The translations under genes were made by a program, and so were the position numbers. Positions 1 through 64,000 of a stretch of 64,000 nucleotides of DNA are shown in pieces. Numbering within the stretch: the first letter of the stretch is position 1; every line of letters begins with the position of its first letter. Below the pieces are notes generated by a model that saw only the letters and a program-made list of their open reading frames with translations, was not told the origin of the DNA and did not search any database. The DNA comes from a virus: positions 34,739 through 98,738 of IMG/VR virus record IMGVR_UViG_3300027714_000008. One strand, given 5' to 3'.

Positions 1-1022
1 TTTTGATTTAAGGCAAGGTTACGTATAAATTTATTACGTCCTTCATGCTTTATTATAAATTCTATTTCCTTTTGATAATCGTTATTTGTATTATCAAGTC
101 TTGTTTCGTCTGCATACTTCAACATCAACATAGTAATTTTTAATTGAGCAAGGTCTCCAGCATCTTGTAACGTCTTTGTTTTTGTGACTTGGTAGACAGG
201 ACCAAACAAACCTTCTAACACTAGCTTGTGTGTCTGTGTACCATCTAAAGTTCCTGTAAGACCAAATCTATATTTTGCTTCTACTGCCTTGTTCATAATA
301 GACGACAAAGACTTTGATTTAAATCCATGACACTCATCACCAAATATCGCATCAAACTGATGAAACCATTTACGTGGCATTTTATATATCGATTGCCATG
401 TAGAAATTATCACACGTTTATTAGTATCTTTATCTTTACCAGAATATATTCTATGAACTTTTGCATCAGCATCGTATCCATAATCAGAAACATCTTTATA
501 CAACTGTTCAACCAACGATGTTGTAGGAACAATAATAAGTATTTTGTTCTTACACGTTGCTAAAATATACCTCATTAAAATATACATGATTAAAGATTTA
601 CCTGAACCAGTTGGAGATAGTAGAATAGCGTTCTTACGTCTAAGGCCAATCATAACTGCATCGTGCTGATATTCTCTAGGCGTGTACGGCATATTCAATA
701 AATTGTAGAACTCTAGCAAATGGTCTTCATTTATCTCGTCTAACACCGCTGGAAGCCCATACGCGGTCTCTATTGTATCCATGCTATACTTACGCTCTGC
801 ACAGAACTTAATAACATAAACGTAAAGTCCAGAAGACAACTCGCCATTCATAGAATTGTATAGACGTATCTTTCCGTCCCAAACCTTTGCTTTAAAGGCT
901 GGCATAAATTTGTAACCTGGTACAAAAAAGGAAAAGTAATCACTTAGCTCTTGAGCAATACCAAGGTCACAGTCTATCGTGAGCATGCTATAGTCTTTAA
1001 GCTCTAATGTAATATCAGCCAC
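1..1022 (-). CDS. uvsW: UvsW DNA helicase (3' part runs off the window)
   Basis: Manual translation from GTG at 1022 gives MADITLELKDYS...YFSFFVPGYKFMPAFKAKVWDGKIRL, then Walker A SPTGSGKS, DECH and GLTGT SF2 motifs; lies next to uvsY. Confidence 0.95.
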   Translation of the reverse strand, partial: MADITLELKDYSMLTIDCDLGIAQELSDYFSFFVPGYKFMPAFKAKVWDGKIRLYNSMNGELSSGLYVYVIKFCAERKYSMDTIETAYGLPAVLDEINEDHLLEFYNLLNMPYTPREYQHDAVMIGLRRKNAILLSPTGSGKSLIMYILMRYILATCKNKILIIVPTTSLVEQLYKDVSDYGYDADAKVHRIYSGKDKDTNKRVIISTWQSIYKMPRKWFHQFDAIFGDECHGFKSKSLSSIMNKAVEAKYRFGLTGTLDGTQTHKLVLEGLFGPVYQVTKTKTLQDAGDLAQLKITMLMLKYADETRLDNTNNDYQKEIEFIIKHEGRNKFIRNLALNQ

Positions 1023-1266
1023 TAATATAAGAACCTTTTGGTCTGTACCATTGTTTCTGATCGTGTAGTCTACCTAGGAGATTTTCTATCTTACTAAGCT
1101 CAGTACCTTCAGCACGACCTTCACCATACACTCGCACATTTGCGTCTGTTGGAGTTACATCAAGGGTATACCTTCTGGACAGCTTTGCCACGTACATTCG
1201 TAATGCGTGATCTATAATATCCAAATCTTCTACATCTAATTTAAATGTATCGTTGTGCTTACTCAT
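1015..1266 (-). CDS. Hypothetical protein (83 aa)
   Basis: ORF overlaps both uvsY and uvsW; C-terminus LLGRLHDQKQWYRPK. Confidence 0.7.
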   Translation of the reverse strand: MSKHNDTFKLDVEDLDIIDHALRMYVAKLSRRYTLDVTPTDANVRVYGEGRAEGTELSKIENLLGRLHDQKQWYRPKGSYISG

Positions 1267-1709
1267 TATCCACCTGCTTCAAAAGTTTTCCATTTAATCA
1301 TATTACCAATTGTCTGATGTCGCCAATTAATATTAGATACTATTTCACTCAAGGTACTTATAACAGTTTTCCAATACTCAAGTTTCTCTATTGATTTTTG
1401 AATATCAGTATCAGCGTTATAGTAGTAGTCCATTTCACCCTTTAATACTTTAAGACCATGAAAAGGATCGTACTCCCAACCATTAGCCACAATATCATCG
1501 CCAGACATTTTACCATTATAGTAAAGCCATTTTTGCTTTAGTAATATCTTTTGAGATTGTTCTGATCTCTTAGACATCAGTTTAGCCTCTGAGAGAAGTC
1601 TCAAATACTTGGCGTGTAGTTTTGGGGTAAGTCTTGAAGCTTCGTCTAGCTTTGTATTAATTTGGCAATCTTCTTGCCACATATCTAAAATCACATTTAA
1701 GTCTATCAT
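1266..1709 (-). CDS. uvsY: UvsY recombination mediator
   Basis: LDEASRLTPKLHAKY, KWLYYNGK and RHQTIGNMIKWKTFEAG motifs; synteny g3-uvsY-uvsW. Confidence 0.9.
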   Translation of the reverse strand: MIDLNVILDMWQEDCQINTKLDEASRLTPKLHAKYLRLLSEAKLMSKRSEQSQKILLKQKWLYYNGKMSGDDIVANGWEYDPFHGLKVLKGEMDYYYNADTDIQKSIEKLEYWKTVISTLSEIVSNINWRHQTIGNMIKWKTFEAGG

Positions 1710-1725
1710 AATAATCCTTCATATT

Positions 1726-2286
1726 TTATCTAATTTCAAAGTAAGTATACCTGAAGTTAACAGGATATGCAATGTTTTGTTCAGTAGACACCGCTTCAAA
1801 GTTTACAGAGCCTATCGATGTTGGCATACAGTCTATATATCTTATTTGTTTGAGTGTGTTATTGGCACTTGATAATACTGACAATGTAATGTCTGCATAC
1901 GTTGGTGGGCTAACATCATAGTCCACAGTACCACTTAATCCCATAGGTCTTTTTTCTTTTGTTTCTACTAATCTCTCAAGCCAATTCTGCATCTCTTGAT
2001 ATGAATTTAATTCTTCATCAAGGATAACATTAACACTAAGCTCTCCGAATGATATTTTATCTGGTGCAAAAGGCACTGAACTCACACGTGAATATGGTAA
2101 CTCTACAGCAGATGCAGTCATGTCAGGATGCGTAAACGATTGCGCAAAGTATTCTAAGTTTGGAAAATTCTTACGATTGATCAACATCTTAAAGCCTGTT
2201 GGCTGTAAAAAGTTAGTAGTTGTCAAAGTGCTTATGTTCTTTTTTGGATTCAAGACACTTGTATTAACTGGATTTAACTGAGGCAT
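1726..2286 (-). CDS. g3: Tail completion / sheath stabiliser gp3
   Basis: NFLQPTGFK, LSVNVILDEEL.SYQEMQNW and FRYTYFEI motifs; late promoter upstream. Confidence 0.85.
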   Translation of the reverse strand: MPQLNPVNTSVLNPKKNISTLTTTNFLQPTGFKMLINRKNFPNLEYFAQSFTHPDMTASAVELPYSRVSSVPFAPDKISFGELSVNVILDEELNSYQEMQNWLERLVETKEKRPMGLSGTVDYDVSPPTYADITLSVLSSANNTLKQIRYIDCMPTSIGSVNFEAVSTEQNIAYPVNFRYTYFEIR

Positions 2287-2313
2287 AATCGTATCCTATT
2301 TTTCTTACACTTA

Positions 2314-2321
2314 TATTTATA
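2314..2321 (-). promoter_or_regulatory. T4-type late promoter TATAAATA for g3
   Basis: Exact TATAAATA on the minus strand about 30 nt upstream of the g3 start. Confidence 0.8.
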
Positions 2322-2362
2322 AGGTAAATTAAAGGGTTTATTTGAAACAATGAAAATAGTAG

Positions 2363-2393
2363 TTGACATTATCCTAGTTTTCTATATAAAGAT
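2363..2393 (+). promoter_or_regulatory. Sigma70-like early promoter
   Basis: TTGACA-16-TATAAA(GAT), followed by an AAGGA RBS and ATG at 2419. Confidence 0.65.
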
Positions 2394-2418
2394 TATAGAA
2401 ACAATAAGGAAATGTATT

Positions 2419-2628
2419 ATGTCAAATGCTTATATTGTAACAGGTTCACAAGATGGTATCATTAGTGTTTTCACTAGTTGGAAAAAAGCAACTGTAGTAG
2501 CACTAAAATATTGTGGTGAAGAAGGTCAAGAAGTATATCGAGATGACAATGATGATCGTGCATGGACTGTCCGATACTTCGAAGGATGGAATGGAGAAGC
2601 CCACATTGAACGTTGGTACATGAAATAG
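2419..2628 (+). CDS. Hypothetical early protein
   Basis: RBS and promoter favour the start at 2419 (MSNAYIVTG) over 2350. Confidence 0.7.
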   Translation: MSNAYIVTGSQDGIISVFTSWKKATVVALKYCGEEGQEVYRDDNDDRAWTVRYFEGWNGEAHIERWYMK

Positions 2629-2634
2629 TATGTG

Positions 2635-2666
2635 TTGACAAATAAAATCATATGTGATATAAAGAT
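2635..2666 (+). promoter_or_regulatory. Sigma70-like early promoter
   Basis: TTGACA-17-TATAAA(GAT), followed by a GGAGG RBS. Confidence 0.7.
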
Positions 2667-2705
2667 AATGTGAGTTAAATTTTTAATAATCTTGGAGGAT
2701 TATAG

Positions 2706-3014
2706 ATGAAGTTACTTAAGTCTCAACGTGAAGCTCTTTCATATGCAGTCTCTTATTATGACGCATATTGGAGAACCTATGATCAAATCGTAGTAGCTCC
2801 TGAAATCTACATTAAGAAAGGTTTTCATTCTAGCTGCTCTAAAGCAGATGTGAAATACTACTTGGATATGGAAAAGCTGATAGATGCTGGCGTGATTGCG
2901 CGTCAAACATATACGCCTATGGGCAATAAGCGATCCGAGTGTGATAATCATGCGGCTCATATCATCGACCATGAAAAGGTGCGTGAGATGTGTAGGACAG
3001 GAGTTGTAGCATGA
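2706..3014 (+). CDS. Hypothetical early protein
   Basis: 102-aa ORF with a GGAGG RBS. Confidence 0.75.
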   Translation: MKLLKSQREALSYAVSYYDAYWRTYDQIVVAPEIYIKKGFHSSCSKADVKYYLDMEKLIDAGVIARQTYTPMGNKRSECDNHAAHIIDHEKVREMCRTGVVA

Positions 3015-3160
3015 GAAGTTGGTCGGTGATTGCTAGTAGTAAATGGTCTACAGAAAAGACATCTGGCTTGACATACAGTGAGGCACGTGAGTTACATTCA
3101 ACACACCATATATCAGGTAAATGGTATATGGTGCAATCATTCTTAGAAGGAACAAAATAA
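3011..3160 (+). CDS. Small hypothetical protein (49 aa, MRSWSVIASSKW...)
   Basis: ATGA overlap with the upstream gene, AGGAG RBS, and TAATG coupling to the next ORF. Confidence 0.55.
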   Translation: MRSWSVIASSKWSTEKTSGLTYSEARELHSTHHISGKWYMVQSFLEGTK

Positions 3161-3351
3161 TGAGTTCTGCATATAAAATTAAACCAAGAGATGAGGTTAC
3201 AACTAAAGAAAGTATACTTATTGCTGAATTCTTAAAAAACAATGCTGTCACAAAAATTAAAACTGGACACACTGTCACTGGATCACAAAGGTTTAAAGAA
3301 GACAAAAAGAATGAGGTGTATTACAAAAAATATAATGGTAGTAAGACATAA
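3160..3351 (+). CDS. Small hypothetical protein (MSSAYKIKPR...)
   Basis: TAATG coupling and AAGGA RBS; ends at the terminator pair. Confidence 0.55.
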   Translation: MSSAYKIKPRDEVTTKESILIAEFLKNNAVTKIKTGHTVTGSQRFKEDKKNEVYYKKYNGSKT

Positions 3352-3375
3352 AAAAAGCCCACCGAAGTGAGCTTT
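3350..3375 (-). terminator. Rho-independent terminator after g23 (UUCG tetraloop)
   Basis: Minus strand reads AAAGCTCAC-TTCG-GTGGGCTTT followed by a T run. Confidence 0.8.
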
Positions 3376-3383
3376 AATTAAGT

Positions 3384-3412
3384 GGGATAGGTTAAACACC
3401 TATCCCTTTTTT
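3384..3412 (+). terminator. Rho-independent terminator for the plus-strand island
   Basis: GGGATAGGT-TAAAC-ACCTATCCC-TTTTTT. Confidence 0.8.
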
Positions 3413-3419
3413 GTATTTC

Positions 3420-4775
3420 TTACTGTAGGATGTTGTCTACACGGAAGATTCGGTAGTATTGGTTAGTCTTAGCAGTAGCTAATCCGTCATTTGGTGTTGA
3501 ACCAACGAATGGGTTTGAGACCATGCCGTAGCGTGTCTTAAATCCGATTTTCGGTTGGAAGTCATTCTCACCAACTGCACGAACCATAGTTAATGGTACG
3601 TATGGGCAATAGAAGATACCAGCATCGTATGCGTTTGTACCTTTATAGCCTACAGTTACGTAATCTGCAACTGCATATGGATCGATGTACACACGTGTAC
3701 GACCATTCATAACACCAGCGAATGTGTTGCCTGTATCGTCTACTTGTAGATCTACTGACAATGCTGGAGTATAATCCAACATACCAGAAGCCGCTAATGC
3801 AGAAGCTACGTCAGATGAACATAGGATGAAGTTACCCTTGCCGCGACGTGTTTCTTTTGCAATTACGTTAGCTTCACGTTCGATCTGCATGATCAAACCT
3901 TTGAACTTCTCTACTGACCAACGACCATCTGCATCTGTTGACAAGTCAAAGATACCTTGGATAGCAACGTTAGTTGACAATGCACCAGTTTTAGCTTGGC
4001 TGTTGATTGAACGAATTACTTCGCGGTTAATCTCAGCTAAGATTTCTGTTGACAAGATGTTAGCTAATTCAGTTTCAGCGTCTAAGCCGTGAATTGCTTT
4101 CAAGTCTTGTGCAAGCTCTAATGAGTATTCAGCTTTCAAAGCACGTGATTTTGCAGTCACAGTAGCTTTTTCAATTGTGAAACCCATCTCGTTGAAAGTA
4201 GAAGCTGTGCTACCTAATCCTTCTGCGTCGCCTGTTGGCATACCACCAGCAAATATTGGACCTGTACGCTCATTGTTGATTGAGCTGTCTTTTAGGTTGT
4301 ATGAATTAGCTACACCAGAAGTTGCAGACGAGTCATCTGTTAAACCATTTAAGCCAGATGCACCAGCACTTTGTGTCACACTTGAGTCACCAGAGAATAC
4401 TGTATCTGCTTCGTTGAATAAAGCTTCTGTTGAACCAGTTGTACCAGCTGTATAACGTGACTTCATTGCAAAGATCAAGCCAGTTGGACCTGTCATTGGC
4501 TGTACACCACATAAATCGTATGCGATCATGTTTGGCATTGAACGACGTACTAAAGAGATTAAAACTGGATCCCAATTAGCTGCAGAAGAACCAACGTTGT
4601 TTGGTGTTTCCGCTAAGAAACCTGATTGAGCACGCTCTTCATTTAGTGCTTTCTCTTGGTTTTCTAAAGTGACAGCAGTAACCGAACGGCGATGCTTGTC
4701 TTTGATTGAAGGCGCAGATTCTTCATTAAGAACTGGTGCCCATTTTTTGACTAAACTGTCATATGATTCCATCAT
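3420..4775 (-). CDS. g23: Major capsid protein gp23
   Basis: KWAPVL, GVQPMTGPTGLIFAM, KSRALKAEYSLELAQDLKAIHGLDAE and FQPKIGFKTRYG motifs. Confidence 0.99.
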   Translation of the reverse strand: MMESYDSLVKKWAPVLNEESAPSIKDKHRRSVTAVTLENQEKALNEERAQSGFLAETPNNVGSSAANWDPVLISLVRRSMPNMIAYDLCGVQPMTGPTGLIFAMKSRYTAGTTGSTEALFNEADTVFSGDSSVTQSAGASGLNGLTDDSSATSGVANSYNLKDSSINNERTGPIFAGGMPTGDAEGLGSTASTFNEMGFTIEKATVTAKSRALKAEYSLELAQDLKAIHGLDAETELANILSTEILAEINREVIRSINSQAKTGALSTNVAIQGIFDLSTDADGRWSVEKFKGLIMQIEREANVIAKETRRGKGNFILCSSDVASALAASGMLDYTPALSVDLQVDDTGNTFAGVMNGRTRVYIDPYAVADYVTVGYKGTNAYDAGIFYCPYVPLTMVRAVGENDFQPKIGFKTRYGMVSNPFVGSTPNDGLATAKTNQYYRIFRVDNILQ

Positions 4776-4799
4776 TGGATGTATTCCTATTAATTAAAT

Positions 4800-5720
4800 T
4801 TACTGGGTTGATTTGATTGCGGCAACGTAACGCTGCATTGATTCTGATAACTCTACCTGAGTAGTTGTGTCATCTTCAATCAATTCTTCGCTTGTTGTAG
4901 CTTTTTTGGCAAAGACAGATTCTTTAATGGTTGCAACTTTATTTGCAAATTCATTATCGAAATCGTAACCTTCAACCATGGTGCGTAATTTGTCAACTTG
5001 TGTGTCAGCTAAATCACTTGACGCTTCACGGATAGCCGCTTCACGTAAATGGTGTGCAACTTCAGCTTTAGATGCAAGTAATTGCTCTGTAGCTTCGTTT
5101 AATTTAGCTGATAATGTATCAACACTTTCTGCAAGATCATCTACTAGATCAACTTTGGCTTCTGGGATGTCTACATAAGATTCAGTGAACAAGGTCTTTA
5201 AACCTGTCATAAAGTCTTCTGCTATTTCCGCACGGAGACCTGATTGGATTGCCAATTGGTTCTCTTCTACCCAAGCTTCAACAACGTAGTTGAGATAGCT
5301 ATCAACTTTTTCAACAAGCTCTGCTTTAGTAGCGGATACTTCTTCATCAAGTTGAGTGGCATATGATTCTTCCAAACGATCAACTTCTTCTGCAAGCTTT
5401 GCTTTCACATTAGCTTCAAAGATAATAGTTGCTTTAGCTTTAAACTCTCCTGAAAGAGTTGCCTCAGATTCTACTAATGAGTTAAGTTCGTCATGGAAGT
5501 CTACTTGTAAGTCTGCAGCTTCTGTGGCTACCACTTTATCCATTTTTTCAGCTTTCGCTGAATTTGATTTGTCGCCCTTGCGCTTTTTAGCTTTGGGGCT
5601 TTTGCCTTCTGCAGCTTTTACTGAAGCTATTGAGGCTTCTTCTGCGTTCTTCGGATCGTGAGCTTCTTCGATTTCATTCTCGTCGAGCACCACATCCTGG
5701 TCTTGGATTTGATCAGTCAT
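4800..5720 (-). CDS. g22: Prohead scaffold protein gp22
   Basis: Acidic coiled coil with KVDSYLNYVVEAW; lies between g21 and g23. Confidence 0.93.
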   Translation of the reverse strand: MTDQIQDQDVVLDENEIEEAHDPKNAEEASIASVKAAEGKSPKAKKRKGDKSNSAKAEKMDKVVATEAADLQVDFHDELNSLVESEATLSGEFKAKATIIFEANVKAKLAEEVDRLEESYATQLDEEVSATKAELVEKVDSYLNYVVEAWVEENQLAIQSGLRAEIAEDFMTGLKTLFTESYVDIPEAKVDLVDDLAESVDTLSAKLNEATEQLLASKAEVAHHLREAAIREASSDLADTQVDKLRTMVEGYDFDNEFANKVATIKESVFAKKATTSEELIEDDTTTQVELSESMQRYVAAIKSTQ

Positions 5721-5729
5721 GTATGACTC

Positions 5730-6392
5730 CTAATAAGTTATATTTTTCAGTTCCGAGAGGAAATTCTTAAACTCACGAGCCTGTACCTCATAGAGGTCAG
5801 TTCGAGAAGCCTTTTTAATTTCAGTCTCCATTTTTTCAATTACCTGAGATTCGATAATGCCGTTGTTCCAAACCCACTCCACACCTTCCATAATTCCATT
5901 GACAAAAGCCGTTGGAGCTGATGGATCTTGTACAATATCAACTGTACTAAGAATGAAGTCATCTTTGACATACATTACGCCGTTACGATTCTCAAGACTA
6001 CCCATACCACGAGTTGACACACCTAGTTGAACGCCACCATCAAGAAGACCTTTTACAATCTGCCCCATAGGAGTTTCCAATATGCGTGCTTTTCCTACAA
6101 CATCATTTCCATTCCAATCAAGGCTTTCTATGATGTGCGAAACTTTATCAAGATTTACAGTGGGACCTTCTGGATGGTTAAGTTCTCCAACTGCACGTCT
6201 TGTTTTTACCTGTTCTGTAACGTATTTATTAACGGCTGATTCCATGATCTTCCGTGGATAAACTCGTCCATTTCTATTCTTTGATTCTGATTGCATAAAG
6301 ACGCCTTCAATAAAGTGGTCTTTACCACCTTCTGCTTTGGCCTCTGAAAAACATTCAAGATTATTATCTGTGTATTCTGCAATCAGTTTCAT
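5730..6392 (-). CDS. g21: Prohead protease gp21
   Basis: NRNGRVYP, GELNHP, GVSTRGMGS and DIVQDPSAP motifs. Confidence 0.97.
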   Translation of the reverse strand: MKLIAEYTDNNLECFSEAKAEGGKDHFIEGVFMQSESKNRNGRVYPRKIMESAVNKYVTEQVKTRRAVGELNHPEGPTVNLDKVSHIIESLDWNGNDVVGKARILETPMGQIVKGLLDGGVQLGVSTRGMGSLENRNGVMYVKDDFILSTVDIVQDPSAPTAFVNGIMEGVEWVWNNGIIESQVIEKMETEIKKASRTDLYEVQAREFKNFLSELKNITY

Positions 6393-6396
6393 TCTA

Positions 6397-6687
6397 TTAT
6401 CCTCTAGGGAAATCTACTGGTGAAAGCTTTACGGCTGTATTTGCCGCAAATATCTCATCAGACTTTGCTTTGATAACGACAACAGATTCCATAGGAGCTA
6501 ATGTCATTGATCCTTTAAGTACGTTTCCAGCAGTTTGTATAGTCACAAGATAAGCTGTGGTTGCATTAGTATTAACACAACGTACTGTTCTGGCTTTATT
6601 TATATTCAATAATGCTGGCACTCCAGCTGAGTCAGTGTGTACAGCCGCTGCAATTTCTGCGCCTGTGGGTGTTACAAAGTTTACCAT
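6397..6687 (-). CDS. Hypothetical protein, possibly virion-associated
   Basis: 96-aa ORF in the head operon. Confidence 0.7.
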   Translation of the reverse strand: MVNFVTPTGAEIAAAVHTDSAGVPALLNINKARTVRCVNTNATTAYLVTIQTAGNVLKGSMTLAPMESVVVIKAKSDEIFAANTAVKLSPVDFPRG

Positions 6688-6888
6688 TTACTTACCTGTC
6701 TTTAATTGTTTGATGAACTCTTTAGCCATTTTCTCAGCAGTCTTTTGATTAGGAAAAGTGTCAAACTTGTCGCCGTCTATAGACACATCAATCATACCTT
6801 GCTTACTAGATGTGAATACAACTGGGTATCCATTAATCTTTTTACTTGTGGATTTAAGTCCAGCTCTTAGTTCTTTTAAGGTTTTCAT
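6688..6888 (-). CDS. Hypothetical protein in the head operon
   Basis: 66-aa ORF downstream of the late promoter at 6911-6918. Confidence 0.65.
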   Translation of the reverse strand: MKTLKELRAGLKSTSKKINGYPVVFTSSKQGMIDVSIDGDKFDTFPNQKTAEKMAKEFIKQLKTGK

Positions 6889-6910
6889 TTCAATCCCATT
6901 CAGTTATCTT

Positions 6911-6918
6911 TATTTATA
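6911..6918 (-). promoter_or_regulatory. Late promoter TATAAATA
   Basis: Exact motif in an intergenic gap. Confidence 0.8.
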
Positions 6919-6957
6919 CAAAAATAAGTTTACAACTTTAATTAATTCCAACCTTCT

Positions 6958-7233
6958 TTAATCTTCATCATCATCATCATCTTCATCATCGTCCTCATCG
7001 TCGTCATCGTCGTCGTCAGACTCTTCTTCTGTTTCATCGTCGTCTAATTCTAAATCCTCAGGATCGACATCTTCTACATCATCTGGCAATTCACCAAATA
7101 TATGTCCTGCCGCAACGACCTTTTGTTGGGCTAAAGCATCATCGATACGTTGACCCATCATTTGTTCAAAGCTATTTTCTGCTGCATTAAAATCTTTATC
7201 TACAACACTGTCTATAAAATCTTGTGTACTCAT
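6958..7233 (-). CDS. Acidic prohead core protein, gp67-like
   Basis: Small protein with a poly-Asp/Glu tail directly after the portal gene, the g67 position. Confidence 0.7.
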   Translation of the reverse strand: MSTQDFIDSVVDKDFNAAENSFEQMMGQRIDDALAQQKVVAAGHIFGELPDDVEDVDPEDLELDDDETEEESDDDDDDDEDDDEDDDDDED

Positions 7234-7248
7234 TATAATCACCTTTGT

Positions 7249-8811
7249 TTATTCGTCTTCTTTTTCATCAGACTGATTGTTATTATCTACTTCTTTATCT
7301 TCTTTATCTTTAGGGTCTTCAACTTCGCCTACTTTTATTTCAGCACCAATTTGATCGCCCATTTCTTTAATCTGTTGTTCATCAAAGTGAAGAACATTTT
7401 TCATAATCCATTCTTTAGAGAAGTATTCACCAGCATATGATTGAACTTCATTTAATATACCTAGGCGTCCCTGTAGAATTTCTGTTTCTTTCAATTCTGT
7501 AAAGTGATTGTCACGAACAAAATCGATATTGATATTAGATTTCCAATCGTCCCAATCTTCTTGGACTATGATTTGTTTTAGAAGTAGTTGCTTCTTTAGT
7601 ATGTTTAAGAACAAAGAAGAAAAACGACGACGTAGTTTGTCGATAAACTTTTGAAATTTAAGTTCTTCTCTGCTTATTTCAGACGATCTACCTAATTGGA
7701 ACGTGGACTCTTGCTCTAGTCTTTGTACTGGAACATTTAATGCACGATATAATTTCTTTTGAAAGTATATGATGTCTTCGATTTGACCTAGATTATCACC
7801 ACCGGGTAGTGTACTAATCTCTGTGCCTTTACCGCCTTCACGACGTGGAAGCCAGAAATCTTCTAGCATAGACATGTGCTTGCGATCATCCTTGACTTCA
7901 CCAGTGGTTGCATCATAGACAATTTTATTCTTATAACGAGCCATGATGTTTTTCATGTACTCTTCGGCTTTACCACGCGGTAAGTTACCGACATCAACGT
8001 AGAATATTCTACGCTCAGGTGCACGTGCCAAACGATAGATAACTAATGAGTCTTCCATCATTCTTAATTGGTTGATAGGCTTTAACGCCTTATGTAGATA
8101 TGATACTACTTTTTTACGATGCTCATCAAGCAATCCAGATGTCACATAGCTTATCGCATCTACGTTTATCTTGACAACGTTTGTAGCTACGTTTCCAGGC
8201 TTTTCTTCGTAGACAAAAAACTCACTTACTTTCTCTACAATGTCAGCATTAGTAACAGGATCTTTCTTTTTCTTAATCTCTTTTACTTTGCGAATTTTAG
8301 TCGCATCGATAGGACGAATTTCTTGTATACCAGCTTTTAAGTTGGCTTCATTAACAACTAGGTGATGCACCATTCTGCCGTCAATATACCAACGTTTAAA
8401 CATATCAGAACCTAAATCTGAAAAGTTTAACATAGAAACAACATCATCAAATTCAGTAAAGATTTGTTTCTTAACCTTGTCACTCATACCTTTGATCTTA
8501 TCAAGGTTTACTTTGACAGGAGCTTCAAGTTCAGATGTGCTTACCGCTTCGTTACAAATCTCATCAATTGCCATATCCACTTCTGGGTGCATGCCAACTG
8601 CCCTGTATCTTTGGACTAACTCTACAGAACCTTTTGCGTTATCGCCTTCAAAATCAATGTACTGACCTGTGTGTGAACCAGATGCAGTTACGTAACCAGC
8701 ACCATCATCGTCGATAGGTGGTACAATTGAGGGTAACTTTACTTTAGCCTGTGCATTCTTTTCTGCTTTACGCAGTTCAAAACCAAATAATTTAACTATT
8801 GGACCAGCCAT
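7249..8811 (-). CDS. g20: Portal protein gp20
   Basis: LRMMEDSLVIYRLARAPERRIFY and EDFWLPRREGGKGTEI motifs. Confidence 0.99.
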   Translation of the reverse strand: MAGPIVKLFGFELRKAEKNAQAKVKLPSIVPPIDDDGAGYVTASGSHTGQYIDFEGDNAKGSVELVQRYRAVGMHPEVDMAIDEICNEAVSTSELEAPVKVNLDKIKGMSDKVKKQIFTEFDDVVSMLNFSDLGSDMFKRWYIDGRMVHHLVVNEANLKAGIQEIRPIDATKIRKVKEIKKKKDPVTNADIVEKVSEFFVYEEKPGNVATNVVKINVDAISYVTSGLLDEHRKKVVSYLHKALKPINQLRMMEDSLVIYRLARAPERRIFYVDVGNLPRGKAEEYMKNIMARYKNKIVYDATTGEVKDDRKHMSMLEDFWLPRREGGKGTEISTLPGGDNLGQIEDIIYFQKKLYRALNVPVQRLEQESTFQLGRSSEISREELKFQKFIDKLRRRFSSLFLNILKKQLLLKQIIVQEDWDDWKSNINIDFVRDNHFTELKETEILQGRLGILNEVQSYAGEYFSKEWIMKNVLHFDEQQIKEMGDQIGAEIKVGEVEDPKDKEDKEVDNNNQSDEKEDE

Positions 8812-8869
8812 AATATATCCTTCTAAGTGTAAGTAAAGAGGGGCAAGTTAATCACCCCTCTAATATCTT

Positions 8870-8877
8870 TATTTATA
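8870..8877 (-). promoter_or_regulatory. Late promoter TATAAATA for g20
   Basis: Exact motif; an AGAGGGG/CCCCTCT hairpin lies in the leader (about 8837-8861). Confidence 0.75.
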
Positions 8878-8885
8878 ACAGCTTT

Positions 8886-9416
8886 TTAGCTAGTTACGCC
8901 AGCCGCTTCCCAATACTGTATCTGGAATTCGACTTGGAATTCTTCGATGACATCAGTAGCTCCATAACTAAGATCAATTGGTGATACATTCGTAGGAAAA
9001 CAACCACGGAAGTTGTATGTCTTAAGTGATGAACCATCTTTATCAAGTTGTTCAACGATAAGATCTGCTGAATAATCATTCACACTTGTCAAGCCAGTGT
9101 TTGCTTGATGGTTGTTCATGCCATTCATCCAACGTTCCATTGAGTCACGTACAACAAAGTCTGTGTCATTGATAATAGTCGGTGTCCATACATCAAATGT
9201 ACGATCGCCAGCCATTTTTAACTGTCGTCCACGAAATGGTACTATGATAGTACCAAGTATAGACCCAGGAAGCTGTGCCGCTGAACAAAGGAATGAAGTA
9301 ATTTCTACATCACCTTGTGCATAAGCAGGAAAGTTTATGGTTGCTTTGAATAGATTTGGTCTAGCTCCGCCACCTCTTAGTTTTGACTTAAAGTCATCAA
9401 CGCCTAATATTGCCAT
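8886..9416 (-). CDS. g19: Tail tube protein gp19
   Basis: GGGARPNLF, PFRGRQLKMAGDRTFD.W and IEEFQVEFQIQYWE motifs. Confidence 0.97.
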   Translation of the reverse strand: MAILGVDDFKSKLRGGGARPNLFKATINFPAYAQGDVEITSFLCSAAQLPGSILGTIIVPFRGRQLKMAGDRTFDVWTPTIINDTDFVVRDSMERWMNGMNNHQANTGLTSVNDYSADLIVEQLDKDGSSLKTYNFRGCFPTNVSPIDLSYGATDVIEEFQVEFQIQYWEAAGVTS

Positions 9417-9431
9417 TTTCTAATATCTCCC

Positions 9432-11171
9432 TTAGACCGAGCCAACAACTTCTTCGAAGTCTACACCAGTTCTAACAGCTACGAAATTTAGTGTAACGTA
9501 GTTGATTGAACGTGCAGGCTTGATGAAGATATTTGCTATGAATTCATTTCTATCTATAACGGCTGCGGAGTTATTTGATTCGTCACAAACAACACGGAAA
9601 TCTGTAATACCGCGACGACCTTGGATTTCTCTCAAGAAAGGTTCTACGATGTTTACAAATTCTGCACGTGTAAATTCGTCATTGAATTCAAACATAACAT
9701 TTCTTGCAGCAATTGCAATTGCTCTTTCCATAGTCAGGAACAAGCGACGAACGTTGATACGATCGAAAGCTGATGGTCTGGCTAAGAATGTTTTATCACC
9801 AAATAACAATACGCCTTGACCAGGAATATTTGCAACTGGATTAATACCAGCTTTATATAGTGTGTCTCGTTCTGCTTTAGTCGGAGAATATGTTAAGGCA
9901 GTTATACCTAAAACTGAACCACGTCTTTGACCAGCTGGTGAAAACCAAGGTGCCGCTTGAAGATCAGAAGCCGCCATAATACCTGCAACCGAAGATGCGT
10001 CTGGAATTTGGATATATTGGTCATTGTACTTGTCATATACTTTAAGATAGTTGTTTGAAACAACCAAGTAAGACGACCTTGTAAACGTGTCTGTTGTTAC
10101 AATTGAAGTAGCAACTGGTGTTGATGCATTCACAACTGCAGCTCTGTTAGGTGATGCTACTACGACACAATCTTTACGTGTAGTTCCAGCAATTACAATC
10201 ATGTTATTAACAACAGTTGTCATATCACCTTGTGCTGACATACCAGGAGCGATTAAGAAGTCAACAGTAATTGTGTCAACGTCACTAAACAATGCCATAC
10301 CTGTGCCATACTTACTTGCAGTAAGTGCGGCTGAATCAGCACCAGCAGTTAAACTAGATGTTATTGGAGCAGATGCAGATGCTTGATACGTTGTACCTTG
10401 AGCGGCTGTGCCAGCATTAGTTAGTGCAGCTAATGTACCTTCAAAAGTTGCAAGGTAAACATATTTAGATGCACTATTAATTACGTCTTTAACATAATTA
10501 GATGATCCGTCTGAAGATTTTGCATCAGATGCAACAGAGACAAATGCGTAACGCTCTAATATAGTACCAGGAGTTCCTGTAAACAGACCATCCTCGTCTA
10601 TAACTGCAACGTGTACTTCGTCATTTACAGCACTTCTTGCTAATCCATAGGCAGATGTTACTGGTGGTGAATCGAAAGCCGCTCTTTGACCCCATACTGA
10701 AAAGTATGTGCCTGAAGAATCTGAGCCTGCTGGACATAAAGAAACTCTTAAAGAGTTACCTAGTGCGCCTGGATATCTTGCAATCCAACCACCAGCATTT
10801 GTGTCACCAGAGTCAGAACCAAACGTACTTGATAACGAGTCAAAGTGCTCTTCTTCTCTCACAAGTAACGTTAGCCCTGCGGAGTTTGCATTGTATGCAT
10901 GCGCTGTAGCTTCTCGTACCACTTGTAGAGAACTTGAATATTTTAAATAGTATGCGGCAGACAGAAAGTCTACAGCCTTAGTAGATGATGGGGAAGCGAA
11001 TGTCGCCGCAAGATTAGCCTCTGTGTCTATCAGAGTAGCTTTTCTAACTGGTCCCCATCTAAAATCACCTACAAATGCGCCTGTTGTCGATTGTACATTT
11101 GGCACTACGCCAGTTAAATCAACTTCTTTGACTACAATTGCTGGGGATTCTGATGGACTGAATATTGCCAT
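9432..11171 (-). CDS. g18: Tail sheath protein gp18
   Basis: SPAIVVKEVDLT, PWFSPAG, FDRINVRRLF and IFIKPARSINYVTLNFVA motifs. Confidence 0.98.
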   Translation of the reverse strand: MAIFSPSESPAIVVKEVDLTGVVPNVQSTTGAFVGDFRWGPVRKATLIDTEANLAATFASPSSTKAVDFLSAAYYLKYSSSLQVVREATAHAYNANSAGLTLLVREEEHFDSLSSTFGSDSGDTNAGGWIARYPGALGNSLRVSLCPAGSDSSGTYFSVWGQRAAFDSPPVTSAYGLARSAVNDEVHVAVIDEDGLFTGTPGTILERYAFVSVASDAKSSDGSSNYVKDVINSASKYVYLATFEGTLAALTNAGTAAQGTTYQASASAPITSSLTAGADSAALTASKYGTGMALFSDVDTITVDFLIAPGMSAQGDMTTVVNNMIVIAGTTRKDCVVVASPNRAAVVNASTPVATSIVTTDTFTRSSYLVVSNNYLKVYDKYNDQYIQIPDASSVAGIMAASDLQAAPWFSPAGQRRGSVLGITALTYSPTKAERDTLYKAGINPVANIPGQGVLLFGDKTFLARPSAFDRINVRRLFLTMERAIAIAARNVMFEFNDEFTRAEFVNIVEPFLREIQGRRGITDFRVVCDESNNSAAVIDRNEFIANIFIKPARSINYVTLNFVAVRTGVDFEEVVGSV

Positions 11172-11235
11172 GTATAGATCCTTTTCAGATATTAATTAAT
11201 AAGTTATCATAATACGAGTTCTTTATCATTATGTG

Positions 11236-11243
11236 TATTTATA
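11236..11243 (-). promoter_or_regulatory. Late promoter TATAAATA for g18
   Basis: Exact motif in an intergenic gap. Confidence 0.8.
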
Positions 11244-11248
11244 ACATT

Positions 11249-11884
11249 TTAATATTGTCCAAATGCCCATTTCTTCTCCTGACAATGATAGCATATTTTA
11301 CATGGTTCTGTGTAATTATTAGTTCTCTCAGCATAATACGTACAAGACCAACTCTCTTTAATATACCTTTCAGGTAAATCTAATTGCTTAAACAAAAGAG
11401 CTATGTCTCGTTTGTCCATATGAGCAAAAGGTCTATAGGTTTTTGCACCAGTTGCATGATGTACTTGATAGATAGTATTAGTCTTATTGACTCTTCTTTC
11501 ATCTTTGTACATACTACCCCAAGTATTAACAATGTTCCATGAAGGTAGTGCAGTAAGGCCAGTTATAATTATTTTTAAATCCTTGTACTTTTCATACATT
11601 TTCTTATCAAAAATACCATGAATTTCATGTTGTTCATTAATACCATCCTCTTCCCAATGAAATACTTCAATTTCTTTTATATTAAGATTTGGATGTTTAA
11701 TTCTTGCATCAGATAAAATACCTTTGGTAATAGATGCAGTGTTTGTAACTCTACTACCAATTGATTGCATAGGAAGGATAGACACATTTGGAGATATTAT
11801 ATCACATATATAAAATAATAAAACCAATGAATCTAATCCACCAGAAATACCAACACCGACCATTCCAGAATCAGGTAAGTCCAT
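11249..11884 (-). CDS. QueC-like PP-loop ATPase
   Basis: SGGLDS PP-loop, RPFAHMDKRDI, and the Zn motif SWSC...PCKICYHC. Confidence 0.75.
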   Translation of the reverse strand: MDLPDSGMVGVGISGGLDSLVLLFYICDIISPNVSILPMQSIGSRVTNTASITKGILSDARIKHPNLNIKEIEVFHWEEDGINEQHEIHGIFDKKMYEKYKDLKIIITGLTALPSWNIVNTWGSMYKDERRVNKTNTIYQVHHATGAKTYRPFAHMDKRDIALLFKQLDLPERYIKESWSCTYYAERTNNYTEPCKICYHCQEKKWAFGQY

Positions 11885-11887
11885 AAT

Positions 11888-13507
11888 TTAAAATCCCATA
11901 TTTACCTTAACGTTTTTATCGACTGTCCATACACCCATATCTTCTTCTAGTATATTACTTTCGTCGTCTTGACCATCGTTTATAAACCCGAATGGCACTA
12001 AATCGTTTTCAATCTCTTTCATACGTTGTTCAAACATCATTTCCTTTAGATTAACATCAGTCAGTTCTTCAAAGTTATTACCCACGGCAAAATATCCAAA
12101 CAACACTAGGTTCATCATTAAGTCGTCATGGTTTCCTTCTGATGCTTCGTATGATGCACCTTTGGCTACAAACGTGGACATCTCTAATATAGTCTGAGGG
12201 TCTACAATATCTAACTTGCCATGTTCAATAATGTCTTTAATGGCAGAACACCCAATACGTTTTGTTTTCCTAGTCATCTCTACACCAATACGATCAGCTC
12301 TTATAAGAGAATCCATGTGAAGGTTTTCGTACTCTAAATCATTATATAGGCCGTTACAAACCAGCGATCCTTGATCATTAGCTTCAATAATAGTATAAGC
12401 CTCATTGTAGAGATTTGCATACTTATAAATAATTGTAGGGTAGAGGATTGGTGAGATAGTATTACAGCGATACACAGCAACCTGCTTAAAAGGTCTTTGG
12501 CTAATATCGATCAAGTTAAACGTGCTATAGTCCAATCCTCTACCTCTCGCAACATCAACTAACATTATGTAGCTATGTTTGGGATCAGGATTTTCATACA
12601 TTAAAAAACTACCGCCTTCTAACACTTGTACATGAGGTTTGGCTTTTTGTCGTAATAAATGTTCTGCTGAAATTAAAGTTGCGCCTGTGCCAAAGAAAGT
12701 GTTACCAAATTCTTGATCAAATTGTAATTGGCTTGTATTACCAATAGTCTTGTCTTTCCATTTTTCATCACGACCAGGAACGTCCCACCAATCAACTCTG
12801 AATGGCACAAATTCACTTGTGTTTTGCATAGCACCTTCCCAAATTTTATGGAACATGTTACCTATACCATTAGCAGTAGAAGTGATAATAATCTTTGTGT
12901 CCTTACCAGATGAAACAACTGGATATGTAGACGTGTAAAATTCTGCCGCACGTTCAACAAATGCAAACTCGTCTAAGTACAATAGGTTAACAGACATACC
13001 ACGAATTGAGCTACCACTAGTTGCGGCTGCAATAATTCTGCTTAGATTAGAAAATTCTAAAGAACCTTTATTTAAAGCCTTTGTGCCTGGTTGTAAAAAG
13101 AAAGGTAAGTTCTCTAGCATCAAAGTAACTCTTGCCAACATTTCACGCGCAGTAGCACCCTTGTTTGCTAAAACAGCAACAGTTTTCTCGGCATGGAATA
13201 TTGCATACCACAATAAGTAAGCAACAGAACTTATTGATTTTCCAGACTGTCTACAGGCAAGCACAATAGAAAATCTATTATTTTGAAAGTGACTAAACAT
13301 TTGCTCTTGATAAGGATACAAATCAAATGGAACAAGCCCTCTATCTAAGCTGATAACCTTACAGTATGTTCTTGCAAAGTAAGAAGCATCGTGCATGCAC
13401 TTAGCATACTCTTTGACTTGCCATTCAGACCATTCTTGTACAACGTTATCGGCTTTAACTTGTCTATTACCATTATAACTTTTACTCGTATCCATCACAA
13501 TAGCCAT
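11888..13507 (-). CDS. g17: Terminase large subunit gp17
   Basis: RQSGKS Walker A, LYLDEFAF Walker B, STANG and HDDLMM motifs. Confidence 0.98.
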   Translation of the reverse strand: MAIVMDTSKSYNGNRQVKADNVVQEWSEWQVKEYAKCMHDASYFARTYCKVISLDRGLVPFDLYPYQEQMFSHFQNNRFSIVLACRQSGKSISSVAYLLWYAIFHAEKTVAVLANKGATAREMLARVTLMLENLPFFLQPGTKALNKGSLEFSNLSRIIAAATSGSSIRGMSVNLLYLDEFAFVERAAEFYTSTYPVVSSGKDTKIIITSTANGIGNMFHKIWEGAMQNTSEFVPFRVDWWDVPGRDEKWKDKTIGNTSQLQFDQEFGNTFFGTGATLISAEHLLRQKAKPHVQVLEGGSFLMYENPDPKHSYIMLVDVARGRGLDYSTFNLIDISQRPFKQVAVYRCNTISPILYPTIIYKYANLYNEAYTIIEANDQGSLVCNGLYNDLEYENLHMDSLIRADRIGVEMTRKTKRIGCSAIKDIIEHGKLDIVDPQTILEMSTFVAKGASYEASEGNHDDLMMNLVLFGYFAVGNNFEELTDVNLKEMMFEQRMKEIENDLVPFGFINDGQDDESNILEEDMGVWTVDKNVKVNMGF

Positions 13508-13509
13508 TA

Positions 13510-13872
13510 TTAATCCTTGTCTGGTAGTACGTCTATGACGTCACCCTCTTTTTTCTGTAAGTCTGATAGCATTTTTTGTATCTCTACAGTAGACCCAACT
13601 AATAAATTATTAGTGATGCCACCAGCTGGAATATCAGAAGGGTCTTCCTTCTTAATATCTTTTTTCTTTTTGTGTAAATCTAATAGATTACCATTGACAT
13701 CTGCCATTGTTTTCATTAGGCCAGAAAGCACTTCAAATGCGCGAGGGTGTTCTGTTGATCTTGCAACTTCGATCATATCTTCTAAGGCTGCTGAACCTTT
13801 TACTAGGATGTCGTGGTAAGTTTGTCTTGCATACTCAAAATCATTATCTACATTATCAGATGAATCAATCAT
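13510..13872 (-). CDS. g16: Terminase small subunit gp16
   Basis: DFEYARQ, EHPRAFEV and NNLLVGST motifs. Confidence 0.93.
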   Translation of the reverse strand: MIDSSDNVDNDFEYARQTYHDILVKGSAALEDMIEVARSTEHPRAFEVLSGLMKTMADVNGNLLDLHKKKKDIKKEDPSDIPAGGITNNLLVGSTVEIQKMLSDLQKKEGDVIDVLPDKD

Positions 13873-14651
13873 GCGCTATCTAAAGCTCCATAGAATGTTG
13901 TCGTAAATCCATAATCACTATCTGGACTTGCGGATGCTGGGTTAGGTATCACTCTGATTGTTGAAACTAACTCATCAGAGTCTTTTATACCACTATTTAT
14001 AGTGTGTAATTTCATGTCTGCTTGACGTATAATCTTACCAGTTGTAACAGGACCATAGAAATTAATTTTCATTTCAAAGTCTAAAGTGTAAAGAATACTA
14101 CGTCTTTGCTCTAAAGCACCTTCATAGTCGTCTGTGAATGAAACACTCTGCAAAGAAATAGGGCTGTCTTCTAATATATCTTCACCTGCAATAGGCTTTA
14201 TTGTTAAAGTATATTGTGGAGCAAAGTAAGGAACAATCTGTTCAACTATTTGTAACGCATCATCTTGAGACTTTGCATAGATGTTTAATTGAAAGTTTAT
14301 ATTATAAGGTACTGGTGTTTTAACTTTGTTTCTATCGTAAACACTAGTGCCTGTAGTGTTAAACTGATTGACCTTACTTAATTGTCTGACTGGATCATAA
14401 ACAATATTAACAATCTCGAATGATATGCGAGGAAGTTTGATAGCCAATTGTCTTTCAGCATCTTCACCATTAGTCTGTGATCTAAGACGTTCAATAAAAT
14501 CACGTTTAGGCGCATATGTCAATGGTACTTTAACTTGACTTATTACTGCGCCAGCAGAGTTCTTACGTAACACATGTAAGTTATTAAACAGACTGCCAAA
14601 CACGGCAACTGATTTACGAATTCTTTGATGATAGAAATATGTACCAAACAT
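13869..14651 (-). CDS. g15: Tail sheath stabiliser gp15
   Basis: YFYHQRIRK, KVPLTYAPK and QIVEQIVPYFAP motifs. Confidence 0.95.
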   Translation of the reverse strand: MFGTYFYHQRIRKSVAVFGSLFNNLHVLRKNSAGAVISQVKVPLTYAPKRDFIERLRSQTNGEDAERQLAIKLPRISFEIVNIVYDPVRQLSKVNQFNTTGTSVYDRNKVKTPVPYNINFQLNIYAKSQDDALQIVEQIVPYFAPQYTLTIKPIAGEDILEDSPISLQSVSFTDDYEGALEQRRSILYTLDFEMKINFYGPVTTGKIIRQADMKLHTINSGIKDSDELVSTIRVIPNPASASPDSDYGFTTTFYGALDSA

Positions 14652-14654
14652 TAT

Positions 14655-15572
14655 TTAAGTCTCCACGTCACCAAATGGGTTGCTTTCAGAGAAGTCTAAG
14701 AAGCCACCAGCTATGGTTTTAAAATCAGCATTTTGTTCATCGTCAGAAATTCTATTATCCTCTACAACACCACTAGCCTGTACGACACCTTTTGCACCCG
14801 ATGTTAGACCTGTGATTGTTCCAGAGTCAAGGAATTCACGGAACTTACCATCTGTAGAACCAATGTGAGCCAAAGATAACACGCTATCAGAATCAGAAGC
14901 AAAGTTAGCCGCTGGTGCAAATGCGACGACTTCACCCCTCATAAATATTCCAAGGTCACTGTCAAGTGTCTGTGAAACGTTTTCGCCAACTTGGAACAAA
15001 GTTGCGCTTGATGAATCTTGATGTAATGTAAGATCCATTTGATAGGCACTATGCTTTTCAATATCATCAATAGCTTTGACACCTGTATCAAAATCTTCAT
15101 CATTGTATTCGAATAGAGAACAACGCATTTTAAATGTTGGTAGATTCTTAAGCTGATAAAAAGGCGATTCGTCTTCGACCTTTTGAATTTCAAAAGTAGA
15201 GTTTGACATAGGCAAATGTATTAAATCACCTTCTCTAGGTCTATAGAAAGCAATATCATTCTTACCGACTAATTGATCAAAGCGACGTCGTGCAACAATA
15301 AACGTTGCTTCGTCTCTTATCTCAACACCGAATTTTGAAAACAAGTCTCTTTCACCATCAAAACCTTCTAGGTTCTCAATATACATTTCAATCTTATGAG
15401 ATTTTTTAAATTTAGAAACAGAGTCGTCACCAAATATACGATCTTCGTTTACTAATTCACGAGGAATATAGAAAACGTCTTGACCATACATTTGTAGAGA
15501 CTCAATTATTATGTCTTCATATAATGTCTGTTCGCTTTTAACGCCGACATTGAAGTATGCATTGGTTGCCAT
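14655..15572 (-). CDS. g14: Neck protein gp14
   Basis: ESLQMYGQDVFYIPR, RPREGDLI and DFSESNPFG motifs. Confidence 0.95.
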   Translation of the reverse strand: MATNAYFNVGVKSEQTLYEDIIIESLQMYGQDVFYIPRELVNEDRIFGDDSVSKFKKSHKIEMYIENLEGFDGERDLFSKFGVEIRDEATFIVARRRFDQLVGKNDIAFYRPREGDLIHLPMSNSTFEIQKVEDESPFYQLKNLPTFKMRCSLFEYNDEDFDTGVKAIDDIEKHSAYQMDLTLHQDSSSATLFQVGENVSQTLDSDLGIFMRGEVVAFAPAANFASDSDSVLSLAHIGSTDGKFREFLDSGTITGLTSGAKGVVQASGVVEDNRISDDEQNADFKTIAGGFLDFSESNPFGDVET

Positions 15573-15573
15573 A

Positions 15574-16329
15574 TTATCCTACAAAGAAATCTGGTGGAAA
15601 TTCGTGTTCTAGTCGCATTGTTTCTTTTAGTGTTGCAATCTCGGCAGTAGCATCGTCATACAATTGTCTACCATTAAGAAGAACGCCGCCTGGAAGTTGC
15701 ATACCTTCAAACTTAATTAGGTTTGCACCCCATTGTTGTTTTATCAACTGTGTGGTGAAGTCTTTTACAAACATATCATTATAGACTGATGTGAAAGTTT
15801 CTGGATTAATTATGTTGTCTGTTTCAAGAACTACGTAATCACCAGCTTTAATAGATTTATCATTCATGTTACTAAACCACTTTAGACGATTCTGATGTCT
15901 ACGGAAATTTACTTGTGGCGTGCCAGTCAATTGACTTTCTAGTAAAGATAGATATTGTTGCATCTGTGTGAAGTAACCAAGATCACCTATAAAGCTACCT
16001 TGGTTTGCCACATCTTGTAGCATCAATTGATATTTAATACTAAAAAAGTTTCTTGAAACTGATGCACCAGTTTGTATTGGTAATGCTTTTATAACATACA
16101 ATATATTGGTAGGTAAAGTTATATATTCGTTTGTAATGTCTGTAGCAGTCATTAAATGAACATGAAAACCTCTTGATACTGCATCAGAATGAAACTCTGC
16201 ATAATACTGTAGAGCGTCGTCTATACGATCGTCTATTTGATCCTCGTCTACGTTAATTTCAATGACAGGAGCACCTAGCCTACGAAGAGCATGGTCTTGT
16301 AATTGTACTCTGCTTGTAACAATAGCCAT
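15574..16329 (-). CDS. g13: Neck protein gp13
   Basis: LRRLGAPVIEINV and KQQWGANLIKFEGMQLPGG motifs. Confidence 0.95.
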   Translation of the reverse strand: MAIVTSRVQLQDHALRRLGAPVIEINVDEDQIDDRIDDALQYYAEFHSDAVSRGFHVHLMTATDITNEYITLPTNILYVIKALPIQTGASVSRNFFSIKYQLMLQDVANQGSFIGDLGYFTQMQQYLSLLESQLTGTPQVNFRRHQNRLKWFSNMNDKSIKAGDYVVLETDNIINPETFTSVYNDMFVKDFTTQLIKQQWGANLIKFEGMQLPGGVLLNGRQLYDDATAEIATLKETMRLEHEFPPDFFVG

Positions 16330-16390
16330 TAAAAATAATCCTTCTGGTGTAATAGGAGAGAGATATTATTCCCTCTCCATTCTATTTAGC

Positions 16391-19300
16391 TTAGTTTAAT
16401 AGGTTGCCAGCGGCATTATATACATTAATTCTATAATGAGAAGCCGCTTGTCCGTCTAAAGTACCAGCATTAACACCACTTGTGCCGTTGACATCAACTG
16501 TTCTAAGGGCAGTTAGTATCTGTGCGGCTGTCTGATCGGCTGTAGCACTTGATTCAATGCCGTCTAGTTTAGTACCATCGGCGGCAACGTCACGACCATC
16601 AACTGTTCCCGATGCGGCAAGGTTGACAACAGTTAACGTACCTGAGCTAGAATTAAAGGTAAGATTAGAACCACTCTTTGGCGGCAATTCGCCTGTCGCA
16701 CCAGTTGTAAATAATGGAAAACAAGTCGTATCACTTGATTCATCTGCTACTGTAACAGCAGTAGCAACAGCTGCTAAAGCAACATCAATATTAGCCGTAC
16801 CATTGAAAGATGTACCACCGATAGTTCTTGCAGTTGCTAATGCAGTTGCAGTTGCCGATAAATCTACTGCAATATTAGCACTACCATTAAATGATGTTCC
16901 ACCAATAGTCCTTGCAGTTGTTAAAGTGGCGGCTGAACCAGATGTGTTTTGATTACCAGTTGCATTAACACCAGCAAGGTTTATATTCGCTGATCCATTA
17001 AATGATACACCACCAATAGTCCTTGCAGTTGCTAATGTAGTTGCGGTATTCGCTAAACCCACTGCAATATTAGCACTACCATTAAATGATGTACCGCCAA
17101 TTGTTCTTGCAGTTGTTAGCGTAGCGGCTGAACCAGATGTGTTTTGATTACCAGTTGCATTAACACCAGCAAGATTTATATTAGCACCACCATTAAACGA
17201 TACGCCACCAATAGTTCTTGCAGTTGCCAATGTAGTTGCAGTTGCGGCATTACCAGTGACTTCACCAGTAAAATTAGTTGCTGTTATTTTACCTGTACTT
17301 GGATTGTAAGTAAGCCCTGTGTCATGTTTTATCGCCGTAACTGCGCCACTTGTTGCCGCGTCAAACTTAATTGTAAAGTTTGTGTTAGTTGATTCGTCTG
17401 CTGTTGTTACAGCACCAGCAGCTGCCCATGATAGTGTTTTGTCACCACTTGTTACTAAGGCTTGTCCAGCAGAACCATCTGCATTTGGCAATGTCCATAT
17501 AACGTTAGCGGATGGAGAAACTGGTTGACCAAATCCTACATAGTTACTTGCGTTACTGTCAAGGAACCTTTGTTCTGTTACTGCTGACACAAGTGATGTT
17601 AATACGCCTGAGCTAGGGTTATATGTTAAGCCAGTATCCGTCTCAATACCCTGTGTCCCTGTTGCACCATCTACGAATGTAGGAAATACTGTTTCATTGG
17701 CTGTATTGTTAGCAGTTGCCGTAATTGCAGTTCCTATTGCTGCAGTGCCAGATGTGTTTTGATTACCAGCAGCATTAACACCAGCAAGGTTTATATTCGC
17801 TGATCCATTAAAGGATACGCCACCGATTGTTCTTGGAGTAGCTAAGATGGTTGCAGTTGCCGCATTACCAGTTAATTCACCTGTAAGTGCGCCCTCAAAT
17901 GTACCAGCTTTAACAATACCCAACGTGACTGAACTATCAGCCATGTTTATAGTACCTGAAACATCAGAGTCGTAAGCGTTTAAGAATGTCCACTTAGTCT
18001 CACTCACATCAAAGAATAGACCCACGTGAGTGTGGCCTATACCTGAGCTACCAGTGTTTCTGTTTGTAAATATACCAGTATCAACATTGATAGGAGATGC
18101 TGAACCTAGCCATGCGTTATTTAATGTGTGACCAGTTACTGCACCAAATTCTACACTAATACCATTTGCTAATGTGTGCGCACTATCGTTAATTCTAATA
18201 TTTTCACCTAGGACAGTAGAAAATGCAGAGTCATAAGAAAACTTGAATGAGTCACCAGCCGAGTCTGCACTATCAATTGCAAGATAGAAAGCTCTGTTGA
18301 CAATATCTGTAAAGTGACCTTTAAGAACCGCATCATCAAGACCTGAACCTGTTACCAATGCAGTGTTTGCATCACCTATTGTATCACCTTGGTTAAGATT
18401 ATTAAATGCGCCACCAATATTGATATTCTGTGTGGATGCGTTTACTTGAGTACCTAAAACTGTTAAGTTATTACCAACAACCAAATTAGTGCCTATGTGA
18501 GCATCACCAATAGTTCTAAAAGTTTGAGTCGTATCATGGCTTAACTCGACCAGAATTTGTCCAGTGCTTGCATGACTTGTTAAAACACGACCAACTGTAA
18601 TTGGAAAGTTAGGGAATGAATTTTCTGTACTAGACAATGCACCAGCTGATGCTCCAAGGAATACAGCGGCATTGGCAGTCAAAGAAGACGTGTCGATGTT
18701 ATTTACTAGACCTGAGTTTGTTACGTACCCAAATGTGCCATTCTCAATATCATGGGTTGCAAGACCAGAAACTTCGTAGTGATCCGCGTTTGATCCGTTT
18801 GCAAGTCCGATTGTAGGTGTAGTACCTTGCACACCAACATAATAGACTGGTTTACCATCAAGGATTGTTGCACCAGATCCGTTATAAACTCTAGTAACTT
18901 GCTCTTGACCAACTTGTAAAGTCATAGCAGCTTCGTCGTTGTAGACTGCTAAAGCACCGAATGCTGAGTCGTAAAATACTCGACCTTCTGCATGTGCAGG
19001 GATAATACCAGAATAATCTAAGAAGCCTGGTGCAATTGAAGTGGCAGTGACAACATCGAATGTTACGTCGTCTGTTGTTGCAACTGCTTGACCAATAGCA
19101 ATGTCGTTGGCATTTACTGTGACACCAGTACCAGCACCAATGTTTAATGTGCGTGTAGCTGCAATAGTACCACCGCCTGTCAAACCTGCACCAGCAGTAA
19201 TTGTTACGCCGGTGTGATCAATATGTTCGTTTGCAACAAATCCACTTAGATTGTCGTGTACGATTTGTCCGTCATTAGTTGTGATGTTATCTGCATTTGC

Positions 19301-20269
19301 AGTTAAACCAGTACCAGCAATAACATTAAGTGTACGATTGGCGGCGATAGTACCACCGCCTGTTAAACCAGTGCCCGCAATAACAGAAACACCTGAGTGA
19401 TCGATATGCTCATTTGCAACAAATCCGCTTAGACTGTCATGTACAATGTCACCATCAGTTGTAGTAATCACACCAGTGCTATCATTGTATGTAATACCAG
19501 TACCACCACTTATAGCGTTCTTAGCGTCACTGTCTGCACGAGCAGTCGTGTAATAAAGGTTACTACCTTCTGTAAGATTAGCTGTAGTGAAAGGACCTAG
19601 TGTAGCAGTTGCAGTAAATGTACCACCATCTGCTGTACCAATTGTTAAGATGCCGTTACTACTATCGTATCCAAATGATGCAACACCTGCAACTGGAAAT
19701 ACTCCAGCAGAGTCTATTAGTCCTTGAGCGTTTACTGTAAATTTTGGAACTAAAGAACCAGAACCATAAGTACCAGCAGTCACACCTGTGTTTGTTATTG
19801 ATATTTTACCAGCGGCAGAGTCGTATGTAATTCCTGTGGAAGCTACTAGCTTGGCTCTTACTTCTGCTACACTAGGACCTGTATATGTTAATACGCCTGT
19901 TGCAGGGACATATGCAAAAGAACCATCTCCACCAGCGTCTGTTAGACTGATTGCGTTCTTTGCATCAGAATCAGCTCTTGCTGTAGTGTAGTATAGATTA
20001 TTACCTTCGCCTAAGTTGGTAGTGCTTTTTGTAGCTATTCGTACATCAAAGGCAGAGTCAACTCTTGATGTTGTATGATACAAATTGCTACTGCCTTCAG
20101 TAATCTCATCTGTATTATCCTTTGATGCTATTTGTGTAGCAACGTATGCTTGCGTAGCAACTGGAAGGTTTGCCTGAGTTATAATGCCACTTACGTTTAC
20201 TGAACTATCAAACGTTGAAGGTCCTTTGACTGTAATGCCATTCTTAACTATAAAATTCTTGTCTGCCAT
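16391..20269 (-). CDS. Long tail or neck fibre protein with internal repeats (1292 aa)
   Basis: Gly/Thr/Ala-rich, with three families of internal repeat. Confidence 0.85.
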   Translation of the reverse strand: MADKNFIVKNGITVKGPSTFDSSVNVSGIITQANLPVATQAYVATQIASKDNTDEITEGSSNLYHTTSRVDSAFDVRIATKSTTNLGEGNNLYYTTARADSDAKNAISLTDAGGDGSFAYVPATGVLTYTGPSVAEVRAKLVASTGITYDSAAGKISITNTGVTAGTYGSGSLVPKFTVNAQGLIDSAGVFPVAGVASFGYDSSNGILTIGTADGGTFTATATLGPFTTANLTEGSNLYYTTARADSDAKNAISGGTGITYNDSTGVITTTDGDIVHDSLSGFVANEHIDHSGVSVIAGTGLTGGGTIAANRTLNVIAGTGLTANADNITTNDGQIVHDNLSGFVANEHIDHTGVTITAGAGLTGGGTIAATRTLNIGAGTGVTVNANDIAIGQAVATTDDVTFDVVTATSIAPGFLDYSGIIPAHAEGRVFYDSAFGALAVYNDEAAMTLQVGQEQVTRVYNGSGATILDGKPVYYVGVQGTTPTIGLANGSNADHYEVSGLATHDIENGTFGYVTNSGLVNNIDTSSLTANAAVFLGASAGALSSTENSFPNFPITVGRVLTSHASTGQILVELSHDTTQTFRTIGDAHIGTNLVVGNNLTVLGTQVNASTQNINIGGAFNNLNQGDTIGDANTALVTGSGLDDAVLKGHFTDIVNRAFYLAIDSADSAGDSFKFSYDSAFSTVLGENIRINDSAHTLANGISVEFGAVTGHTLNNAWLGSASPINVDTGIFTNRNTGSSGIGHTHVGLFFDVSETKWTFLNAYDSDVSGTINMADSSVTLGIVKAGTFEGALTGELTGNAATATILATPRTIGGVSFNGSANINLAGVNAAGNQNTSGTAAIGTAITATANNTANETVFPTFVDGATGTQGIETDTGLTYNPSSGVLTSLVSAVTEQRFLDSNASNYVGFGQPVSPSANVIWTLPNADGSAGQALVTSGDKTLSWAAAGAVTTADESTNTNFTIKFDAATSGAVTAIKHDTGLTYNPSTGKITATNFTGEVTGNAATATTLATARTIGGVSFNGGANINLAGVNATGNQNTSGSAATLTTARTIGGTSFNGSANIAVGLANTATTLATARTIGGVSFNGSANINLAGVNATGNQNTSGSAATLTTARTIGGTSFNGSANIAVDLSATATALATARTIGGTSFNGTANIDVALAAVATAVTVADESSDTTCFPLFTTGATGELPPKSGSNLTFNSSSGTLTVVNLAASGTVDGRDVAADGTKLDGIESSATADQTAAQILTALRTVDVNGTSGVNAGTLDGQAASHYRINVYNAAGNLLN
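16790..17250 (-). repeat. 195-bp (65-aa) tandem repeat in the fibre gene
   Basis: GCGGCTGAACCAGATGTGTTTTGATTACCAG occurs at 16929 and 17124; ARTIGGxSFNGxANI occurs 5 times, with a further copy near 17750-17860. Confidence 0.9.
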
Positions 20270-20288
20270 GGTTCATTGTCCCCGATGG

Positions 20289-20915
20289 TTATGTGATAAT
20301 TGTTTGGTGGGCTTTAACTAATATTGTATTTGCAGGATTACGTGTAAATTTAACTTCAATTGTGCCTGAGTTATTTGTTACAGCTAAAGATCCTAGATCA
20401 CTATCACCAGTATGTACTATACCATATTCTGTACTTGCTATATTTGTTCCGTCAAATGCAGTCAATATTTTAGAGATTTGTGTCTCTGTAGAACTGCCAT
20501 TGTATGCTGAAATATTAAATTCTATTGCAGTGGATGCACCACCTGTTACATATGATGCAACGATTGTAGCTGATCCGCTTGTTACTGATACACCAACTGG
20601 TTGTGCTTTAACTATACCATTCTTAGTATAAAGAGTGCCAATGTAAGCACCTCTAAATCTTATATCATCTGTGCCAATATCAATCGCATCTGAATCAGAG
20701 GCAAATAATGCACCAGAAATAGTTGCACTATCAAGTGTTTTATTAGTTAGTGTTTGTGCACCCGACGTTGTAACAGATTCAAATCCACCAGCGGTCGAAC
20801 CATTATGTACTCTAATACTATTTAATTGATTATCATATGAGATTTCACCAGCAGCCCCAGTAAAGTTATTATTCTGAGCTGTTGTGCCTCGTCTAAACTG
20901 GACTACTGTAGGCAT
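20289..20915 (-). CDS. Virion/fibre protein with Mtd_N-like N-terminus
   Basis: VQFRRGTTAQ...TGAAGEISYD...RVHNGSTAGG. Confidence 0.7.
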   Translation of the reverse strand: MPTVVQFRRGTTAQNNNFTGAAGEISYDNQLNSIRVHNGSTAGGFESVTTSGAQTLTNKTLDSATISGALFASDSDAIDIGTDDIRFRGAYIGTLYTKNGIVKAQPVGVSVTSGSATIVASYVTGGASTAIEFNISAYNGSSTETQISKILTAFDGTNIASTEYGIVHTGDSDLGSLAVTNNSGTIEVKFTRNPANTILVKAHQTIIT

Positions 20916-20933
20916 TTATTTAATTCCTTATTT

Positions 20934-21419
20934 CTATACACTTGAATCTACGCCAAGATCTATTGTTGCTAACGAACCTACAGGATTCATACATTCAAAT
21001 GTTCCGCCTGTTGAAATTCCAAACGCATCAATTTGACCTGTTGAGTCTACTGTTCCATAATTACCTTCTGGAAAGTTAACTGCTCCAACGCCTGTTATGA
21101 CTGCGTTATCTACATATATTTTATTTACCGCATCATTATTATCAGAAGGCGAAGATAAATTAACAATCCTAAGACTGTTCATGTTTATCTGACCAGTCAT
21201 TGTTCCACCAGATGTGAGCAATGTTTCTGATTGTGCCGAATCTATTTGAGCCTTTATAGCATCAGAATCAGTAAAAAATTTAACTACATTATCGGCATTT
21301 TTATAAAAAAGTCTTCCGTCTTTATAGTTAATAGCCAATTCACCATAGGCCAAATCGCCAACAAGAGGTATCTTGCCAGCCGAATCTGATTTAAGTAATC
21401 TAATCTCTACGTTAGACAA
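20934..21419 (-). CDS. Fibre-associated protein
   Basis: N-terminal IRLLKS..P..L.YGELAINYKDGRLF and an adhesin-like DAVNKIYVD motif. Confidence 0.7.
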   Translation of the reverse strand: MSNVEIRLLKSDSAGKIPLVGDLAYGELAINYKDGRLFYKNADNVVKFFTDSDAIKAQIDSAQSETLLTSGGTMTGQINMNSLRIVNLSSPSDNNDAVNKIYVDNAVITGVGAVNFPEGNYGTVDSTGQIDAFGISTGGTFECMNPVGSLATIDLGVDSSV

Positions 21420-21462
21420 TGTCTATTCTTTTCTTTTTAGTAAAACTATATAATATTAGTTC

Positions 21463-21470
21463 TATTTATA
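21463..21470 (-). promoter_or_regulatory. Late promoter TATAAATA
   Basis: Exact motif in an intergenic gap. Confidence 0.75.
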
Positions 21471-21474
21471 ACGA

Positions 21475-22467
21475 TTAATACTCGCCGCCGTCAACAATAT
21501 TCAAAGTTACACCACCATTAACTACAGTGAATTGAGTATTATCAAAGAAAGCTAAACCTCTTTGCGTGTATGAGGCGTTAAATACATTGATTTTAAACTT
21601 ACCGCTTGATGAATCCAAGTTAAAACCGATAGATGCATCAGCAGTAGTTATCTTTGCTCCTACATCAGAATCGAAACCTAAATATGAACCAGCAAGTGTA
21701 CTCGCTTTAAATGGCGCAAGTGAAAATGACGAGTGTGCTATATTAATTGCAGTCGATCCTGTTGGATCTAGTGTATAGTTATCATACACCTTAAATGTCT
21801 TATCTGTTGCGTCTCTGAACATACCAGTAAACGCAAAACCTGAACTATCTTCTTTGCGTCCAGCCGCATAACCAATATCAATAGAAGCGTTTGGGCTTCC
21901 AGCTGAGTCATTAGAGTTAAGCTTGATGTGATGGTCTGCAAGGTTCAAAGTCTCTGAATTAATAACAGTCTGTGTGCCTGTAACTGTAAGCCCACCTGTA
22001 ATTGTGAGATTTGCCAAAGACAAAGTGTCGTCAATATTAATAGCAACGTTGTTATTAGTTACTACTGTTCTTAAACCATTACCACCCGAAAAAGTTAAAG
22101 TGTCAGCTAGGATTGATACAGAATCAGTTCCAGAGTCGCCAGCCAAAGCAATGTTAGTAGCAACACTTATTTCTCCAGCAGAGTCAAGTCTACCATCCGA
22201 AAGTATTTTTATTTGTGGTATTTTTGTGGCTGAACCATAAGTTCCAGCAGTAACATTAACAGGAGGTAAAGCATCCGAGGCTTCCCATTTGCCAACAGAC
22301 GAATCATACGCAAGAAGGTTGCCGTGTGATGCACCCGAAACATCTACGTCAGATAAACTTGCAAATGATCCACCAGATTGAACAATGCTACGTATTGGTG
22401 CGCCAACAACCACTTTTTTTACTTGAGTTTCATTCAACCCAGCGATTATGACAGTTCTATCAACCAT
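21475..22467 (-). CDS. Fibre-like structural protein
   Basis: VTAGTYGS and LTVTGTQTVINS motifs shared with the long fibre. Confidence 0.75.
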   Translation of the reverse strand: MVDRTVIIAGLNETQVKKVVVGAPIRSIVQSGGSFASLSDVDVSGASHGNLLAYDSSVGKWEASDALPPVNVTAGTYGSATKIPQIKILSDGRLDSAGEISVATNIALAGDSGTDSVSILADTLTFSGGNGLRTVVTNNNVAINIDDTLSLANLTITGGLTVTGTQTVINSETLNLADHHIKLNSNDSAGSPNASIDIGYAAGRKEDSSGFAFTGMFRDATDKTFKVYDNYTLDPTGSTAINIAHSSFSLAPFKASTLAGSYLGFDSDVGAKITTADASIGFNLDSSSGKFKINVFNASYTQRGLAFFDNTQFTVVNGGVTLNIVDGGEY

Positions 22468-22476
22468 AGCTTTGTA

Positions 22477-22833
22477 TTACCTTGTAATCGATGCGTTTAC
22501 GTTAATTCTTCCTTCTAACACTCTTTCAACAATTAACGTAGAAGAGCTATCAAGATACTGTATTTCAGCATCGTAAAGGTATCGACCAGGTTTAAGTATT
22601 TCAGTTTGAGCATTAGTCAAAGAAAGATTTACAATGCCTGATGTCGCAGGGCTTGTAATCACGGCTAAGAAATCGTGGCTATCTGCACTATCAGAATTTA
22701 TTGATCTTTTTAATTTTGCTTTAGCAGAAAAATTAGTTAAATTCTTAGCAGTATCATCTATTGAGTTTACTAAGTGTACTTCAATAGCTACGTCAGTACC
22801 TTGATCTATTTCAATTTCTTCGTATTGTGCCAT
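22477..22833 (-). CDS. Small structural adaptor protein
   Basis: EIDQGTD...LSLTNAQT..LKPGRYLYD...RVLEG, typical of fibre-region proteins in marine T4-like phages. Confidence 0.7.
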   Translation of the reverse strand: MAQYEEIEIDQGTDVAIEVHLVNSIDDTAKNLTNFSAKAKLKRSINSDSADSHDFLAVITSPATSGIVNLSLTNAQTEILKPGRYLYDAEIQYLDSSSTLIVERVLEGRINVNASITR

Positions 22834-22863
22834 GAATGGTACCTTTACTTGTGTTCTTTACAT

Positions 22864-22871
22864 TATTTATA
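22864..22871 (-). promoter_or_regulatory. Late promoter TATAAATA
   Basis: Exact motif overlapping the stop of the glycosyltransferase gene. Confidence 0.7.
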
Positions 22872-23649
22872 ACAAATATTTCCCCATACCAGAATAAAAA
22901 ATAGATTCGTGGCAAGAATTAAATACACAAATAGCTTTACTTTCATCATAAAAAACTAATACTTTACCGATCACAGCTCCACCAGCTGCTAATGTAGACT
23001 CTGTGTCTAATCTAATAAAGTAAGATTTATCTGGATCAATGTGAGGTGTAAGTTTACATCTAAAATACCAATCATCTTCACTTAAACTACAAAAATTAGC
23101 ACTAGGAATTTCATAGCTAAAAAATCTATCAATGCCATGATATAGATTAGTATAAAGTTTTATTGATTTTACAAACTTATTATATAAGTCTTGATTCTCA
23201 TTGTTGTACCAAACCATAATTGAAGAATTGTAATAAGGTTTGGTATGTTTCGAAAACTCCTGAAAATAATCATTAGAATAATCATTTAAACTTTCCTCAA
23301 AAACTTGATCTATTAGAGTTAGTTTATTATGTGACGCTTCATCAAATAGATGATCGATATTATTTTGTATCACTACATCTAAATCTAAATAAAGATTGAC
23401 ACCATCATAATCATTTTGTTTAAACATGGTAAGTTTCCACCACCAAGCTTTTAAATCGAGTCGCGTGTCTAATGAAACAATGCTTATTCTTTCGTCAACA
23501 CCCTCAGAATCTTCTGTATAACAATAAAAGTTAAATGGCAAAGTGATGTTTCTCTCTGCCATTCTATAGAGTCTATTTACATGTTCAGCAGTGAACTTGT
23601 CACCCCATTTAACACATACTACGTTGTGTTCCAAATCTTTTGTACCCAT
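22867..23649 (-). CDS. Glycosyltransferase (GT-A fold)
   Basis: VVCVKWGDKF, WWWKL, LYLDLDVVI (DxD) and YNSSIM motifs. Confidence 0.8.
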   Translation of the reverse strand: MGTKDLEHNVVCVKWGDKFTAEHVNRLYRMAERNITLPFNFYCYTEDSEGVDERISIVSLDTRLDLKAWWWKLTMFKQNDYDGVNLYLDLDVVIQNNIDHLFDEASHNKLTLIDQVFEESLNDYSNDYFQEFSKHTKPYYNSSIMVWYNNENQDLYNKFVKSIKLYTNLYHGIDRFFSYEIPSANFCSLSEDDWYFRCKLTPHIDPDKSYFIRLDTESTLAAGGAVIGKVLVFYDESKAICVFNSCHESIFYSGMGKYLL

Positions 23650-24284
23650 TCTGCTTTGTCCTCAATCATATTGTCGTCATATATGAAATGTACTAGCTTG
23701 ATTTGATCGCCAAACTTCTCTTGAGTTATCAAAGGCTTGTTATAGTAATCGTAGTATTTATTTATTATATCCTTGTTGTTTCTGGACGAACCTTCTGTAT
23801 GAACACCTAACCATTGGCCTGGGAGTTCCTCTATAAAGTAATTAGAATCAGTAACAAAGTTTTGTTCGCCCATTCCCATAATACCAATTAATTTTCCATA
23901 GTGATTAATCCAGAAATCAGGATTAGAATAAAATTTGTCGTAAACGGCAAGTTGATTATAACCAGGATTAATTTTATAAAACCCACCATTATATTTACAA
24001 CCACTGTTTTTCCACCATCTTGGAAACGCTCCAATATGATTTTCTACAATGTCATAGTTGAATAGTTCATCTAGGCTTCCATTAACAATAATATCTATGT
24101 CCATAACAATGCAAGGATCTTGGCGTTTAAAAAAAGATATTTTATCCCAATGACCATTAGGGCAATCAGTCTTTACAATAAAGTTAAAATCGCCAGAATA
24201 ATTCCTAGCTATGCCATTTTGTAAATTGTCAATATATTTTGAGCTATACTTTTCACCGAAATGTGTTACGCATATATCAATCAT
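23619..24284 (-). CDS. Glycosyltransferase (GT-A fold)
   Basis: FGEKYS, HWDKI, MDIDII (DxD), NGGF, GEQNF and LVHF motifs. Confidence 0.75.
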   Translation of the reverse strand: MIDICVTHFGEKYSSKYIDNLQNGIARNYSGDFNFIVKTDCPNGHWDKISFFKRQDPCIVMDIDIIVNGSLDELFNYDIVENHIGAFPRWWKNSGCKYNGGFYKINPGYNQLAVYDKFYSNPDFWINHYGKLIGIMGMGEQNFVTDSNYFIEELPGQWLGVHTEGSSRNNKDIINKYYDYYNKPLITQEKFGDQIKLVHFIYDDNMIEDKAEWVQKIWNTT

Positions 24285-24985
24285 TCAATGCCTATTTCTT
24301 CTAGTACGTCTTCCCAAAAGCCTTTACTTGTTTGATCAAATACATAAGACACTGTAAATCTCCAACAATCAGTAGAAGCCATATGATACACCAAGTTTTC
24401 AGGACCATCTTCATATGATCCAAAGTAAAAGGCTTTAGCTTGCCAACCCACTTTATCTTTTACTAAAACTTCTTCACCAGTTTTAGGATCTACATGTTTC
24501 CAATACCCATCACCAGTTTCAGACCAAGTTAAAACTATATTGTAACTTGGTGCGTTTGCATTATTATGCCAACCAATGTAGCCACCAGGAGGGTACACAG
24601 CCGCCAAAGCATTAGATCTAGTGCTTAAAATAGAAGACAACTTTTTATTAAGCCTTATGTAGTTGTCATTAAAGTATTTCTCTTTGATTTTATCATCGTC
24701 TGTCCTTGGAGTTCTATCCCAATAATCAGATGTTTTTACTTGCTTAAATGTATACCCATAAAGACATTCAGGATAACCATCGTGGTCTTTATAATCAGCC
24801 ATGATTTTCTTTTTGTATGCGTCACTTATATTTTCTTCACGTTTGTTTTTTTCGTTGTTTGCATTTATAAGATAAGCATGTTTTTTAAAAGATTCTAAAT
24901 CGTTATACCAAAGGTCTTTAAACTCATTGAGTGTATCAAGAACTTCGTTATTAACAATGTTAACACTTGTCATAGTCTTTGTCAT
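24281..24985 (-). CDS. 2OG-Fe(II) oxygenase-like protein
   Basis: YPPGGYIGWHNN...YH...RFTVS jelly-roll pattern. Confidence 0.6.
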   Translation of the reverse strand: MTKTMTSVNIVNNEVLDTLNEFKDLWYNDLESFKKHAYLINANNEKNKREENISDAYKKKIMADYKDHDGYPECLYGYTFKQVKTSDYWDRTPRTDDDKIKEKYFNDNYIRLNKKLSSILSTRSNALAAVYPPGGYIGWHNNANAPSYNIVLTWSETGDGYWKHVDPKTGEEVLVKDKVGWQAKAFYFGSYEDGPENLVYHMASTDCWRFTVSYVFDQTSKGFWEDVLEEIGIE

Positions 24986-24988
24986 TCT

Positions 24989-25732
24989 TCAATACCGATC
25001 ATATTTTTCTATTAAACCGCTGTAGTGTTGGATTATAACACCTTTCTCTGGCTTTGTAAACCCTTTAATTTCATACGTCATATACCAATTCCATCTCTCA
25101 CCATCTTCAAAGGAACCTACTTTAAGATCTTTATAATAAGGGTGTTCCTCTGTTAAAAACCATAAAGTGAATTGATCGAATTGACGTAATACTTCTGGAT
25201 GCAAATCAAAATCTTGTTTACCATCTTTATATGCAGGCCACCAATTTCCAGCAAATTGATTGCGGTAATATTCGTTCCACATTTTCATAAAACTTTGAAC
25301 TATAGGTTTTCTAATATCATAAAGAACTATGCCACCACAAAGTTTCATTTCTCCACCACGCCACTTACGAATTGCAAACAAAGAATCTTTGTCCACAGGC
25401 AAATCAACAAAGGCTATGTCGTTTCCTTTAAGTTGATCAAATGCAAACTCAATATCTTCATGTATGATTTCTACGTCAGCGTCAACATACATTGTAATAT
25501 CAAAAGGAGTCTTATCTAAAGCCCATAGCTTTTCTCTTACATGGTCACCGCAATATATTAAGTGGTCCGCAATAGATTCGCGCCCATCACAGAAAGCTTC
25601 CTCTGTAACAAGACAAACTTTAGCGTCTGGATAGTTATCTCTAATAGAATTTATTGCGTTTATAGCTAAATCAAAAAACCTAGGTTTAGTAGATGCTACA
25701 AGTAAAAACCCTTTAGTCGGTTCCGTTTTCAT
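24989..25732 (-). CDS. Glycosyltransferase (nucleotide-diphospho-sugar transferase)
   Basis: AINSIR, TPFDITMYVDAD (DxD), DQFTLW, RWN and IQHY motifs. Confidence 0.75.
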   Translation of the reverse strand: MKTEPTKGFLLVASTKPRFFDLAINAINSIRDNYPDAKVCLVTEEAFCDGRESIADHLIYCGDHVREKLWALDKTPFDITMYVDADVEIIHEDIEFAFDQLKGNDIAFVDLPVDKDSLFAIRKWRGGEMKLCGGIVLYDIRKPIVQSFMKMWNEYYRNQFAGNWWPAYKDGKQDFDLHPEVLRQFDQFTLWFLTEEHPYYKDLKVGSFEDGERWNWYMTYEIKGFTKPEKGVIIQHYSGLIEKYDRY

Positions 25733-26183
25733 TATTTAATACTTCCATCACAATCATCATACAATATACATTAACTTCAACGACGTTTTGAGCTTTTCTT
25801 AATTTAGATTTTAAAACTCTATTAGTAGAATTTTTAATAGCGTCTATCTCGAAAGCAGAAATCTTAGCTTCAAATAGTTGTTGAAGGTCTTTTGCTCTTG
25901 CTCTTTCTAATCTTGCTTGTTCTGCTTCAGTGCGTTCAACTAATTTCTTTTCGTTACGTTCGTTAGTGTTGGCAGTGATTGCTTCAAAAGTTATAGCATC
26001 AAGAACTTCTTTAAAGTCTGGATTTTCATTTCCATCAACATCAAATTTATTTACAGTAAGTTGTTGAGTAGTAGAATTTTCATTCTCATCGACAATCGTT
26101 AAAATTGTTGTTATTCTATTTTGATCATAACTTTCCCAAAAGGACTTTTTATCCCAAGTGCGATTATTCATAGTATTCTCCAT
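25713..26183 (-). CDS. Hypothetical protein, possible fibre chaperone
   Basis: 156-aa ORF with a C-terminal coiled coil, overlapping the GT gene. Confidence 0.7.
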   Translation of the reverse strand: MENTMNNRTWDKKSFWESYDQNRITTILTIVDENENSTTQQLTVNKFDVDGNENPDFKEVLDAITFEAITANTNERNEKKLVERTEAEQARLERARAKDLQQLFEAKISAFEIDAIKNSTNRVLKSKLRKAQNVVEVNVYCMMIVMEVLNNENGTD

Positions 26184-26219
26184 TACTTTTAATTATATAT
26201 ATCAGTTATTATAACACAT

Positions 26220-27425
26220 TTAAGCTTTACGTACATACAAAGTATATGTTTCAATTGTACCAACGCCAGAACCAATAGTTTCGCCTGCATAGTTACCAGT
26301 ATAAGCACCAGTGTAGTTGCCAACGTAGTTACCAGTATAAGCACCAGTGTAGTTGCCAACATAGTTACCAGTATAAGCACCAGTGTAGTTACCAACATAG
26401 TTACCAGTAAACGTTGCCGCACCTAAGAAGTTTGCCACATACTGGAATTGTTGACCACCGCCTTCATAATAAATAACTGTACGCACTCTTTGAAAGTTTG
26501 CACCATTTGGATTTACATAACCTGCTGAGTAAGTACCAGCATAAGTACCAGAATAATCTGCTGAGTAAGTAGCTGAGTAAGTACCAGAATAATCTGCTGA
26601 GTAGGTACCAGCATAAGTCCCAGAATAATCTGCTGAGTAGGTTACATCTGAAGTTGTTTTCTTTGTATCTGTTGCTGTACCTTGTGCTTGCCAAGTTCCA
26701 GTTGCAGATGGTACACCATTAGCAGATGATCTTAATTGATATGCACCAACATTATTTGCCGCCGCCATTGTGTACTTTCGTAACCAAGTACCGAATGTAT
26801 GTTTAATTTCTGCATCGTCCATTTCTTGTAGACCATCGAAGCTTGAATCGTCATTTTTTATCTTGACAGGACGAACTGCTGTAGGAGCCGTCATTGTTTG
26901 ACGTTGCCAAATACTATGTGTGATTGTGCTACCATTTGATGCTTGTGTGTCAGTAAAGACGTCTGCCAAATGTTCGTCGTAATCTGAACCAGGAGTAGAC
27001 GAGGCTAACTTGTAAGTGCCTGGATAATTGCCTGCGAATACCACAGCAGACAAACGAGCTAAAAGCGTATTCATATTTGCATCTGTGAATTCATCTGTTG
27101 CGGTGTTATCATCATCCCACGTTATAGGTCTGTGAAAATCGCCACCATTAGTTGCTACAGAACCAGACTTTTGAAATAGAACTGTATTAGTTGTACCTGT
27201 ACTGATACCAGAACCTGGATGTGTGCCAATTGCTTGGTTGAAGAATGTGTTTGAGTACGTTCCTATATTAGTAGAACTTGAATTAGATGTTGTTAAAGCG
27301 GCTACAGCAGTTTGAGCTTGTGCGGCAAGATGTAATCCAGCTTGATACGAAAGATATGCTTCCTCAGTCGTGGTCATCTCTTTCAAGTTACCATTGGTAT
27401 CACTTAATTTAATTGGGACACTCAT
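26220..27425 (-). CDS. Virion protein with two Tyr-periodic repeat arms
   Basis: 401 aa containing (YSAD/YSGT/YAGT)n and (YTGN/YVGN/YTGA)n arrays. Confidence 0.85.
   Translation of the reverse strand: MSVPIKLSDTNGNLKEMTTTEEAYLSYQAGLHLAAQAQTAVAALTTSNSSSTNIGTYSNTFFNQAIGTHPGSGISTGTTNTVLFQKSGSVATNGGDFHRPITWDDDNTATDEFTDANMNTLLARLSAVVFAGNYPGTYKLASSTPGSDYDEHLADVFTDTQASNGSTITHSIWQRQTMTAPTAVRPVKIKNDDSSFDGLQEMDDAEIKHTFGTWLRKYTMAAANNVGAYQLRSSANGVPSATGTWQAQGTATDTKKTTSDVTYSADYSGTYAGTYSADYSGTYSATYSADYSGTYAGTYSAGYVNPNGANFQRVRTVIYYEGGGQQFQYVANFLGAATFTGNYVGNYTGAYTGNYVGNYTGAYTGNYVGNYTGAYTGNYAGETIGSGVGTIETYTLYVRKA
26280..26639 (-). repeat. Two 12/36-bp-period tandem arrays (26280-26411 and 26508-26639)
   Basis: Repeated TAGTTACCAGTATAAGCACCAGTG and CCAGAATAATCTGCTGAGTA units. 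Confidence 0.9.
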
Positions 27426-27435
27426 CTTTTATTCC

Positions 27436-27756
27436 TTATGTGTTCAGTAAAGTACCAGCTGCGTTATACACATTTGGTAATCGTCTATTCAACTCATTAA
27501 CAGAGCTTACCAGCGATGTTTTGTTTGTAGTAGTCAAAGATGCCAATGAAAGAACTCCACCACTATCACCATAAAAATTAGTCCTTAATGATAATACATC
27601 ACTATCAACATCTGAGTGGACTTTATTAACAGCAACAACAAGTGATGTTGCAGAGTCCGTCAAAGATGTAAGATCACCTTGCAATATTCCAAGTTGATTT
27701 GTTTTATCTCTCCAACTAGCAATTGTAGTTGAAAGATCAACGTTGATTAATGACAT
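27436..27756 (-). CDS. Small fibre/adaptor protein
   Basis: TTIASWRDKTN N-terminus, KTSLVSSVNEL, and a C-terminus shared with the long fibre. Confidence 0.75.
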   Translation of the reverse strand: MSLINVDLSTTIASWRDKTNQLGILQGDLTSLTDSATSLVVAVNKVHSDVDSDVLSLRTNFYGDSGGVLSLASLTTTNKTSLVSSVNELNRRLPNVYNAAGTLLNT

Positions 27757-27757
27757 G

Positions 27758-27973
27758 TCATAACTTCTCTATAATCTGGCTTAACATCATTTTAATATCT
27801 TTTACATCACTTTTAAGCTGGTTAATTTCTTCCCTTTCAGCCGCCTTAGTCTCTCTTTGGTTTACCCTGAGGTTCTTAATGCGATTGATCTCAGTGCTAT
27901 TTATATTAATTATAGCACCTGTATTTTTATCTCTTGCTAATCCGCTATGACCTTCTACCTTCACTAAATCCAT
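27758..27973 (-). CDS. Conserved small coiled-coil protein
   Basis: VKVEGHSGLARDKNTGAIIN...EINQLKSDVKDIKMML. Confidence 0.75.
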   Translation of the reverse strand: MDLVKVEGHSGLARDKNTGAIININSTEINRIKNLRVNQRETKAAEREEINQLKSDVKDIKMMLSQIIEKL

Positions 27974-29574
27974 TATGTGCCTAATGCAATAGTTCTTAAC
28001 GCTTTAAATCTAGGTACGTCTGTTGACGATGTTGAACGCATTACTATTTTAATTTGGTAAGTAGTAAATGGTGCAAGGTCTCCTTGATATGTTCCACCTA
28101 TGACATATTTATACTCTCTGAATACGTTATAATTTGTATCAATAGGAAGCGTATTATGATTTGAATCAGGTTCTACTTTTGATGCCTCTATCCAAGCAGT
28201 GTCTTCAATGCTTACGTCACCACCAGCATCTAACACTTTATAGAAAAGATCAAAGTCTGTACCCTGAGGTCTATTGACATCAACAAGGACTTTAATACCA
28301 GTTGCAGGTTCAGCTAATAAAACAGGTATTGATATGTGTTTAGCCAAGGTAGATCCAAAGTTTGCAACTGTCTCAGCTACATAGCTTAATGGGACGTTAA
28401 ATCCAGTTGTTGCCGCTGAATCTGGATTATCAATAATGTTGTGGACTGATATAACAGAAGCTCTTTGTAAGTCTACAGAAGGAGCCGCATATGAACTTGT
28501 TGTCACTAACTCCAAATCAATAGTATAAGAAGACCTAGTAAGGGCTGTGTCTCTAACAGCAGTCGCAATAACAGCTGGAGAATTTAAGAACGTATCCATT
28601 TTGTTTGCTGTTGCGTGTTTAGGTAAAGTCCCATAAGCAGTTTCACCACCACCAAAAGATTTAGAAGTTGTTAGACCAGCTACCATGCGATGATTTGTGC
28701 CATTTGGTTGAAGTATTTCAATATTAGGCTTAAAGCTATCTATGATATATTGTTGTGTAGCAAGGATGCTATTACCACCACCGAATATAGCTGAGTCTGC
28801 CGAACTGTCCATTTCAAATTTATAGCCAGTACCATCAATGTGAGTAACAGCTCTTGATCCTAAGATACTTGCACCTAAAACACCATTGATGCTAGTAGCA
28901 GAATCTAACCCACTTGAGTCAGAAGATATATGTACGACGTCATTTACTTGAAAGCCGTGGTTAGGATGTGCAACAGTAACAGTTGCATCACTTGCCGCAA
29001 ATAGAAACGGATTACTTGTTAATGATTTTACAGGTGGCGGAGCCGCATTAAATCTTACTAATGCGTTAGTGCCTGTGAAGTTGGCTCTATATACTTTAAA
29101 AGTTAAATCACGAGTCTGATCCGCTTCAAATACTCTACCATTAGCAGACTTAAAGAATATGCCTGCGTATGGATCTGTTTGAAGTCTTTCTGTTGTTGAA
29201 CCTAGTTTGAAGTCACCTAACTTAGCAGTCCACACTTGATATGCATTACCAAGAGCATTTGATTGTATGCAAATAGCAAAGTCTTTGCCACCTTCAAGGT
29301 ATACTGGTTCTTCAAAAGTGAAAGTTGTTTCTGTAGCCGCTGTAGCAGACACAGTTATGTCACTTGCCGCTTTAAAAGAGACACTGTTTTCGATTATCTT
29401 ACTAGAATCAGGAACACCATTAACAGTAGGTCTTATACTAAGTTGAACAGGATAGTCTGCATCTGCCGCTTTAGTTGCAAAATAGATACCTATTTTAGTT
29501 ATGTATATTCCTGAAACCTGATTGACCCTAAACGTTTGGGCAATCGGTTGGATTAATTCAGAAGTAGATGACAT
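27973..29574 (-). CDS. Virion structural protein (VrlC-like C-terminal part)
   Basis: QPIAQTF, GIYITKIGIYF, FEEPVYL and FQIKIV-like/VPRFKALRTIA motifs. Confidence 0.75.
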   Translation of the reverse strand: MSSTSELIQPIAQTFRVNQVSGIYITKIGIYFATKAADADYPVQLSIRPTVNGVPDSSKIIENSVSFKAASDITVSATAATETTFTFEEPVYLEGGKDFAICIQSNALGNAYQVWTAKLGDFKLGSTTERLQTDPYAGIFFKSANGRVFEADQTRDLTFKVYRANFTGTNALVRFNAAPPPVKSLTSNPFLFAASDATVTVAHPNHGFQVNDVVHISSDSSGLDSATSINGVLGASILGSRAVTHIDGTGYKFEMDSSADSAIFGGGNSILATQQYIIDSFKPNIEILQPNGTNHRMVAGLTTSKSFGGGETAYGTLPKHATANKMDTFLNSPAVIATAVRDTALTRSSYTIDLELVTTSSYAAPSVDLQRASVISVHNIIDNPDSAATTGFNVPLSYVAETVANFGSTLAKHISIPVLLAEPATGIKVLVDVNRPQGTDFDLFYKVLDAGGDVSIEDTAWIEASKVEPDSNHNTLPIDTNYNVFREYKYVIGGTYQGDLAPFTTYQIKIVMRSTSSTDVPRFKALRTIALGT

Positions 29575-29616
29575 TTATTAGTCCTTTAAGTGTTTTTACC
29601 ATAATTTTTTAGTTTA

Positions 29617-32600
29617 TTAATCCCACTTGGTGCTGTAATGTGCTGCAGCTTTGACAGCATCATACTTATCTGTACCGCCTATCTCACCATCATCATAACT
29701 GGCCCCATTTCCAGCAAAATCACGATGGTCGTTATCGCCAGAACTAGTGTTGTTGTAACTAGGATCTTGTGTAGTTTGAACTGTTGTTTGAATAGCGTGC
29801 CTTCTAGTGTGTTTAATATCTTCTTGATAATGTTGCATAGTACCAGTTGAAACAAAGTCAGACGATGCGTATGATGTTGCGTTAACTCTATTTAGCTCAC
29901 TAATATCTATAAGCGTAAATTGTCTTGTTCCTGTTAAGAATTTAGTTGCATTCTTATTTGGCACAAAGATAATACCTTCAATTGCACCATTAGCATCTGA
30001 TAATATGGATGCAGTCTTACCGCCTAAAGTAGGTGGGAATTCTGTTTCATTGATGTACTTATCACCAGGATCAAGATAATTAGAATTAGTCGCTTGTGCC
30101 GCAAAGTATTGGAACTTTCCTGAACCTGTTTGAACAAAAGCAGAAATATCAGTTTCGTCATAGAATGGGAAGTAACGAGTATTAGGTCTCAAGCCTTGCG
30201 CTTTAAAGAATATAAATCGTTCTCTTTGGTATTGAATAGATGTTTCATAAAGTATTTCGTCTGCCATTGATGTCACGACTGTTTCACTCTTGACAATTGT
30301 ACTTGTTACAGTAGAAGTCGTTCGACCATTCTTTGAAGTCTTACTTTCAGAGTAACCGGCTTTTAATGAATCTGCTTGTACACCTGACCAGTTAAAGCCC
30401 CAATCATTCCACAAGGAAGTGTTTGCTGGGTCTAGCTTTGTTCCGCCGTCAACAATCTTAGCAGGTAAACGAGAGGTGTCGAACCATGTATCAGTAGATG
30501 GTGACATTTTAATATGCCCAATAGTCACACCTAAGTTAAATGCGTTTACTGATGTTGCACTGGATGCCTGAGTATTTGAAGCATATACAACTTCTTCATA
30601 AAGAGGGTATACTGTATCGCCTATTAAGGACACACGATCAGAAGCATCAGAGTCATAAACAAGTTCAGAACTGTTTGCAACAAATGATGGTCTTAATTCT
30701 CTATTGAATACATCAGTAGATGCACGATAATCTAATGCAGTTCTTAAACTTTGTGAGTGGTCTGTAAAGTTGTCGGCAGTTAGGCCAACTTTTAGACGAT
30801 TAACACCAGCCGAGTCAAGAACTTCTAAAGTAGCAGTTTCTAGCTCAAGCATGTTTAATGTAGTAATTTCTTCAATCTTGTCCATACGTGTTTCAAGATC
30901 AGATATATCTCTCATAGTGTAACGTCTGTTATCAACATACGTCATAGATACATCGCTATCATTCAATGTGTAAGGATTTATAGATAGTCTAGCAAGTTCC
31001 ATTGCATTATCAGGAACGGATGGGTGTATAGGAAATAATGACCTTTCACCAGCAACCGCTTCAAATGTGCCTGCTTTATTCAATACAATTCTGTAACCTT
31101 GACCAAGATAGTAAGCAATGTCTGTAGTAATAAGATCAGTGTTAGCTGGAATTTCTACAGTTACCGCACCAGTTGAAGTAAAGTCAGATGCAGTGTTAGC
31201 ACGTAAAGGTCTAAAGTCTAATACGTCTCTTAAAGAAACAGTCTCACCATTCTTTTGTCTGTATGATGGAATGTCTTCATATTCAACTTGACCAGTGTAA
31301 GAATTTACAGCAAAGAAGTCTCCGCCAGCTCCGTGTGCAAAGTGATCAAAGTTAACATAAACATCACCGCTTGGAGCAGAAAAGCCAGCACGTAATGTTA
31401 GAATGCCTTCCGAATAGAAGTTATCTCTTTGTCCATTGTCAAGTACATAATAGTCTGTAATGACATTACCAGCAGATGTAGCATCTCGTACTTCATTAAT
31501 TCTAAATATGTCACCACGCTCTAGCTGAACTGTGTCGTCACTTTCAGGAGAAATAGTAGCCGTTCTATTTGTTAATGCTTTAGTTTTTACTGTGGCAGCA
31601 CCTTTGTTGACATAGGCTAACAATGAAACAGCAGAAGATTTTTGAAGCGTTCCTAATGTAACACCTGTAGTTCCGTTACCACCAGCAGTCACAGTAATCG
31701 CACTTTCTACACCAGAAGAATCTGTTGATAGTAACCAATTTGTAGAGTTGGCAAAAGTCTCGCCTGTTGCAGACAATGAAAGAGCCAATGTAGCGTTAGC
31801 CGCTGCAGTACCAGTGAAACGTCTTTGTGTCGTCAATGATATGTCAGTTATGGCAGAAGGTCTGATACCTGATAAAGGGAACAATAAGTTATTATTAGAA
31901 GTGTCTTTTATTACAGCAACACTATTTTCAAGAACAAGATCAGCATAGTTAGTAGTGCTAAGACCTATACTTCTAACAGCACTAAACTGTTTAGCCGAAG
32001 CCATTACAACATCAAAGATGTATATTCTATAATACAAACCAAATTTCTCAATAGACCTTATTCTAGCCGTACCAATAGTTGCACCACCATGAGTAACAGC
32101 CGATCTTAAATTGACATTAGCCATAGTTGTAATGTTTGGCAAGCCTAACTTAGTCAAAGATAAAATGTAATTACCATACTCTGAGGCAACAACATCATTG
32201 TTTACTGTAGTAGTTGTTCTTGGCTTGTCAATAGGAATTCGTATTGGGTTATAAGATTCGAACCTTTTACCTTTTACATAAGCAATACCAGCATTGATTG
32301 TTATATCAAGTTTAGTTGCATCAGAATCGTTGGCTTGGGTTTTTATTATGAATGGCTTAACTGTATAGTTACCAGACTCTTCGAATGTCCTTTGAGCCAA
32401 GATGTCGCCTACGACACTCAAGCTCCTATCACCAGCAGACTTAACAGCCGCCATTAATCCATTGACAATATCAAAGGATGGAATGAATGTAGTACCAGCA
32501 GAAACATTAGCTTGTAATGCCAGTGCTAATGTAATCTTATATCTGTCTGCACCAGGAGCAGTCAAGTTTGGTGTGTCTGTTGAATTGTCGTAAAGTGCAG

Positions 32601-33279
32601 TATCATCAGCCGCTTTAACAACTTGTTCTGAAACAGTAAAACCAACTACAGCCGTAGGTGTACTTGAATACTTAGAAATAACAATGCTTTGCGCATTAGA
32701 CTGAACGAAGTGACCGCTTACGAAGAATACTGATTCTTTTACCGAGAGCCTTGTACCACGCCCAACAGCTGGATTTGCAGTAGTATTAGTAGATTGTACT
32801 TGTAAGTTTGTTCCACTGACATCGCCATTGATAACTTCACCTGGTGTTAAACGAACAGGTGTGGTGGTACCAGAAATTGAATTGTTATTTACATACTCAA
32901 CAAAGATTGTTGCAGGGTCACCATCAGCCGCTGCTTTGATTTCAACAATGCGAACTTTAATAGTAGATGTTTGTCCAGTAAAAATTTCACCGATTAAAGC
33001 AGAGAACGTTGTAGGTAAAGCATATGTAGTAGTATCTAGTTTACCAAATTCAAATCTTGTATCTAATTGAATACCACCCGAATGGACAGGCGCACCTTCT
33101 TTAAATACAAAACGAGCATGTTGCTCTGCTTCTCTTTGAATAATCGTTTGAAGTTGGGTTAACTCTCTTGCTTGAAGTGCTGAACCCGAATTAAAAAGTA
33201 TTCTGTGATAATTATCGCTGTCTGCGAAATCATCTCTGTATGTCTGACTAAAGCTGGTGCTTGTAACGTTGCTTACCAT
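29617..33279 (-). CDS. Large virion protein (DUF4815/VrlC-like)
   Basis: YRDDF..NYHRILF..LQARELTQLQT, APGADRYKI, RTFEESGNY and RYTMRDI motifs. Confidence 0.8.
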   Translation of the reverse strand: MVSNVTSTSFSQTYRDDFADSDNYHRILFNSGSALQARELTQLQTIIQREAEQHARFVFKEGAPVHSGGIQLDTRFEFGKLDTTTYALPTTFSALIGEIFTGQTSTIKVRIVEIKAAADGDPATIFVEYVNNNSISGTTTPVRLTPGEVINGDVSGTNLQVQSTNTTANPAVGRGTRLSVKESVFFVSGHFVQSNAQSIVISKYSSTPTAVVGFTVSEQVVKAADDTALYDNSTDTPNLTAPGADRYKITLALALQANVSAGTTFIPSFDIVNGLMAAVKSAGDRSLSVVGDILAQRTFEESGNYTVKPFIIKTQANDSDATKLDITINAGIAYVKGKRFESYNPIRIPIDKPRTTTTVNNDVVASEYGNYILSLTKLGLPNITTMANVNLRSAVTHGGATIGTARIRSIEKFGLYYRIYIFDVVMASAKQFSAVRSIGLSTTNYADLVLENSVAVIKDTSNNNLLFPLSGIRPSAITDISLTTQRRFTGTAAANATLALSLSATGETFANSTNWLLSTDSSGVESAITVTAGGNGTTGVTLGTLQKSSAVSLLAYVNKGAATVKTKALTNRTATISPESDDTVQLERGDIFRINEVRDATSAGNVITDYYVLDNGQRDNFYSEGILTLRAGFSAPSGDVYVNFDHFAHGAGGDFFAVNSYTGQVEYEDIPSYRQKNGETVSLRDVLDFRPLRANTASDFTSTGAVTVEIPANTDLITTDIAYYLGQGYRIVLNKAGTFEAVAGERSLFPIHPSVPDNAMELARLSINPYTLNDSDVSMTYVDNRRYTMRDISDLETRMDKIEEITTLNMLELETATLEVLDSAGVNRLKVGLTADNFTDHSQSLRTALDYRASTDVFNRELRPSFVANSSELVYDSDASDRVSLIGDTVYPLYEEVVYASNTQASSATSVNAFNLGVTIGHIKMSPSTDTWFDTSRLPAKIVDGGTKLDPANTSLWNDWGFNWSGVQADSLKAGYSESKTSKNGRTTSTVTSTIVKSETVVTSMADEILYETSIQYQRERFIFFKAQGLRPNTRYFPFYDETDISAFVQTGSGKFQYFAAQATNSNYLDPGDKYINETEFPPTLGGKTASILSDANGAIEGIIFVPNKNATKFLTGTRQFTLIDISELNRVNATSYASSDFVSTGTMQHYQEDIKHTRRHAIQTTVQTTQDPSYNNTSSGDNDHRDFAGNGASYDDGEIGGTDKYDAVKAAAHYSTKWD

Positions 33280-33291
33280 TATTTTCTCTTC

Positions 33292-34641
33292 TTACAATTG
33301 AATTACGATTTTAATATCTTCGGTTTGGTCTGTGGCTCTAGTAATAGCGGCTCTATTTTCAACATACAACACTTCACCTGAATTTATGTTAATGTTTGGA
33401 GTTGTCCATGTACTTGCACTATCTAGTGTTCCAGCACCATTACCATCTGTCTCAGTCAAGGCTTCGGCAGTTGTAAATGCAGTAAAGCCTGTGTCCTCTG
33501 TCTGATGGTAACGTATTATCTTAGTCGATGTGCTATATGTATCAACGTATGCTTTAGCACCAGAAGACCCACCTAAGATAGTATTATCAGGAGTGAATGC
33601 TGTCGTCTGTGATGCTACTAATAAACTTTTAAGAGCAAATCCAGATGCCGCTGTAAAGTCGGAATCAGTTGTAGGGACTAATGGATTTTTAATTAAAGCT
33701 ACTTGACGGAAATCATTATCAGTTATAAATGTGTTTGTTTCATTGCCAGCTGGTTTTGTATTGAACATAACAGCCTTTGCTCTAAGGTCATTTAAAGCGT
33801 TTGCACCAAAACCCTTATTAGGAGAAAGTACAGCACGTGCCGTAGCAGAACCAGCACCGAATGTTATAGTAGCTTTAGTGAAATCATGTCCGTGTCTAAT
33901 GCCACCAGTACCATTTGAATCTAATAGGATGTCTACGACTGCGCCACCACTTATAATTGCCGTGGCTGTACAACTGTCACCATCACCAACTACTGTGACT
34001 GTAGGAATTGATGAATAACCAGTACCACCAGATACAACACGAATACTACCGATTTGACCTGATATTGCCGCTGTCTGTACGCCCTTTTGTTCTACTAAAG
34101 CCGCCGCTGACGAACTGTCTGTTGTCCCAATCAATTTTACAGGAACAAAGTTTGCAGAAAGAAACTTGTTTGCGTCTGTAGCAGAAAGGGTGTAAAGGAA
34201 TTTCCAAGTGTAACCATCGGCTAATAAGAATGATGATGTTGCAGAGCCAGTTGGTTCTACAGTAGATGCTACAGCCGCACCAGTCGAGTCTTTACCTTGT
34301 TGTAGGCAAATATACACTGCATTATCGTCTGTGATAACAAAGTATGGTGTAGTAGGATGCGAAGCTATGTTATCGTCCCAACCATCATAAAGTGTACCAG
34401 CTGTCCAGTTATTTCTAGGAACAACATAAGAAACGTCTTCACCAGATTTAATTGATTGAAGTTGCAATCTTAAATTACGTTCTTCTCTTAAAGTATTAAC
34501 AGGTGTTGGAGCTGTGTCTGAACTATCCCAATCGATAGAGTTACCTATACCGATATAATAAGATGCTGCTGTTGTTCCAACTTCTGCGATAAGACTATCA
34601 AGAAGTACCCTTTTTAAACTGTCAGTAATAATGCCTGTCAT
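33292..34641 (-). CDS. g8: Baseplate wedge gp8
   Basis: VVPRNNWTAG, VYICL, DGYTWKFLY and YVENRAAITRATDQTEDIKIVI motifs. Confidence 0.9.
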   Translation of the reverse strand: MTGIITDSLKRVLLDSLIAEVGTTAASYYIGIGNSIDWDSSDTAPTPVNTLREERNLRLQLQSIKSGEDVSYVVPRNNWTAGTLYDGWDDNIASHPTTPYFVITDDNAVYICLQQGKDSTGAAVASTVEPTGSATSSFLLADGYTWKFLYTLSATDANKFLSANFVPVKLIGTTDSSSAAALVEQKGVQTAAISGQIGSIRVVSGGTGYSSIPTVTVVGDGDSCTATAIISGGAVVDILLDSNGTGGIRHGHDFTKATITFGAGSATARAVLSPNKGFGANALNDLRAKAVMFNTKPAGNETNTFITDNDFRQVALIKNPLVPTTDSDFTAASGFALKSLLVASQTTAFTPDNTILGGSSGAKAYVDTYSTSTKIIRYHQTEDTGFTAFTTAEALTETDGNGAGTLDSASTWTTPNININSGEVLYVENRAAITRATDQTEDIKIVIQL

Positions 34642-34653
34642 TTGTTTTTCCTA

Positions 34654-35643
34654 TTAAGCTACTGTAACGCTTGATTGATTACCAACGAGATACCAATTAG
34701 CACCATCCCAGATAACTGTTGCGCCGTCATATTGAGCTAGCGCAAATGTAGAACCCTGTGCATAATTTGCAGGGGTTACAGTAGCTACTCCAGCTCCTTT
34801 GTTTGTAAATATTTTAGATTCACCGACTGTTGTACCATCGGCTAAAGACACTGCTAATGCAGAACCTTTATTACAGATTATATAGCCTACTGTTGCAGAG
34901 GCCGCACCATTTGCAGTTATTGTTGCAGATGTGATTGCGTGCTTATTAAGTACAGCAGAACCAGTACCCTTACCACCAATTGTAACATTAACATTAGTAT
35001 CACCACCACTTGCAATAATCGTAGGACTATTACCTGTTGCGGCATTGGCTAATGTTACTTCATTAACTGCTGAACCTGTTGCAGTTACTTTAACTAACTC
35101 ATTACCATTAGTGTCATTTAAAGACGTGCCATACTTACCTGTGTTTATTACAGGAGATGTCAAAGTCTTGTTAGTAAATGTCTGTGCAAACCCAGCAAAA
35201 GCAAACGTATCATTTCCAGCCAACAAAGGTAAAGTCACAGTCCTATCAGCACTCAATTCACTTACAGCAAACACATACTGGTGATCGGCAGACGTGTCAT
35301 TAATTTGTGGTGTTGTTATGACAGGAGAAGTCAAAGTCTTATTTGTTAGCGTTGAAGTTCCTGTATCTAATGTTACAGTGCCACCAGCATCGGGTATTGT
35401 TATTGTTCTGTCAGCAGTCGGGTCTGTTACAAGTAATGTTGTTTCAAAGCTATCGGCAGATGCGCCTTCAAAGACAATAGAGTTTGAAGTCAGAGTGATA
35501 CCAGCCGAAAGAACATCACTGTCTCCGCCTAATTTCTGAAAAAGTTCTACAAAATTGGAATTAATTTTAGTACCAGCAGAACGTAAAGTTTCGCCTGTGC
35601 CGTCATTAGCAGCCGCTCCAATCGATATGTTTTGCCTAGTCAT
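34654..35643 (-). CDS. gp9/gp10-like baseplate fibre connector
   Basis: N-terminal QNISIGAAANDGTGETLRSAGTKINSNF; TLTNKTLTSPVI repeats. Confidence 0.75.
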   Translation of the reverse strand: MTRQNISIGAAANDGTGETLRSAGTKINSNFVELFQKLGGDSDVLSAGITLTSNSIVFEGASADSFETTLLVTDPTADRTITIPDAGGTVTLDTGTSTLTNKTLTSPVITTPQINDTSADHQYVFAVSELSADRTVTLPLLAGNDTFAFAGFAQTFTNKTLTSPVINTGKYGTSLNDTNGNELVKVTATGSAVNEVTLANAATGNSPTIIASGGDTNVNVTIGGKGTGSAVLNKHAITSATITANGAASATVGYIICNKGSALAVSLADGTTVGESKIFTNKGAGVATVTPANYAQGSTFALAQYDGATVIWDGANWYLVGNQSSVTVA

Positions 35644-35675
35644 TAAATTTTAATCCTTTAAGCTTTAATTAATGT

Positions 35676-35683
35676 TATTTATA
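35676..35683 (-). promoter_or_regulatory. Late promoter TATAAATA
   Basis: Exact motif in an intergenic gap. Confidence 0.75.
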
Positions 35684-35719
35684 ACAGTTATATGAGTTGA
35701 TTTGCCAAGTCTTATTGTT

Positions 35720-36715
35720 TTATCTAGTTAATATACCACCAGCTGAGTCTGCAAATACAGAGCCATGCTTGCCGTCAAAGTACGATTGATCCATAGTCTC
35801 GAATGTGTTAGAGAATTTAACCGCTTTAATTGTTCCGTCACTATCTTCATCGAACCTAGGTGAGTTGGCGTCAATAGCATCTTCAATATCGTTGTACATA
35901 GCATCAAACTGTGCAACAGTAAGTTCGCTGTATACCTTAACAGTTGCATTAAGATCAACACGTTCTTTATTAAGACCTGAATCGCTTGTATCATCAAAGA
36001 TACCAGTGATAGAAGTGAAGGCAGTCATACTTAATGGAGTGCCTGTAAGTTGTAATGTAACTTGACCAGCATCACTATCTAAGATAGCCAAAGGTTGAGT
36101 TCCTAAGTTTAGGTTTCCTAGACTTTCAAGAATAACTTCACCACCAAGAAAAAAGCCTGATGGATGCACAAACGATTTGTATAAGTCTCTCCACTTTGCA
36201 ATTGGTACTGATGAACGAACTAATATAGATAATACTTGATATAGCGCACCATTCTGAATATATCTCAATGATTCAGAACCAATTTTAGATTCACCTACAA
36301 TAAACAGGTTAGCTTTAGGATAAACAATCTCAGGTTGCTCTCCATAGAACGTTCTAAAGAAAGTTTCAGATGAAGATAAAGAACCTTTAATTCTATAGTT
36401 ATCAGCAAGCATACCAGCTATCAGCCGTGGGTCTTTAAAGTAATCGGCAGTCACAAGACCTTGACCGATTTCTCCGAATATCTGATTTAGATAGGTAAGT
36501 TCTGTTGCCCTTACGTCTCTTAACTTATATAAGTTCTGTATATCATTATCAAATCCATGATTTGCATCAGAATCCATATAGTCGTAATACTTCTCAAGAA
36601 AACTTACTAGCTTAGGATACTCGGCTATGTAGTGTTCAGGAAGAACTTCTCGGATCTTGCTAGTCGATAGATTCTGACCTCTGCGATCTTCATCAAGTAA
36701 TGTTTGTTGAACCAT
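35720..36715 (-). CDS. Baseplate wedge protein, short gp7-like
   Basis: YPKLVSFLEKYY, YRIKGS and FVHPSGF motifs; lies between g6 and g9/g8. Confidence 0.7.
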   Translation of the reverse strand: MVQQTLLDEDRRGQNLSTSKIREVLPEHYIAEYPKLVSFLEKYYDYMDSDANHGFDNDIQNLYKLRDVRATELTYLNQIFGEIGQGLVTADYFKDPRLIAGMLADNYRIKGSLSSSETFFRTFYGEQPEIVYPKANLFIVGESKIGSESLRYIQNGALYQVLSILVRSSVPIAKWRDLYKSFVHPSGFFLGGEVILESLGNLNLGTQPLAILDSDAGQVTLQLTGTPLSMTAFTSITGIFDDTSDSGLNKERVDLNATVKVYSELTVAQFDAMYNDIEDAIDANSPRFDEDSDGTIKAVKFSNTFETMDQSYFDGKHGSVFADSAGGILTR

Positions 36716-38550
36716 TATAGGGCTACTTGTGTCTTGCCGTAATCTACTGTACCAGCAGTAAACGATCTAGTTGTATCGATATTTAGTACATAATTTCTAA
36801 GGGGTGTAACAGTTCCTTGATTTGCAGGAGTTACTGATATTCTAATATAATCAACTCCACCAGAAATTGATACTGGTGCAAACCCTGTTATTGAAATAAC
36901 ACCAGTCGTAGCATTGTAAGTACCCACGTTACTGATTTGAATACCACCATCTGCATCAACAACTTGAAGTTGTGTAGAACTTAATAGATTGCGTATAGTA
37001 CATAGCTTACTATTAAATGTAAATGTGTTAGAACTGACAATATAGTGAACATCGTCTGGTACGGCGAGTTGGACAGGGAAAGTGACATCGTATGCCTTGG
37101 ATGTTGCCAATGTAGGCACAAACCTTCGTTGCAACTTTAGGTCTATTTTTGAATTTAAAATAGAGTCACCTATGTTATCAATCTCTGTAAGTAAATTAGA
37201 CCTTCTGAATGTTTTACCGAATGCGTTTAGATTAGTTGTAAAGTAGTTTGACACAATCGTAGCAACATTAGTTTCGGCACTTTTTAATGTGACGTTGGTT
37301 TTATTAGGGTTGAAGTTAAACAATGTCGATGTTTCAAGAAACGTTATAACAGGATCAACAAACTTTGTATCTATTGTCATAATAGCCAAAGGCTTAATAA
37401 GATTAGTTATGATTTCATCTTGAGTAGCAACCTTTGATGCGGCTGATGTCGTATCAGGAAACTTGAGAGATACAAACACTTTACCATATTCTGGTGTAGG
37501 TAAGTTATCTTCTCCGCCCCAAGCAATACAATCAGATACAGCTGGATATTTTGAAAGAATTAAAGCCTTATAGTCGTCGGCAGTAACAAGTCTGTTTTGA
37601 GCAGAGAATGCAATAGGAGCATTTGATCTAATAGACTCTATTGTTTCTTTGTCTGCACCGCCACTTGCGACTGTAGATGTCGTTGATACAATAGTATAAG
37701 CAGTACCATCAACTGTGATTGTGTTAGTTGGAGTGTATGTAGCACCACCATTTGACAATGCACCTTTAGAGGATAAGTACGACACAACGATCTTATTGCC
37801 AGCAACAGGAGCTAGTCCAGTTGTAATGCCGTCACTGAATGATAATTCATAGAAAGCATTAGGGGATTCTCTTAATTGGAAAAGCCTTGAACTTGTGTCA
37901 ACTGTAATTGCCTTATGTAATTCCGAGTACACAATGAAATCAGAAGAAGCTGATGAAGTGAATACGTTTATTGCAACAGTTTTTGTATCAATGGACGTTT
38001 CAGGAATGACATAAATCTGACGATCTGTGGCTGAACCAACATAGAATGTTTTTGTTTTTAGAGTGCCTTCGACTAAAGGTATTGCCGTAGTACCAAGAGC
38101 ACTTAGGAAAGAATAGTTACCTGTGCCGTCATCAGTAGCAGTGTGTGCCTCAAGCGTATAGAATGTGTATGAAATGTCATCAACACTTGTAGTAAAAGTA
38201 GAATACTTTGGTAGCGTTATTGTAGCTGGTCTGCCTACAGCAGTAATAGTAGTCGATAGAGCTACGTGTGCAGTTGCAGAAGTAATTGATTTTGGATTGT
38301 ATCCAAGTGTTTCTGCATGTGACACAACAGATGATCGTAATTGTGCTGTATTTAAAAATGATTCATTAAGGGCAAAGTTTGCAACTAACCCATTGAAGTG
38401 AGTGTTGTGTGCCAAGACATCAAGTATGTTTGATAATCCAGATGCTTCAAAGTTATAATCAGCGAACTCGGTTTGTTGTGACAAGTGCGTTTTAAGACTT
38501 GTTTTGATTGTTGCAAAGTCGAGTTGGGTTGACTTGATATTAGTAGCCAT
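36715..38550 (-). CDS. g6: Baseplate wedge gp6
   Basis: LDFATIK, DYNFEASGLS, QNRLVTADDY and WGGED motifs. Confidence 0.95.
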   Translation of the reverse strand: MATNIKSTQLDFATIKTSLKTHLSQQTEFADYNFEASGLSNILDVLAHNTHFNGLVANFALNESFLNTAQLRSSVVSHAETLGYNPKSITSATAHVALSTTITAVGRPATITLPKYSTFTTSVDDISYTFYTLEAHTATDDGTGNYSFLSALGTTAIPLVEGTLKTKTFYVGSATDRQIYVIPETSIDTKTVAINVFTSSASSDFIVYSELHKAITVDTSSRLFQLRESPNAFYELSFSDGITTGLAPVAGNKIVVSYLSSKGALSNGGATYTPTNTITVDGTAYTIVSTTSTVASGGADKETIESIRSNAPIAFSAQNRLVTADDYKALILSKYPAVSDCIAWGGEDNLPTPEYGKVFVSLKFPDTTSAASKVATQDEIITNLIKPLAIMTIDTKFVDPVITFLETSTLFNFNPNKTNVTLKSAETNVATIVSNYFTTNLNAFGKTFRRSNLLTEIDNIGDSILNSKIDLKLQRRFVPTLATSKAYDVTFPVQLAVPDDVHYIVSSNTFTFNSKLCTIRNLLSSTQLQVVDADGGIQISNVGTYNATTGVISITGFAPVSISGGVDYIRISVTPANQGTVTPLRNYVLNIDTTRSFTAGTVDYGKTQVAL

Positions 38551-38551
38551 A

Positions 38552-38995
38552 TTATCTTAGCCTCGTTATGTTTGTTTCGAGTGTTACAATCTCATCGGAG
38601 CTTACTACTTGAAATGTTAAGCTGATACTGATACTATTAGCATCAGGTTGTAGATTAGTAACGACGTTTTTTACTTTTGCTCTTGGTTCGTATCTATTTA
38701 GAACTGATCTAATGACAGTATCAATTTCGAATATGCTGTCGTTATCTGCTAATTGAAAAAGAATGTTGTTTAAATCCCCACCAAAACTAGGTTGAAAAGG
38801 CTTCTCATATTTATTAGTCAATAGTAGGTTCTTAACAGCTTGTTTAACAGCCGCTGCATCTGTCTTCTTGAATATTTCACCAGAAGGTTTCTTTGCAAAT
38901 GTTAAATCTATATCACTGAACAATTTATTACGAGTTGTTACAATAGATCTAGCACCTAAGTTGCCGTCTTCCACTGAAAATGCTCTTGATACCAT
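38552..38995 (-). CDS. g25: Baseplate wedge gp25
   Basis: AVKQAVKNLLLT..EKPFQPSFG and YEPRA motifs. Confidence 0.92.
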   Translation of the reverse strand: MVSRAFSVEDGNLGARSIVTTRNKLFSDIDLTFAKKPSGEIFKKTDAAAVKQAVKNLLLTNKYEKPFQPSFGGDLNNILFQLADNDSIFEIDTVIRSVLNRYEPRAKVKNVVTNLQPDANSISISLTFQVVSSDEIVTLETNITRLR

Positions 38996-39023
38996 TTTTA
39001 TTCGCTTTTTATTAACTTTAGGG

Positions 39024-39052
39024 TTGACAACTTAGTATAACGTGTATATAAT
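39024..39052 (+). promoter_or_regulatory. Consensus sigma70 promoter antisense to the baseplate operon
   Basis: Exact TTGACA-17-TATAAT. Confidence 0.75.
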
Positions 39053-39115
39053 AAAGAAGTAATATATGAAGCCCAGTATATACTCAGCTCTTTTAGAATC
39101 ATTACTAATTAAGTT

Positions 39116-39123
39116 TATTTATA
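39116..39123 (-). promoter_or_regulatory. Late promoter TATAAATA for g25
   Basis: Exact motif in an intergenic gap. Confidence 0.75.
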
Positions 39124-39139
39124 ACACTTATTACTAATC

Positions 39140-41113
39140 TTATAATTCATGTAAAATTAAATCACTAGAAGATAACACATTACCATTATATCTTGTTTCT
39201 ACTTCGCTTTTAAAATTACCATCAGTCACATCATAACTTTCGTTTAACATAGGGCTTATGATTATCAACTGACAACTTAATGGCACTTTAGGATCATAGC
39301 TATCATAGTCTAATATTATTTTCTGTGTAGTGGCTAAATCTTTTAAAAGATCAGCAAGCCAAAACGTTTTTTCAATATCTACAATACCAGACTCGTTTTG
39401 TATTTCCCATACAGCCGCACGTCCTTCTGACTTGTATTTATTAACACTATCTGACCACCCTTTTGATGCAACATCGTTTGGTCTTACATTGTAAAGACCT
39501 TCTATTACAACTATTCTATAATTATGCATCTCATTCTTAAATTGAGGGTCATTATACTTTTGTAATATATCAGCGTTCACTTGAAAATTTCTGGCTATCT
39601 GCGCTCTATCTTTTTTAGGAACTTGAGATATTATTCCAGTCGCACCTTTAGCACCAGTATATGTCGCCAAGGTTATTGATCCTGACAACTTAGTTTTATT
39701 ATTAATAATAGCATCGTTTTTTATAACTATCTCTGGTTGATAATTAACACTTGGATTAGTATCTGGCACAACAAAAGCAATGTTATTACCTCTTGATGCA
39801 CTGCCAGCAGAATTTCTACTAGTTCTTGGTGACGACTTTTTACTTTTAATCTCAACTAAATTTGGTGGGTTGGTTTTTGCATATGATGGAGATAAAATTC
39901 CAGACGCTATTGCTTGACCAATAAATGCTGTATTAGTTTTATTACTAGGAGTTCTTAGTGCCGCACGCACTTCTTGTATATTCAATTCTTTTGTAGAGAA
40001 GCCACCTGTAGCTTTTGTTTTATCTAATGCTCTTAATAGATGATCGTCAATATCTACTTTAACATCTACAGCACCTATTGTTGTGTTGAATAATAAATCA
40101 TTTACAATAGCCGTCGTCGGTGCAGCCGTTGTAGGAGTTGCTGTATCTGTGATAGCAGTACCACCTGATGTTGCAGTTGCGGCATACGATTGTGATCTTG
40201 CAATTTGTGCTATACCTTTTAACGATCCGTGGAATGTAGGTGCAGTAACTCCAGCTACAAACGTAGCTCCTTTGCCGTACATTGTAATATCCGTACCACC
40301 AATTGTTCCTGTTCCACCAAAGACTGATAGATTAGTTGCCGCAATGTTCATATTAGCAGACGATTGATGTAATCTAGTTCTAGCACTGATTTGCGTAACT
40401 GAGCCTGATGAAAGATGCATATCGCCTTGAGATGTAACTCTTGCAACACCTTTGATAACTTGTGTCATATCACCTAATACAGTGTTAGTCATTGATTTGA
40501 TAACAGTTTTAGATGCGTGTCCTTTTGTTATATGACCAGTGTTCTTTTCTACAATAGTTCTGGAAGAACCTTCTATATTCTCAATCTTATCTTCACCAAC
40601 AGTTAATTTATATTCACCATTGACTTTAACATTGTAATCACCAGCTATCTCCATATCTACGTTACCACCATATACTATTTTGGCGTCACCTAAGATAGTG
40701 ATATGTTGATCTTTTGATACTGATATAATTTGAGACCCCGAAGCGATTATCATTCTTCCGTCTTGGCGTATTTCAACACCATTACCTGAATTGTGCTTTA
40801 GTATTATTCTTTCGTTACCAGGAGTGTCGTCCATTTCAAAGCTATGACCAGTTGCAGTCGTGGTTGCTCTATTCAATGTTCTTTGAGATGGAACTGGATC
40901 AGAACTTATTAACTTATCAAATCCACCAACAAGGCTGAGACTTGTATAATCTGCACCAATAGAAACTCTTGGTGTCGTACCTGTATACCAATTTTTAAAC
41001 TGAGGGTATACGCCAGTGACGTCAGAATACAAATCTGTCTCTTTGCCCTGCTGAACTACAATAGGTCCTAGCCTTAGCTGTCTTTCGTTAAGATTATCAT
41101 TAGATGTTGTCAT
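39140..41113 (-). CDS. gp5 C-terminal-like spike (beta-helix) with extra domain
   Basis: GHSFEMDDTPGNERI..H.SG followed by VxG-type beta-helix repeats. Confidence 0.75.
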   Translation of the reverse strand: MTTSNDNLNERQLRLGPIVVQQGKETDLYSDVTGVYPQFKNWYTGTTPRVSIGADYTSLSLVGGFDKLISSDPVPSQRTLNRATTTATGHSFEMDDTPGNERIILKHNSGNGVEIRQDGRMIIASGSQIISVSKDQHITILGDAKIVYGGNVDMEIAGDYNVKVNGEYKLTVGEDKIENIEGSSRTIVEKNTGHITKGHASKTVIKSMTNTVLGDMTQVIKGVARVTSQGDMHLSSGSVTQISARTRLHQSSANMNIAATNLSVFGGTGTIGGTDITMYGKGATFVAGVTAPTFHGSLKGIAQIARSQSYAATATSGGTAITDTATPTTAAPTTAIVNDLLFNTTIGAVDVKVDIDDHLLRALDKTKATGGFSTKELNIQEVRAALRTPSNKTNTAFIGQAIASGILSPSYAKTNPPNLVEIKSKKSSPRTSRNSAGSASRGNNIAFVVPDTNPSVNYQPEIVIKNDAIINNKTKLSGSITLATYTGAKGATGIISQVPKKDRAQIARNFQVNADILQKYNDPQFKNEMHNYRIVVIEGLYNVRPNDVASKGWSDSVNKYKSEGRAAVWEIQNESGIVDIEKTFWLADLLKDLATTQKIILDYDSYDPKVPLSCQLIIISPMLNESYDVTDGNFKSEVETRYNGNVLSSSDLILHEL

Positions 41114-42678
41114 TAATTCTGTCTCGCTGTAATCAATGCAGACCTACTTAAAGGTCCTAGATTATTATTGTATTGTACTGCGTTTGATTTACTAAAGGTG
41201 TTTAGTATATATGCGTCAACGTCAAACCCAGGATCGATGTCGTTGTTTTCTGTACATTGATTATGACCTAATACTTGTCCACTCTGAAATACTTTATAGA
41301 ATATTCTTAGGAAATCTTTCTGTGCTTTCATTTGTGCCACTGTAATTGATTCTGATGATAAGAAAGACTCTGGGTTGTCTGTTCCTGATAGACAATTATA
41401 ACCTGCAACGTGGGCTATACCAATACTGTACTGGTTGTGTCCAAAGTCGTTTGCATGCGCACCTTCTATATTTAAAGGTCTGCCTCGTTGTATTGTTCCG
41501 TCTCTTTTAATTATATAGTGATAACCTAGTCCAGAAAATCCTGTACCTGTATGCCATTGATGAATATCTTCTGCACCAATGTGTGGTTGATCAATAAAAT
41601 TACCTGTCCAGTGAATTACTGTCTCAGTTATTTCTCTTGTACAATTAGAAAGTTCTGCCTCTAATTCATCTAAACTTGAAACTATACTAAACGAATAGCC
41701 TTTCTTATTAGATGCTGGACTTTTTATTACAGTCGAAGCACCTTGCCATTCACCATTTTGTGATCCAATAGTATAAACTGGTGCAGTAGAGATGCCAAGG
41801 TTTGCATAGACAGAGTTCAATTGATTTACTAAAGAGCCAACTGATGTGTCAATATTAGATAGTTCGGTTTCAATTTGAATTGCAGTTAAGTTAGAATAAC
41901 CATTTAATAGATTTGCGGCTGTAAGATAATCTTTTTTATCTAAGAGCGCAGACACTTGTTTCCTTGTCTCGTTAGGAACTATGATGCCTGTGTCTTGTGT
42001 TAGTTGACCTATTGCATATCCTATAGGATCTATTGTTGCACCTATTATATCTTTAATAGATTGATTAAACCCCTGATCAAAAAACTTAGTTAATCCAGAA
42101 GTGATATTATTAGTTGATGTCTCTAAATCTTTAAAAATGCCACTCGGTAAACCATCGACAGTGCTTGCAAATTGGCTTATAACTGAACTTGATGATAATG
42201 CTTTAGTAGCATTAGGTGCAACACTTTCCATTGCACTTGACAGTTTGTCTAATGCAAGACCCGATTGTTGTTGCAAAGCAGACGCAATAGCTTCTGGTGT
42301 GGGCATAGCTAAAACAGTGCTATTAATTCCTATCTTTATATCGTCTGAAAGTCCTGTGATAGTTTTTAAAGCATCACTTGAGCCACTAGCAAAATCATTC
42401 GTAAGATTTACACCTTGAGGATTTTCTTCAAGTAAAGCAACTCCTTTGTTAATAACAGTAGTATCTGCTTCAACTAATCCATCAATCTCTTGCGTCAATG
42501 CTTTCCAACCACCATGAATTTTACCAACAGTAAGCCCAACCTGTGTTGACTGTAAGGCAGTAAACTTTGATTGCGCAGATATAGCGGCAGTTTGAATCAC
42601 ATCAAAGTTATTTGTATTGGCTAAAGATTTGATTGTTTGATTTAAATTTTTTAAACTTACTGTAGGAGTAGTAACCAT
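41113..42678 (-). CDS. Baseplate protein with C-terminal N-acetylmuramoyl-L-alanine amidase (Amidase_2)
   Basis: VIHWT, GYHYIIKRDG..GRP..GAH, SIGI, GHN and DPGFDV motifs. Confidence 0.85.
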   Translation of the reverse strand: MVTTPTVSLKNLNQTIKSLANTNNFDVIQTAAISAQSKFTALQSTQVGLTVGKIHGGWKALTQEIDGLVEADTTVINKGVALLEENPQGVNLTNDFASGSSDALKTITGLSDDIKIGINSTVLAMPTPEAIASALQQQSGLALDKLSSAMESVAPNATKALSSSSVISQFASTVDGLPSGIFKDLETSTNNITSGLTKFFDQGFNQSIKDIIGATIDPIGYAIGQLTQDTGIIVPNETRKQVSALLDKKDYLTAANLLNGYSNLTAIQIETELSNIDTSVGSLVNQLNSVYANLGISTAPVYTIGSQNGEWQGASTVIKSPASNKKGYSFSIVSSLDELEAELSNCTREITETVIHWTGNFIDQPHIGAEDIHQWHTGTGFSGLGYHYIIKRDGTIQRGRPLNIEGAHANDFGHNQYSIGIAHVAGYNCLSGTDNPESFLSSESITVAQMKAQKDFLRIFYKVFQSGQVLGHNQCTENNDIDPGFDVDAYILNTFSKSNAVQYNNNLGPLSRSALITARQN

Positions 42679-43511
42679 TATTTGAACCTCTTAAAGATTT
42701 CGCGTGCAAGTTCAATTCTTTTATCTCTTGCAGAACCATCGCTTCTTTCATAATATTTATCTACTGTGATTGCGGCGTTATCGACACCACTAGATGCTCT
42801 TATTTTAGACAAAGCCCTTTTCTCTTTTCCTACAAGCTCATACAGTACAAATGAAAGCTGTGTTGATAACAAATCTTTTGATTTATTGATTTCGTGAGAA
42901 TAGTTTATAAGATCAGTATATCTAGTATCTCTCCACTGTGCTATACCATAGGCTTCTTTACCTTCATCACTTGGATTAAATGCAGTCGGACTAATAGAGA
43001 CACCTGATTCTGCCGCAAAGTTACCTACAAGTCCAGCAGCTTGTTCTAAAGTAAACCCTCGGTCTGTAAAAAAGTTAAAACTTTTCTCTGCATTTGTACT
43101 ACCTTCTAAGTCACTAACCAATGATTCACCAGATAATCCAGGCGGTCTTAAAGGTGGCAATTGGTATGTTTCGCCAGAAAAAACTGATTCGCATTCACTA
43201 GACGGACGCATTATAGAAGGAATAGTACCTAAGACTAATGGTACTTGTGAATCTGTGCCGTCTAAGAACACACCAAATACTTGTGCGCCAGTTTCCAACA
43301 TAGTGTTTGATCCATGACCACCAAATCCAGGTTCTGTTGTGGGAACTACAACTGATGCCCAAGGAAGATCAGAATTTTTTATGTCCTTACTGTGAATACC
43401 AGTAATTCTAATTTGAACTCTGCCTAAAGATAAAAAAACATCATTGTTATTAACAATAGTCCCAAAAAAGAACCTATTAATATCATCTCCGTAAAAACTA
43501 TCGCACGTCAT
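42678..43511 (-). CDS. gp5 N-terminal OB-fold fused to a tail lysozyme domain
   Basis: LGRVQIRITGIH..LPWA..VFGVFLDG..Q.PLVLG, then AAGLVGNFAAES, YGIAQW and YER; ATGA-coupled start at 43511. Confidence 0.85.
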   Translation of the reverse strand: MTCDSFYGDDINRFFFGTIVNNNDVFLSLGRVQIRITGIHSKDIKNSDLPWASVVVPTTEPGFGGHGSNTMLETGAQVFGVFLDGTDSQVPLVLGTIPSIMRPSSECESVFSGETYQLPPLRPPGLSGESLVSDLEGSTNAEKSFNFFTDRGFTLEQAAGLVGNFAAESGVSISPTAFNPSDEGKEAYGIAQWRDTRYTDLINYSHEINKSKDLLSTQLSFVLYELVGKEKRALSKIRASSGVDNAAITVDKYYERSDGSARDKRIELAREIFKRFK

Positions 43512-44872
43512 TTTATATTTGTTTCCCTTGGAAGATCGGCTAGTTTTACACAACTAGCAATTACATCATATCTCTCATTCTTAAATGAATGTCTGACTGC
43601 ATACATTAGATAATCACCAGACTTTTTCTGATCTTCTAAGCTTTCTTCTTCTCTGCTAGGGTTAACTGCCGTGTCTAAAAACTTTAATGTTATTTGATTG
43701 CCTATAGTGTTACTATATGCACCATTGAGAAAGTTTCTTCCTGGTAATATAACTTCAATTGCATTTCTTATAATAGTTTCTCTCAACGCCTCGTTTGTCA
43801 CCTTTAACTTGTGTTGTGATAAATCGACTGCTTCTGAATAACTATTCTTAGAATTGTATACATCTGACATCACAACCTTAGTAACGACTCTGGATTTTAA
43901 TTGTGCGACTGGTATTTCATTTAACTTGTAGTTATTTGAATACGTCAACACATTTTGATTTTTTGCTATGATTTGATTAGACTTTAGTACTTGTAAAGTA
44001 TCGTCTAGGTTGTGTGTCACACCACCATTTTTAATTTCAGAACCAATAGTAGGATCATAGAACTTGTACTGTGCGCCGACTAAACCCTTTTGTATTAAAC
44101 TAACAATCTCGTCATTACTCTTTGAAGTGTAGCTTTGAATTAATTGTGCTTGTTCTTCTATGCCTTTTGAAGCCGCAATTGATGTTGTAATTTGTGAATA
44201 GACGTATGGCACAGGATCAGGATTAGTTGATAGCATCAAGTTTAAAGGTATTATATGTAGTTTATCATTAGCCAAAGTCGAAAAGAAGTAATATGGAACA
44301 CCATCAATAGTAGTTGCTCTTTCATTTACCCATCTTGCCGCTTGTAGAGGCGTCATGTTTGGTATTAGAACCTTTATAGGCGATTGAGCGTCAGCTTGTA
44401 CAGGACCAGAGAAGTCTTTACCTAGATTGTCACGAATGATGTTCTGGACTATATCAACTGGTTTACCTTGGTACGCCTTGTTTACATTAATCAATGTAGA
44501 ATTAAACGCATGGACTTCTACTATACGAATTAAGACTGCTGAAGTTCTATCATTGCTTCTTACGTTTTTGATTGTGTCCTCAATGACAAACTTTTTTGTT
44601 ATTGCTACTGCTTCTTCGTCTGGCAACTTAAACGTCAATTCTATAAACTCTGCACCAGAAAATCCAATGTAGTTGTATACATTTGCGTCATCAATAAACA
44701 ATATTTCGCCTGTAATGTACGGCTTATCTAAATGTTCATATATGTCAATATCAGTAATGATGTTTTTAATATCAACTGTAGTATTGCTTGTATCAACAGA
44801 AGACGTTATGATTGCAGATTGCAATACATAGTCGTGAGCACTCATTGCTTTATTTTTAGTTGTTGCGTTCAT
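43508..44872 (-). CDS. Baseplate hub protein (gp27-like)
   Basis: IDIYEHL.KPYITG, IPNMTPL and SGDYLMYAVRH motifs; lies between g53 and g5. Confidence 0.65.
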   Translation of the reverse strand: MNATTKNKAMSAHDYVLQSAIITSSVDTSNTTVDIKNIITDIDIYEHLDKPYITGEILFIDDANVYNYIGFSGAEFIELTFKLPDEEAVAITKKFVIEDTIKNVRSNDRTSAVLIRIVEVHAFNSTLINVNKAYQGKPVDIVQNIIRDNLGKDFSGPVQADAQSPIKVLIPNMTPLQAARWVNERATTIDGVPYYFFSTLANDKLHIIPLNLMLSTNPDPVPYVYSQITTSIAASKGIEEQAQLIQSYTSKSNDEIVSLIQKGLVGAQYKFYDPTIGSEIKNGGVTHNLDDTLQVLKSNQIIAKNQNVLTYSNNYKLNEIPVAQLKSRVVTKVVMSDVYNSKNSYSEAVDLSQHKLKVTNEALRETIIRNAIEVILPGRNFLNGAYSNTIGNQITLKFLDTAVNPSREEESLEDQKKSGDYLMYAVRHSFKNERYDVIASCVKLADLPRETNIK

Positions 44873-45609
44873 TAGGTGGATCTAACAGAATCTTGATACG
44901 CTTTAACGACTTGCCCAATTGCATTAGGCTTAATGATTTTTAATTGTCTTAAAGTGTCGTTATCTTTTTGATACCTTTCAAGGTATGTGACAGGAGTTAA
45001 TAATGCACTGACTGCTGAATGTGGATCAACGTCTGTACGTTCATTTGCTCCATTTACATAATGATGTGGTGCAAGATGTTCTAAAGTAGATCCAGATAGT
45101 TGAATAGTTTCTGGGAATTCAACATCACTGTTATCTCTGACCAATTCTGTACTAGTGAATGATTCCGTACTTGTAGTCCTAATAACTAATTGACCTAAAT
45201 CCAAGTTTCTTTTTATGATAACACCAGTTGCACCAGATGTCTGACCGACTAATGCGTCTCCCACTTGAAAATGAATAAAAAGCTCTGTACTATTACGAGT
45301 AGTCAAAATAGTGTTAGGATAATCTTTAATTGCTTTTGCTCTAATCTCTTGTACTGTCAAAGGCCAACCACGCTCTCGTAGGTTGTCATTCAATAAATAC
45401 AAAGTCCAGTAATATTTTACAGTGGCATAAATATCTTGTGAAACAGTATCAGGTCTTTCACCATCTTGAATATTGTAATACTCATAAAAGTTAACATTGT
45501 CTTTTATCTGATCTATAATATCTACATACACAGACAAATTTTGAATAGCAGTTTGTGATTTTTCGTTTCCAAATTTGTATAATGATATGGGGTGATTTGT
45601 AAAATACAT
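44872..45609 (-). CDS. g53: Baseplate wedge gp53
   Basis: YNIQDGERPDTVS..Y...YYW..N...WP motif. Confidence 0.88.
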   Translation of the reverse strand: MYFTNHPISLYKFGNEKSQTAIQNLSVYVDIIDQIKDNVNFYEYYNIQDGERPDTVSQDIYATVKYYWTLYLLNDNLRERGWPLTVQEIRAKAIKDYPNTILTTRNSTELFIHFQVGDALVGQTSGATGVIIKRNLDLGQLVIRTTSTESFTSTELVRDNSDVEFPETIQLSGSTLEHLAPHHYVNGANERTDVDPHSAVSALLTPVTYLERYQKDNDTLRQLKIIKPNAIGQVVKAYQDSVRST

Positions 45610-45611
45610 TA

Positions 45612-46622
45612 TTAATATCCAGCTGTTATATCGTTGCGAGTAAGAGTTCTTTCTTCTCCAAATGATAATGTTATATCAACTTCTGATGGTTTTCCATCTT
45701 CATGCCAACTCATAGATTGTGGGTTATACACTGATTGAAATCCACGAAGTACACTAGTAAGAATTTTAGTACCTACTGGCTGATCATTGTATCTCATTGT
45801 AATATCAAACTTGTCAGGAAACTTATAACCAATAGGAACGTTTAGACCACCTGCTTCTTGTGCATCAAAATCAATATCAATTGTTTCTGGATACATAGTT
45901 GTACGGAAGAATTTTATTATATTTTCAATCTCTATTGCTTCTCTTTGAGATGTGGCTATTAATTTAAAAGTAAACGAGAACTCTCTTAGTGCAACAGATT
46001 TAAATAGGTTGATAGTGTTAGGGTTTACTGTCACTGCTAAAGCATTTGTAACGGCACCACCAGCTATAGCACTTTTTTGTGCTAATCTAGTTGCCGCTAA
46101 TCTTGCCGCCGCTTGATCAGCAATACCACCTTTTAACAAGTTTATTGTACTACCTGTTGCTTGACCAACACCTCTTGCTAATGAACTTACCGCACCAAGA
46201 CCAGATTTAATACCAGCAGAAGCAATACCGCCTATTGCACCAAGTTCCATATTCTCATATGATACCTGATCGTCAAACCTAAGACTTGATGGAAGATATA
46301 GTATAACACCAGTATCATACTGGGGTATTGATTTGGCTGATGAGACAATCGGTTGTAGGTCATTTGGAGAACCTAATCCTACACTTGTATCAAATTCACT
46401 TGCTCTTGCAATTTCACGTTGCGTTTCTAAATATGCCGTTGTAGCAGAGTTTACCAACTGTGATAATACACCAGCCCCATTTTCTCTCCTAAAGGCGGCA
46501 CCTATATTAGCACCAGATATTTCAGGTGCCGTGTACACAACTGGTGTGAATCGAATGGTGCCTTTGTAATCATCTCTTTTATGAAATGGAAAAGTATAAG
46601 GACTTGCATTGGCGTTTGTCAT
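45612..46622 (-). CDS. g48: Baseplate tail tube cap gp48
   Basis: ILYLP, VNPN..LFKSVALREFSFTFKL and ITLSFGE motifs. Confidence 0.8.
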   Translation of the reverse strand: MTNANASPYTFPFHKRDDYKGTIRFTPVVYTAPEISGANIGAAFRRENGAGVLSQLVNSATTAYLETQREIARASEFDTSVGLGSPNDLQPIVSSAKSIPQYDTGVILYLPSSLRFDDQVSYENMELGAIGGIASAGIKSGLGAVSSLARGVGQATGSTINLLKGGIADQAAARLAATRLAQKSAIAGGAVTNALAVTVNPNTINLFKSVALREFSFTFKLIATSQREAIEIENIIKFFRTTMYPETIDIDFDAQEAGGLNVPIGYKFPDKFDITMRYNDQPVGTKILTSVLRGFQSVYNPQSMSWHEDGKPSEVDITLSFGEERTLTRNDITAGY

Positions 46623-46659
46623 GTTTTTAACCTGATAAATAAAAAGGAATTATATAAGA

Positions 46660-46667
46660 TATTTATA
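46660..46667 (-). promoter_or_regulatory. Late promoter for g48 in the divergent g48/g4 gap
   Basis: TATAAATA on the minus strand; a GATAAATA variant lies on the plus strand at 46634. Confidence 0.7.
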
Positions 46668-46674
46668 CACTAAA

Positions 46675-47169
46675 ATGGCATACTCTGGAAAGTATATAGT
46701 TAAAAACCCATCTAAGTACAAAGGTGACCATACACGTGTCACTTATCGTTCTTTATGGGAAAGAAACTCATTCGCTTGGTGCGAAAACAACCCTAATATA
46801 AAAGATTGGTCTTCTGAGGAAACAGTGATACCATATTACTATGATGTTGATAAAAAGTACCATAGATACTTCATGGATCTTAAGATTACTTATACTAATG
46901 GTAAAACATGTTTAGTTGAGATTAAACCAGACAAAGAAACTAAACCGCCTAAAAGACCTGACAAGACAAGACGTTACTTGAATGAATCATTGACTTATAT
47001 TAAGAATATGAATAAGTGGGACGCCGCAAGAGAATACGCCAAGGATCGTAATTGGGGTTTTGAGATATGGACTGAGGACACCTTGACTCAAATGGGGATA
47101 TTAAAAAAAGCCTTAAAGCCATTGAAACCTCTTAGAAAACCTAAGAAAAAACCTAAGAAAAAGGTATAA
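46675..47169 (+). CDS. g4: Head completion nuclease gp4
   Basis: YSGKY..NPSKYKGD..YRSLWE, WSSE, HRYFMD and VEIKP motifs. Confidence 0.95.
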   Translation: MAYSGKYIVKNPSKYKGDHTRVTYRSLWERNSFAWCENNPNIKDWSSEETVIPYYYDVDKKYHRYFMDLKITYTNGKTCLVEIKPDKETKPPKRPDKTRRYLNESLTYIKNMNKWDAAREYAKDRNWGFEIWTEDTLTQMGILKKALKPLKPLRKPKKKPKKKV

Positions 47170-47172
47170 ATA
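47165..47172 (+). promoter_or_regulatory. Late promoter TATAAATA
   Basis: Exact motif at the g4/g2 junction. Confidence 0.65.
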
Positions 47173-47177
47173 ACTAC

Positions 47178-47768
47178 ATGAGTAATATTTTTAAAAACAT
47201 GGAATTAGAAGCCTTTCGTAACGGAATTCAGCCGCGTACTAAACAGTCGCGTGAATGGTTTCGTAAGAAGGCTGTTGCAATGGGTAAAGTCAATCGTGCA
47301 ACTCTAATGAAAGAAGACCCTATCGTTCTAAAGAATAGAACAGTGCTTGGATCTATGTGTATGTTTTTCTATGACCCAAAAGGTAAAGACACTTTACCAT
47401 TCTATGATTCATTCCCTTTAGTTATCGTTTTAGGTCCTGCCAAAGGTGGTTTTATGGGATTGAACTTACACTACCTACCATTAGTTCTACGAGCAAAGTT
47501 TTTAGACAATTTACTTGATGTGACAAGCAATAAAAAATATAATAGAAGCACTCGATTTGATGTGACGTATGATCTTTTACAAGGTGCGGCAAAGTTTAAA
47601 GAGTTTAAACCATGTCTAAAGCATTACTTGTCTAGTCAAGTAAGAAGTAAGTTTGCATTTGTAGAAGCACCTGAGTGGGAAATTGCCGCTTTCTTACCAA
47701 CAGCCGATTTCCAGAAAGCGTCTGCAACTAAAGTCCATGCAGATTCAAGAAGAAAGATTAATAAATGA
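47178..47768 (+). CDS. g2: DNA end protector gp2
   Basis: YDPKGKDTLPFYDSFPL, GLNLHYLP and CLKHYL motifs. Confidence 0.93.
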   Translation: MSNIFKNMELEAFRNGIQPRTKQSREWFRKKAVAMGKVNRATLMKEDPIVLKNRTVLGSMCMFFYDPKGKDTLPFYDSFPLVIVLGPAKGGFMGLNLHYLPLVLRAKFLDNLLDVTSNKKYNRSTRFDVTYDLLQGAAKFKEFKPCLKHYLSSQVRSKFAFVEAPEWEIAAFLPTADFQKASATKVHADSRRKINK

Positions 47769-48472
47769 CATATAGTGTAGATCAATTAAAAGGATTGATG
47801 TCTAGTAAAGGTGGCATTGCAATGGGCAATGTCTACAGAGTTATACTTCCGTCACTTCCCGGTGCGACTTCTACAGATGTAAATTTGTTATGCTCAAGAG
47901 TAAATATTCCAGGCAAACAGGTTGTTACGTATGATCGAGAAATTGGTCACAAGATGGAAAAAATTGCATACAGACAATTGTATGAAGATGTTACTATGAC
48001 TTTCTTCTTACTGAATGATTATGGTGTGCGTAACTATTTTGATACTTGGACAGACGCAATCGTAGATCAAGACTCTTATCAGATAAAGTATAAGAACACA
48101 TATACAAAACAGATTAAGATACAGCAATTAAAGAAAGGTATTGGTTTTCCTGTGTATTCTACACCATTGGGACTGCCTTTGTTACCAGCAGAAATACAGA
48201 ACAGACTTCCAAGTATAGGTGGATTTGATCTTGCACAAGGAACATTCGACTTAGATTTCATTACGGACGATAAAGTAGTGTATGAAGTTTCTTTAGAGGA
48301 AGCTTTTCCTACTACTATAACAGGTGTAGAACTCGGTAATGCTAATGGTGAGATACTTGAGTTTAACGTCACTTTCTCGTACACTAAATACAATATAACA
48401 AAGAGCAGACAAGCAACACCTAACAGTGATTTTATAACGTCACAACTTGGCACATTATTAACTAATATATGA
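47765..48472 (+). CDS. Baseplate tail tube initiator (gp54-like)
   Basis: Tube-like motifs LCSRVNIPG, YFDTW, EAFP and FNVTFSY. Confidence 0.7.
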   Translation: MTYSVDQLKGLMSSKGGIAMGNVYRVILPSLPGATSTDVNLLCSRVNIPGKQVVTYDREIGHKMEKIAYRQLYEDVTMTFFLLNDYGVRNYFDTWTDAIVDQDSYQIKYKNTYTKQIKIQQLKKGIGFPVYSTPLGLPLLPAEIQNRLPSIGGFDLAQGTFDLDFITDDKVVYEVSLEEAFPTTITGVELGNANGEILEFNVTFSYTKYNITKSRQATPNSDFITSQLGTLLTNI

Positions 48473-48483
48473 GGACTACCTGA

Positions 48484-49197
48484 ATGGCACTACCAAAACT
48501 GAATGATACTCCAAAGCACGAACTTGTTATACCTTCAAGCAACCAAAAAATTAGATATAGACCTTACTTGGTGAAAGAAGAAAAGGTTATGATGATGGCT
48601 ATGGAATCACAAGACATGACGGCAATTCTTAATGCCGTGGCTGATACAGTCGATGCTTGTATTGAGAATGACATTAGTACGAAAGAGTTGGCTATATTCG
48701 ACATTGAATATTTGTTCACACAGATACGAGCAAAGTCTGTTGGCGAAAGTAGCAAAATAAACCTTAAATGTTCTAATAAAGAATGTGAAGTTGATAACGA
48801 GATTGATGTAGATATTTCAAGTATCACGATCGATGTTCCTGATATTGATCATGTCATTAAGATTACTGATGAAATTAGTATAGAAATGAAATGGCCTTCG
48901 TATTCTGATATGTTAGAGTTGGGTATCACAGATGCACAATCAGCTAACGAAGGTGCGTTTGCAATGATTGCTAAATGTATTAGTGCAATCGTCACAGAAG
49001 AAGAAAGAATTGTGACATCTGATGTACCAAAAAAAGAAGTGTCAGACTTTATTGACTCTATGACTAAAGACCAGTTTTCTAAAGTAAGTGCCTACATTGA
49101 ATCTATGCCTAAACTATCTCACACAGTCAATTTCGATTGTAACAAATGTAAACATGCCAACGAAATTGTTTTAGAAGGTCTGGCAGATTTTTTTTAA
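48484..49197 (+). CDS. g26: Baseplate hub assembly protein gp26
   Basis: MALPKL, YRPYLVKEEK, FDIEYLF.QIRAKSVGE and LEGLADFF motifs. Confidence 0.9.
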   Translation: MALPKLNDTPKHELVIPSSNQKIRYRPYLVKEEKVMMMAMESQDMTAILNAVADTVDACIENDISTKELAIFDIEYLFTQIRAKSVGESSKINLKCSNKECEVDNEIDVDISSITIDVPDIDHVIKITDEISIEMKWPSYSDMLELGITDAQSANEGAFAMIAKCISAIVTEEERIVTSDVPKKEVSDFIDSMTKDQFSKVSAYIESMPKLSHTVNFDCNKCKHANEIVLEGLADFF

Positions 49198-49379
49198 TAT
49201 GCCTTTCTCACGACAACTTGGTGAATTATTACGGAACAAACTTTCAATTGATGCAACATCATAGTTACTCATTGACTGAAATAGAACTAATGATTCCGTG
49301 GGAAAGAGAAGTCTACTTGAATATGTTAATGGATTATTTGAAAGAAGAAAAAGAAGCAGAAAGACAAAGGAACGCCTAA
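49188..49379 (+). CDS. gp51-like hub assembly segment in the -1 frame of g26 (start uncertain)
   Basis: Frame reads LSHDNLVNYYGTNFQLMQHHSYSLTEIELMIPWEREVY; absent from the ORF track. Confidence 0.8.
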   Translation, partial: FFLICLSHDNLVNYYGTNFQLMQHHSYSLTEIELMIPWEREVYLNMLMDYLKEEKEAERQRNA

Positions 49380-49380
49380 C

Positions 49381-51240
49381 ATGGCTGATGCAACACTCAA
49401 TGACGTAATATTAAAATTACGTGCTGATAACGATAAACAATTAAGAGAACAACACAGCACAACAGATGCAGTTAAAAACTTGTCTAGTACCATAAGAGCG
49501 TTGCTTGAAAAGATGGAAGGCGACGCATTAAAGAATCGTGAAGCTTTACTTGAGGCCAATAAGAAAAATAAACAACCTAAACCAGATACGAACACTAGTA
49601 GTAGAAGTAGTAGTAATGGTAAAAGTTTAGCTGTATTTGGTAATCCTTTTAAAGGTTTGTTCAGTAGTATAGGTTCGCTTGTTGCATTTGCTGGAGCGTT
49701 TGCATTGGCTACTGAAGGTTTAGGTCCTTCTATAAAAGATCTAAATAAATTTACAAAAGGTATGAACAAATTATTCCTCTTGCCAGCAAGATTAGCAACA
49801 GACCTTGTTGTAGCTCCTGGAAAATCCATATACGATAAAGTCTTTAAAAATGTTAAGTTGATCGAGGATTCGGTAGAAAAACGTTTTAGCCCCTTTTTAA
49901 GACGAGTGACTCCAGGTGATATTGCAAGGGGGTTGAAAACAAAGAGTGGAGAGCTAGTTAAACTTGGACAGGTCACTAATTTAGCAGATGCAAGAGAAAG
50001 TTCGCTTACTCAAAAACAAAAACCTCAAAGTGCCTTAGTTCGTTTTTTTAGTGACATAAACAGAATGATTAAAAATGTTATGCCTACCAAAACAGTAAAA
50101 AGTGCGATAGAAAAACTAAAACCAGTATTCGAAGCGATTAAAAATAATAGAATGTTGCTAAACATTGTTAGGTTTGTAAAACCGCTTGCCGCAATCCTTT
50201 CTGTATTTGATGGTATTAAAACCGCCAGAAAAGAGATGGAAGACGAACAAGGTATTGTTGATAAATTATTTGCTGGTACAGGTGGTTTGGTAGGCGGAAC
50301 TCTTGGCTCTTTCTTTGGAGAGTTTGCAAACGTGCTAAAAAATATACCTATTTTTATTATCAAAAAACTGTTACCAAAAGATTATTTAATAACAGATAAA
50401 GATGGTAATGTTACTATTAATAAAGATAAAAACCTATTAACTAAAATTTTAGGTGGAATAGAAACACTCGACTTCAATCAATTAATTAAAGACCTTATTC
50501 AAATTCCATTTGAAAAGACGGGTGAGGCAATCACATCTATAACAACTGGTCTTGGGTGGACTGGAACTGAAGACGAAAAAATTAAATCAAAAGCCGCATG
50601 GACTACATGGTGGAATAACTGGAAGACACTGAATGGTTTCGGAAAGAATGTGTCTAGTATGGCTGGCGTTGCCTTTGAAATAGTATATTCTCCTGTCAAT
50701 ACAATATTAGAGGCACTTTTAAAGAATTTCACTAAGGATGGACAGGATAGAGAAAAGACTACTATGATGGAAAAGATAAACAAGTTTGCTCTTTTCATAC
50801 AAGACCTTATTCCAAGTCCACAGTATTTCATTGATCGGCTTCCTGAAGGAGTTGCAAAAGCATTAGGGTTAACACATTCACGACAACATAATAATGATTT
50901 AATTAACAGTACCAGCGATATCCGTGAAATCATAAAAGACATTAATAACATTAAAGACCTTCGAGCTGATATGAGATTAGCTAAAGTTAGAGCGACTGGA
51001 AGTGGTTCTTATATGTTGAATAGTGATTTAGAGCAAGAATTTTCTACCCGATTAAAAGAACGACGAGAAAAACTAAAAGCAGAAATATTCAATAGTAAAC
51101 TAACACAATTTAATGCCAATAACGATGGAGCTAAACTTGATGCGCCTGTGATAAATAATAATAACAATGCTATCGGTGATGCTGTTTTTCTGTCAGCTCC
51201 TGAGTCACATCATCCTGAAAGCCTACGATTTCCTAGATAG
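49381..51240 (+). CDS. Probable tape measure protein (gp29-like)
   Basis: 619-aa helical protein with Gly/Ala hydrophobic stretches, following g26/g51. Confidence 0.6.
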   Translation: MADATLNDVILKLRADNDKQLREQHSTTDAVKNLSSTIRALLEKMEGDALKNREALLEANKKNKQPKPDTNTSSRSSSNGKSLAVFGNPFKGLFSSIGSLVAFAGAFALATEGLGPSIKDLNKFTKGMNKLFLLPARLATDLVVAPGKSIYDKVFKNVKLIEDSVEKRFSPFLRRVTPGDIARGLKTKSGELVKLGQVTNLADARESSLTQKQKPQSALVRFFSDINRMIKNVMPTKTVKSAIEKLKPVFEAIKNNRMLLNIVRFVKPLAAILSVFDGIKTARKEMEDEQGIVDKLFAGTGGLVGGTLGSFFGEFANVLKNIPIFIIKKLLPKDYLITDKDGNVTINKDKNLLTKILGGIETLDFNQLIKDLIQIPFEKTGEAITSITTGLGWTGTEDEKIKSKAAWTTWWNNWKTLNGFGKNVSSMAGVAFEIVYSPVNTILEALLKNFTKDGQDREKTTMMEKINKFALFIQDLIPSPQYFIDRLPEGVAKALGLTHSRQHNNDLINSTSDIREIIKDINNIKDLRADMRLAKVRATGSGSYMLNSDLEQEFSTRLKERREKLKAEIFNSKLTQFNANNDGAKLDAPVINNNNNAIGDAVFLSAPESHHPESLRFPR

Positions 51241-51308
51241 TAAAACTTGACAAGTCATAATACCTAAGCATGTATTAAAACTGCTTTACACTAATTAAAA
51301 GTAATTGT

Positions 51309-51395
51309 GGTCGGTGCAGGTTTGCTAGACTTTATTATTAGTATCACAGGCGTCATACTAAATAGTTTTAAGGTTCGAGTCCTTAACCGACATCA
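51309..51395 (+). ncRNA. tRNA-like structured RNA with a non-canonical anticodon arm
   Basis: GTCGGT/ACCGAC acceptor-like stem and TAAGG-TTCGAGT-CCTTA T-arm. Confidence 0.55.
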
Positions 51396-51409
51396 ATCAA
51401 TATTAGTGC

Positions 51410-51440
51410 TTGACAACACCATCATTTTATTCTATAAGAT
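51410..51440 (+). promoter_or_regulatory. Sigma70-like early promoter
   Basis: TTGACA-17-TATAAG(AT). Confidence 0.6.
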
Positions 51441-51467
51441 ATGTATATTGACATAGGAGAATATGCT

Positions 51468-51656
51468 ATGATGGAATTTATTGAAAGCCCTAAAACATGG
51501 TTCAAAGCAACTAATTCGATTGAACCAGTGGACATCTTTAAAGATGATTATTCAGAAAATACATGGTTCGTTTGTATACCAAATCTATCTAACGCATTTG
51601 AAACATTTGAAGAATGTAAAGAATGGGCAGAAGGATCTGTCGGAATAAAATCTTGA
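51468..51656 (+). CDS. Hypothetical early protein
   Basis: AGGAG RBS before MMEFIESPK. Confidence 0.65.
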   Translation: MMEFIESPKTWFKATNSIEPVDIFKDDYSENTWFVCIPNLSNAFETFEECKEWAEGSVGIKS

Positions 51657-51705
51657 CACCTCTCAAGTTATCGTGTAGACACATATTATAAACATAAACA
51701 GAAAG

Positions 51706-51903
51706 ATGAGTTTTATTATGACAGACATTCAAACAGTGACAGAAATGGCAAAGCGCATGCGAAGTCTGCATCGCCGTTCAGCACTTTTCGGAAAAAGCCG
51801 TTACACTATTCTTGAAGAGATTAGTCTAATTGCTGAGGAATATGAGATCATGGCAGATCGTATTGAATCTACTATGGTTAATGAATTAGGAGCGGATGTA
51901 TAA
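51706..51903 (+). CDS. Hypothetical protein
   Basis: Follows TTGACA-17-TAGACA; coupled to the next gene. Confidence 0.6.
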   Translation: MSFIMTDIQTVTEMAKRMRSLHRRSALFGKSRYTILEEISLIAEEYEIMADRIESTMVNELGADV

Positions 51904-52205
51904 TGCAATTACAAGATACAATCAATAGTATAATTCAATGGCATTATGATCGTAATTTGATTGATGGAAGTTCAGACAAAGATCAGTACCTAAAGCTCAT
52001 ACAAGAAGCTGGTGAGTTGTCTGATAATATTTGTAAAGGTAAAGACATTCGTGACGACATCGGTGATATGATGGTTGTCCTTATCAATATTATGGAACGT
52101 AATAACTTAACTTTAAATGAATGTCTTGAAGTTGCCTATAACGATATTAAAGATCGTAAAGGTAGAATGGTTGATGGTGTGTTTGTTAAAGAGGATGATA
52201 AGTGA
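51903..52205 (+). CDS. MazG-like NTP pyrophosphohydrolase
   Basis: KLIQEAGEL...DDIGDMMVVL...AYNDIKDRKG...GVFVK. Confidence 0.85.
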   Translation: MQLQDTINSIIQWHYDRNLIDGSSDKDQYLKLIQEAGELSDNICKGKDIRDDIGDMMVVLINIMERNNLTLNECLEVAYNDIKDRKGRMVDGVFVKEDDK

Positions 52206-52981
52206 AACTACTACAAGGCGATTGCTTGGAACTAATGAAGACTATACCTGATGGTTCTGTTGACTTAGTGCTGACAGACCCACCATATGGAACTACAGCT
52301 TGTAAATGGGATATTGTTATTCCTTTTGAACCTATGTGGGATCATTTGAAGCGACTAATTAAACCGAACGGCGCGATTGTATTATTCGGAAAAGAACCAT
52401 TTTCAAGTGTTTTAAGATGCTCAAATTTAAATATGTTTAAATATGATTGGATATGGAAAAAAGATACAAAGTCTAATTTTCCACAAGCATCATTTCAGCC
52501 ATTAAATAATATTGAAGATGTTATTGTTTTTTCTAATGGTTATGCGAGAAACTTTCCAAAAGGTAGTGACAAGATAAATGACATAATGGTTTACAATCCT
52601 CAAATGTCAGATGGAAAGAAGTATAAAATCCCAAAAGCCTCAAAAACAACAGAAGTTTTTAATGTAAATCATAAGAATGGAGAATACAAGCATAAAGAAA
52701 AAGATACTACAAAGAGGTTTCCATTTAACACTATTGAAATAAACACAGATAAAAAAAGAGTACACCCAACACAAAAGCCAGTAGCATTAATGGAGTATCT
52801 AATCAAGACCTACACCAACGAGGGTGAAACAGTTTTAGACTTCACAATGGGTAGTGGAACAACAGGTGTAGCCGCTAAAAACCTAAACCGAAGCTTTATT
52901 GGTATTGAGCTTGACAAAGACTACTACAATATTGCAAAAGAGCGCATACAAAATGCGAATCTACTTGGAGACTTTTTATAA
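52202..52981 (+). CDS. DNA methyltransferase, N4-C/N6-A, beta class
   Basis: DPPY motif IV, HPTQKP and LDFTMGSGTT motif I. Confidence 0.95.
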   Translation: MKLLQGDCLELMKTIPDGSVDLVLTDPPYGTTACKWDIVIPFEPMWDHLKRLIKPNGAIVLFGKEPFSSVLRCSNLNMFKYDWIWKKDTKSNFPQASFQPLNNIEDVIVFSNGYARNFPKGSDKINDIMVYNPQMSDGKKYKIPKASKTTEVFNVNHKNGEYKHKEKDTTKRFPFNTIEINTDKKRVHPTQKPVALMEYLIKTYTNEGETVLDFTMGSGTTGVAAKNLNRSFIGIELDKDYYNIAKERIQNANLLGDFL

Positions 52982-54294
52982 TGACTGACGTGAAACTTAT
53001 GCTAGGCAATTGCTTAGATCGACTAAAAGACCTTGATGATAATTCAGTAGACAGCATTGTCACTGATCCACCTTATGGAATTGATTTCATGGGTAAGAAG
53101 TGGGACTACGATGTTCCGTCTACAGAGATTTGGGAACAAGCGTTAAGAGTTCTCAAACCAGGTGGTTATCTATTAGCATTTGCTGGCACACGAACACAGC
53201 ATCGTATGGCAGTTCGTATTGAGGATGCTGGTTTTGAAATCAGGGATATGATTGCATGGGTGTATGGTAGTGGATTTCCTAAGTCTCACAATATCAGCAA
53301 GTCTCTTGATAAAATGGCTGGTGCTGAACGTGAGATAATTGGGAAGCACAATGGAAGCGGAATGACCAAATCAAATGTTGAGCAGGGAGCGCAAAAGAGG
53401 AACGTCACAGAGTGGAATACATACTCTGACGTCCCAGTCACCGATGAAGCCAAACAATGGGAAGGTTGGGGTACTGCACTCAAACCTGCATTAGAACCTA
53501 TTACAGTTGCACGTAAACCACTAGGAGAAAAGACTGTTGCCAAGAATGTATTGAAATATGGCACTGGTGGTATCAATATTGATGCTAGTCGAGTTGCACA
53601 TATCACTGTTGGTGATGGAAGTAATCTTGCACTGAACTCACATCTTAGGGAGGGTATAAATGGTGGCAATGGTGGTAAAATTATTGCGACAGAACCAGAT
53701 CGCCGCACGACTATACCAAATAATTCAGGTAGATTCCCCGCAAACTTTATTCACGATGGTTCTGAGGAAGTTACGAGTGGGTTTCCTAACACTAAAAGTG
53801 GCAGATCAAATGGCAATGCTCCAATTGGAGAAAGTGGGGTAAATGTGCCATTGCGTAGAGGCGTTGTGGTTGAAAGAAATGATGATGGTTCAGCCGCACG
53901 TTTCTTCTATGTTCCAAAGACATCTAAGAAAGATCGTAATGATGGGCTAGAGAACTTTACACCAAAGGCCACAGCGTCTTCTGAGTTCAGACCAAACCAT
54001 GCAGAGAAAGCAGATAATGGTGAAGATGGCAATCCATATGGACGTTGGACGCCCACACAGAACAACCACCCTACTGTAAAACCTACAGACCTTATGCGTT
54101 ACCTTGTAACTATGGTAACACCAAAAGGTGGTACAACACTTGATCCGTTTATGGGTAGTGGCTCTACAGGACGTGGTGCAAAGCTAGGTGGTTTTAACTT
54201 CATTGGTATTGAACTAGACGAAAACTACCTAGAGATTGCTAAAGCTAGAATTGATGTTGTATCTACTGAAGTTACGTTAGGAGACTTTTTATAA
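52981..54294 (+). CDS. DNA methyltransferase, N4-C/N6-A, beta class with large insert
   Basis: DPPY, HPTVKP and LDPFMGSGST motifs. Confidence 0.95.
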   Translation: MTDVKLMLGNCLDRLKDLDDNSVDSIVTDPPYGIDFMGKKWDYDVPSTEIWEQALRVLKPGGYLLAFAGTRTQHRMAVRIEDAGFEIRDMIAWVYGSGFPKSHNISKSLDKMAGAEREIIGKHNGSGMTKSNVEQGAQKRNVTEWNTYSDVPVTDEAKQWEGWGTALKPALEPITVARKPLGEKTVAKNVLKYGTGGINIDASRVAHITVGDGSNLALNSHLREGINGGNGGKIIATEPDRRTTIPNNSGRFPANFIHDGSEEVTSGFPNTKSGRSNGNAPIGESGVNVPLRRGVVVERNDDGSAARFFYVPKTSKKDRNDGLENFTPKATASSEFRPNHAEKADNGEDGNPYGRWTPTQNNHPTVKPTDLMRYLVTMVTPKGGTTLDPFMGSGSTGRGAKLGGFNFIGIELDENYLEIAKARIDVVSTEVTLGDFL

Positions 54295-54467
54295 TGCCGT
54301 ACATCTTAATAAAAAATGGAAAAACTGTTCAACACATCACTTTTAGTGGTAACATAAAAAAGTATTGGAAACGTGAACAAAAAGTTGATGATTTGTTATT
54401 CAATACACTGGAAGCCGCTAATGAAACCGCTGAGGTTTTAGATGCAGAAACTATGTGGGTTGCATAA
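54294..54467 (+). CDS. Small hypothetical protein (57 aa, MPYILIKNGK...)
   Basis: GGAG RBS; TAATG coupling at both ends. Confidence 0.6.
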   Translation: MPYILIKNGKTVQHITFSGNIKKYWKREQKVDDLLFNTLEAANETAEVLDAETMWVA

Positions 54468-54667
54468 TGAGTAAAGCATTTGATAAGAAGCAAAGAAAAC
54501 AGGCTCAGAAACAAGCCGAGGATGCGTATGTGTTGTTTATTAAGTGGTGTAAGTGGGGTACATACGTAATGATAGCTACAGTATTAATTGCCAGTGTTGG
54601 TTGTAATAATGGTGTAGATGGAACTGGCTCTAAGCCTAATGGTGAACTATGTACAGACACTTGCTAA
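54467..54667 (+). CDS. Small membrane protein, resembling aa3 cytochrome c oxidase subunit IV
   Basis: AEDAYVLFIKWCKWGTYVMIATVLI single transmembrane helix. Confidence 0.55.
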   Translation: MSKAFDKKQRKQAQKQAEDAYVLFIKWCKWGTYVMIATVLIASVGCNNGVDGTGSKPNGELCTDTC

Positions 54668-54733
54668 CGATAAAAATATAGCTTTACAACTACATTAATT
54701 TATGTTACAACAATAATAAGAATAGGAACGATT

Positions 54734-54931
54734 ATGACAAAAACACTAGACCATGATGCTTTGGCATTAGAAATAATAAAAGCCTATGATGAACATGCAT
54801 TGACCGCTGAAGTAGTAGTCTATAGATACAATGACACACAGGTTGTTCGTGAAACAGTTACGATAGACTTTAGAGACGATTGTGATTATCATACTACTAT
54901 TAGCTCTAAACCGATCTATACTGAGACATGA
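54734..54931 (+). CDS. Hypothetical protein
   Basis: Preceded by TTTACA-17-TACAAC and an AGGA RBS. Confidence 0.6.
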   Translation: MTKTLDHDALALEIIKAYDEHALTAEVVVYRYNDTQVVRETVTIDFRDDCDYHTTISSKPIYTET

Positions 54932-55095
54932 GTAAAACTAGCTTGGAATGGTCAGAATTATTTGGACTGAGGATAGCTTTGTCTACTCTTAAAGCCTCAG
55001 TGGATACACAGCTACCTATCCGTAAAACAGAAAATGTTGTTGCAGACTGGATGCAATTAAGAATAAAACAACTTGAGGATAAAGGTGAAAGATAA
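54928..55095 (+). CDS. Small hypothetical protein (55 aa)
   Basis: ATGA-coupled; MSKTSLEWSELF... Confidence 0.5.
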   Translation: MSKTSLEWSELFGLRIALSTLKASVDTQLPIRKTENVVADWMQLRIKQLEDKGER

Positions 55096-55097
55096 TC

Positions 55098-55349
55098 ATG
55101 CATAGTAAATACCTGTTTAGAGGACTCAAACTGTACTCTTCTGCATTGAAGCGAGATAAGAAATACATATCGTATATTCGCAGCAATTTTAAACTTGAAG
55201 AAGCTTATAGAGATTATTGTAATACGACAGAAGATGGGTTACTCGAAAACTTAGACGAAATTTACTGGACAGACTCAGTTGAATATGCTGATGCGCATTA
55301 TGGAGAAATTGCGCATGAAACCACACGCCATGATAAAGATTGGGATTGA
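55098..55349 (+). CDS. Hypothetical protein
   Basis: 83-aa ORF within the operon. Confidence 0.6.
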   Translation: MHSKYLFRGLKLYSSALKRDKKYISYIRSNFKLEEAYRDYCNTTEDGLLENLDEIYWTDSVEYADAHYGEIAHETTRHDKDWD

Positions 55350-55351
55350 AT

Positions 55352-55456
55352 ATGAAAAGAATTAATATAGACTTGCCTTTCGTGATTATTGCACTAGCAA
55401 TAGTATTGACATCTGCGCTGATAGTTATTGATCCACTATCCATTGTAAGGGGTTAG
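55352..55456 (+). CDS. Small hydrophobic peptide (34 aa)
   Basis: MKRINIDLPFVIIALAIVLTSALIVIDP..., fills the gap between neighbours. Confidence 0.4.
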   Translation: MKRINIDLPFVIIALAIVLTSALIVIDPLSIVRG

Positions 55457-55458
55457 AT

Positions 55459-55614
55459 ATGAATTTTGCATGGGGTTCTGAAAAAGAAAAGATTAAAGCC
55501 TTACGTATTTCTAAGTCTGAACGTGCGCGTATTCGTAGACGTACTGTAAAGAATATTGTTGCAGATACTACACAAAGGTTGTATGCTAAGATTAGACGAA
55601 ACAAAGGTAAGTAA
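55459..55614 (+). CDS. Small basic protein (51 aa)
   Basis: MNFAWGSEKEKIKALRISKSERARIRRR..., ends just before speD. Confidence 0.5.
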   Translation: MNFAWGSEKEKIKALRISKSERARIRRRTVKNIVADTTQRLYAKIRRNKGK

Positions 55615-55615
55615 T

Positions 55616-55987
55616 ATGGAATTAATAGAACACAAGCATTTAATTATTCGTGCTGAAGTTTTAAACCCTCCAAAAGACGAAGTTTGGGTACAAAATTGGC
55701 TTACTATGTTAGTAGATAAAATTGGCATGAAAGTTGCCAAAGGACCTATTACAGCATATGTAGATGTGCCAGGTAACGAAGGGATAACTGGTTTAGTTGC
55801 GATAGAAACTAGCCATATTGCAATACACATATGGGAACTCCTAGAGCCTGCACTTGTACAACTAGATGTATACACCTGTAGTTCTTTGGATAAAGATATG
55901 ATCTTTGCAGAGTTAGAACAATGGAACCCTACTAAAGTTGAATGGAAATACCTAGATCGAGAATTTGGGTTAAACGAAGTTGAGTAA
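55616..55987 (+). CDS. speD: S-adenosylmethionine decarboxylase family proenzyme
   Basis: HKHLII, GITGLVAIETSHIAIHIW (pyruvoyl site) and QLDVYTC motifs. Confidence 0.88.
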   Translation: MELIEHKHLIIRAEVLNPPKDEVWVQNWLTMLVDKIGMKVAKGPITAYVDVPGNEGITGLVAIETSHIAIHIWELLEPALVQLDVYTCSSLDKDMIFAELEQWNPTKVEWKYLDREFGLNEVE

Positions 55988-56008
55988 ATTTAAAGAAAGG
56001 AAAATGAT

Positions 56009-56323
56009 ATGAATGCGGAACAAATGAGAGAGGTGCTTTCAAAAGCTGTTGTTGAAGTGACCTTTACTGAAACGAGATGGGTTTCAAAATTGAATAAGAA
56101 TAAAGTAGAAGTGCATACATCACTTTTTACTTTAGATTCAAACATCGTATCAACTAATGATTGCCCAAAGTATCCAGGATTGCACGACCTCGTACATAGT
56201 GGATGGATTGAATTTACTAGTTTAGTTGTAGCATGGGATATTAAAAATAAAAAATGGTTGCAATTTAACTCTGAGGATGTTACAAGTTTTTTGACTGATA
56301 AAAACGTACAACTGATATTTTAA
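56009..56323 (+). CDS. SH3/WYL_2-like beta-barrel protein
   Basis: VVEVTFT...VVAWDIKNKKWLQF. Confidence 0.55.
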   Translation: MNAEQMREVLSKAVVEVTFTETRWVSKLNKNKVEVHTSLFTLDSNIVSTNDCPKYPGLHDLVHSGWIEFTSLVVAWDIKNKKWLQFNSEDVTSFLTDKNVQLIF

Positions 56324-56328
56324 ACACA

Positions 56329-56336
56329 TATAAATA
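56329..56336 (+). promoter_or_regulatory. Late promoter TATAAATA
   Basis: Exact motif in an intergenic gap. Confidence 0.65.
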
Positions 56337-56362
56337 ATTGTATGAGAACGAAGGAATAGTAA

Positions 56363-56578
56363 ATGGTAGACTTAGACACAAATTTTATTGTTGGCGCATT
56401 GCTTATTGGAATTAGCGCAGTAAGTTACTTTCTAGGGAAATGGAAAGAAGAGATAAAACAGCTAGATAGTATTGAACATACTATAACATATCTTTCTGAT
56501 AATGGGTTCATAAGAACTAAGAAAAATCCTGAGAATGGTGAAACTGAACTAGTCAAGCTTAATGGAGATATAAATTAA
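56363..56578 (+). CDS. Small membrane protein
   Basis: N-terminal transmembrane segment; AAGGA RBS. Confidence 0.65.
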   Translation: MVDLDTNFIVGALLIGISAVSYFLGKWKEEIKQLDSIEHTITYLSDNGFIRTKKNPENGETELVKLNGDIN

Positions 56579-56624
56579 CTGTTTACATTATCTAAATTGT
56601 ATGCTATAGTAAGAATATACAATA

Positions 56625-57224
56625 TTGGAGAACTTTATTATGGCTATGCGAAAAACAATGTCTAAAACAGAACTCGCTAGAAAAAATGCTAAATCTAAAG
56701 CTACAAGAGACGCAAAGAAAAATGCGGCACTCAAAGAATTAGGTATTGATGTTAAACGAACTAAGATTCGTAAGAAGCGCAAACCTATGACTGAAGAACA
56801 ACACGCCGAAGCCATAGCGCGTCTGGCAAAAGCTAGAGAAGCTAAAGGACCTGTTAAGCACACACAATTTCATCCTGATGTTGTTGCATTACCTGATGAG
56901 CATGAACTGTCATTAAAGAATGTGAGACAGTGGTTAAAGACACAAAAAGAATTGTTGATTAGTATGAAGTTGTATAAGGACAGTAAAGATGCTGTAGAAA
57001 GAAACAAATATAACATTTGCTATACTTACGTAAGTAATTTGAATACGTATCTAACTAAAGGTGTCTATGTAGATCACAAGATTGGTGAGCATGGAACTGG
57101 TAGTATCAAATACTCTTGTACTCATATGTCATTTAAAGCAGATGGAACTCCGAAGAGAACGCATGGTGTCTACTATCCAGATATGGGTATGGTCTATGAA
57201 ACTGGAATGGAAGATAGAGAGTAA
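56625..57224 (+). CDS. Conserved basic hypothetical protein upstream of g33
   Basis: RKPMTEEQ..A..RLAKARE motif; TTTACA-17-TATAGT promoter; real start probably at 56640. Confidence 0.75.
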   Translation: MENFIMAMRKTMSKTELARKNAKSKATRDAKKNAALKELGIDVKRTKIRKKRKPMTEEQHAEAIARLAKAREAKGPVKHTQFHPDVVALPDEHELSLKNVRQWLKTQKELLISMKLYKDSKDAVERNKYNICYTYVSNLNTYLTKGVYVDHKIGEHGTGSIKYSCTHMSFKADGTPKRTHGVYYPDMGMVYETGMEDRE

Positions 57225-57456
57225 TACATTGAAACAATTTTTAAACAAAAGTGAGTTCTCTATAATGGTAGAACGATCTGTACACGAAAAACGAGTTAGT
57301 TACATAGATGCTATTGTAGACATATGTAATGACAATCAAATTGAACTTGAGGATGTCGGTAAGTATGTTAACAGTATTGTCAAAGATAAGATTGAGGCGG
57401 AAGCAAGAAGTCTAAATTGCTTAGACGCACCAAAAATAAACACGTTGCCGATATAG
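57196..57456 (+). CDS. g33: Late promoter transcription co-activator gp33
   Basis: FS..VE......SYIDAIVDIC....E......I..K.KIEAEA..LN; start uncertain. Confidence 0.85.
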   Translation: MKLEWKIESNTLKQFLNKSEFSIMVERSVHEKRVSYIDAIVDICNDNQIELEDVGKYVNSIVKDKIEAEARSLNCLDAPKINTLPI

Positions 57457-57501
57457 ATCACTGTTAAAACAAAAATTAATTAATAAGGAGAAAATTAAGA
57501 C

Positions 57502-57530
57502 TTTACATAAAGACTAAACTACTATACTAT
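57502..57530 (+). promoter_or_regulatory. Promoter for g32
   Basis: TTTACA-17-TACTAT. Confidence 0.55.
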
Positions 57531-57582
57531 GCCTATATGGTAAACACGTAATATAAACCTAAAAATATAAATGGAGACACAT

Positions 57583-58485
57583 ATGTCATTCGCAAAACTA
57601 AAAAACAATCGTCCAGATTTAAAGGACATGGCGGCTAAAGCCAACGCTTCACCAAGCGGAACAACAAACAGTAAAGATGATCGCTTTTGGTATCCTCAGC
57701 GAGATAAAGCTGGAAATGGTTACGCAGTAGTTCGTTTTCTACCAGGATTAAAAGGTCAAGGCGAAAGCTATTGGGCAAAATACTGGGATCATGCTTTTAA
57801 AGGACCTACAGGTCAGTGGTACATAGAGAAATCATTAACAACTATAGGCCAGCAAGACGCAATCGCAGAAGCTAATTCTTTATTGTGGAACTCTGGCATA
57901 GAGTCAGACAAAGACATTGTTCGTAAGCGTAAGCGTAACTTGCGTTATGTAACAAACGTTCTTATTGTAAGTGACCCAGCTAATCCAGAGAATGAAGGCC
58001 AAATAAAACTATATCGTTTTGGTAAGAAAATCATGGATAAAATTTTAGATACAATGACACCTAAATATCCAGATGAAAAGCCTATGGATCCGTTTGATGT
58101 GTGGGATGGTGGCGATTTTGTCATTAAGATTAAGATGATAGATAAATATCCCAACTATGATTCATCAGTATTTAAATCACCATCACCACTGTTTGACGGC
58201 GATGATACTAAATTAGAAGCTGTATTTGATAAGCAACATGTGTTGGATGAATGGGTAAGTCCTGAAAACTTTAAAACATACGATGAATTAAAAGCGCGTC
58301 TTAATCTTGTACTAGGTGAGAAAGCACCTAGGACTGTTAAAGATACAGTTTCATTGGATACGACTGAAGAACCAGCTCGTATGAAAACATCAGAGCCAGT
58401 CCAAATGCAAACAGCAGAAGTTGCATCAGCAGATGATGAAGACGATATTATGGCACACTTTAAATCTTTGGCTAACGAAGACTAA
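57583..58485 (+). CDS. g32: Single-stranded DNA-binding protein gp32
   Basis: DDRFW, GNGYAVVRFLP, WYIEKSLTT, YPNYDSS and an acidic tail; a GGAG RBS supports the start at 57583. Confidence 0.97.
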   Translation: MSFAKLKNNRPDLKDMAAKANASPSGTTNSKDDRFWYPQRDKAGNGYAVVRFLPGLKGQGESYWAKYWDHAFKGPTGQWYIEKSLTTIGQQDAIAEANSLLWNSGIESDKDIVRKRKRNLRYVTNVLIVSDPANPENEGQIKLYRFGKKIMDKILDTMTPKYPDEKPMDPFDVWDGGDFVIKIKMIDKYPNYDSSVFKSPSPLFDGDDTKLEAVFDKQHVLDEWVSPENFKTYDELKARLNLVLGEKAPRTVKDTVSLDTTEEPARMKTSEPVQMQTAEVASADDEDDIMAHFKSLANED

Positions 58486-58502
58486 AGTAAACAATATGCA
58501 AT

Positions 58503-58535
58503 AAAAAAAGGCTAGTAGAAATACTAGCCTTTTTT
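58503..58535. terminator. Bidirectional rho-independent terminator
   Basis: AAAAAAAGGCTAGTA-GAAA-TACTAGCCTTTTTT between convergent genes. Confidence 0.88.
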
Positions 58536-58537
58536 GT

Positions 58538-59380
58538 TTATGCGAATAGTTTTGCTTGTGTAGCAGGACCTGCCATACCATCAGGCGTTAGTCCATTAGA
58601 TGTCTGCCACGCCTTTAAAGCTTTAACAGAACCATTTCCGAAATCACCATCTGCGGTTATGCCTAATGCTTTTTGAACTTTAGCGGCTAAGGCTCCTTTA
58701 GAACCTTTCTTAATTGTTGTAGACGCTTTTGTCTCTGTTATAACAGGATCTTTACCTGTCAATATGTGGTATATGTGAGTGTAATGTTTAATACGATCCT
58801 CAAGACCTATTGTTCCGCCATTAACAAGCTTGGTCATTCTCTTAACATCACATGCGTCTGCTGGCACATTTATATTCCTAGAATTCCAATACCAAGCGGC
58901 TGAACGTAATGCACCACGATGCGTGCCAAGATACTTAACAACTTCTTCAGGAGAAAGATTTACATTTTTATCTTTACCAAAGGCAGTGTAATTATTCTTC
59001 CCGGTCAATTGTATTATACCTCTTCCACGAAATAACCATCCTTCACGACTCTCAGTATCACCATTACCCATGCGATTTGCATAAACTATATTGGCAATCT
59101 TTTCAGGTTGTCTGTGGTATTCTTCTGCATTTCTACCAGCACGTTCAAAATACTTTGGAAAAATCTTATTAAGTCCATTAGCTGAATAATTTAAATTCTC
59201 TTCTAACACTTTAAAATTATTTGACTCATGGGCACATTGTGCCATAAAACCTGCAATACGTTCTGGGGTGTTAATGTCATATTCAGGTAAAATGCTTTCT
59301 AGTGCTTTATGCCACGATTCCATTTCCTCTTGATCTTTACCATTAAGAATATGCTTTACTTGATCTAAGGTTAATATCAT
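58538..59380 (-). CDS. GH19-family endolysin with C-terminal peptidoglycan-binding domain
   Basis: FMAQCAHES, ENLNYS, RGRGIIQLTGKNNY, VNGG and ADGDFG...DGMAGPAT motifs. Confidence 0.93.
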   Translation of the reverse strand: MILTLDQVKHILNGKDQEEMESWHKALESILPEYDINTPERIAGFMAQCAHESNNFKVLEENLNYSANGLNKIFPKYFERAGRNAEEYHRQPEKIANIVYANRMGNGDTESREGWLFRGRGIIQLTGKNNYTAFGKDKNVNLSPEEVVKYLGTHRGALRSAAWYWNSRNINVPADACDVKRMTKLVNGGTIGLEDRIKHYTHIYHILTGKDPVITETKASTTIKKGSKGALAAKVQKALGITADGDFGNGSVKALKAWQTSNGLTPDGMAGPATQAKLFA

Positions 59381-59382
59381 TC

Positions 59383-59649
59383 TTATGTTTCCTTACTATA
59401 AATTTCTTGTAGGTGGTCTTCGAATGCTTCCACTTTAGCTAAACGATCAGGCCACAAGATGTATTCTTTTTGTGGATTGCTTTTTAAATTGTTTAATAGT
59501 GGTGTGAATGCGTTATAGAGCGCATCAAGCTTGGCTTGTACACGTGCTAGTTCATCGACAATAGTACCAGTGGTATCTATTTGTGCCTTAACTATTTCTA
59601 ATTCATCTTCGTCTACGGCTGTGAAACCAAAGTCAAAAAACTCTGCCAT
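59383..59649 (-). CDS. Conserved hypothetical protein
   Basis: FDFGFTAVDEDEL...PLLNNLK.NP.KEYILWPDR; late promoter at 59669-59676. Confidence 0.75.
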   Translation of the reverse strand: MAEFFDFGFTAVDEDELEIVKAQIDTTGTIVDELARVQAKLDALYNAFTPLLNNLKSNPQKEYILWPDRLAKVEAFEDHLQEIYSKET

Positions 59650-59667
59650 GATGTTTACTCCAAAATG

Positions 59668-60339
59668 TTATTTATAAGCCAACAACTTTAGATTTTTTCT
59701 GTGCCAACTTATTAACTGCTTATGAAAAGATTCGTCAGTTATATTGAATATTTCCTCAAGGTATCCCTTTGTTAAAACATCATCCATAGCTAAACTTGTT
59801 GACACTTCTAATGCCTGCTCCTCGCTAAACCAACTGCCGTAACAATGATGCCTTTTGCCAGTTAGACAAGTCTGGTGATCTTTTAATTTTATTTTACATA
59901 CTTGTAATCTGTATTCTTGCCAATGATTATTGGCATGATAATTCAAGTAATATGTGTTATCTGGTGTCATATAATCTGGAAAAATGTCATGCGCTCTAGT
60001 CATTAAACGACCACCAAGGTTTACATAAGCATCTAAAGAATAATAATCATCGTTAAAATTTTGCTGTTGATGATAATCAGTATAATTATCCCAACCTTTT
60101 ATAGCCACACACAGCATGTTCCAATGATTTATGTTTAGCACACACTTGTTTATATCAGTGTGCATCTTGTGTTTAAAGTAGTAGTTATAGTTTGGAGAAT
60201 ATTTATTTATAAGATTAGATATAAATTCTCCGCCACCACCTTTATCGTATAATATAAAATCGAATTGATTATTTTTTAATGCATCACGTTGGTTTTCTAT
60301 CAAAAGCTCTATTCGAATTTTGTGTTCTTTGTCCATCAT
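59668..60339 (-). CDS. Hypothetical protein
   Basis: 223-aa AT-rich ORF with a GGGGEFI loop. Confidence 0.65.
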   Translation of the reverse strand: MMDKEHKIRIELLIENQRDALKNNQFDFILYDKGGGGEFISNLINKYSPNYNYYFKHKMHTDINKCVLNINHWNMLCVAIKGWDNYTDYHQQQNFNDDYYSLDAYVNLGGRLMTRAHDIFPDYMTPDNTYYLNYHANNHWQEYRLQVCKIKLKDHQTCLTGKRHHCYGSWFSEEQALEVSTSLAMDDVLTKGYLEEIFNITDESFHKQLISWHRKNLKLLAYK

Positions 60340-60465
60340 AGTGCTATTCCAAGTTCATTGTATGTGTATATATAAACTATAAGAACAACAAATTAAGTTC
60401 TTTACATTAATCAGAATATCTGATACTATGTTTTTATGTATAAATTATTACGGAGTCAGTGAAAC

Positions 60466-62100
60466 GTGACAGAAAAAACAAAACAAGAAATCGAAAGGGA
60501 ACAGCTAAAAGCAGAGAAAAAGAATCACATTCTATCTGTTTATCGTTCGATTGTTAAAAAAGAAAAACGTCTTCCAGTGCGACAAGACTTCTTAGAGTTT
60601 GAAATCTCAAGAGATATTTTACGCACAACATTTGGAGGAGTTGAAACCTTACATGAGTACATGCGAGATACAAACGAAGAGTTTTTAAACGAACACTTTT
60701 CTTCTGTTGATAACATGTTTTCAGAAAATAAAAGTGCATCAACATCTGAGAAGCGCATCTACGTTGTTACTACAGCGGTAGCTGGTGCAACTGCACACAC
60801 AGGCTTCTTGAAAACCATGAATAAATTTTGTAAAGAAAACGACGGACAAATTGTCATCATGCCAGCGGAAAGTATTTCCAACAGCTTTGAAAAGAAAACT
60901 GCTGTGTTTGACAAAGAGTTTAATAGTGACAAATATTTATTTGTTCAAGAAGATACACCATTGAATAATAATATTTCTTTGTGTAGCATCCAAGTGTCTG
61001 CAAAACAAGTTAAACCTATTACAGGTCTTTCTCGTTTAGGTAGACGTGAAGGTTCATATGTCTTTGCTAGTCCCAAGCAGTTTTTAGAATACATTCCCTC
61101 TGGTAATAACAGAGATAAAAACTATTCTATTATGACACCTGGGTCTTGTACTTTACCAAACTACTACAGTGAGACATTCGTGTCTAAGCGCATTTCATAT
61201 ATTGCAGGCCATGATCATCAAATGGGTGCTGTCATTATTGAAATTGAGGATGATGACATCTTCCATTTCAGACAAATCCAATGTGAAGACGATGGTTCGT
61301 TCATTGATATGGGTAAACAGTACAGTCATAATAAAAAGACTAAGCGAGTTCCAGTAAATGCGATTATGGGAGATATTCACGGCGTACAAGCTGATGAAGA
61401 CGCCATTGGTATGTTCGCAACTTTATTTGCTACTATGGATCTTCGTTCACTTTACTTACATGACATATTTGATGGTTACAGTATTTCACACCATATTCGT
61501 GACATCTCTGAGAAAAGTAAACGCAGTGAAGATGGAATGGGTAAATTAGTAGGTGAGTTAGAATACACATATGACTTGGTTAAAAGTATCAGTGATACGA
61601 CAAAGGCTAAAGATGTCTTTATCGTAAAATCAAATCACGACGAATTCCTTGACCGATACCTAAAAGAAGGTAGATATGTATTTGATGCCGAAAACCATTT
61701 AATATCTTTGAAGATTGCAACAGCTCTATTCGAAGACGAAGACATTCTTCAAAGAGGTTTTGACGTAGTGGGTAAAGAGTCTCCATCGCATTGGCATTAC
61801 TTACAACGAGACGATTCGTCAATCATTGCAGGAGTTGAATGTGGATCACATGGTGACTTAGGTTTGAATGGTGCTAAAGCCGCTCTTAACTCATTAGAAA
61901 GAATCTATGGGGATTGTGTTACTGGTCATAATCATACAGCGGCAATTCAACGTGGTGTGTTCAGAGTTGGAACTTTGTCACAGTTAGACATGGGATATAA
62001 TAGAGGACCTAGTTCTTGGACGCAGACGTGTTGCTTACTATATGAAAATGGTCAGAGACAATTGATTAATAACATCAATGGTAAATGTAGCATACTATAA
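60466..62100 (+). CDS. T5 A1-like metallophosphoesterase-fold nuclease
   Basis: GDIH, HDIFDG, SNHD, HGD and GHNH motifs; C-terminal LDMGYNRGPSSWTQT...Y.NGQR resembles T5 A1 as I recall it. Confidence 0.8.
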   Translation: MTEKTKQEIEREQLKAEKKNHILSVYRSIVKKEKRLPVRQDFLEFEISRDILRTTFGGVETLHEYMRDTNEEFLNEHFSSVDNMFSENKSASTSEKRIYVVTTAVAGATAHTGFLKTMNKFCKENDGQIVIMPAESISNSFEKKTAVFDKEFNSDKYLFVQEDTPLNNNISLCSIQVSAKQVKPITGLSRLGRREGSYVFASPKQFLEYIPSGNNRDKNYSIMTPGSCTLPNYYSETFVSKRISYIAGHDHQMGAVIIEIEDDDIFHFRQIQCEDDGSFIDMGKQYSHNKKTKRVPVNAIMGDIHGVQADEDAIGMFATLFATMDLRSLYLHDIFDGYSISHHIRDISEKSKRSEDGMGKLVGELEYTYDLVKSISDTTKAKDVFIVKSNHDEFLDRYLKEGRYVFDAENHLISLKIATALFEDEDILQRGFDVVGKESPSHWHYLQRDDSSIIAGVECGSHGDLGLNGAKAALNSLERIYGDCVTGHNHTAAIQRGVFRVGTLSQLDMGYNRGPSSWTQTCCLLYENGQRQLINNINGKCSIL

Positions 62101-62200
62101 CAAATAAAGAAAAGGGGATTAATTTCTCCTTTTCTTACATTAGCACTTGACATCTCCTTTTATTTACATTAAAAATAAGTGTAAACAAAAGGAGTTTCAA

Positions 62201-62482
62201 ATGATTGCCCTTCAAAAAGACCTTGCTCTAGTTCTATCAGACATTGATATGATAGCTGAATTGTGTGACACTGCAATGCAGGACACTAATCAAAATCTTA
62301 AAAACACATCTGATTATGACTATAAAGATAATAAGATTGAATTTCTTATGGGATCATTAGGTGATGCTGGATTTGATTTAGACGCTATAATTGATAAAAT
62401 TAAAGAGCTTCGAGTTTTTGTAGAAGACACTATCGACACTGTAGAATATAATGAAATTGCAAAACAGGCGATTAGAATTTAA
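62201..62482 (+). CDS. Hypothetical early protein
   Basis: TTGACA promoter at 62147 and an AAGGAG RBS. Confidence 0.7.
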   Translation: MIALQKDLALVLSDIDMIAELCDTAMQDTNQNLKNTSDYDYKDNKIEFLMGSLGDAGFDLDAIIDKIKELRVFVEDTIDTVEYNEIAKQAIRI

Positions 62483-62554
62483 ACAAACAAAAACCTTGAC
62501 AAAGCTTTCTTTTTGTGTTAATAATAAGTGTAATCAAGAGAGAAAAAAGAATCA

Positions 62555-62908
62555 ATGACTGTTTTAGTAAAAACCCCATGTGCTAGTGCTACTTTGAAAT
62601 TCTTCGGTGTGTCAGGCACTACGTGGAACGACAGAACAGGTAGGAACGTTTGGGACGCAACTTTACGTCGTAATGGTTTTGCTGTTCGTAGTCGTTTCTC
62701 TGCCTTAGGTGGAGCAACTACTGTTGGAGCCGCTAGAGCAAAGATCAGAAAAATCGCCGCTAAAGATAAAGGCATCATCGCCTTTGTTGCTCGTGTCGAT
62801 GGTCACGTTTTAGTGATTGATAGAGATGGTAATACTGCTGTTGATACCGACCCTAGAAAAAAAGACAAAAGAAAAATGTTTGGTTTTGTTGCTGTTTGGG
62901 CGAAATAG
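62555..62908 (+). CDS. Hypothetical early protein, possible Cys-His-Asp fold
   Basis: Promoter TTGACA-17-TAATAA at 62496; PCAS...GHV...D. Confidence 0.7.
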   Translation: MTVLVKTPCASATLKFFGVSGTTWNDRTGRNVWDATLRRNGFAVRSRFSALGGATTVGAARAKIRKIAAKDKGIIAFVARVDGHVLVIDRDGNTAVDTDPRKKDKRKMFGFVAVWAK

Positions 62909-62964
62909 TTCTTGACGTTAATTCTTTAATGTGTTAATGATAGTTATAAACCAAGGAGTTTAGT

Positions 62965-63174
62965 ATGTCACATTCAGTAAAAAATCATAAATTTCACACA
63001 GAAGCCGATGCACAAGCATTCATCGATCTTACAAATTATAATGAGCCTAATGCAGATAAGTATATCGGTGAGGCTTATTACACGTGTGGAGATAATGTTT
63101 GGCCTAACAATCCTGATTTAGCATTACTTTTTGGAAACCCTTATTGGTCAGTTCGAGTCGAGACTTACAAATAA
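62965..63174 (+). CDS. Hypothetical early protein
   Basis: TTGACG-17-TAATGA promoter and an AAGGAG RBS. Confidence 0.7.
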   Translation: MSHSVKNHKFHTEADAQAFIDLTNYNEPNADKYIGEAYYTCGDNVWPNNPDLALLFGNPYWSVRVETYK

Positions 63175-63199
63175 AAACTTTATATTATGGAGAATAATT

Positions 63200-63502
63200 A
63201 TGAATAATGAATTAAAAATGGGTATTGAAAATCTAGCAACATTACTTACAAGTAGGTTGGATGATAGGCACCCAACTTTACCAGATCATAGCTTTTCTAC
63301 TACAGTAGGTCGAAAGTATACTAAAATACTAGATCCACGTGGCGGTGTTTGGGGTTTTGTTGTAATGACTACAGACGATGAAAAGTTTGAGCAAGGTGAT
63401 ATTTTAAAACCAGCAAGTTGGAGTAGTCCAACACGAAACTTTGCACGTGGCAATGTGTTACATACAAAGCCTGTTGGTGGTGGACTTGTATATGGTCTTT
63501 AA
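63200..63502 (+). CDS. Conserved phage hypothetical protein
   Basis: GRKYTKI...VWGFV...GDILKPASW..P...ARGN; GGAG RBS. Confidence 0.75.
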   Translation: MNNELKMGIENLATLLTSRLDDRHPTLPDHSFSTTVGRKYTKILDPRGGVWGFVVMTTDDEKFEQGDILKPASWSSPTRNFARGNVLHTKPVGGGLVYGL

Positions 63503-63596
63503 AAAAGATTGCGATTATGTAAAGTAATCGCTTGACAAACTCGTTTTAATCATTCAATTATAATGTATAAGTTAAACAAATATAAGGATTATCAAT

Positions 63597-64000
63597 ATGG
63601 CCTGTATTACACAAGCAGAAAAAAAAGTATTAGCTCCTTCAATCAAAGCGGTTCTTAAGAAGTATGGCGTTAAAGGTTCTATCGGTGTTAAGCATCACAT
63701 GACCCTAGTTGTTAATATTAAAGCGGGTGCCTTAGACTTTATCGGTGACGCTAACAAGAGCCGAATTGAAAGAGCTGAGAAGCAAGGAACACAAGCCTAT
63801 GAGATCACAAATGGTCATTACCAAGTTTGTAACCACTATGTTGGGGATAACAAAGGTGCTATCGGCAAATTCTTCGATGAGTTGATTAAGGCTATGAAAG
63901 GTACTGATTGGTTTGACGAGAGTGATAGCCAGACTGACTACTTCCACATTGCTTATTACTTAAATGTTAATGTTGGTAAGTGGAACAAACCTTATATATT
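63597..64000 (+). CDS. Conserved early hypothetical protein (runs off the window)
   Basis: MACITQAEKKVLAPSIKAVLKKYGVKGSI...DYFHIAYY..VNVGKWNKPY; AAGGA RBS. Confidence 0.75.
   Translation, partial: MACITQAEKKVLAPSIKAVLKKYGVKGSIGVKHHMTLVVNIKAGALDFIGDANKSRIERAEKQGTQAYEITNGHYQVCNHYVGDNKGAIGKFFDELIKAMKGTDWFDESDSQTDYFHIAYYLNVNVGKWNKPYI

Follow-up and report, generated by a model that had tools for sequence, protein, structure and literature searches.

The host recognition cluster (HRC) of pelagimyophages and cyanomyophages is a hypervariable island of fibre genes and GT8 transferases between VrlC and gp14; the transferases were taken to modify the O-chain of the host, and a virion-protein motif was not described there (Zaragoza-Solas et al. 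2020, PMC7029224). The curli gene CsgG is typical of pelagimyophages (PMC7029224). Serine-directed glycosylation is known from staphylococci, in which SdgB and SdgA O-GlcNAcylate Ser-Asp repeat adhesins (PMC8561734, PMC3794999), the minimal substrate peptide of SdgB being DSD (PMC8561734), and from the general protein O-glycosylation of Bacteroidota, which acts on D-(S/T)-(A/I/L/V/M/T and others) in exported proteins only (PMC8729774). In mycobacteriophage Che8 and relatives, phage-encoded glycosyltransferases have been proposed or shown to decorate structural proteins with a glycan coat (Freeman et al. 2023, as cited in PMC11256854).

Here we analysed a window of 64,000 nucleotides from a 98.7-kb viral contig (~59% complete). 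The virus is an uncultured marine T4-like phage similar to pelagimyophages, and the Asp-Ser (DS) tag described below is a trait of its whole clade, none of whose members is in culture. Similar to the HRC, several fibre genes and GT8-type glycosyltransferases occupy the place between VrlC-like/gp8 baseplate genes and gp13/gp14 neck genes, and CsgG is present on the contig; the cultured pelagimyophage Mosig, however, has the cluster and shows no DS excess. The likeness to SdgB lies in a soluble glycosyltransferase and a serine flanked by Asp, the residue most enriched after DS in this phage. SdgB differs in its GT-B fold with a DUF1975 insertion and its long tandem SD repeats, whereas the phage has isolated sites, Ala or Ser at +2 about as often as Asp, and neighbouring enzymes of the GT-A type. 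A Bacteroidota precedent, invoked by a sequence-only reading of this DNA, fitted poorly. In both systems the hydroxy-amino acid directly follows Asp and is itself followed by a small or aliphatic residue, but the bacterial one accepts Thr, whereas in the phage DT is under-represented and Asp is commonest at +2. The analogy is weak because Thr is excluded, because the bacterial system acts only outside the cytoplasm, and because the host, with CsgG on the contig, looks SAR11-like, which is more likely than a Bacteroidota host. Virions assemble in the cytoplasm. To the mycobacteriophages, as far as the cited account goes, the likeness would lie in phage-encoded glycosyltransferases as virion decorators; the mycobacteriophages differ in phage family, host and enzymes, and modification has been demonstrated there, whereas the present phage is known from its sequence alone. 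We know of no short sequon described across many virion proteins in mycobacteriophages.

To quantify the motif, dipeptides were counted in 16 pooled outer virion proteins (the outer set) and compared with shuffled expectation. DS occurred 83 times against 41.6 expected (z 6.4), ranking first of 400 dipeptides by over-representation. Unlike DS, the control dipeptides were flat in this set, at or below expectation (SD 50 vs 41.6, DG 36 vs 38.1, DT 41 vs 50.8, NS 33 vs 41.6). The extended motif DS[ASDG] occurred 63 times against ~13 expected. When residues were shuffled within windows of 10, 20 or 40 residues, the 83 DS compared with 46 ± 6 (maximum 70 in 1000 shuffles) and the 63 DS[ASDG] with 17 ± 4. 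Local D/S-rich composition is thus not the explanation, since the excess survives all three window sizes. The sequence-only reading had proposed a test for enrichment over shuffled controls on the basis of hand counts, all of which proved exact (1292-, 161-, 330-, 118-, 106- and 533-aa proteins, gp8, gp14 and the gp7-like 331-aa wedge protein; Table 1). Its statement that inner and hub proteins are poor in DS also held on recount, with 0–2 each. The remaining genome showed a mild DS depletion (0.70), which does not indicate specific sequon avoidance because SD was depleted equally (0.70). The motif was encoded by 11 different codon pairs, and TCN accounted for 57% of Ser codons after Asp compared with 75% elsewhere. 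The DNA motif GANTC is therefore avoided rather than the source of DS, and this origin was ruled out. Collectively, the enrichment is real, directional, protein-level and restricted to virion proteins that are exposed or peripheral.

Table 1 Features of the locus in window coordinates. DS and DS[ASDG] are observed vs expected numbers; p values are from whole-protein shuffles.
Feature	Coordinates	Strand	DS	DS[ASDG]	Remarks
Major capsid protein gp23	3420..4775	-			three DS-S motifs at residues 130, 148, 163
Tail sheath gp18	9432..11171	-	5 vs 3.4		
gp15 tail-sheath stabiliser	13869..14651	-	4 vs 1.3		Pfam PF16724 E 2.7e-70
gp14 neck protein	14655..15572	-	6 vs 2.8		Pfam PF11649 E 2e-42, residues 4-180
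gp13-like head-tail adaptor	15574..16329	-	0, not enriched		phrog_211 E 4e-38
1292-aa tail fibre	16391..20269	-	18 vs 6.1 (p<0.0005)	14 vs 2.4	
208-aa fibre protein, Mtd_N domain	20289..20915	-	3 vs 1.1		Pfam PF18454 E 3.6e-9
161-aa fibre-like protein	20934..21419	-	5 vs 1.4 (p 0.008)		
330-aa fibre-like protein	21475..22467	-	8 vs 3.0 (p 0.005)	7 vs 1.2	
118-aa protein, tail-fibre-assembly-like	22477..22833	-	3 vs 1.0		phrog_1084, phrog_3304
Protein A, retaining GT-A glycosyltransferase (modelled)	22867..23649	-			phrog_1962 E 2.6e-9
Protein B, GT8-like GT-A glycosyltransferase (predicted)	23619..24284	-			DID motif; Pfam GT8 E 7e-4 (below curated cutoff)
Protein C	24281..24985	-			orthologue in DS-poor C48C1
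Protein D	24989..25732	-			DAD motif; orthologue in DS-poor C48C1
Protein E, 156 aa	25713..26183	-			linked to C and D in C48C1, loci L008 and L066
401-aa structural protein, Tyr-tetrapeptide repeats	26220..27425	-	1 vs 1.8, not enriched		
106-aa fibre-associated protein	27436..27756	-	3 vs 1.1		
Two T4-type late-promoter motifs TATAAATA	27898-27905 and 28106-28113 (span 27898..28113)	-			
533-aa protein, counterpart of VrlC-like C-terminal part	27973..29574	-	8 vs 3.1 (p=0.007)		
1220-aa DUF4815/VrlC-like baseplate protein	29617..33279	-	7 vs 7.8, not enriched	6 vs 2.5	Pfam PF16075 E 2e-47
gp8 baseplate wedge protein	33292..34641	-	9 vs 2.9 (p=0.001)		Pfam PF09215
gp9/gp10-like wedge protein	34654..35643	-	2 vs 1.4, not enriched		Pfam PF07880
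331-aa baseplate wedge subunit	35720..36715	-	5 vs 2.4	5 vs 0.7	Pfam PF23786

Within the individual proteins, the sites clustered in particular regions. The three capsid motifs (GDSS, DDSS and KDSS) all fell in the variable surface loop of gp23, as first noticed by eye; this loop has other residues or is shorter in the nearest isolate, C48C1, and in Mosig. Across 120 clade capsid orthologues, the loop held 406 DS against 146.7 expected and the remaining protein 43 against 133. The enrichment of gp18 is weak when the protein is considered singly, and 4/5 of its sites fall within residues 111–167. Every site of gp15 is C-terminal, and 5/6 of those in gp14 lie at residues 186–249, past the conserved domain, the other being at residue 50. 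Members of the 106-aa protein family are rich in DS throughout the clade (43 vs 18.7). Motifs of the 1292-aa fibre include a Y-D-S-x-x-G hairpin and EGxNLYYTxxR-x-DS, and this fibre has a module in common with the 330-aa protein. Where fibre motifs are common to this clade and C48C1, DS in the former corresponds to NA, DN, DG or RSRAA in the latter.

The DS excess was found in ~120 metagenomic gp8 orthologues, 80 IMG/VR loci, the 120 capsid orthologues and the 152-kb genome G001. The gp8 orthologues (49–100% identity) carry 4–11 DS each compared with ~3.4 expected, and the pooled IMG/VR loci (80 fetched) showed ratios of 2.2 for gp8, 2.1 for gp9/10, 1.9 for the 331-aa protein and 0.5 for gp6. 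DS in G001 was elevated only in the outer baseplate and fibres (40 vs 12.9, 20 vs 5.7, 5 vs 1.3), and its DS-rich fibres are non-orthologous to, and even richer than, those of this phage. Among orthologous non-fibre virion proteins, DS numbered 35 vs 16.5 in this phage and 28 vs 15.1 in G001, compared with 9 vs 12.1 in C48C1, whose gp8 is just 37% identical, and 14 vs 12.8 in Mosig. No excess was present in orthologues of C48C1, Mosig or cyanophage ACG-2014b. Judging by these orthologues, the tag is lineage-specific and not general to T4-like fibres. In those columns of the alignments that vary, D with S at the next position co-occurred 984 times against 745 expected (rank 2 of 220 dipeptides), with controls at 1.00 (SD), 0.84 (DT) and 0.71 (DA). 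DS sites slide within loops among gp8 orthologues, and several are position-conserved in gp8 and the capsid protein, including orthologues at 50% identity.

We tentatively favour, at somewhat less than an even chance, the reading that DS is a recognition tag for serine modification on outward parts of the virion, most likely cytoplasmic O-glycosylation by a soluble late phage enzyme. DS followed by a small residue (Ala, Ser or Asp, less often Gly or Thr) would be a surface tag that the clade accumulated on all fibre proteins, the outer wedge of the baseplate (gp8, gp9/10 and the 331-aa protein), the capsid variable loop, the inserted part of the sheath and the extended C-termini of neck proteins. 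Its serine would be modified post-translationally, putatively by O-glycosylation in the cytoplasm through a soluble phage enzyme produced late in infection, and the virion would thereby gain a sugar coat. The serine modification itself, the sugar and the identity of the writer are what we infer here.

A structural or biophysical role with nothing attached is a serious though rather unlikely explanation. The beta-rich outer proteins of the clade would then simply favour DS in exposed turns, Asx/ST motifs and helix N-caps, and its fixation would be due to descent, to the shuffling of modules among fibre genes or to selection favouring a hydrated, acidic surface. The residue context fits a strand-turn-strand arrangement: position −1 is hydrophobic or aromatic, +2 is small (Asp most enriched, 21/79 sites, 4.1-fold), Gly is enriched at +3, and +7/+8 are hydrophobic. 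Further supporting this explanation, a Y-D-S-x-x-G-x-Phi-x-Phi hairpin recurs, fibres have modules in common, and many sites keep their positions in orthologues at 50% identity. DS sites were mapped on a predicted structure, as had been proposed; in the AF2 model of gp8 (pLDDT 82), 7/9 lie in coil, between strands. The search for a writer enzyme, described below, found none. D-S-(D/S/A)-G comes close to the ideal type I beta-turn sequence of textbooks, so part of the DS signal could be structural. However, DS is found in coil and hairpin turns as well as at the start and in the interior of helices, and in the 161-aa protein some sites lie in a stretch that looks helical by sequence; such varied settings argue against a single structural role. 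Nor does this explanation account for the joint shift towards DS of unrelated proteins (capsid loop, sheath, gp8, gp14, gp15 and fibres) in one clade, for the still richer non-orthologous G001 fibres, or for the other residues at equivalent motifs in C48C1, Mosig and the cyanophage. Thr and Asn, which usually fill the same structural roles, are under-represented, with a clade-wide gp8 DT ratio of 0.57.

Returning to recognition by a modifying enzyme, we examined the five-gene cassette A–E, read by eye as three GT-A glycosyltransferases and an oxygenase. For A and B, this assignment stood. The DLD motif is invariant in the family alignment of A, whose AF2 model matched GlyE (5gvv), glycogenin, LgtC and alpha3GalT in Foldseek at E ~1e-6; by this model, A has a retaining GT-A fold and is GT8-like. 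Protein B matched PDB 5gvv (E 0.005) and the A family (hhalign 94.5%); by these profile comparisons it is a homologue of A and a retaining GT-A enzyme, its GT8 match itself being weak. For D, the assignment was partly retained: its DxD motif and neighbouring Atlas (language-model) clusters annotated Nucleotid_trans/GT8 (score 0.97) point to a probable nucleotide-sugar transferase, with no Pfam or PDB match and no significant hhalign score against the A family. The putative oxygenase, C, had no Pfam or PDB match and gave only Atlas leads below 0.9; its fold may be a 2OG-oxygenase-like double-stranded beta-helix, in which HxN replaces HxD. A and B are tightly packed among fibre genes on the same strand behind late-promoter motifs. 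Upstream of the 106-aa gene, the 401-aa gene and E-D-C-B-A, the closest of these motifs are the TATAAATA pair; none lies within the cassette, and the window holds 18 matches against 8.0 expected. The fibre operon holding the GT-A transferases is therefore predicted to be late.

The expectation that DS would track this cassette was contradicted by the orthologue comparison. Orthologues of C, D and E are present in C48C1, which is poor in DS, but absent from G001, which is rich in it; the complete cassette is thus not the conserved writer. DS-poor Mosig has B-like genes, and A-like genes occur in C48C1, Mosig and G001 alike. In Mosig, the same position is taken by a far larger sugar cassette, without the tag. 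Of the original idea that the phage evolved sequons on exposed surfaces for its own machinery, the lineage-specific enrichment on exposed proteins was upheld, but the cassette as that machinery was not. These findings bear on a somewhat doubtful alternative, in which the cassette enzymes modify host envelope glycans (O-chain or capsule) rather than the virion, either to exclude superinfecting phages or to prevent progeny from adhering to debris, and adjoin the DS tag by accident of a hypervariable region. GT8 genes of this region have been taken as host O-chain modifiers (PMC7029224), cassette content varies among DS-rich phages, C, D and E are common to this phage and DS-poor C48C1, and the sugar-nucleotide enzymes found in G001 and Mosig (carbamoyltransferase, epimerase, PfkB kinase) are typical of polysaccharide pathways. 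On the other hand, the genes sit close together on the strand of the fibre genes and have late-promoter motifs only ahead of the whole unit, a timing that would suit virion assembly better than early host-surface protection. Small soluble GT-A enzymes for which Pfam and profile searches detected no membrane or lipid-carrier partners would make an incomplete O-antigen pathway, and the DS tag would be left unexplained.

A reader other than a glycosyltransferase is improbable. DS might serve another serine modification (phosphorylation, or a phospho-glycerol or other phospho-form from a nucleotide-activated donor), docking of a chaperone or assembly factor on DS loops, or divalent-cation binding. 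What the contig and G001 share to the exclusion of C48C1 and Mosig are structural genes, a 136-aa cytidylyltransferase-like protein (80% identical between the two; PF01467 E 1e-14), a 199-aa protein and a few small ORFs; the non-structural ones are not sugar-to-protein transferases, consistent with this alternative, as is the fibre-assembly-like 118-aa gene adjoining the cassette. That gene is nevertheless kept in C48C1, Mosig and G001, thus also in DS-poor phages, cation binding should be a feature of marine phages in general rather than one clade, and the 98.7 kb of this partial contig yielded neither a kinase nor a phospho-transferase.

For O-glycosylation of the tag, comparison of the contig, G001, C48C1 and Mosig found no enzyme whose presence matches DS, and the true writer may be encoded in the roughly 40% of the genome missing from the contig. 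Within the cassette, the A family of GT8-like enzymes is the sole plausible writer candidate, and it is the only cassette enzyme family widespread in the DS clade. In the A-family tree, the clade genes separate from the C48C1 and Mosig homologues (support 83/83), a moderately supported grouping with a long branch to A of this phage. The clade A-family genes are located in the fibre region.

Asp-Ser (DS) dipeptides were counted in the virion proteins of this phage and compared with shuffled sequences, and every per-protein count made by hand in the sequence-only reading was reproduced exactly. The enrichment proposed from those counts held under whole-protein shuffling for the 1292-aa fibre (18 vs 6.1 expected), gp8 (9 vs 2.9) and the 330-, 533- and 161-aa proteins, each at p<=0.008. 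It was marginal in gp14, gp15 and the small proteins, and DS was not enriched in the DUF4815 protein, gp9/10, the 401-aa protein or gp13. When the 16 outer proteins were pooled, 83 DS were found vs 41.6 expected (z 6.4), the strongest over-representation among the 400 dipeptides. SD occurred 50 times vs 41.6 and DT 41 times vs 50.8, while NS, DG and DA were at or below expectation. DS followed by Ala, Ser, Asp or Gly numbered 63 vs ~13 in the outer proteins.

Shuffling within local windows of 10–40 residues yielded 46±6 DS vs the 83 observed, and none of 1000 shuffles exceeded 70. Since the excess was kept after local shuffling, mere clustering of Asp and Ser in loops is not its cause; together with the flat SD, DG and NS counts, this rules out an artefact of local composition. 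A DNA motif could also be ruled out as the cause. GANTC overlaps GAT/GAC followed by TCN, yet TCN made up 57% of Ser codons after Asp vs 75% elsewhere, and GANTC lay at or below expectation along the window. DS was encoded by eleven codon pairs; this variety and the lower use of TCN after Asp indicate selection at the protein level. The surrounding sequence shows loose yet genuine preferences: Tyr or Leu at −1, Asp (21 of 79), Ala (20) or Ser (15) at +2, an enrichment of Gly at +3 and hydrophobic residues at +7/+8. Tandem Ser-Asp repeats were absent from the DS contexts examined. In the non-virion proteins of the genome, DS and SD both had a ratio of 0.70, ruling out specific avoidance of the sequon in other proteins genome-wide.

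GANTC itself was scarce against mononucleotide expectation or at it in nearly all 4-kb bins (for example, 2 vs 13 in 1–4000 and 4 vs 13 in 52001–56000), which may reflect avoidance of a CcrM-type site. GANTC sites of the outer genes fell in codon frame 0 (62) or frame 2 (six), never in frame 1.

The DS excess is a trait of this clade, not of T4-like phages. Full profiling covered three genomes from the outgroups and one large genome from within the clade. No general DS excess was present in the three outgroups, namely the isolate C48C1, Pelagibacter phage Mosig and cyanophage ACG-2014b, ruling out a general property of T4-like fibres. The conserved non-fibre virion proteins contained 35 DS vs 16.5 expected in our phage, 9 vs 12.1 in C48C1 and 14 vs 12.8 in Mosig. 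The outgroups were also scanned without bias for further enriched dipeptides, gapped ones included; only repeat-driven signals emerged, in C48C1. Motifs shared with the outgroups (EGxNLYYTxxR of the fibre, the aromatic-x-x-x-x-Gly hairpin and SGD-x of the capsid) carry non-DS residues there; at the DS positions of the clade, C48C1 has NA, DN, DG, RSRAA or GDAG.

Within the clade, all of the best 120 metagenomic gp8 homologues (49–100% identity) contained 4–11 DS vs ~3.4 expected, and DT in gp8 was 0.57-fold. More than 589 IMG/VR contigs matched gp8. In 80 IMG/VR loci fetched for pooling, DS was enriched 2.2-fold in gp8, 2.1-fold in gp9/10 and 1.9-fold in the 331-aa protein, and it was poor in gp6 (0.5) and the upstream inner baseplate genes (0.58). 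The large in-clade genome, a 152-kb record (G001) whose gp8 is 48% identical to ours, showed an excess limited to the same region and stronger there (pooled outer proteins, 128 vs 60, z 8.8). Its DS-rich fibres (40 vs 12.9, 20 vs 5.7 and 5 vs 1.3) are non-orthologous to those of our phage. Across 120 orthologues of the capsid protein, its variable loop of ~85 residues, which carries GDSS, DDSS and KDSS in our phage, contained 406 DS vs 147 expected; outside the loop there were 43 vs 133 (0.32), a depletion far stronger than the genome-wide baseline of ~0.7. The capsid gene of G001 reads as two ORFs (236 and 107 aa) ~300 bases apart, for which misassembly, a frameshift or an insertion might be responsible.

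Alignments of gp8, gp9/10 and the 331-aa protein gave signs that DS is selected as a unit. In variable columns, Asp followed by Ser in the same sequence occurred 984 times vs 745 from column frequencies, ranking second of 220 dipeptides; kinship among sequences inflates such counts, and other dipeptides, serving as the control, gave 1.00 (SD), 0.84 (DT) and 0.71 (DA). Several loops, moreover, retain DS while its exact position slides. The structural setting was judged by secondary-structure context. In a gp8 model (pLDDT 82), seven DS sites lie in coil, one at a helix start and one inside a helix, and in the 161-aa protein and a 415-aa protein of G001, DS is repeated along segments whose sequence appears helical. 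A motif of purely structural function would explain the turn-like context and the conserved positions. We nevertheless regard it as less likely than not; it leaves aside the convergence of many unrelated proteins on DS in one clade only, the disfavour of Thr and Asn, the fact that non-orthologous fibres are the richest, and the DS sites in helices. These features would be covered if DS were a tag for modification of the serine, most likely by a sugar, a reading that sequence patterns make quite possible, if a little short of an even chance.

The phage is a T4-like marine myovirus, and its 98.7-kb source contig in IMG/VR has a CheckV completeness of ~59%. The nearest sequenced isolate is Phage C48C1 (Kyanoviridae; identity 56% for gp15, 37% for gp8 and 68% for the capsid protein), followed by cyanophages and Pelagibacter phages. 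All genes of the DS finding are on the minus strand. In transcription order, gp6 is followed by the 331-aa wedge protein, gp9/10, gp8 and a DUF4815/VrlC-like protein split in two (1220 and 533 aa), then by small proteins of 71, 106 and 401 aa and five enzyme-sized genes (E, D, C, B and A, hereafter the cassette), and finally by a 118-aa fibre-assembly-like gene, the fibre proteins of 330, 161, 208 and 1292 aa, gp13, gp14 and gp15. This region is known from pelagimyophages and cyanomyophages as the host recognition cluster, a hypervariable island between the VrlC-like baseplate gene and gp14 (PMC7029224). It occupies the same place here, with fibres and cassette between these markers, contains fibres together with GT8-type glycosyltransferases, and is accompanied by a curli gene, CsgG, elsewhere in the genome. 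CsgG/CsgF genes have been reported for pelagimyophage groups (PMC7029224), so that a SAR11-like host is plausible, CsgG being the best hint.

Positions of features in the window, its source contig and the in-clade record G001
Feature	Sequence	Position	Strand	Match
Capsid protein gene	window	3420-4775	(-)	
QueC-like PP-loop gene, 211 aa	window	11249-11884	(-)	PF06508, E 4e-9
gp13/gp14	window	14655-16329	(-)	
Gene A	window	22867-23649	(-)	
Gene B	window	23619-24284	(-)	
Gene C	window	24281-24985	(-)	
Gene D	window	24989-25732	(-)	
Gene E	window	25713-26183	(-)	
401-aa protein	window	26220-27425	(-)	
DUF4815/VrlC-like protein	window	29617-33279	(-)	
gp8	window	33292-34641	(-)	
Late-promoter motif	window	39116, 35676, 28106, 27898, 22864, 21463, 13994, 11236, 8870	(-)	motif match
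CsgG curli-secretion gene	contig, outside and upstream of window	1905-2543		PF03783, E 1e-55
Cytidylyltransferase-like protein, 136 aa	contig, outside window	20746-21156 (L103:1746-2156)	(-)	PF01467, E 1e-14
Second sugar-modification cluster	G001 (record of L047)	25335-29224 (loci L094/L101)		
Capsid gene read as two ORFs	G001	110764-112097		

The T4 late-promoter motif TATAAATA occurred 18 times vs 8.0 expected in the window, mostly just upstream of structural genes, and probably marks late transcription units. Genes E to A overlap or nearly abut. Because such motifs flank this unit (27898 and 28106 upstream, 22864 downstream) and none lies within it, late co-expression of the cassette with the fibres is likely.

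The sequence-only reading had placed three GT-A glycosyltransferases and an oxygenase in the cassette. Two of the glycosyltransferases were borne out. Protein A has a DLD motif invariant across 12 homologues, and its model, reliable over the N-terminal 190 residues, matched GlyE, alpha-1,3-GalT, glycogenin, LgtC and UGGT (E ~1e-6), with a Foldseek probability of 1.00 to GT8/GT6/GT24 structures. Protein B has a DID motif and an hhalign score of 94.5% to the A family. Both thus display the Rossmann-like fold with DxD after a hydrophobic strand, A by Foldseek and B through its motif and hhalign, and are GT8-like retaining GT-A glycosyltransferases. The curated cutoff of Pfam Glyco_transf_8 was not reached (B, 19.6 bits vs 24.3), and A had no Pfam match. 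The third, D, carries a DAD motif, and its neighbours by language model are annotated Nucleotid_trans/GT8, with no support in Pfam, PDB or profile searches; homology to the A family was rejected because hhalign was not significant, and a search for related loci with D alone returned nothing. The proposed oxygenase, C, has WHNN (HxN) in place of the HxD/E...H triad of 2OG-Fe(II) enzymes and no Pfam or PDB match; its Atlas leads scored 0.87, under the reliable range.

That the cassette writes the tag on exposed virion proteins, as had been inferred, was examined in orthologues with and without its genes, and the cassette as a whole did not track DS. Clear orthologues of C, D and E stand in the same order in DS-poor C48C1 and are absent from DS-rich G001, ruling out the whole cassette as writer. 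B-like genes are present in DS-poor Mosig and A-like genes in all phages examined, and cassette content differs widely between DS-rich contigs. At present, the glycosyltransferases of the host recognition cluster are read as enzymes that modify the host O-antigen (PMC7029224). The cassette acting on host glycans, whatever the DS tag is, fits this location and gene content; we regard this as less likely than not. A is the only cassette enzyme widespread in the clade, at 11 IMG/VR loci reaching the enzyme block and in 4 of 4 larger records. In a tree, the A proteins of the clade formed a group separate from their homologues in C48C1 and Mosig (these lie closer to B), with support of only 83/83 and the A of our phage on a long branch.

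Genes outside the cassette were also compared. A Maf-type enzyme was not supported as companion of the tag: PF01973 (MptE-like, Maf-type flagellin glycosyltransferase) had no match in the ~59% complete contig, and the weak match in G001 (E 0.0015–0.019) lies in a gene with a 46%-identical homologue in DS-poor C48C1. Non-structural genes common to the contig and G001 and absent from both complete outgroups encode a 136-aa cytidylyltransferase-like protein, a 199-aa protein and a few small ORFs; an amidase-bearing baseplate protein has the same distribution. The cytidylyltransferase-like protein, absent from C48C1 and Mosig, is 80% identical to that of G001, vs the usual 50–60% for core genes. 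A second copy, diverged, stands in the fibre region of G001 with a PfkB sugar kinase a few genes away; together the two might form a split HldE-like route to ADP-heptose or some other activated donor. Outside its fibre region, G001 carries a second sugar-modification cluster, comprising a sulfotransferase, a methyltransferase, two GT25 genes, a GT8-like gene and a weak MptE/Maf-like ORF, none with a homologue in our contig.

Asp-Ser logic has precedents in SdgB acting on DSD (PMC8561734) and in D-(S/T)-X of Bacteroidota (PMC8729774), and phage-made virion glycans are known, as for mycobacteriophage Che8 and its relatives (cited in PMC11256854). The analogy to Bacteroidota drawn in the sequence-only reading failed on Thr, which that system accepts after Asp and which is under-represented here. 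T4-like virions assemble in the cytoplasm. Bacteroidota substrates are proteins exported beyond it (PMC8729774); this restriction and the acceptance of Thr speak against the Bacteroidota system as the agent here. SdgB/SdgA modify the serine of D-S-D; here Asp is the commonest residue at +2, with Ala and Ser about as frequent and no tandem repeats. They are GT-B enzymes with an inserted DUF1975, whereas A is GT-A by fold search, and searches of the cassette revealed no GT-B member. Another reader of DS or another modification there is improbable. We tentatively propose, with less confidence than for the tag itself, that this abundant, uncultured oceanic clade may coat its entire exterior (capsid loop, sheath, neck, outer baseplate and fibres) with a glycan or other group on the serines of Asp-Ser-(small), the group being added in the cytoplasm by an enzyme of the phage.

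No description of a DS motif on virion proteins was found in the literature searched. The region and its GT8 genes were known already (PMC7029224), unlike the motif and its tie to virion surfaces. Modified serines would mean that many particles of marine myoviruses bear a sugar or other coat invisible to annotation. Adsorption, sticking to marine gels, grazing, decay and the response of host defences could all be affected by it. A short, countable sequon would make modification predictable from sequence in thousands of metagenomic contigs, offer a direct handle on the writer enzyme through phylogenetic profiling, and change the reading of the glycosyltransferase-rich host recognition cluster. 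Among tailed phages of Gram-negative hosts, such a coat would represent the first modification system that is directed by a sequon and spans the virion, reaching the same Asp-Ser logic independently of Bacteroidota O-glycosylation and staphylococcal SdgB. Even with nothing attached, a directional dipeptide bias that runs through the clade and is restricted to exposed virion surfaces calls for explanation as an unusual evolutionary signal.

Two further genes of the window deserve mention. A lone QueC-like gene sits between the genes for the large terminase and the sheath; homologues are absent from G001, C48C1 and Mosig, and other genes of the queuosine pathway were not seen within the window. 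The 401-aa protein contains two arrays of Tyr-containing tetrapeptide repeats, and its C48C1 homologue is a 3347-aa giant whose repeats dominate the dipeptide statistics of that phage (GxY, FxG and YxR).

What the first reader, a model, noticed from the sequence alone, without database searches (positions are those of the whole stretch)
22867..26183. Five-gene modification cassette (three GTs, oxygenase, unknown) inside the fibre module
Seen: tightly packed, mostly overlapping genes, AT-richer than their neighbours, wedged between structural genes. Three carry DxD motifs (DLD, DID, DAD). They are not near DNA-metabolism genes, so a protein or virion target is more likely than DNA glucosylation or host LPS (inference). 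A stepwise pathway of priming, extension and hydroxylation is plausible.
Basis: partly seen in the sequence, partly recalled or inferred. Interest (0 to 1): 0.8.

Follow-up and report, generated by a model that had tools for sequence, protein, structure and literature searches.

The report
Fibre-linked glycosyltransferase and oxygenase-like gene cassette
In a widespread uncultured marine T4-like phage, a sugar-transferase, an unusual oxygenase-like protein and a small unknown protein travel with one tail-fibre gene, and two extra sugar-transferases are add-ons, which suggests the fibre is chemically decorated.

Summary
The five minus-strand ORFs are real, tightly coupled and AT-rich: GC is 0.326 against 0.369 for the window. 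They sit in the late structural block.

They are not one unit. E-D-C is a conserved trio. D lies next to C in 80 of 81 related loci, and E in 77 of 81. The trio is co-inherited with the preceding fibre gene, the G401 family: 30 loci have both, 31 neither, 1 trio only, 0 G401 only, of 62. A and B are optional inserts, present in 10 and 4 of 81 loci.

- D is a GT8-like GT-A transferase (hhalign 90.4%).
- B and A are weaker GT8-like paralogues.
- C matches AlkB-like 2OG oxygenases only moderately (36-81%). It carries an invariant HxN where HxD is expected.
- E has no known relative.

The structure predictor was closed, so no fold was checked.

Best reading (0.4): the trio matures or glycosylates the G401 fibre. 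Rivals are host-surface remodelling, as published for pelagimyophage fibre-region transferases, then non-catalytic assembly factors, then nucleic-acid modification.

First readers of this scan noted the same enzyme pair on another genome; those notes are unchecked.

The parts
22867..23649 (-). A: optional GT-A glycosyltransferase with an invariant DLD. Paralogue of B.
   Evidence: phrog_1962 matches at 2.6e-9. hhalign gives A against B 96.3% and A against GT8 24.7%, with the DxD columns aligned. D89 and D91 are kept in 21 of 21 relatives. A is present in 10 of 81 C-seeded loci.
23619..24284 (-). B: optional GT8-like glycosyltransferase with DID.
   Evidence: phrog_1962 matches at 3.2e-5. PF01501 scores 19.6 bits, below its 24.3 cut-off. 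hhalign against GT8 gives 76.5%; GT2 and GT25 give 0.3% or less. B is present in 4 of 81 loci.
24281..24985 (-). C: AlkB-like double-stranded beta-helix candidate with Y131-x2-G-x5-H140-x-N142 ... H201 ... R209.
   Evidence: No Pfam, PHROG, NCBIfam or PDB hit. hhalign against PF13532 references gives 80.7% with 10 sequences and 36.5% with 37. Controls give 0.1-0.2%.
24989..25732 (-). D: core GT8-like GT-A glycosyltransferase with invariant D84-A-D86 and H236.
   Evidence: hhalign against GT8 gives 90.4%, E 1.4e-6, over 201 columns. GT2 gives 50.1% and GT25 0.2%. D lies next to C in 80 of 81 loci.
25713..26183 (-). E: small protein of unknown fold. It has an N-terminal W..FWE domain, a charged helix and a conserved basic C-terminal helix.
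   Evidence: It matches phrog_27823, of unknown function, at 6.7e-5. Pfam and PDB give nothing. hhalign against DUF4376 gives 0.3%. E is present in 77 of 81 loci.
26220..27425 (-). G401: fibre-module protein with tyrosine-rich repeats. The E-D-C trio is co-inherited with it.
   Evidence: The ORF just upstream of E is a G401 homologue in 71 of 77 loci. Of 62 F118-seeded loci, 30 have both trio and G401, 31 neither, 1 trio only and 0 G401 only.
22477..22833 (-). F118: small fibre-adaptor-like protein immediately downstream of the cassette.
   Evidence: phrog_1084 matches at 8.4e-19 and phrog_3304 at 4e-16. F118 is downstream of C in 78 of 81 loci. About half of F118-seeded loci lack the trio.
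22864..22871 (-). T4-type late-promoter-like TATAAATA just upstream of F118, overlapping the stop codon of A.
   Evidence: One search finds 18 matches in the window against 8.04 +/- 2.56 expected; 15 are on the minus strand. None lies inside 22872-26183.
27898..27905 (-). Nearest late-promoter-like TATAAATA upstream of the cassette on the coding strand.
   Evidence: Terminator-like sites are not above chance between it and the cassette: 6 found against 5.2 expected.
25032..25060 (-). Sigma-70-like site (TTTACA-17-TATAAT with TG, 11 of 12) inside the 3' end of D, 47 nt before the C start codon.
   Evidence: It is the best match in 20000-30000, but such sites are only slightly above chance there: 49 found against 39.6 +/- 6.6 expected. 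Conservation in relatives was not checked.

Best explanation
The cassette is composite. Its core is a three-gene unit:
- E, a small coiled-coil protein.
- D, a GT8-like GT-A glycosyltransferase that keeps the DxD and the C-terminal His.
- C, an AlkB-like double-stranded beta-helix protein that keeps both His and the Arg but always has Asn where the iron-binding Asp should be.

This trio is inherited together with the fibre gene just upstream (the G401 family). It is read as part of the late structural operon.

The most likely role is maturation of that fibre protein in the infected cell. D would transfer a sugar from a host nucleotide-sugar onto the fibre. C would act on the same substrate, by hydroxylation with an atypical metal site or by another reaction. 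E would act as a helper or adaptor. A and B are two related GT8-like transferases. They were inserted at a transferase hot spot just upstream of the F118 adaptor gene and would extend or vary the glycan in a minority of phages.

Shown: the gene order, the co-inheritance, the GT8-likeness, and the conserved residues.

Inferred: the substrate, the order of steps, whether C is catalytic, and late timing.
For: Synteny:
- Of 81 loci seeded on C (80 IMG/VR loci plus phage C48C1), D is adjacent in 80, E in 77 and F118 in 78, always in the order G401-E-D-C-[B,A]-F118.
- The ORF ending 17-143 nt before E (one overlaps it by 12 nt) is a G401 homologue of about 370 to over 2500 aa in 71 of 77 loci.
- Of 62 loci seeded on F118 that have 6 kb of upstream sequence, 30 have both trio and G401, 31 neither, 1 trio only and 0 G401 only.

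Enzyme features:
- D against GT8 references: 90.4%, E 1.4e-6, 201 columns, with the DxD and the C-terminal His aligned. GT2 gives 50.1%, GT25 0.2% and reversed decoys 0.4%.
- D84, D86 and H236 are invariant in 41 of 41 sequences.
- C keeps Y131, W139, H140, N142, W181 and H201 in 56 divergent relatives of 25-35% identity, and R209 in at least 90%.
- C aligns to AlkB-like references with H to H, N to D, H to H and R to R.

Operon setting:
- The genes are co-oriented and overlapping.
- TATAAATA is enriched upstream of minus-strand structural genes, and none lies inside the cassette.
- RNA-library contigs from three studies cover parts of B, C, D, E and G401 and bridge the A/B, B/C, C/D and D/E junctions. 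This is weak evidence, because DNA carry-over is not excluded.

Precedents:
- AspH is an active 2OG hydroxylase that lacks the carboxylate ligand (PMC10915816, abstract read).
- Phage-encoded transferases glycosylate mycobacteriophage virions (Freeman et al. 2023). I saw only the title, as reference 61 of PMC12801897. The content is recalled.
Against: - No structure could be predicted, so the folds of C, D and E rest on profile comparisons alone.
- C's match is moderate. It fell from 80.7% to 36.5% when the AlkB reference grew from 10 to 37 sequences. It is 3.4% against P4H-like and 1.4% against AspH-like references.
- The canonical HxD is absent.
- C has paralogues outside the fibre module, beside ThyX and gp41-like genes and after gp23. 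None of them has a D-like neighbour.
- About half of F118-type fibre regions lack the trio.
- The co-inheritance is not shown to be phylogenetically independent. There is 1 independent pair on supported branches and 7 on all branches of a short F118 tree.
- GT8 enzymes are best known from lipopolysaccharide synthesis. The one paper that describes fibre-region GT8 genes in marine T4-like phages reads them as host O-chain modifiers (PMC7029224, passages read).
- Nothing shows that any virion protein of these phages is glycosylated.
Confidence: 0.4

Rival explanations
1. Host-surface remodelling. The transferases modify the host's lipopolysaccharide, O-chain or capsule during infection. This would block superinfection by competing phages or keep progeny from re-adsorbing to lysing cells.
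For: - All three transferases are closest to GT8 among the three families tested.
- PMC7029224 reports GT8 as the commonest transferase family in pelagimyophages, often inside the fibre 'host recognition cluster', and proposes O-chain modification (passages read).
- A and B behave like mobile accessory genes. They are the most AT-rich part apart from E (A 0.301, B 0.327). They occur in only 10 and 4 of 81 loci.
- Their distant relatives lie elsewhere, including on the opposite strand next to F118.
Against: - D is not variable. It is fixed next to C and co-inherited with one fibre gene.
- It sits in a run of overlapping late structural genes with no late-promoter-like motif of its own.
- No sugar-nucleotide synthesis, flippase or membrane protein genes are in the block.
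- This reading gives no role to C or E.
Confidence: 0.25
2. Non-catalytic assembly factors. E, D and C are enzyme-derived chaperones or scaffolds needed to fold or attach the G401 fibre, comparable to the fibre chaperones encoded just after fibre genes in many phages.
For: - They lie immediately downstream of the fibre gene and are strictly co-inherited with it.
- C lacks the canonical metal-binding Asp.
- E is a small, largely helical protein. Its only named look-alikes are weak tail-assembly-type clusters (XkdW 0.79, DUF4376 0.77, Phage_tail_APC 0.77).
Against: - D keeps every residue expected of an active GT8 enzyme in 41 of 41 sequences.
- C keeps two His and the Arg across relatives of 25-35% identity.
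- E shows no profile relation to DUF4376 (0.3%).
- C paralogues work in non-fibre contexts.
Confidence: 0.15
3. Nucleic-acid modification. C oxidises or repairs a base in the manner of AlkB or TET/JBP, and D glycosylates the product. This would protect phage DNA or RNA from host defences.
For: - C's best profile match is to AlkB-like PF13532 proteins.
- One source names a relative 'alkylated DNA repair dioxygenase AlkB' (P0093).
- One C paralogue lies beside ThyX-, gp41- and UvsX-like genes (my reading of the translations).
- Pairs of an oxygenase and a glycosyltransferase that hypermodify phage DNA are known. This is recalled and was not checked here.
Against: - The copy paired with D is always the fibre-module one. 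The replication-module and head-module paralogues have no D-like neighbour.
- The block is in the late structural operon.
- The iron-binding Asp is missing.
- GT8-like enzymes are not the known DNA glucosyltransferase folds (recalled).
Confidence: 0.08

Closest known systems
Glycosyltransferases in the 'host recognition cluster' of pelagimyophages (Zaragoza-Solas et al. 2020, PMC7029224; passages read)
   Same: Both are marine T4-like phages with glycosyltransferases among the tail-fibre genes, and GT8 is the prevailing family.
   Different: The paper treats these genes as variable auxiliary genes for host O-chain modification. Here one GT8-like gene (D) is fixed in a trio and co-inherited with a particular fibre gene. 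The passages read do not mention the C or E families. The paper's supplementary tables could not be opened and may list these clusters. The five related records searched lack psbA, and only one has S21, so the host group is unknown.
Virion glycosylation by mycobacteriophage-encoded glycosyltransferases (Freeman et al. 2023; title seen as reference 61 of PMC12801897; content recalled; paper not held)
   Same: Phage transferase genes sit beside structural genes and are thought to decorate virion proteins.
   Different: The phage lineage, the transferase families and the targets (capsid and tail tube) differ. There is no oxygenase-like partner. Glycosylation is shown experimentally there and not here.
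Hydroxylase plus glycosyltransferase pairs acting on structural proteins (collagen lysyl hydroxylase with its glycosyltransferases, Skp1 prolyl hydroxylase with Gnt1, mimivirus L230; all recalled)
   Same: A 2OG-oxygenase-fold protein is coupled to a GT-A transferase next to a repetitive fibrous substrate.
   Different: C lacks the HxD triad and resembles AlkB-like proteins more than P4H-like ones (36-81% against 3.4%). D does not resemble GT25 (0.2%). The fibre has tyrosine-rich tetrads, not collagen triplets.
AlkB / 2OG-FeII_Oxy_2 (PF13532)
   Same: Both have Y-x2-G-x5-H, a distal His, then Arg-x-Thr/Ser, in the same order and register.
   Different: Asn replaces the metal-binding Asp in every member. 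The distance from His to Arg is 8 residues. No member reaches the Pfam cut-off: 2 of 56 match weakly at E 0.15.
AspH, a 2OG hydroxylase with only two protein ligands to iron (PMC10915816, abstract read)
   Same: It shows that loss of the carboxylate ligand need not abolish hydroxylase activity.
   Different: No detectable profile relation to C (1.4%). AspH has a water ligand held by a second-sphere Asp, whereas C has Asn at the ligand position.
GT8 protein glycosyltransferases such as glycogenin (recalled)
   Same: A retaining GT-A fold with DxD and a C-terminal His. These enzymes can glycosylate protein side chains, including tyrosine.
   Different: The relation rests only on a remote profile match to bacterial GT8 references. 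Donor and acceptor are unknown.

Membership tests
GT8 (Pfam PF01501), for D | Scores above the family's curated cut-off. | tested here: not met
   D has no Pfam family at E up to 1. None of 41 relatives matches PF01501. The commonest weak hits are Glycos_transf_2 in 9 of 41 and Nucleotid_trans in 2 of 41.
GT8 (Pfam PF01501), for D | Full-length profile similarity to GT8 domains, and better than to other GT-A families. | tested here: met
   hhalign gives 90.4%, E 1.4e-6, over 201 columns against 25 bacterial GT8 domains. GT2 gives 50.1%, GT25 0.2% and the reversed decoy 0.4%.
GT8 (Pfam PF01501), for D | A DxD metal and nucleotide-sugar motif plus a C-terminal His. | tested here: met
   D84, D86 and H236 are invariant in 41 of 41 sequences. 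They align to the GT8 DxD and to the 'H-F/Y-x-G' position.
GT8 (Pfam PF01501), for D | Retaining sugar transfer from a nucleotide sugar. | not testable with these tools
   This needs an enzyme assay.
GT8-like GT-A, for A and B | Family-level hit and a conserved DxD. | tested here: inconclusive
   phrog_1962 matches A at 2.6e-9 and B at 3.2e-5. B scores 19.6 bits on PF01501, below the 24.3 cut-off. hhalign against GT8 gives B 76.5% and A 24.7%; A against B gives 96.3%. The DxD is invariant in 21 of 21 for A and 3 of 3 for B.
Fe(II)/2-oxoglutarate oxygenase superfamily, for C | Double-stranded beta-helix fold. | not testable with these tools
Fe(II)/2-oxoglutarate oxygenase superfamily, for C | Sequence or profile membership in a known 2OG family. 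| tested here: inconclusive
   No Pfam hit for C. Members matching PF13532: 0 of 43 and 2 of 56 weakly, at E 0.15. hhalign against PF13532 references gives 80.7% with 10 sequences and 36.5% with 37. PF13640 gives 3.4% and PF05118 1.4%. Decoys give 0.1-0.2%. Known 2OG families compared with each other give 0.8-92.8% in the same set-up.
Fe(II)/2-oxoglutarate oxygenase superfamily, for C | The HxD/E...H iron-binding triad. | tested here: not met
   H140 and H201 are invariant, but position 142 is Asn in 43 of 43 and 56 of 56 sequences. It is also Asn in the paralogue on the phage's own contig.
Fe(II)/2-oxoglutarate oxygenase superfamily, for C | A basic residue that binds 2-oxoglutarate, about 8-10 residues after the distal His. 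| tested here: met
   R209 is invariant in A1 and present in at least 90% of A3, followed by T211. It aligns to the Arg of the AlkB-like 'R-x-N-L-T-F-R' stretch.
Tail-fibre assembly chaperones (DUF4376, PF14301), for E | Profile similarity. | tested here: not met
   hhalign gives 0.3% against 15 DUF4376 proteins. No such Pfam family appears among the first 25 of 46 families listed for the 36 members. The Atlas scores of 0.77-0.79 are below the level of a usable lead.
T4-type late gene | Transcription from a TATAAATA late promoter, or read-through from one. | tested here: inconclusive
   The motif is enriched, 18 found against 8.04 expected, 15 of them on the coding strand. Sites lie at 27898-27905 upstream and at 22864-22871 at the downstream end, with none inside the cassette. 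There are no timing data. The RNA-library contigs do not give strand or time.

The most novel reading that the evidence does not exclude
C founds an uncharacterised branch of the 2-oxoglutarate-oxygenase fold that uses a His-Asn-His site. It has two to three paralogues per genome in abundant marine T4-like phages. The fibre-module copy works with the GT8-like D and with E as a dedicated system that hydroxylates and glycosylates the tyrosine-rich G401 fibre. This would be the first tail-fibre post-translational modification pathway in the T4 superfamily, with A and B diversifying the glycan and so the host range.
Probability: 0.2. Interest if true: 0.8.

Novelty: new variant of a known kind. 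Interest (0 to 1): 0.55.

Why it matters
Near-identical copies of this stretch occur in marine metagenomes of at least ten studies from 2017 to 2025. The C family spans 621 clusters at 50% identity. Even so, C, D and E match no Pfam family within cut-off. C and D match no PHROG family, and E matches only a family of unknown function.

If the trio decorates a receptor-binding fibre, glycan variation would be an unrecognised way for ocean phages to tune host range, stability or escape from decoys. That would revise the published view that fibre-region transferases of marine T4-like phages only remodel the host surface.

The invariant HxN protein family is also a defined biochemical target: does it bind iron and turn over 2-oxoglutarate? 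All of this can be tested with recombinant proteins and with one GenBank phage record that carries the trio, C48C1.

Tried and rejected
Searches that gave nothing usable:
- Direct family and structure-sequence searches for C, D and E gave no significant hit. These covered Pfam, NCBIfam and PHROGs, PDB with single sequences and profiles, and per-member Pfam scans.
- The PDB 'Transposase' hit for E (E 6e-4) lies in a charged helix. I set it aside as compositional.
- DNA search of GenBank phages found only a 91-bp match. Protein searches found C and D only in phage C48C1.
- A first profile comparison of C with three phage P4H-like proteins found nothing. Widening that reference from viral contigs gave only 5 loci. 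I then built references from bacterial genomes.
- E against DUF4376 was negative.
- No longer, fused forms of C were found, which is weak evidence.
- Nothing was found in print on C48C1 or its accession.
- One literature search for an Asn ligand in 2OG oxygenases ('asparagine ligand' together with 2-oxoglutarate, facial triad and double-stranded beta-helix) listed no paper holding that phrase. This is no proof that none exists.

Checks that were inconclusive:
- Host group. psbA is absent from all 5 related records searched, S21 is in 1 of 5 and Asp_Arg_Hydrox in 1 of 5. The host remains unknown.
- RNA libraries. Only short contigs were laid, with no strand or timing. The stretches without cover (for example 22420-23439) mean nothing.
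- The phylogenetic independence of the trio/G401 co-occurrence could not be shown. There was 1 pair on supported branches.
- Loci with an A homologue tend to have the most tyrosine-rich G401 tails: 0.15-0.18 of the last 130 residues, with one exception at 0.11. These loci represent only two or three lineages, so I did not pursue this.
- I did not check whether the sigma-70-like site before C is conserved in relatives.

Full report
**What the window is.** The window is part of a 98,738-base IMG/VR virus record, estimated 59% complete. PHROG matches place the region in the structural block of a T4-like myophage, all on the minus strand. The matches include:
- portal, sheath, large terminase, and neck and head-completion proteins
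- a 1292-aa tail fibre
- baseplate wedge proteins
- two large phrog_358 structural proteins

The only GenBank phage with homologues of the central genes is 'Phage C48C1', an unclassified member of Kyanoviridae. None of five related records carries psbA, including one that is 93% complete. The host is therefore unknown. Fifteen DNA runs from ten of the 13 listed studies (the other three are RNA studies), dated 2017-2025, hold 98-99% of the sampled words of the stretch 21400-27500. Any of these may include the source sample.

**The observation.** I call them A to E:
- A: 22867-23649
- B: 23619-24284
- C: 24281-24985
- D: 24989-25732
- E: 25713-26183

Three of the four junctions overlap, and the fourth is a 3-nt gap. 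The block's GC is 0.326, against 0.369 for the window and 0.38-0.40 for the flanking fibre genes. That places it in the lowest 0.7% of equally long windows.

The three DxD motifs are present. A bare DxD is expected by chance, and all five proteins have at least one. The motifs count only because they are invariant in relatives and align to the DxD of GT8 references.

**The anatomy is composite.** I collected 80 IMG/VR loci that encode a C homologue, the best 80 of 522, and added C48C1. I then located homologues of all neighbouring window proteins in them. Counts out of 81 loci:
- D lies directly upstream of C in 80.
- E is present in 77.
- The 118-aa protein F118 lies downstream in 78.
- A is present in 10.
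- B is present in 4.

Several loci are near-duplicates from different samples: there are 58 distinct C proteins among 79. In C48C1 the order is giant protein, E, D, C, F118, with A and B absent.

The ORF that ends just before E is a homologue of G401, the window's 401-aa tyrosine-rich protein. This holds in 71 of 77 loci. Of the other six, four have a different ORF there and two are at a contig edge. The length of this ORF ranges from about 370 to more than 2500 residues.

To avoid seeding on C, I repeated the survey from F118, taking the best 80 of 572 loci. Among the 62 loci with the full 6 kb of upstream sequence:
- 30 have both the trio and G401
- 31 have neither
- 1 has the trio only
- 0 have G401 only

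The trio therefore belongs with G401, not with F118. On a tree of the short F118 protein the trio needs at least 7 changes of state, against a mean of 20.7 for shuffled labels. Only one independent pair sits on supported branches, so independence of the co-occurrence is not demonstrated.

Relatives of A and B often sit just upstream of F118 even where the trio is absent (5 of 31 such loci), and some are on the opposite strand. More distant A relatives lie elsewhere altogether. That position looks like an insertion hot spot for transferases.

**The transferases.** Instead I built reference alignments of known families from bacterial genomes and compared profiles with hhalign, using reversed alignments as decoys. 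hhalign probabilities:

| Family | vs GT8 | vs GT2 | vs GT25 |
|---|---|---|---|
| D | 90.4% (E 1.4e-6, 201 columns) | 50.1% | 0.2% |
| B | 76.5% | 0.3% | 0.1% |
| A | 24.7% | 0.2% | 0.4% |

- The D alignment runs from the N-terminal nucleotide-binding strand through the DxD to the C-terminal His. Decoys give 0.4%.
- D84, D86 and H236 are invariant in 41 of 41 relatives.
- A and B are homologous to each other (96.3%).
- PHROGs calls both A and B 'glycosyltransferase' (phrog_1962).
- None of the three reaches a Pfam cut-off. They are GT8-like, not certified GT8 members.

**The 'oxygenase'.** C belongs to a large viral family with no Pfam domain:
- 412 clusters at 90% identity in the word-indexed search
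- 621 representatives at 50% identity with E at or below 0.001

One member is named AlkB by its source. Across 56 divergent relatives the invariant residues are Y131, W139, H140, N142, W181 and H201, and R209 is kept in at least 90%. The spacing Y-x2-G-x5-H-x-N, then H-x7-R-x-T, is the register of the 2OG-oxygenase core, but with Asn in place of the iron-binding Asp.

hhalign of C against reference families:

| Reference | Probability | Notes |
|---|---|---|
| AlkB-like PF13532, 10 sequences | 80.7% | E 1.3e-5 |
| AlkB-like PF13532, 37 sequences | 36.5% | E 3.7e-4, 109 columns; H to H, N to D, H to H, R to R |
| P4H-like PF13640 | 3.4% | same register |
| AspH-like PF05118 | 1.4% | |
| Decoys and unrelated families | 0.1-0.2% | |

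Bona fide 2OG families compared with each other in the same set-up give 0.8% to 92.8%. I read this as probable membership of the fold, at about 0.75. The defining triad is tested and not met. The AspH case shows that a missing carboxylate does not rule out catalysis (PMC10915816, abstract).

**Paralogues of C.**
- The phage's own contig has a second copy of C, 28% identical and also HxN. By my reading of the translations it lies beside genes that look like ThyX, gp41 and UvsX.
- Four related contigs have three copies each: one in the fibre module, one just after the gp23 region of the head module, and one in the replication module.
- Only the fibre copy has a D-like neighbour.
- Three of these contigs are filed in bacterial MAGs of unrelated phyla. 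They are most likely mis-binned phage contigs.

**E.** E has a conserved N-terminal W..FWE segment, a charged helical middle and a strongly conserved basic C-terminal helix. It matches only a PHROG of unknown function. Pfam and PDB give nothing credible. The Atlas's nearest named clusters are tail-assembly-type families at 0.77-0.79, which is below the level of a usable lead. A direct profile test against DUF4376 was negative.

**Expression.**
- The T4-type late motif TATAAATA occurs 18 times against 8.0 expected, 15 of them on the coding strand and mostly just upstream of structural genes.
- One site sits at the A stop codon just before F118, and another 1.7 kb upstream of E. None is inside the cassette.
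- Terminator-like sites are at chance level.
- Read-through from the late operon is therefore the simplest reading, but it is an inference.
- A sigma-70-like site, 11 of 12 matches, lies 47 nt before C. I did not follow it up.
- Metatranscriptome libraries of three studies contain short, nearly identical contigs over parts of B, C, D, E and G401. Some bridge gene junctions. The tool warns that DNA can be present in such libraries and that contigs give no strand or level.

**What is known.** Zaragoza-Solas et al. describe a large 'host recognition cluster' in pelagimyophages. In it, tail-fibre genes are mixed with glycosyltransferases, GT8 being the commonest family. The authors propose host O-chain modification to prevent co-infection (PMC7029224, passages read). 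The general observation is therefore in print with a different interpretation. I could not open that paper's supplements. Virion glycosylation by phage transferases is known for mycobacteriophages (title seen, content recalled).

What I did not find in those passages, or in my searches, is the fixed E-D-C unit, its co-inheritance with one fibre family, or the HxN protein family. First-stage notes of this scan record the same enzyme pair next to fibre genes in another genome, and the HxN feature on this one. They are unchecked notes, not independent evidence. A follow-up on the neighbouring G401 protein reads it as a tyrosine-zipper hairpin fibre. I did not test that.

**Verdict.**
Three GT8-like transferases and fibre linkage hold. 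'Oxygenase' holds only as a probable fold with an atypical site. The five-gene stepwise pathway should be replaced by a conserved fibre-linked trio plus two optional transferases.
- The best explanation is maturation or glycosylation of the G401 fibre (0.4).
- The rivals are host-surface remodelling (0.25), non-catalytic assembly factors (0.15) and nucleic-acid modification (0.08).
- Novelty: a new variant of a known kind.
- Interest: 0.55.

Noticed in passing
own contig G000:C1:14842-15513 (outside the window, about 20 kb before its start): A second copy of the C family, 28% identical and also HxN, lies in the replication region next to genes that look like ThyX, gp41 helicase and UvsX by their translations.
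   Followed up: partly
L224:6005-6652 and L226:5803-6450 (records G003 and G005): A third C-family paralogue sits in the head module, between homologues of window genes 1726-2286 and 1266-1709 and just after the gp23-like gene. The window's own phage has no copy at that spot.
   Followed up: partly
L090-L095 (contigs JAAXIF010000028.1, JAYQEC010000001.1, CBFHZN010000007.1): Contigs of 70-142 kb filed in MAGs of Sphingobacteriales, Porticoccaceae and Microbacteriaceae carry one to three C-family genes each. They look like T4-like phage contigs binned into bacterial genomes.
   Followed up: no
L252, L255, L265, L268, L269, L291, L305 (region just upstream of the F118 homologue): In fibre regions that lack the E-D-C trio, A-like or B-like transferase genes still lie upstream of F118, in five loci directly next to it, and several are on the opposite strand. 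This looks like a recurrent insertion hot spot for glycosyltransferases.
   Followed up: partly
L080:1-5472: This is a variant locus. The G401 homologue is followed directly by C with no room for E or D. About 4 kb of mostly opposite-strand small ORFs then separate C from F118.
   Followed up: no
window 26220-27425 and homologues in L002, L056, L059-L061, L064, L071: Loci that carry an A-type transferase tend to have the most tyrosine-rich C-terminal 130 residues in the G401 homologue: 0.15-0.18 against 0.02-0.15 elsewhere, with one exception at 0.11. These loci represent only two or three lineages.
   Followed up: no
window 11249-11884: A 211-aa ORF between the large terminase and the sheath gene gives a weak QueC-like PHROG hit (phrog_1550, E 2e-6) over its C-terminal 77 residues.
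   Followed up: no
window 41113-42678: A 521-aa protein next to the baseplate hub and lysozyme gene carries an amidase or endolysin-type domain at residues 347-493 (phrog_822, E 3.6e-27).
   Followed up: no
window 25032-25060 (minus strand): The best sigma-70-like site of the region (TTTACA-17-TATAAT with TG) lies inside the end of D, 47 nt before the C start codon. It might give C, B and A expression independent of the late operon.
   Followed up: no

What the first reader, a model, noticed from the sequence alone, without database searches (positions are those of the whole stretch)
26280..26639. Balanced Tyr-repeat arms flanking a 32-aa tip: an extendable hairpin needle
Seen: 11 tetrapeptides (YSAD YSGT YAGT ... 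YVNP, 132 nt), a unique 32-aa loop, then 11 tetrapeptides of different sequence (FTGN YVGN YTGA ... YAGE, 132 nt). Both arrays have a 12-aa super-period. Two different arrays of equal length and period suggest antiparallel pairing, as an out-and-back stalk with an aromatic ladder that presents a receptor-binding tip. Length would change only by coordinated expansion (inference). The gene lies directly upstream of the GT cassette and is rich in Ser/Thr/Tyr acceptors.
Basis: partly seen in the sequence, partly recalled or inferred. Interest (0 to 1): 0.8.

Follow-up and report, generated by a model that had tools for sequence, protein, structure and literature searches.

The report
Tyrosine-zipper hairpin stalk on phage fibre
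A tail-module protein of an uncultured marine T4-like phage carries a long two-armed beta-hairpin stalk zipped by facing tyrosines, with a hypervariable tip and two arms kept equal in length across a large unannotated family, so it looks like a new way of building a phage host-recognition fibre.

Summary
Gene 26220-27425 (minus strand, 401 aa) has 11 aromatic-led tetrapeptides, a 32-aa middle, then 11 different tetrapeptides; each array has a 36-nt period.

The out-and-back hairpin reading is supported.
1. In relatives with a clear landmark, 37 of 38 proteins outside the near-clonal clade have equal arms (9 to 19 units). More distant members balance arms of up to 185 residues around inserts of up to about 1200 aa.
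2. Where an arm-1 unit, counted from the base, lacks its aromatic residue, the arm-2 unit at the same distance from the base has Phe instead of Tyr in 33 of 38 cases (odds ratio 65). No other register and no parallel order shows this.
3. Two-residue bulges sit at mirrored positions.
4. Two AlphaFold models draw one long hairpin, but arm pLDDT is only 30-45.
5. The apex is hypervariable between near-identical proteins.

About 20% of contigs in the window's own near-clonal clade carry unequal arms, mostly 11/8. This may be assembly collapse or real slippage.

Receptor binding, oligomeric state, docking on the upstream fibre and glycosylation are all untested. The family has no Pfam, PHROG, NCBIfam or PDB match. 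The closest analogue in topology is the T4 gp37 needle. The scan also noted this stretch in an overlapping window of the same genome.

The parts
26220..27425 (-). Whole gene, 401 aa (P0001): base domain, two-armed stalk and return strand.
   Evidence: ORF and translation. The identical protein was seen on 24 public contigs.
26640..27425 (-). Residues 1-262: conserved beta-rich base domain, the family's hallmark.
   Evidence: AlphaFold pLDDT is mostly above 90. The domain is conserved in more than 600 clusters at 50% identity. Weak beta-prism/MABP-like fold matches, Z 5.5-7.9.
26508..26639 (-). Arm 1, residues 263-306: 11 units of Tyr-x-small-x, running outward from the base.
   Evidence: TRF period 36, 3.4 copies; unit counts.
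26412..26507 (-). Tip, residues 307-338: conserved flanks around the hairpin apex.
   Evidence: Models give strands 311-319 and 325-333 with a turn at Glu321-Gly324. Tip length is 30-50 aa in relatives.
26442..26480 (-). Hypervariable apex, about residues 316-328.
   Evidence: P0001 versus P0002: 1 difference in 262 base-domain residues and 6 in the 32-aa tip. At least five tip types occur on base domains that are 88-99% identical.
26280..26411 (-). Arm 2, residues 339-382: 11 units of aromatic-x-Gly-x, running back to the base.
   Evidence: TRF period 36, 96% matches. Mirrored covariation with arm 1.
26220..26279 (-). Residues 383-401 plus the stop codon: return strand, ending in the family-wide C-terminal motif (ETYTLYVR-like). 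It packs back onto the base domain.
   Evidence: Nearly invariant in alignments A1 and A2. pLDDT 80-96. Present even in members of 2282-3347 aa.
27436..27756 (-). Upstream 106-aa mini-fibre that ends in the tag NVYNAAGTLLN. It is a possible docking partner of the base domain (inference).
   Evidence: 10 of 11 residues identical to the C-terminus of the 1292-aa fibre. In 14 of 22 related loci with a complete homologue, the upstream gene is 100-931 aa long and ends in the same kind of tag. Weak PHROG tail-fibre matches.
16391..20269 (-). 1292-aa tail fibre that ends in the same C-terminal tag.
   Evidence: PHROG tail-fibre families, E 1e-62; tag match.
25713..26183 (-). Downstream 156-aa protein of unknown function, a conserved neighbour.
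   Evidence: Found after the family gene or genes in 38 of about 50 IMG/VR loci; 48% identical in L004.
24281..25732 (-). Conserved 247-aa and 234-aa genes that follow the 156-aa gene.
   Evidence: Present in 38 and 37 loci in the same order. No Pfam or NCBIfam hit. The nearest named language-model clusters for the 247-aa protein are nucleotide-diphospho-sugar transferases, score 0.96-0.97.

Best explanation
P0001 is a virion fibre or adhesin protein in the baseplate and tail-fibre module of a T4-like marine myophage.

Architecture. A beta-rich base domain is built from residues 1-262 plus the last 20 or so residues. Everything in between is an insertion between two neighbouring antiparallel strands. 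The chain runs out as arm 1, turns at a short apex and runs back as arm 2. Each arm is a string of four-residue units (aromatic, x, small or Gly, x). One face of the ribbon therefore alternates aromatic and Gly, and the other face is polar. Units at the same distance from the base face each other, with the position-1 side chains in contact (Tyr on Tyr, or Arg on Phe). This makes a 'tyrosine zipper'. From standard beta-strand geometry, the stalk would be about 25 nm long from base to apex.

Function. The apex is the variable, probably receptor-contacting part. In giant relatives it is replaced by inserts of hundreds of residues. Stalk length sets how far the tip is held out, and selection keeps the two arms equal.

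Status of each step. Shown: balanced arms, mirrored covariation, hypervariable apex, tail-module context. Inferred: receptor binding; oligomeric state (a trimeric six-stranded needle like gp37 is plausible); docking of the base domain on the conserved C-terminal tag of the upstream fibre proteins.
For: Context: gp5-, gp25-, gp6- and gp8-like baseplate genes lie upstream; tail fibre, neck, terminase, sheath, portal and capsid genes lie downstream.

Balanced arms: in the subfamily with the NPN landmark, 37 of 38 proteins outside the near-clonal clade have n1 = n2, with values 9, 10, 11, 12, 14, 16 and 19. There are at least 10 state changes on the base-domain tree. One trio with nearly identical base domains has 10/10, 11/11 and 19/19. 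Among 58 representatives no more than 50% identical to each other, the largest non-periodic break is central: imbalance of 0.1 or less in 24, against 5.8 expected, p 4e-10. Exact equalities include 46/46, 54/54, 113/113, 134/134 and 185/185 residues.

Mirrored covariation: arm-1 units without an aromatic residue face arm-2 Phe units in 33 of 38 cases, against 19 of 205 otherwise. Odds ratio 65, Fisher p 4e-22. Every other shift and the parallel order give odds ratios of 0.2-3.9. None of 20,000 within-protein shuffles reached the observed count.

Mirrored bulges: 7+5 units against 5+7 in the P0093 group, and three bulges with a constant i+j in P0051 and P0058.

Models: in two AlphaFold models the strand pairs are symmetric about i+j of 640-644 (P0001) and 633-637 (P0024). 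The Tyr-Tyr mirror values are 642 and 635. The base strands are confident.

Apex hypervariability.

Frequency of the balanced form: the 11/11 form dominates the window's clade, 51 of 69 contigs, and the window's exact protein is on 24 contigs.
Against: Arm pLDDT is only 30-45 in both models.

In the near-clonal clade, 14 of 69 contigs carry unequal arms (11/8, 11/5, 11/14, 5/14, 5/8), in steps of 36 nt.

The binary independent-pairs sign test has too few pairs to reach significance (p 0.06-0.125).

A charge-complementarity scan did not separate registers clearly.

Some distant members have several non-periodic inserts and strongly unequal blocks.

There is no experimental evidence that the protein is in the virion or binds a receptor. 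There is no significant fold or sequence match to any fibre of known structure.
Confidence: 0.75

Rival explanations
1. The stalk is as described, but the protein is a single-copy adhesin that caps the end of a trimeric fibre, as gp38 caps gp37 in T2 and S16. It would be a free-standing two-stranded Tyr-zipper ribbon, not a homotrimeric needle.
For: The gene lies directly downstream of a fibre gene with a conserved C-terminal tag, as gene 38 follows gene 37. The base domain weakly resembles a pseudo-threefold beta-prism, Z 6.4-7.9. Cross-strand aromatic pairs can stabilise isolated hairpins (general knowledge of Trp-zipper peptides).
Against: Arms of 130 to more than 500 residues in relatives are hard to picture as an unsupported two-stranded ribbon. 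One face of the ribbon is aromatic/Gly, which suggests that it is buried. Stoichiometry was not testable here.
Confidence: 0.25
2. The stalk is a structural strut, whisker or spacer of the baseplate or neck, for example a length ruler or an environmental sensor like T4 fibritin. It is not a receptor-binding device, and the variable apex reflects relaxed constraint.
For: No receptor-binding domain was recognised. Function rests on context alone.
Against: Substitutions cluster in about 12 apex residues, while the remaining 390 residues are nearly identical. In relatives the apex position takes large variable inserts. The gene lies among fibre genes. These are the usual marks of host-recognition modules.
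Confidence: 0.15
3. The arms are low-complexity Tyr/Gly repeats without a fixed pairing, either disordered or independent solenoids. On this view the equal length in the window is coincidence or shared descent.
For: Low pLDDT in the arms. Unequal alleles exist in the closest relatives. There are sub-threshold Pfam Gly-zipper hits of a compositional kind.
Against: Equal arms recur after at least 10 independent changes in length. The Arg/Phe covariation is specific to the mirrored register. Bulges are mirrored rather than in direct order. The strict period of 4 holds for up to 585 residues in C48C1.
Confidence: 0.04

Closest known systems
T4 gp37 distal 'needle' (domains D10 and D11 of the long tail fibre)
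   Same: Out-and-back topology. The D10 collar is made from the segments before and after the needle (residues 811-881 and 1010-1026). D11 (882-1009) runs to a receptor-binding tip and returns. Gly faces an aromatic residue in the core (G921 and F970). Source: PMC6957217. Both proteins belong to T4-like tail-fibre modules.
   Different: No sequence or profile similarity. There are no His-x-His iron sites, and no His at all in residues 263-382. The stalk here is a regular four-residue repeat whose length varies widely between relatives. The base-domain fold did not match the gp37 or gp12 collar. Trimer status is unknown.
gp38-type tail-fibre adhesins of T2, T6 and S16 (Gly-rich motifs flanking hypervariable segments)
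   Same: A separate gene directly downstream of a fibre gene. An N-terminal attachment part, and a Gly-rich up-and-down scaffold that presents hypervariable loops at the far end. This description of gp38 is from my own knowledge of the S16 gp38 structure and was not checked here.
   Different: No Pfam or PDB match. The period of four residues with alternating aromatic and Gly fits beta strands, not three-residue polyglycine-II helices. There is a single long hairpin rather than a sandwich of many short helices.
MABP beta-prism domain of perforin-2 (MPEG1) with its inserted hyper-extended beta-hairpin
   Same: A beta-prism-like domain from which a very long hairpin projects, and the hairpin tip contacts the target (PMC7593815). 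The best fold matches of the base domain are MABP-type domains: Mp2Ba1 Z 7.9, Plu-MACPF Z 7.2, MVB12B Z 6.4, perforin-2 P2 Z 5.5.
   Different: The Z scores are in the range the tool calls common for unrelated folds. Sequence identity is 5-9%. There is no MACPF domain. The hairpin here is repeat-built and far longer.
Designed Trp-zipper hairpins and aromatic-glycine pairing in beta sheets
   Same: Cross-strand aromatic pairs on one face of an antiparallel hairpin. This matches the position 1 to position 1 covariation. The comparison rests on general knowledge.
   Different: Those are 12-16-residue peptides. Here the motif repeats 5 to more than 100 times, with Gly between successive aromatic residues.

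Membership tests
T4 gp37 needle (D10-D11) | Base or collar domain formed by the segments flanking an out-and-back stalk. | tested here: met
   The base domain and the last 20 or so residues are both conserved and modelled confidently, and the arms lie between them. The arms pair in mirror register.
T4 gp37 needle (D10-D11) | His-x-His motifs that coordinate iron along the needle. | tested here: not met
   No His in residues 263-382.
T4 gp37 needle (D10-D11) | Sequence or fold homology to gp37 or the gp12 collar. | tested here: inconclusive
   A profile of 58 sequences finds no PDB chain at E of 1 or less. Foldseek against PDB and BFVD gives nothing significant. VIA-align does not list gp37.
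T4 gp37 needle (D10-D11) | Homotrimer. | not testable with these tools
   Only monomer prediction was available.
gp38-type fibre-tip adhesin | Encoded directly downstream of the fibre gene whose tip it caps. | tested here: met
   A fibre-like gene with a conserved C-terminal tag precedes the family gene in the window and in 14 of 22 loci with a complete homologue. Physical capping was not shown.
gp38-type fibre-tip adhesin | Gly-rich motifs that form polyglycine-II helices, and homology to gp38. | tested here: inconclusive
   No Pfam family above cut-off and no PDB hit. A repeat period of 4 residues argues against three-residue PGII helices (inference).
Pfam Gly-zipper (PF13441, PF13488) | Score at or above the family gathering cut-off. 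| tested here: not met
   18.2 bits against a cut-off of 28.9, and 16.3 against 25. The 'SlyB lipoprotein' names on some homologues appear to be compositional.
MABP / beta-prism domain | Fold match of the base domain. | tested here: inconclusive
   Z 5.5-7.9 over 112-124 residues, which is within the tool's stated background range.
Target of a diversity-generating retroelement | A reverse transcriptase gene and a template repeat matching the variable region. | tested here: inconclusive
   No RVT_1 match and no second copy of the tip DNA in the 98.7-kb record. The record is only about 59% complete.

The most novel reading that the evidence does not exclude
This is a previously undescribed kind of fibre: a length-programmable beta-hairpin 'tyrosine zipper', probably bundled into a six-stranded trimeric needle. 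Both chain ends stay at the virion and the middle of the chain is the business end. Length evolves by slip-and-compensate steps in two unrelated repeat arrays. The unequal alleles seen in nature would then be real intermediates. The same scaffold carries anything from a 12-residue loop to a 1200-residue cargo, and may be modified by the conserved GT-like neighbour.
Probability: 0.3. Interest if true: 0.85.

Novelty: new variant of a known kind. Interest (0 to 1): 0.72.

Why it matters
The family is large. It has more than 600 clusters at 50% identity, mostly from marine metagenomes, and it has no annotation in Pfam, PHROGs or NCBIfam.

It sits in the host-recognition module of abundant uncultured T4-like phages, so it is probably a main determinant of which hosts they infect.

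Structurally, it offers a natural, tunable beta-hairpin rod from about 5 to more than 100 repeat units. The sequence rule is simple (aromatic, x, Gly, x) and there is a clear pairing code (Tyr-Tyr, Arg-Phe). That is of interest for protein design and for predicting fibre length from sequence.

It also gives a rare, clean case of length co-evolution between two separate repeat arrays in one gene. This is testable in the cultured phage C48C1.

Tried and rejected
The DNA of the unequal-armed relatives could not be fetched, so assembly collapse could not be told apart from real slippage.
- IMG/VR holds no relative closer than 50% identity.
- Megablast of 14 kb against phage genomes gave no match.
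- Foldseek against PDB and BFVD gave nothing significant. The PDB profile search gave nothing.
- A charge-complementarity scan across the arms was best at one antiparallel register (49 opposite against 1 same), but several other offsets and one parallel offset came close. I treat it as not discriminating.
- The best-mirror-sum scan mostly shows a fixed phase of the ladders relative to the anchors. It does not show equal length, so I did not use it as evidence.
- The binary independent-pairs test went in the same direction throughout but was underpowered.
- Pfam on six giant relatives gave no domains for their inserts.
- A DGR origin for tip variability was rejected for lack of a reverse transcriptase or a template repeat, in an incomplete record.
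- The 'tentaclin' paper concerns C-type lectin loops and is unrelated.
- Proteins of 270-300 aa that looked 'armless' are truncated fragments.
- The 156-aa neighbour is not similar to the C48C1 protein annotated as 'tail assembly chaperone'.
- The 234-aa neighbour could not be confirmed as an oxygenase.

Full report
**What is there.** The finding lies in one ORF on the minus strand, 26220-27425, 401 aa, here called P0001. Residues 263-306 are 11 tetrapeptides that each begin with Tyr. Residues 307-338 are not repeated. Residues 339-382 are 11 tetrapeptides of a different sequence, each starting with an aromatic residue and carrying Gly at position 3. Tandem Repeats Finder gives both arrays a 36-nt period with 3.4 copies, and scores of 230 and 197. 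The two arrays share no DNA similarity. The longest exact self-repeat in the window is 35 nt. The window is part of a 98.7-kb IMG/VR viral contig that CheckV rates about 59% complete, and its GC content is 37%.

**Context.** The gene sits in the late structural module of a T4-like myophage. Upstream are genes like the baseplate tube cap, the gp5 hub and lysozyme, gp25, gp6 and other wedge subunits, and a large DUF4815/phrog_358 protein split into 1220-aa and 533-aa genes. Downstream are a 1292-aa tail fibre, the gp13-, gp14- and gp15-like neck genes, large terminase, sheath, portal and major capsid genes. The portal protein is 63.5% identical to that of phage C48C1 and about 51% identical to those of cyanomyophages.

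**The family.** P0001 has no PHROG family, no Pfam family above cut-off, no NCBIfam family and no PDB sequence relative. It nevertheless has 860 relatives in the length-limited search and 651 clusters at 50% identity, 208 of them at E 1e-30 or better. These come almost entirely from marine metagenomes and range from 362 to about 2500 aa. The only relative in the phage genome collection is a 3347-aa protein of the isolate C48C1. All complete members share the 260-aa N-terminal domain and a C-terminal motif of about 20 aa. All the length variation lies between these two.

**Do the arms co-vary?** In the subfamily with a clear landmark at the end of arm 1 (an Asn-Pro-Asn-like motif), the units can be counted exactly. 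Outside the window's near-clonal clade, 37 of 38 proteins have equal arms: 9/9, 10/10, 11/11, 12/12, 14/14, 16/16 or 19/19. On a tree built from the base domain alone, the unit number changes at least 10 times in arm 1 and 11 times in arm 2. Three proteins with nearly identical base domains carry 10/10, 11/11 and 19/19, and their extra units are diverged in sequence, so they are not assembly artefacts. The binary independent-pairs test goes the same way in every pair, but it has only 4-5 pairs (p 0.06-0.125). The stronger argument is the exact numerical equality.

In the wider family I took 58 representatives no more than 50% identical to each other. In these, the largest non-periodic break lies near the middle far more often than a random break would: imbalance of 0.1 or less in 24, against 5.8 expected, p 4e-10. 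Exact equalities include 46/46, 54/54, 113/113, 134/134 and 185/185 residues. In the giants, the 'tip' is an insert of 200 to about 1200 aa between matching arms.

**Do the arms touch each other, and in which order?** I listed the units of both arms from the base outward. Wherever arm 1 has a unit whose first residue is not aromatic (usually Arg), the arm-2 unit at the same distance from the base starts with Phe rather than Tyr. Over 25 distinct patterns this holds in 33 of 38 cases, against 19 of 205 for aromatic arm-1 units (odds ratio 65, Fisher p 4e-22). Shifting by any other number of units, or reading arm 2 in parallel order, removes the association (odds ratios 0.2-3.9). None of 20,000 within-protein shuffles reached 33; the mean was 9.9 and the maximum 19. 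The positions differ between lineages: units 3, 5, 8 and 9 of 11; units 8, 11 and 12 of 14; unit 7 of 9; units 5 and 8 of 10. The signal is therefore not one inherited pattern, although the sequences are related and the p-values are only indicative. Two-residue bulges are also mirrored: 7+5 units against 5+7 in one subfamily, and three bulges with a constant i+j in another. Together these results show antiparallel, in-register pairing with contact between the position-1 side chains. They do not say whether the pairing is within one chain or between chains of an oligomer.

**Models.** AlphaFold2 with family alignments models the base domain well, with pLDDT mostly above 90, and also the last 20 or so residues (80-96). 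The arms score only 30-45. In both models, however, the strand pairs are symmetric about one apex. For P0001 the pairs are 245-267 with 375-399, 283-299 with 341-357, and 311-319 with 325-333, giving i+j of 640-644. The value expected if the Tyr ladders face each other is 642. For P0024 the model gives 633-637 against an expected 635. The base domain has only middling fold matches, all to MABP-type beta-prism domains (Z 5.5-7.9). One of these, perforin-2, is known for an inserted, hyper-extended, target-binding hairpin (PMC7593815).

**The tip.** P0001 and P0002 differ at 1 of 262 base-domain residues, at 0 of the 19 residues that follow arm 2, and at 6 of 32 tip residues. At least five tip types occur on base domains that are 88-99% identical. 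Tip length runs from 30 to 50 aa in the subfamily, while the tip flanks stay conserved. I found no reverse transcriptase and no template repeat in the record.

**The caveat.** Within the window's near-clonal clade, unequal arms do occur. By contig count, 51 carry 11/11 (the window's exact protein alone is on 24 contigs), 3 carry 8/8 and 1 carries 14/14. Against these, 10 carry 11/8 and one each carries 11/5, 11/14, 5/14 and 5/8. All differences are multiples of three units, that is 36 nt. Most are in arm 2, which has the more perfect DNA repeats, and they recur on every tip type. This is what assembly collapse would give. It is also what frequent slippage with selection against unequal forms would give.

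**Neighbours.** The 106-aa protein just upstream ends in the same 11-residue peptide as the 1292-aa fibre, with 10 of 11 residues identical. In 14 of 22 related loci with a complete homologue, the upstream gene is 100-931 aa long and ends in the same kind of tag. In five loci the upstream gene is a second family member, so the family also occurs as tandem paralogues. Downstream, the 156-aa, 247-aa and 234-aa genes are conserved in order in 37-38 of about 50 loci. The two genes with HMM support as glycosyltransferases (221 and 260 aa) are not conserved there. The 247-aa protein is GT-A-like only by a language-model search. That the base domain docks on the tag, and that the fibre is glycosylated, are both inferences.

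**Comparison and verdict.** In topology the closest known thing is the T4 gp37 needle. There a collar is formed from the flanking segments, a stem runs out and back, Gly faces an aromatic residue in the core, and the tip binds the receptor (PMC6957217). P0001 is not a member of that family: it has no His-x-His iron sites and no detectable homology. It is also not demonstrably a gp38-type adhesin, although the gene order is similar. I found no paper describing this repeat or this family.

I rate it a new variant of a known kind, a phage fibre with an out-and-back stalk, built on a repeat code that has not been described. The functional reading remains to be tested.

Noticed in passing
window 27436-27756 and 16391-20269; loci L003-L042: The 106-aa protein and the 1292-aa fibre end in the same peptide, NVYNAAG(T/N)LLN. 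In 14 related loci the gene just upstream of the family member is 100-931 aa long and ends in the same type of tag. It looks like a conserved joint between fibre segments.
   Followed up: partly
window 24281-26183; 37-38 of about 50 IMG/VR loci: A trio of genes of 156, 247 and 234 aa always follows the Tyr-repeat gene or genes in the same order. None has a Pfam or NCBIfam match. The 247-aa protein is nearest to nucleotide-sugar transferases in the ESM Atlas. The HMM-supported GT genes at 22867-24284 are not conserved there.
   Followed up: partly
L010 3835-9946; L018 3265-11736; L023; L031: Some phages carry two family members in tandem with very different lengths, for example 849 + 1183 aa and 1020 + 1767 aa.
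   Followed up: no
L001 8989-19032 (phage C48C1, OQ984149.1): This cultured phage has a 3347-aa homologue with the same base domain and C-terminal motif. It has a stretch of 585 residues in one unbroken four-residue aromatic register.
   Followed up: partly
window 27973-33279: The 1220-aa and 533-aa genes match consecutive parts of a single 2056-position PHROG profile, phrog_358 (positions 573-1410 and 1422-1626). C48C1 has one 1661-aa gene at this place. The protein is therefore split here, with 42 nt between the two ORFs.
   Followed up: no
protein database entries P0087, P0270, P0276, P0277: Several homologues are named 'outer membrane lipoprotein SlyB' by their source. This seems to be a compositional Gly-zipper artefact, with the window protein's own Gly-zipper scores below the Pfam cut-off.
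   Followed up: partly
P0264 (MGZ4853215.1): A 52-aa fragment that clusters with P0001 is filed under a Halobacteriota MAG at NCBI. It is probably a phage contig mis-binned into that MAG.
   Followed up: no
proteins P0133, P0222, P0226, P0234, P0261, P0216, P0238: One subfamily has three or more periodic blocks separated by two non-periodic inserts, and its block lengths are strongly unequal. This may be a branched or double-hairpin layout.
   Followed up: no
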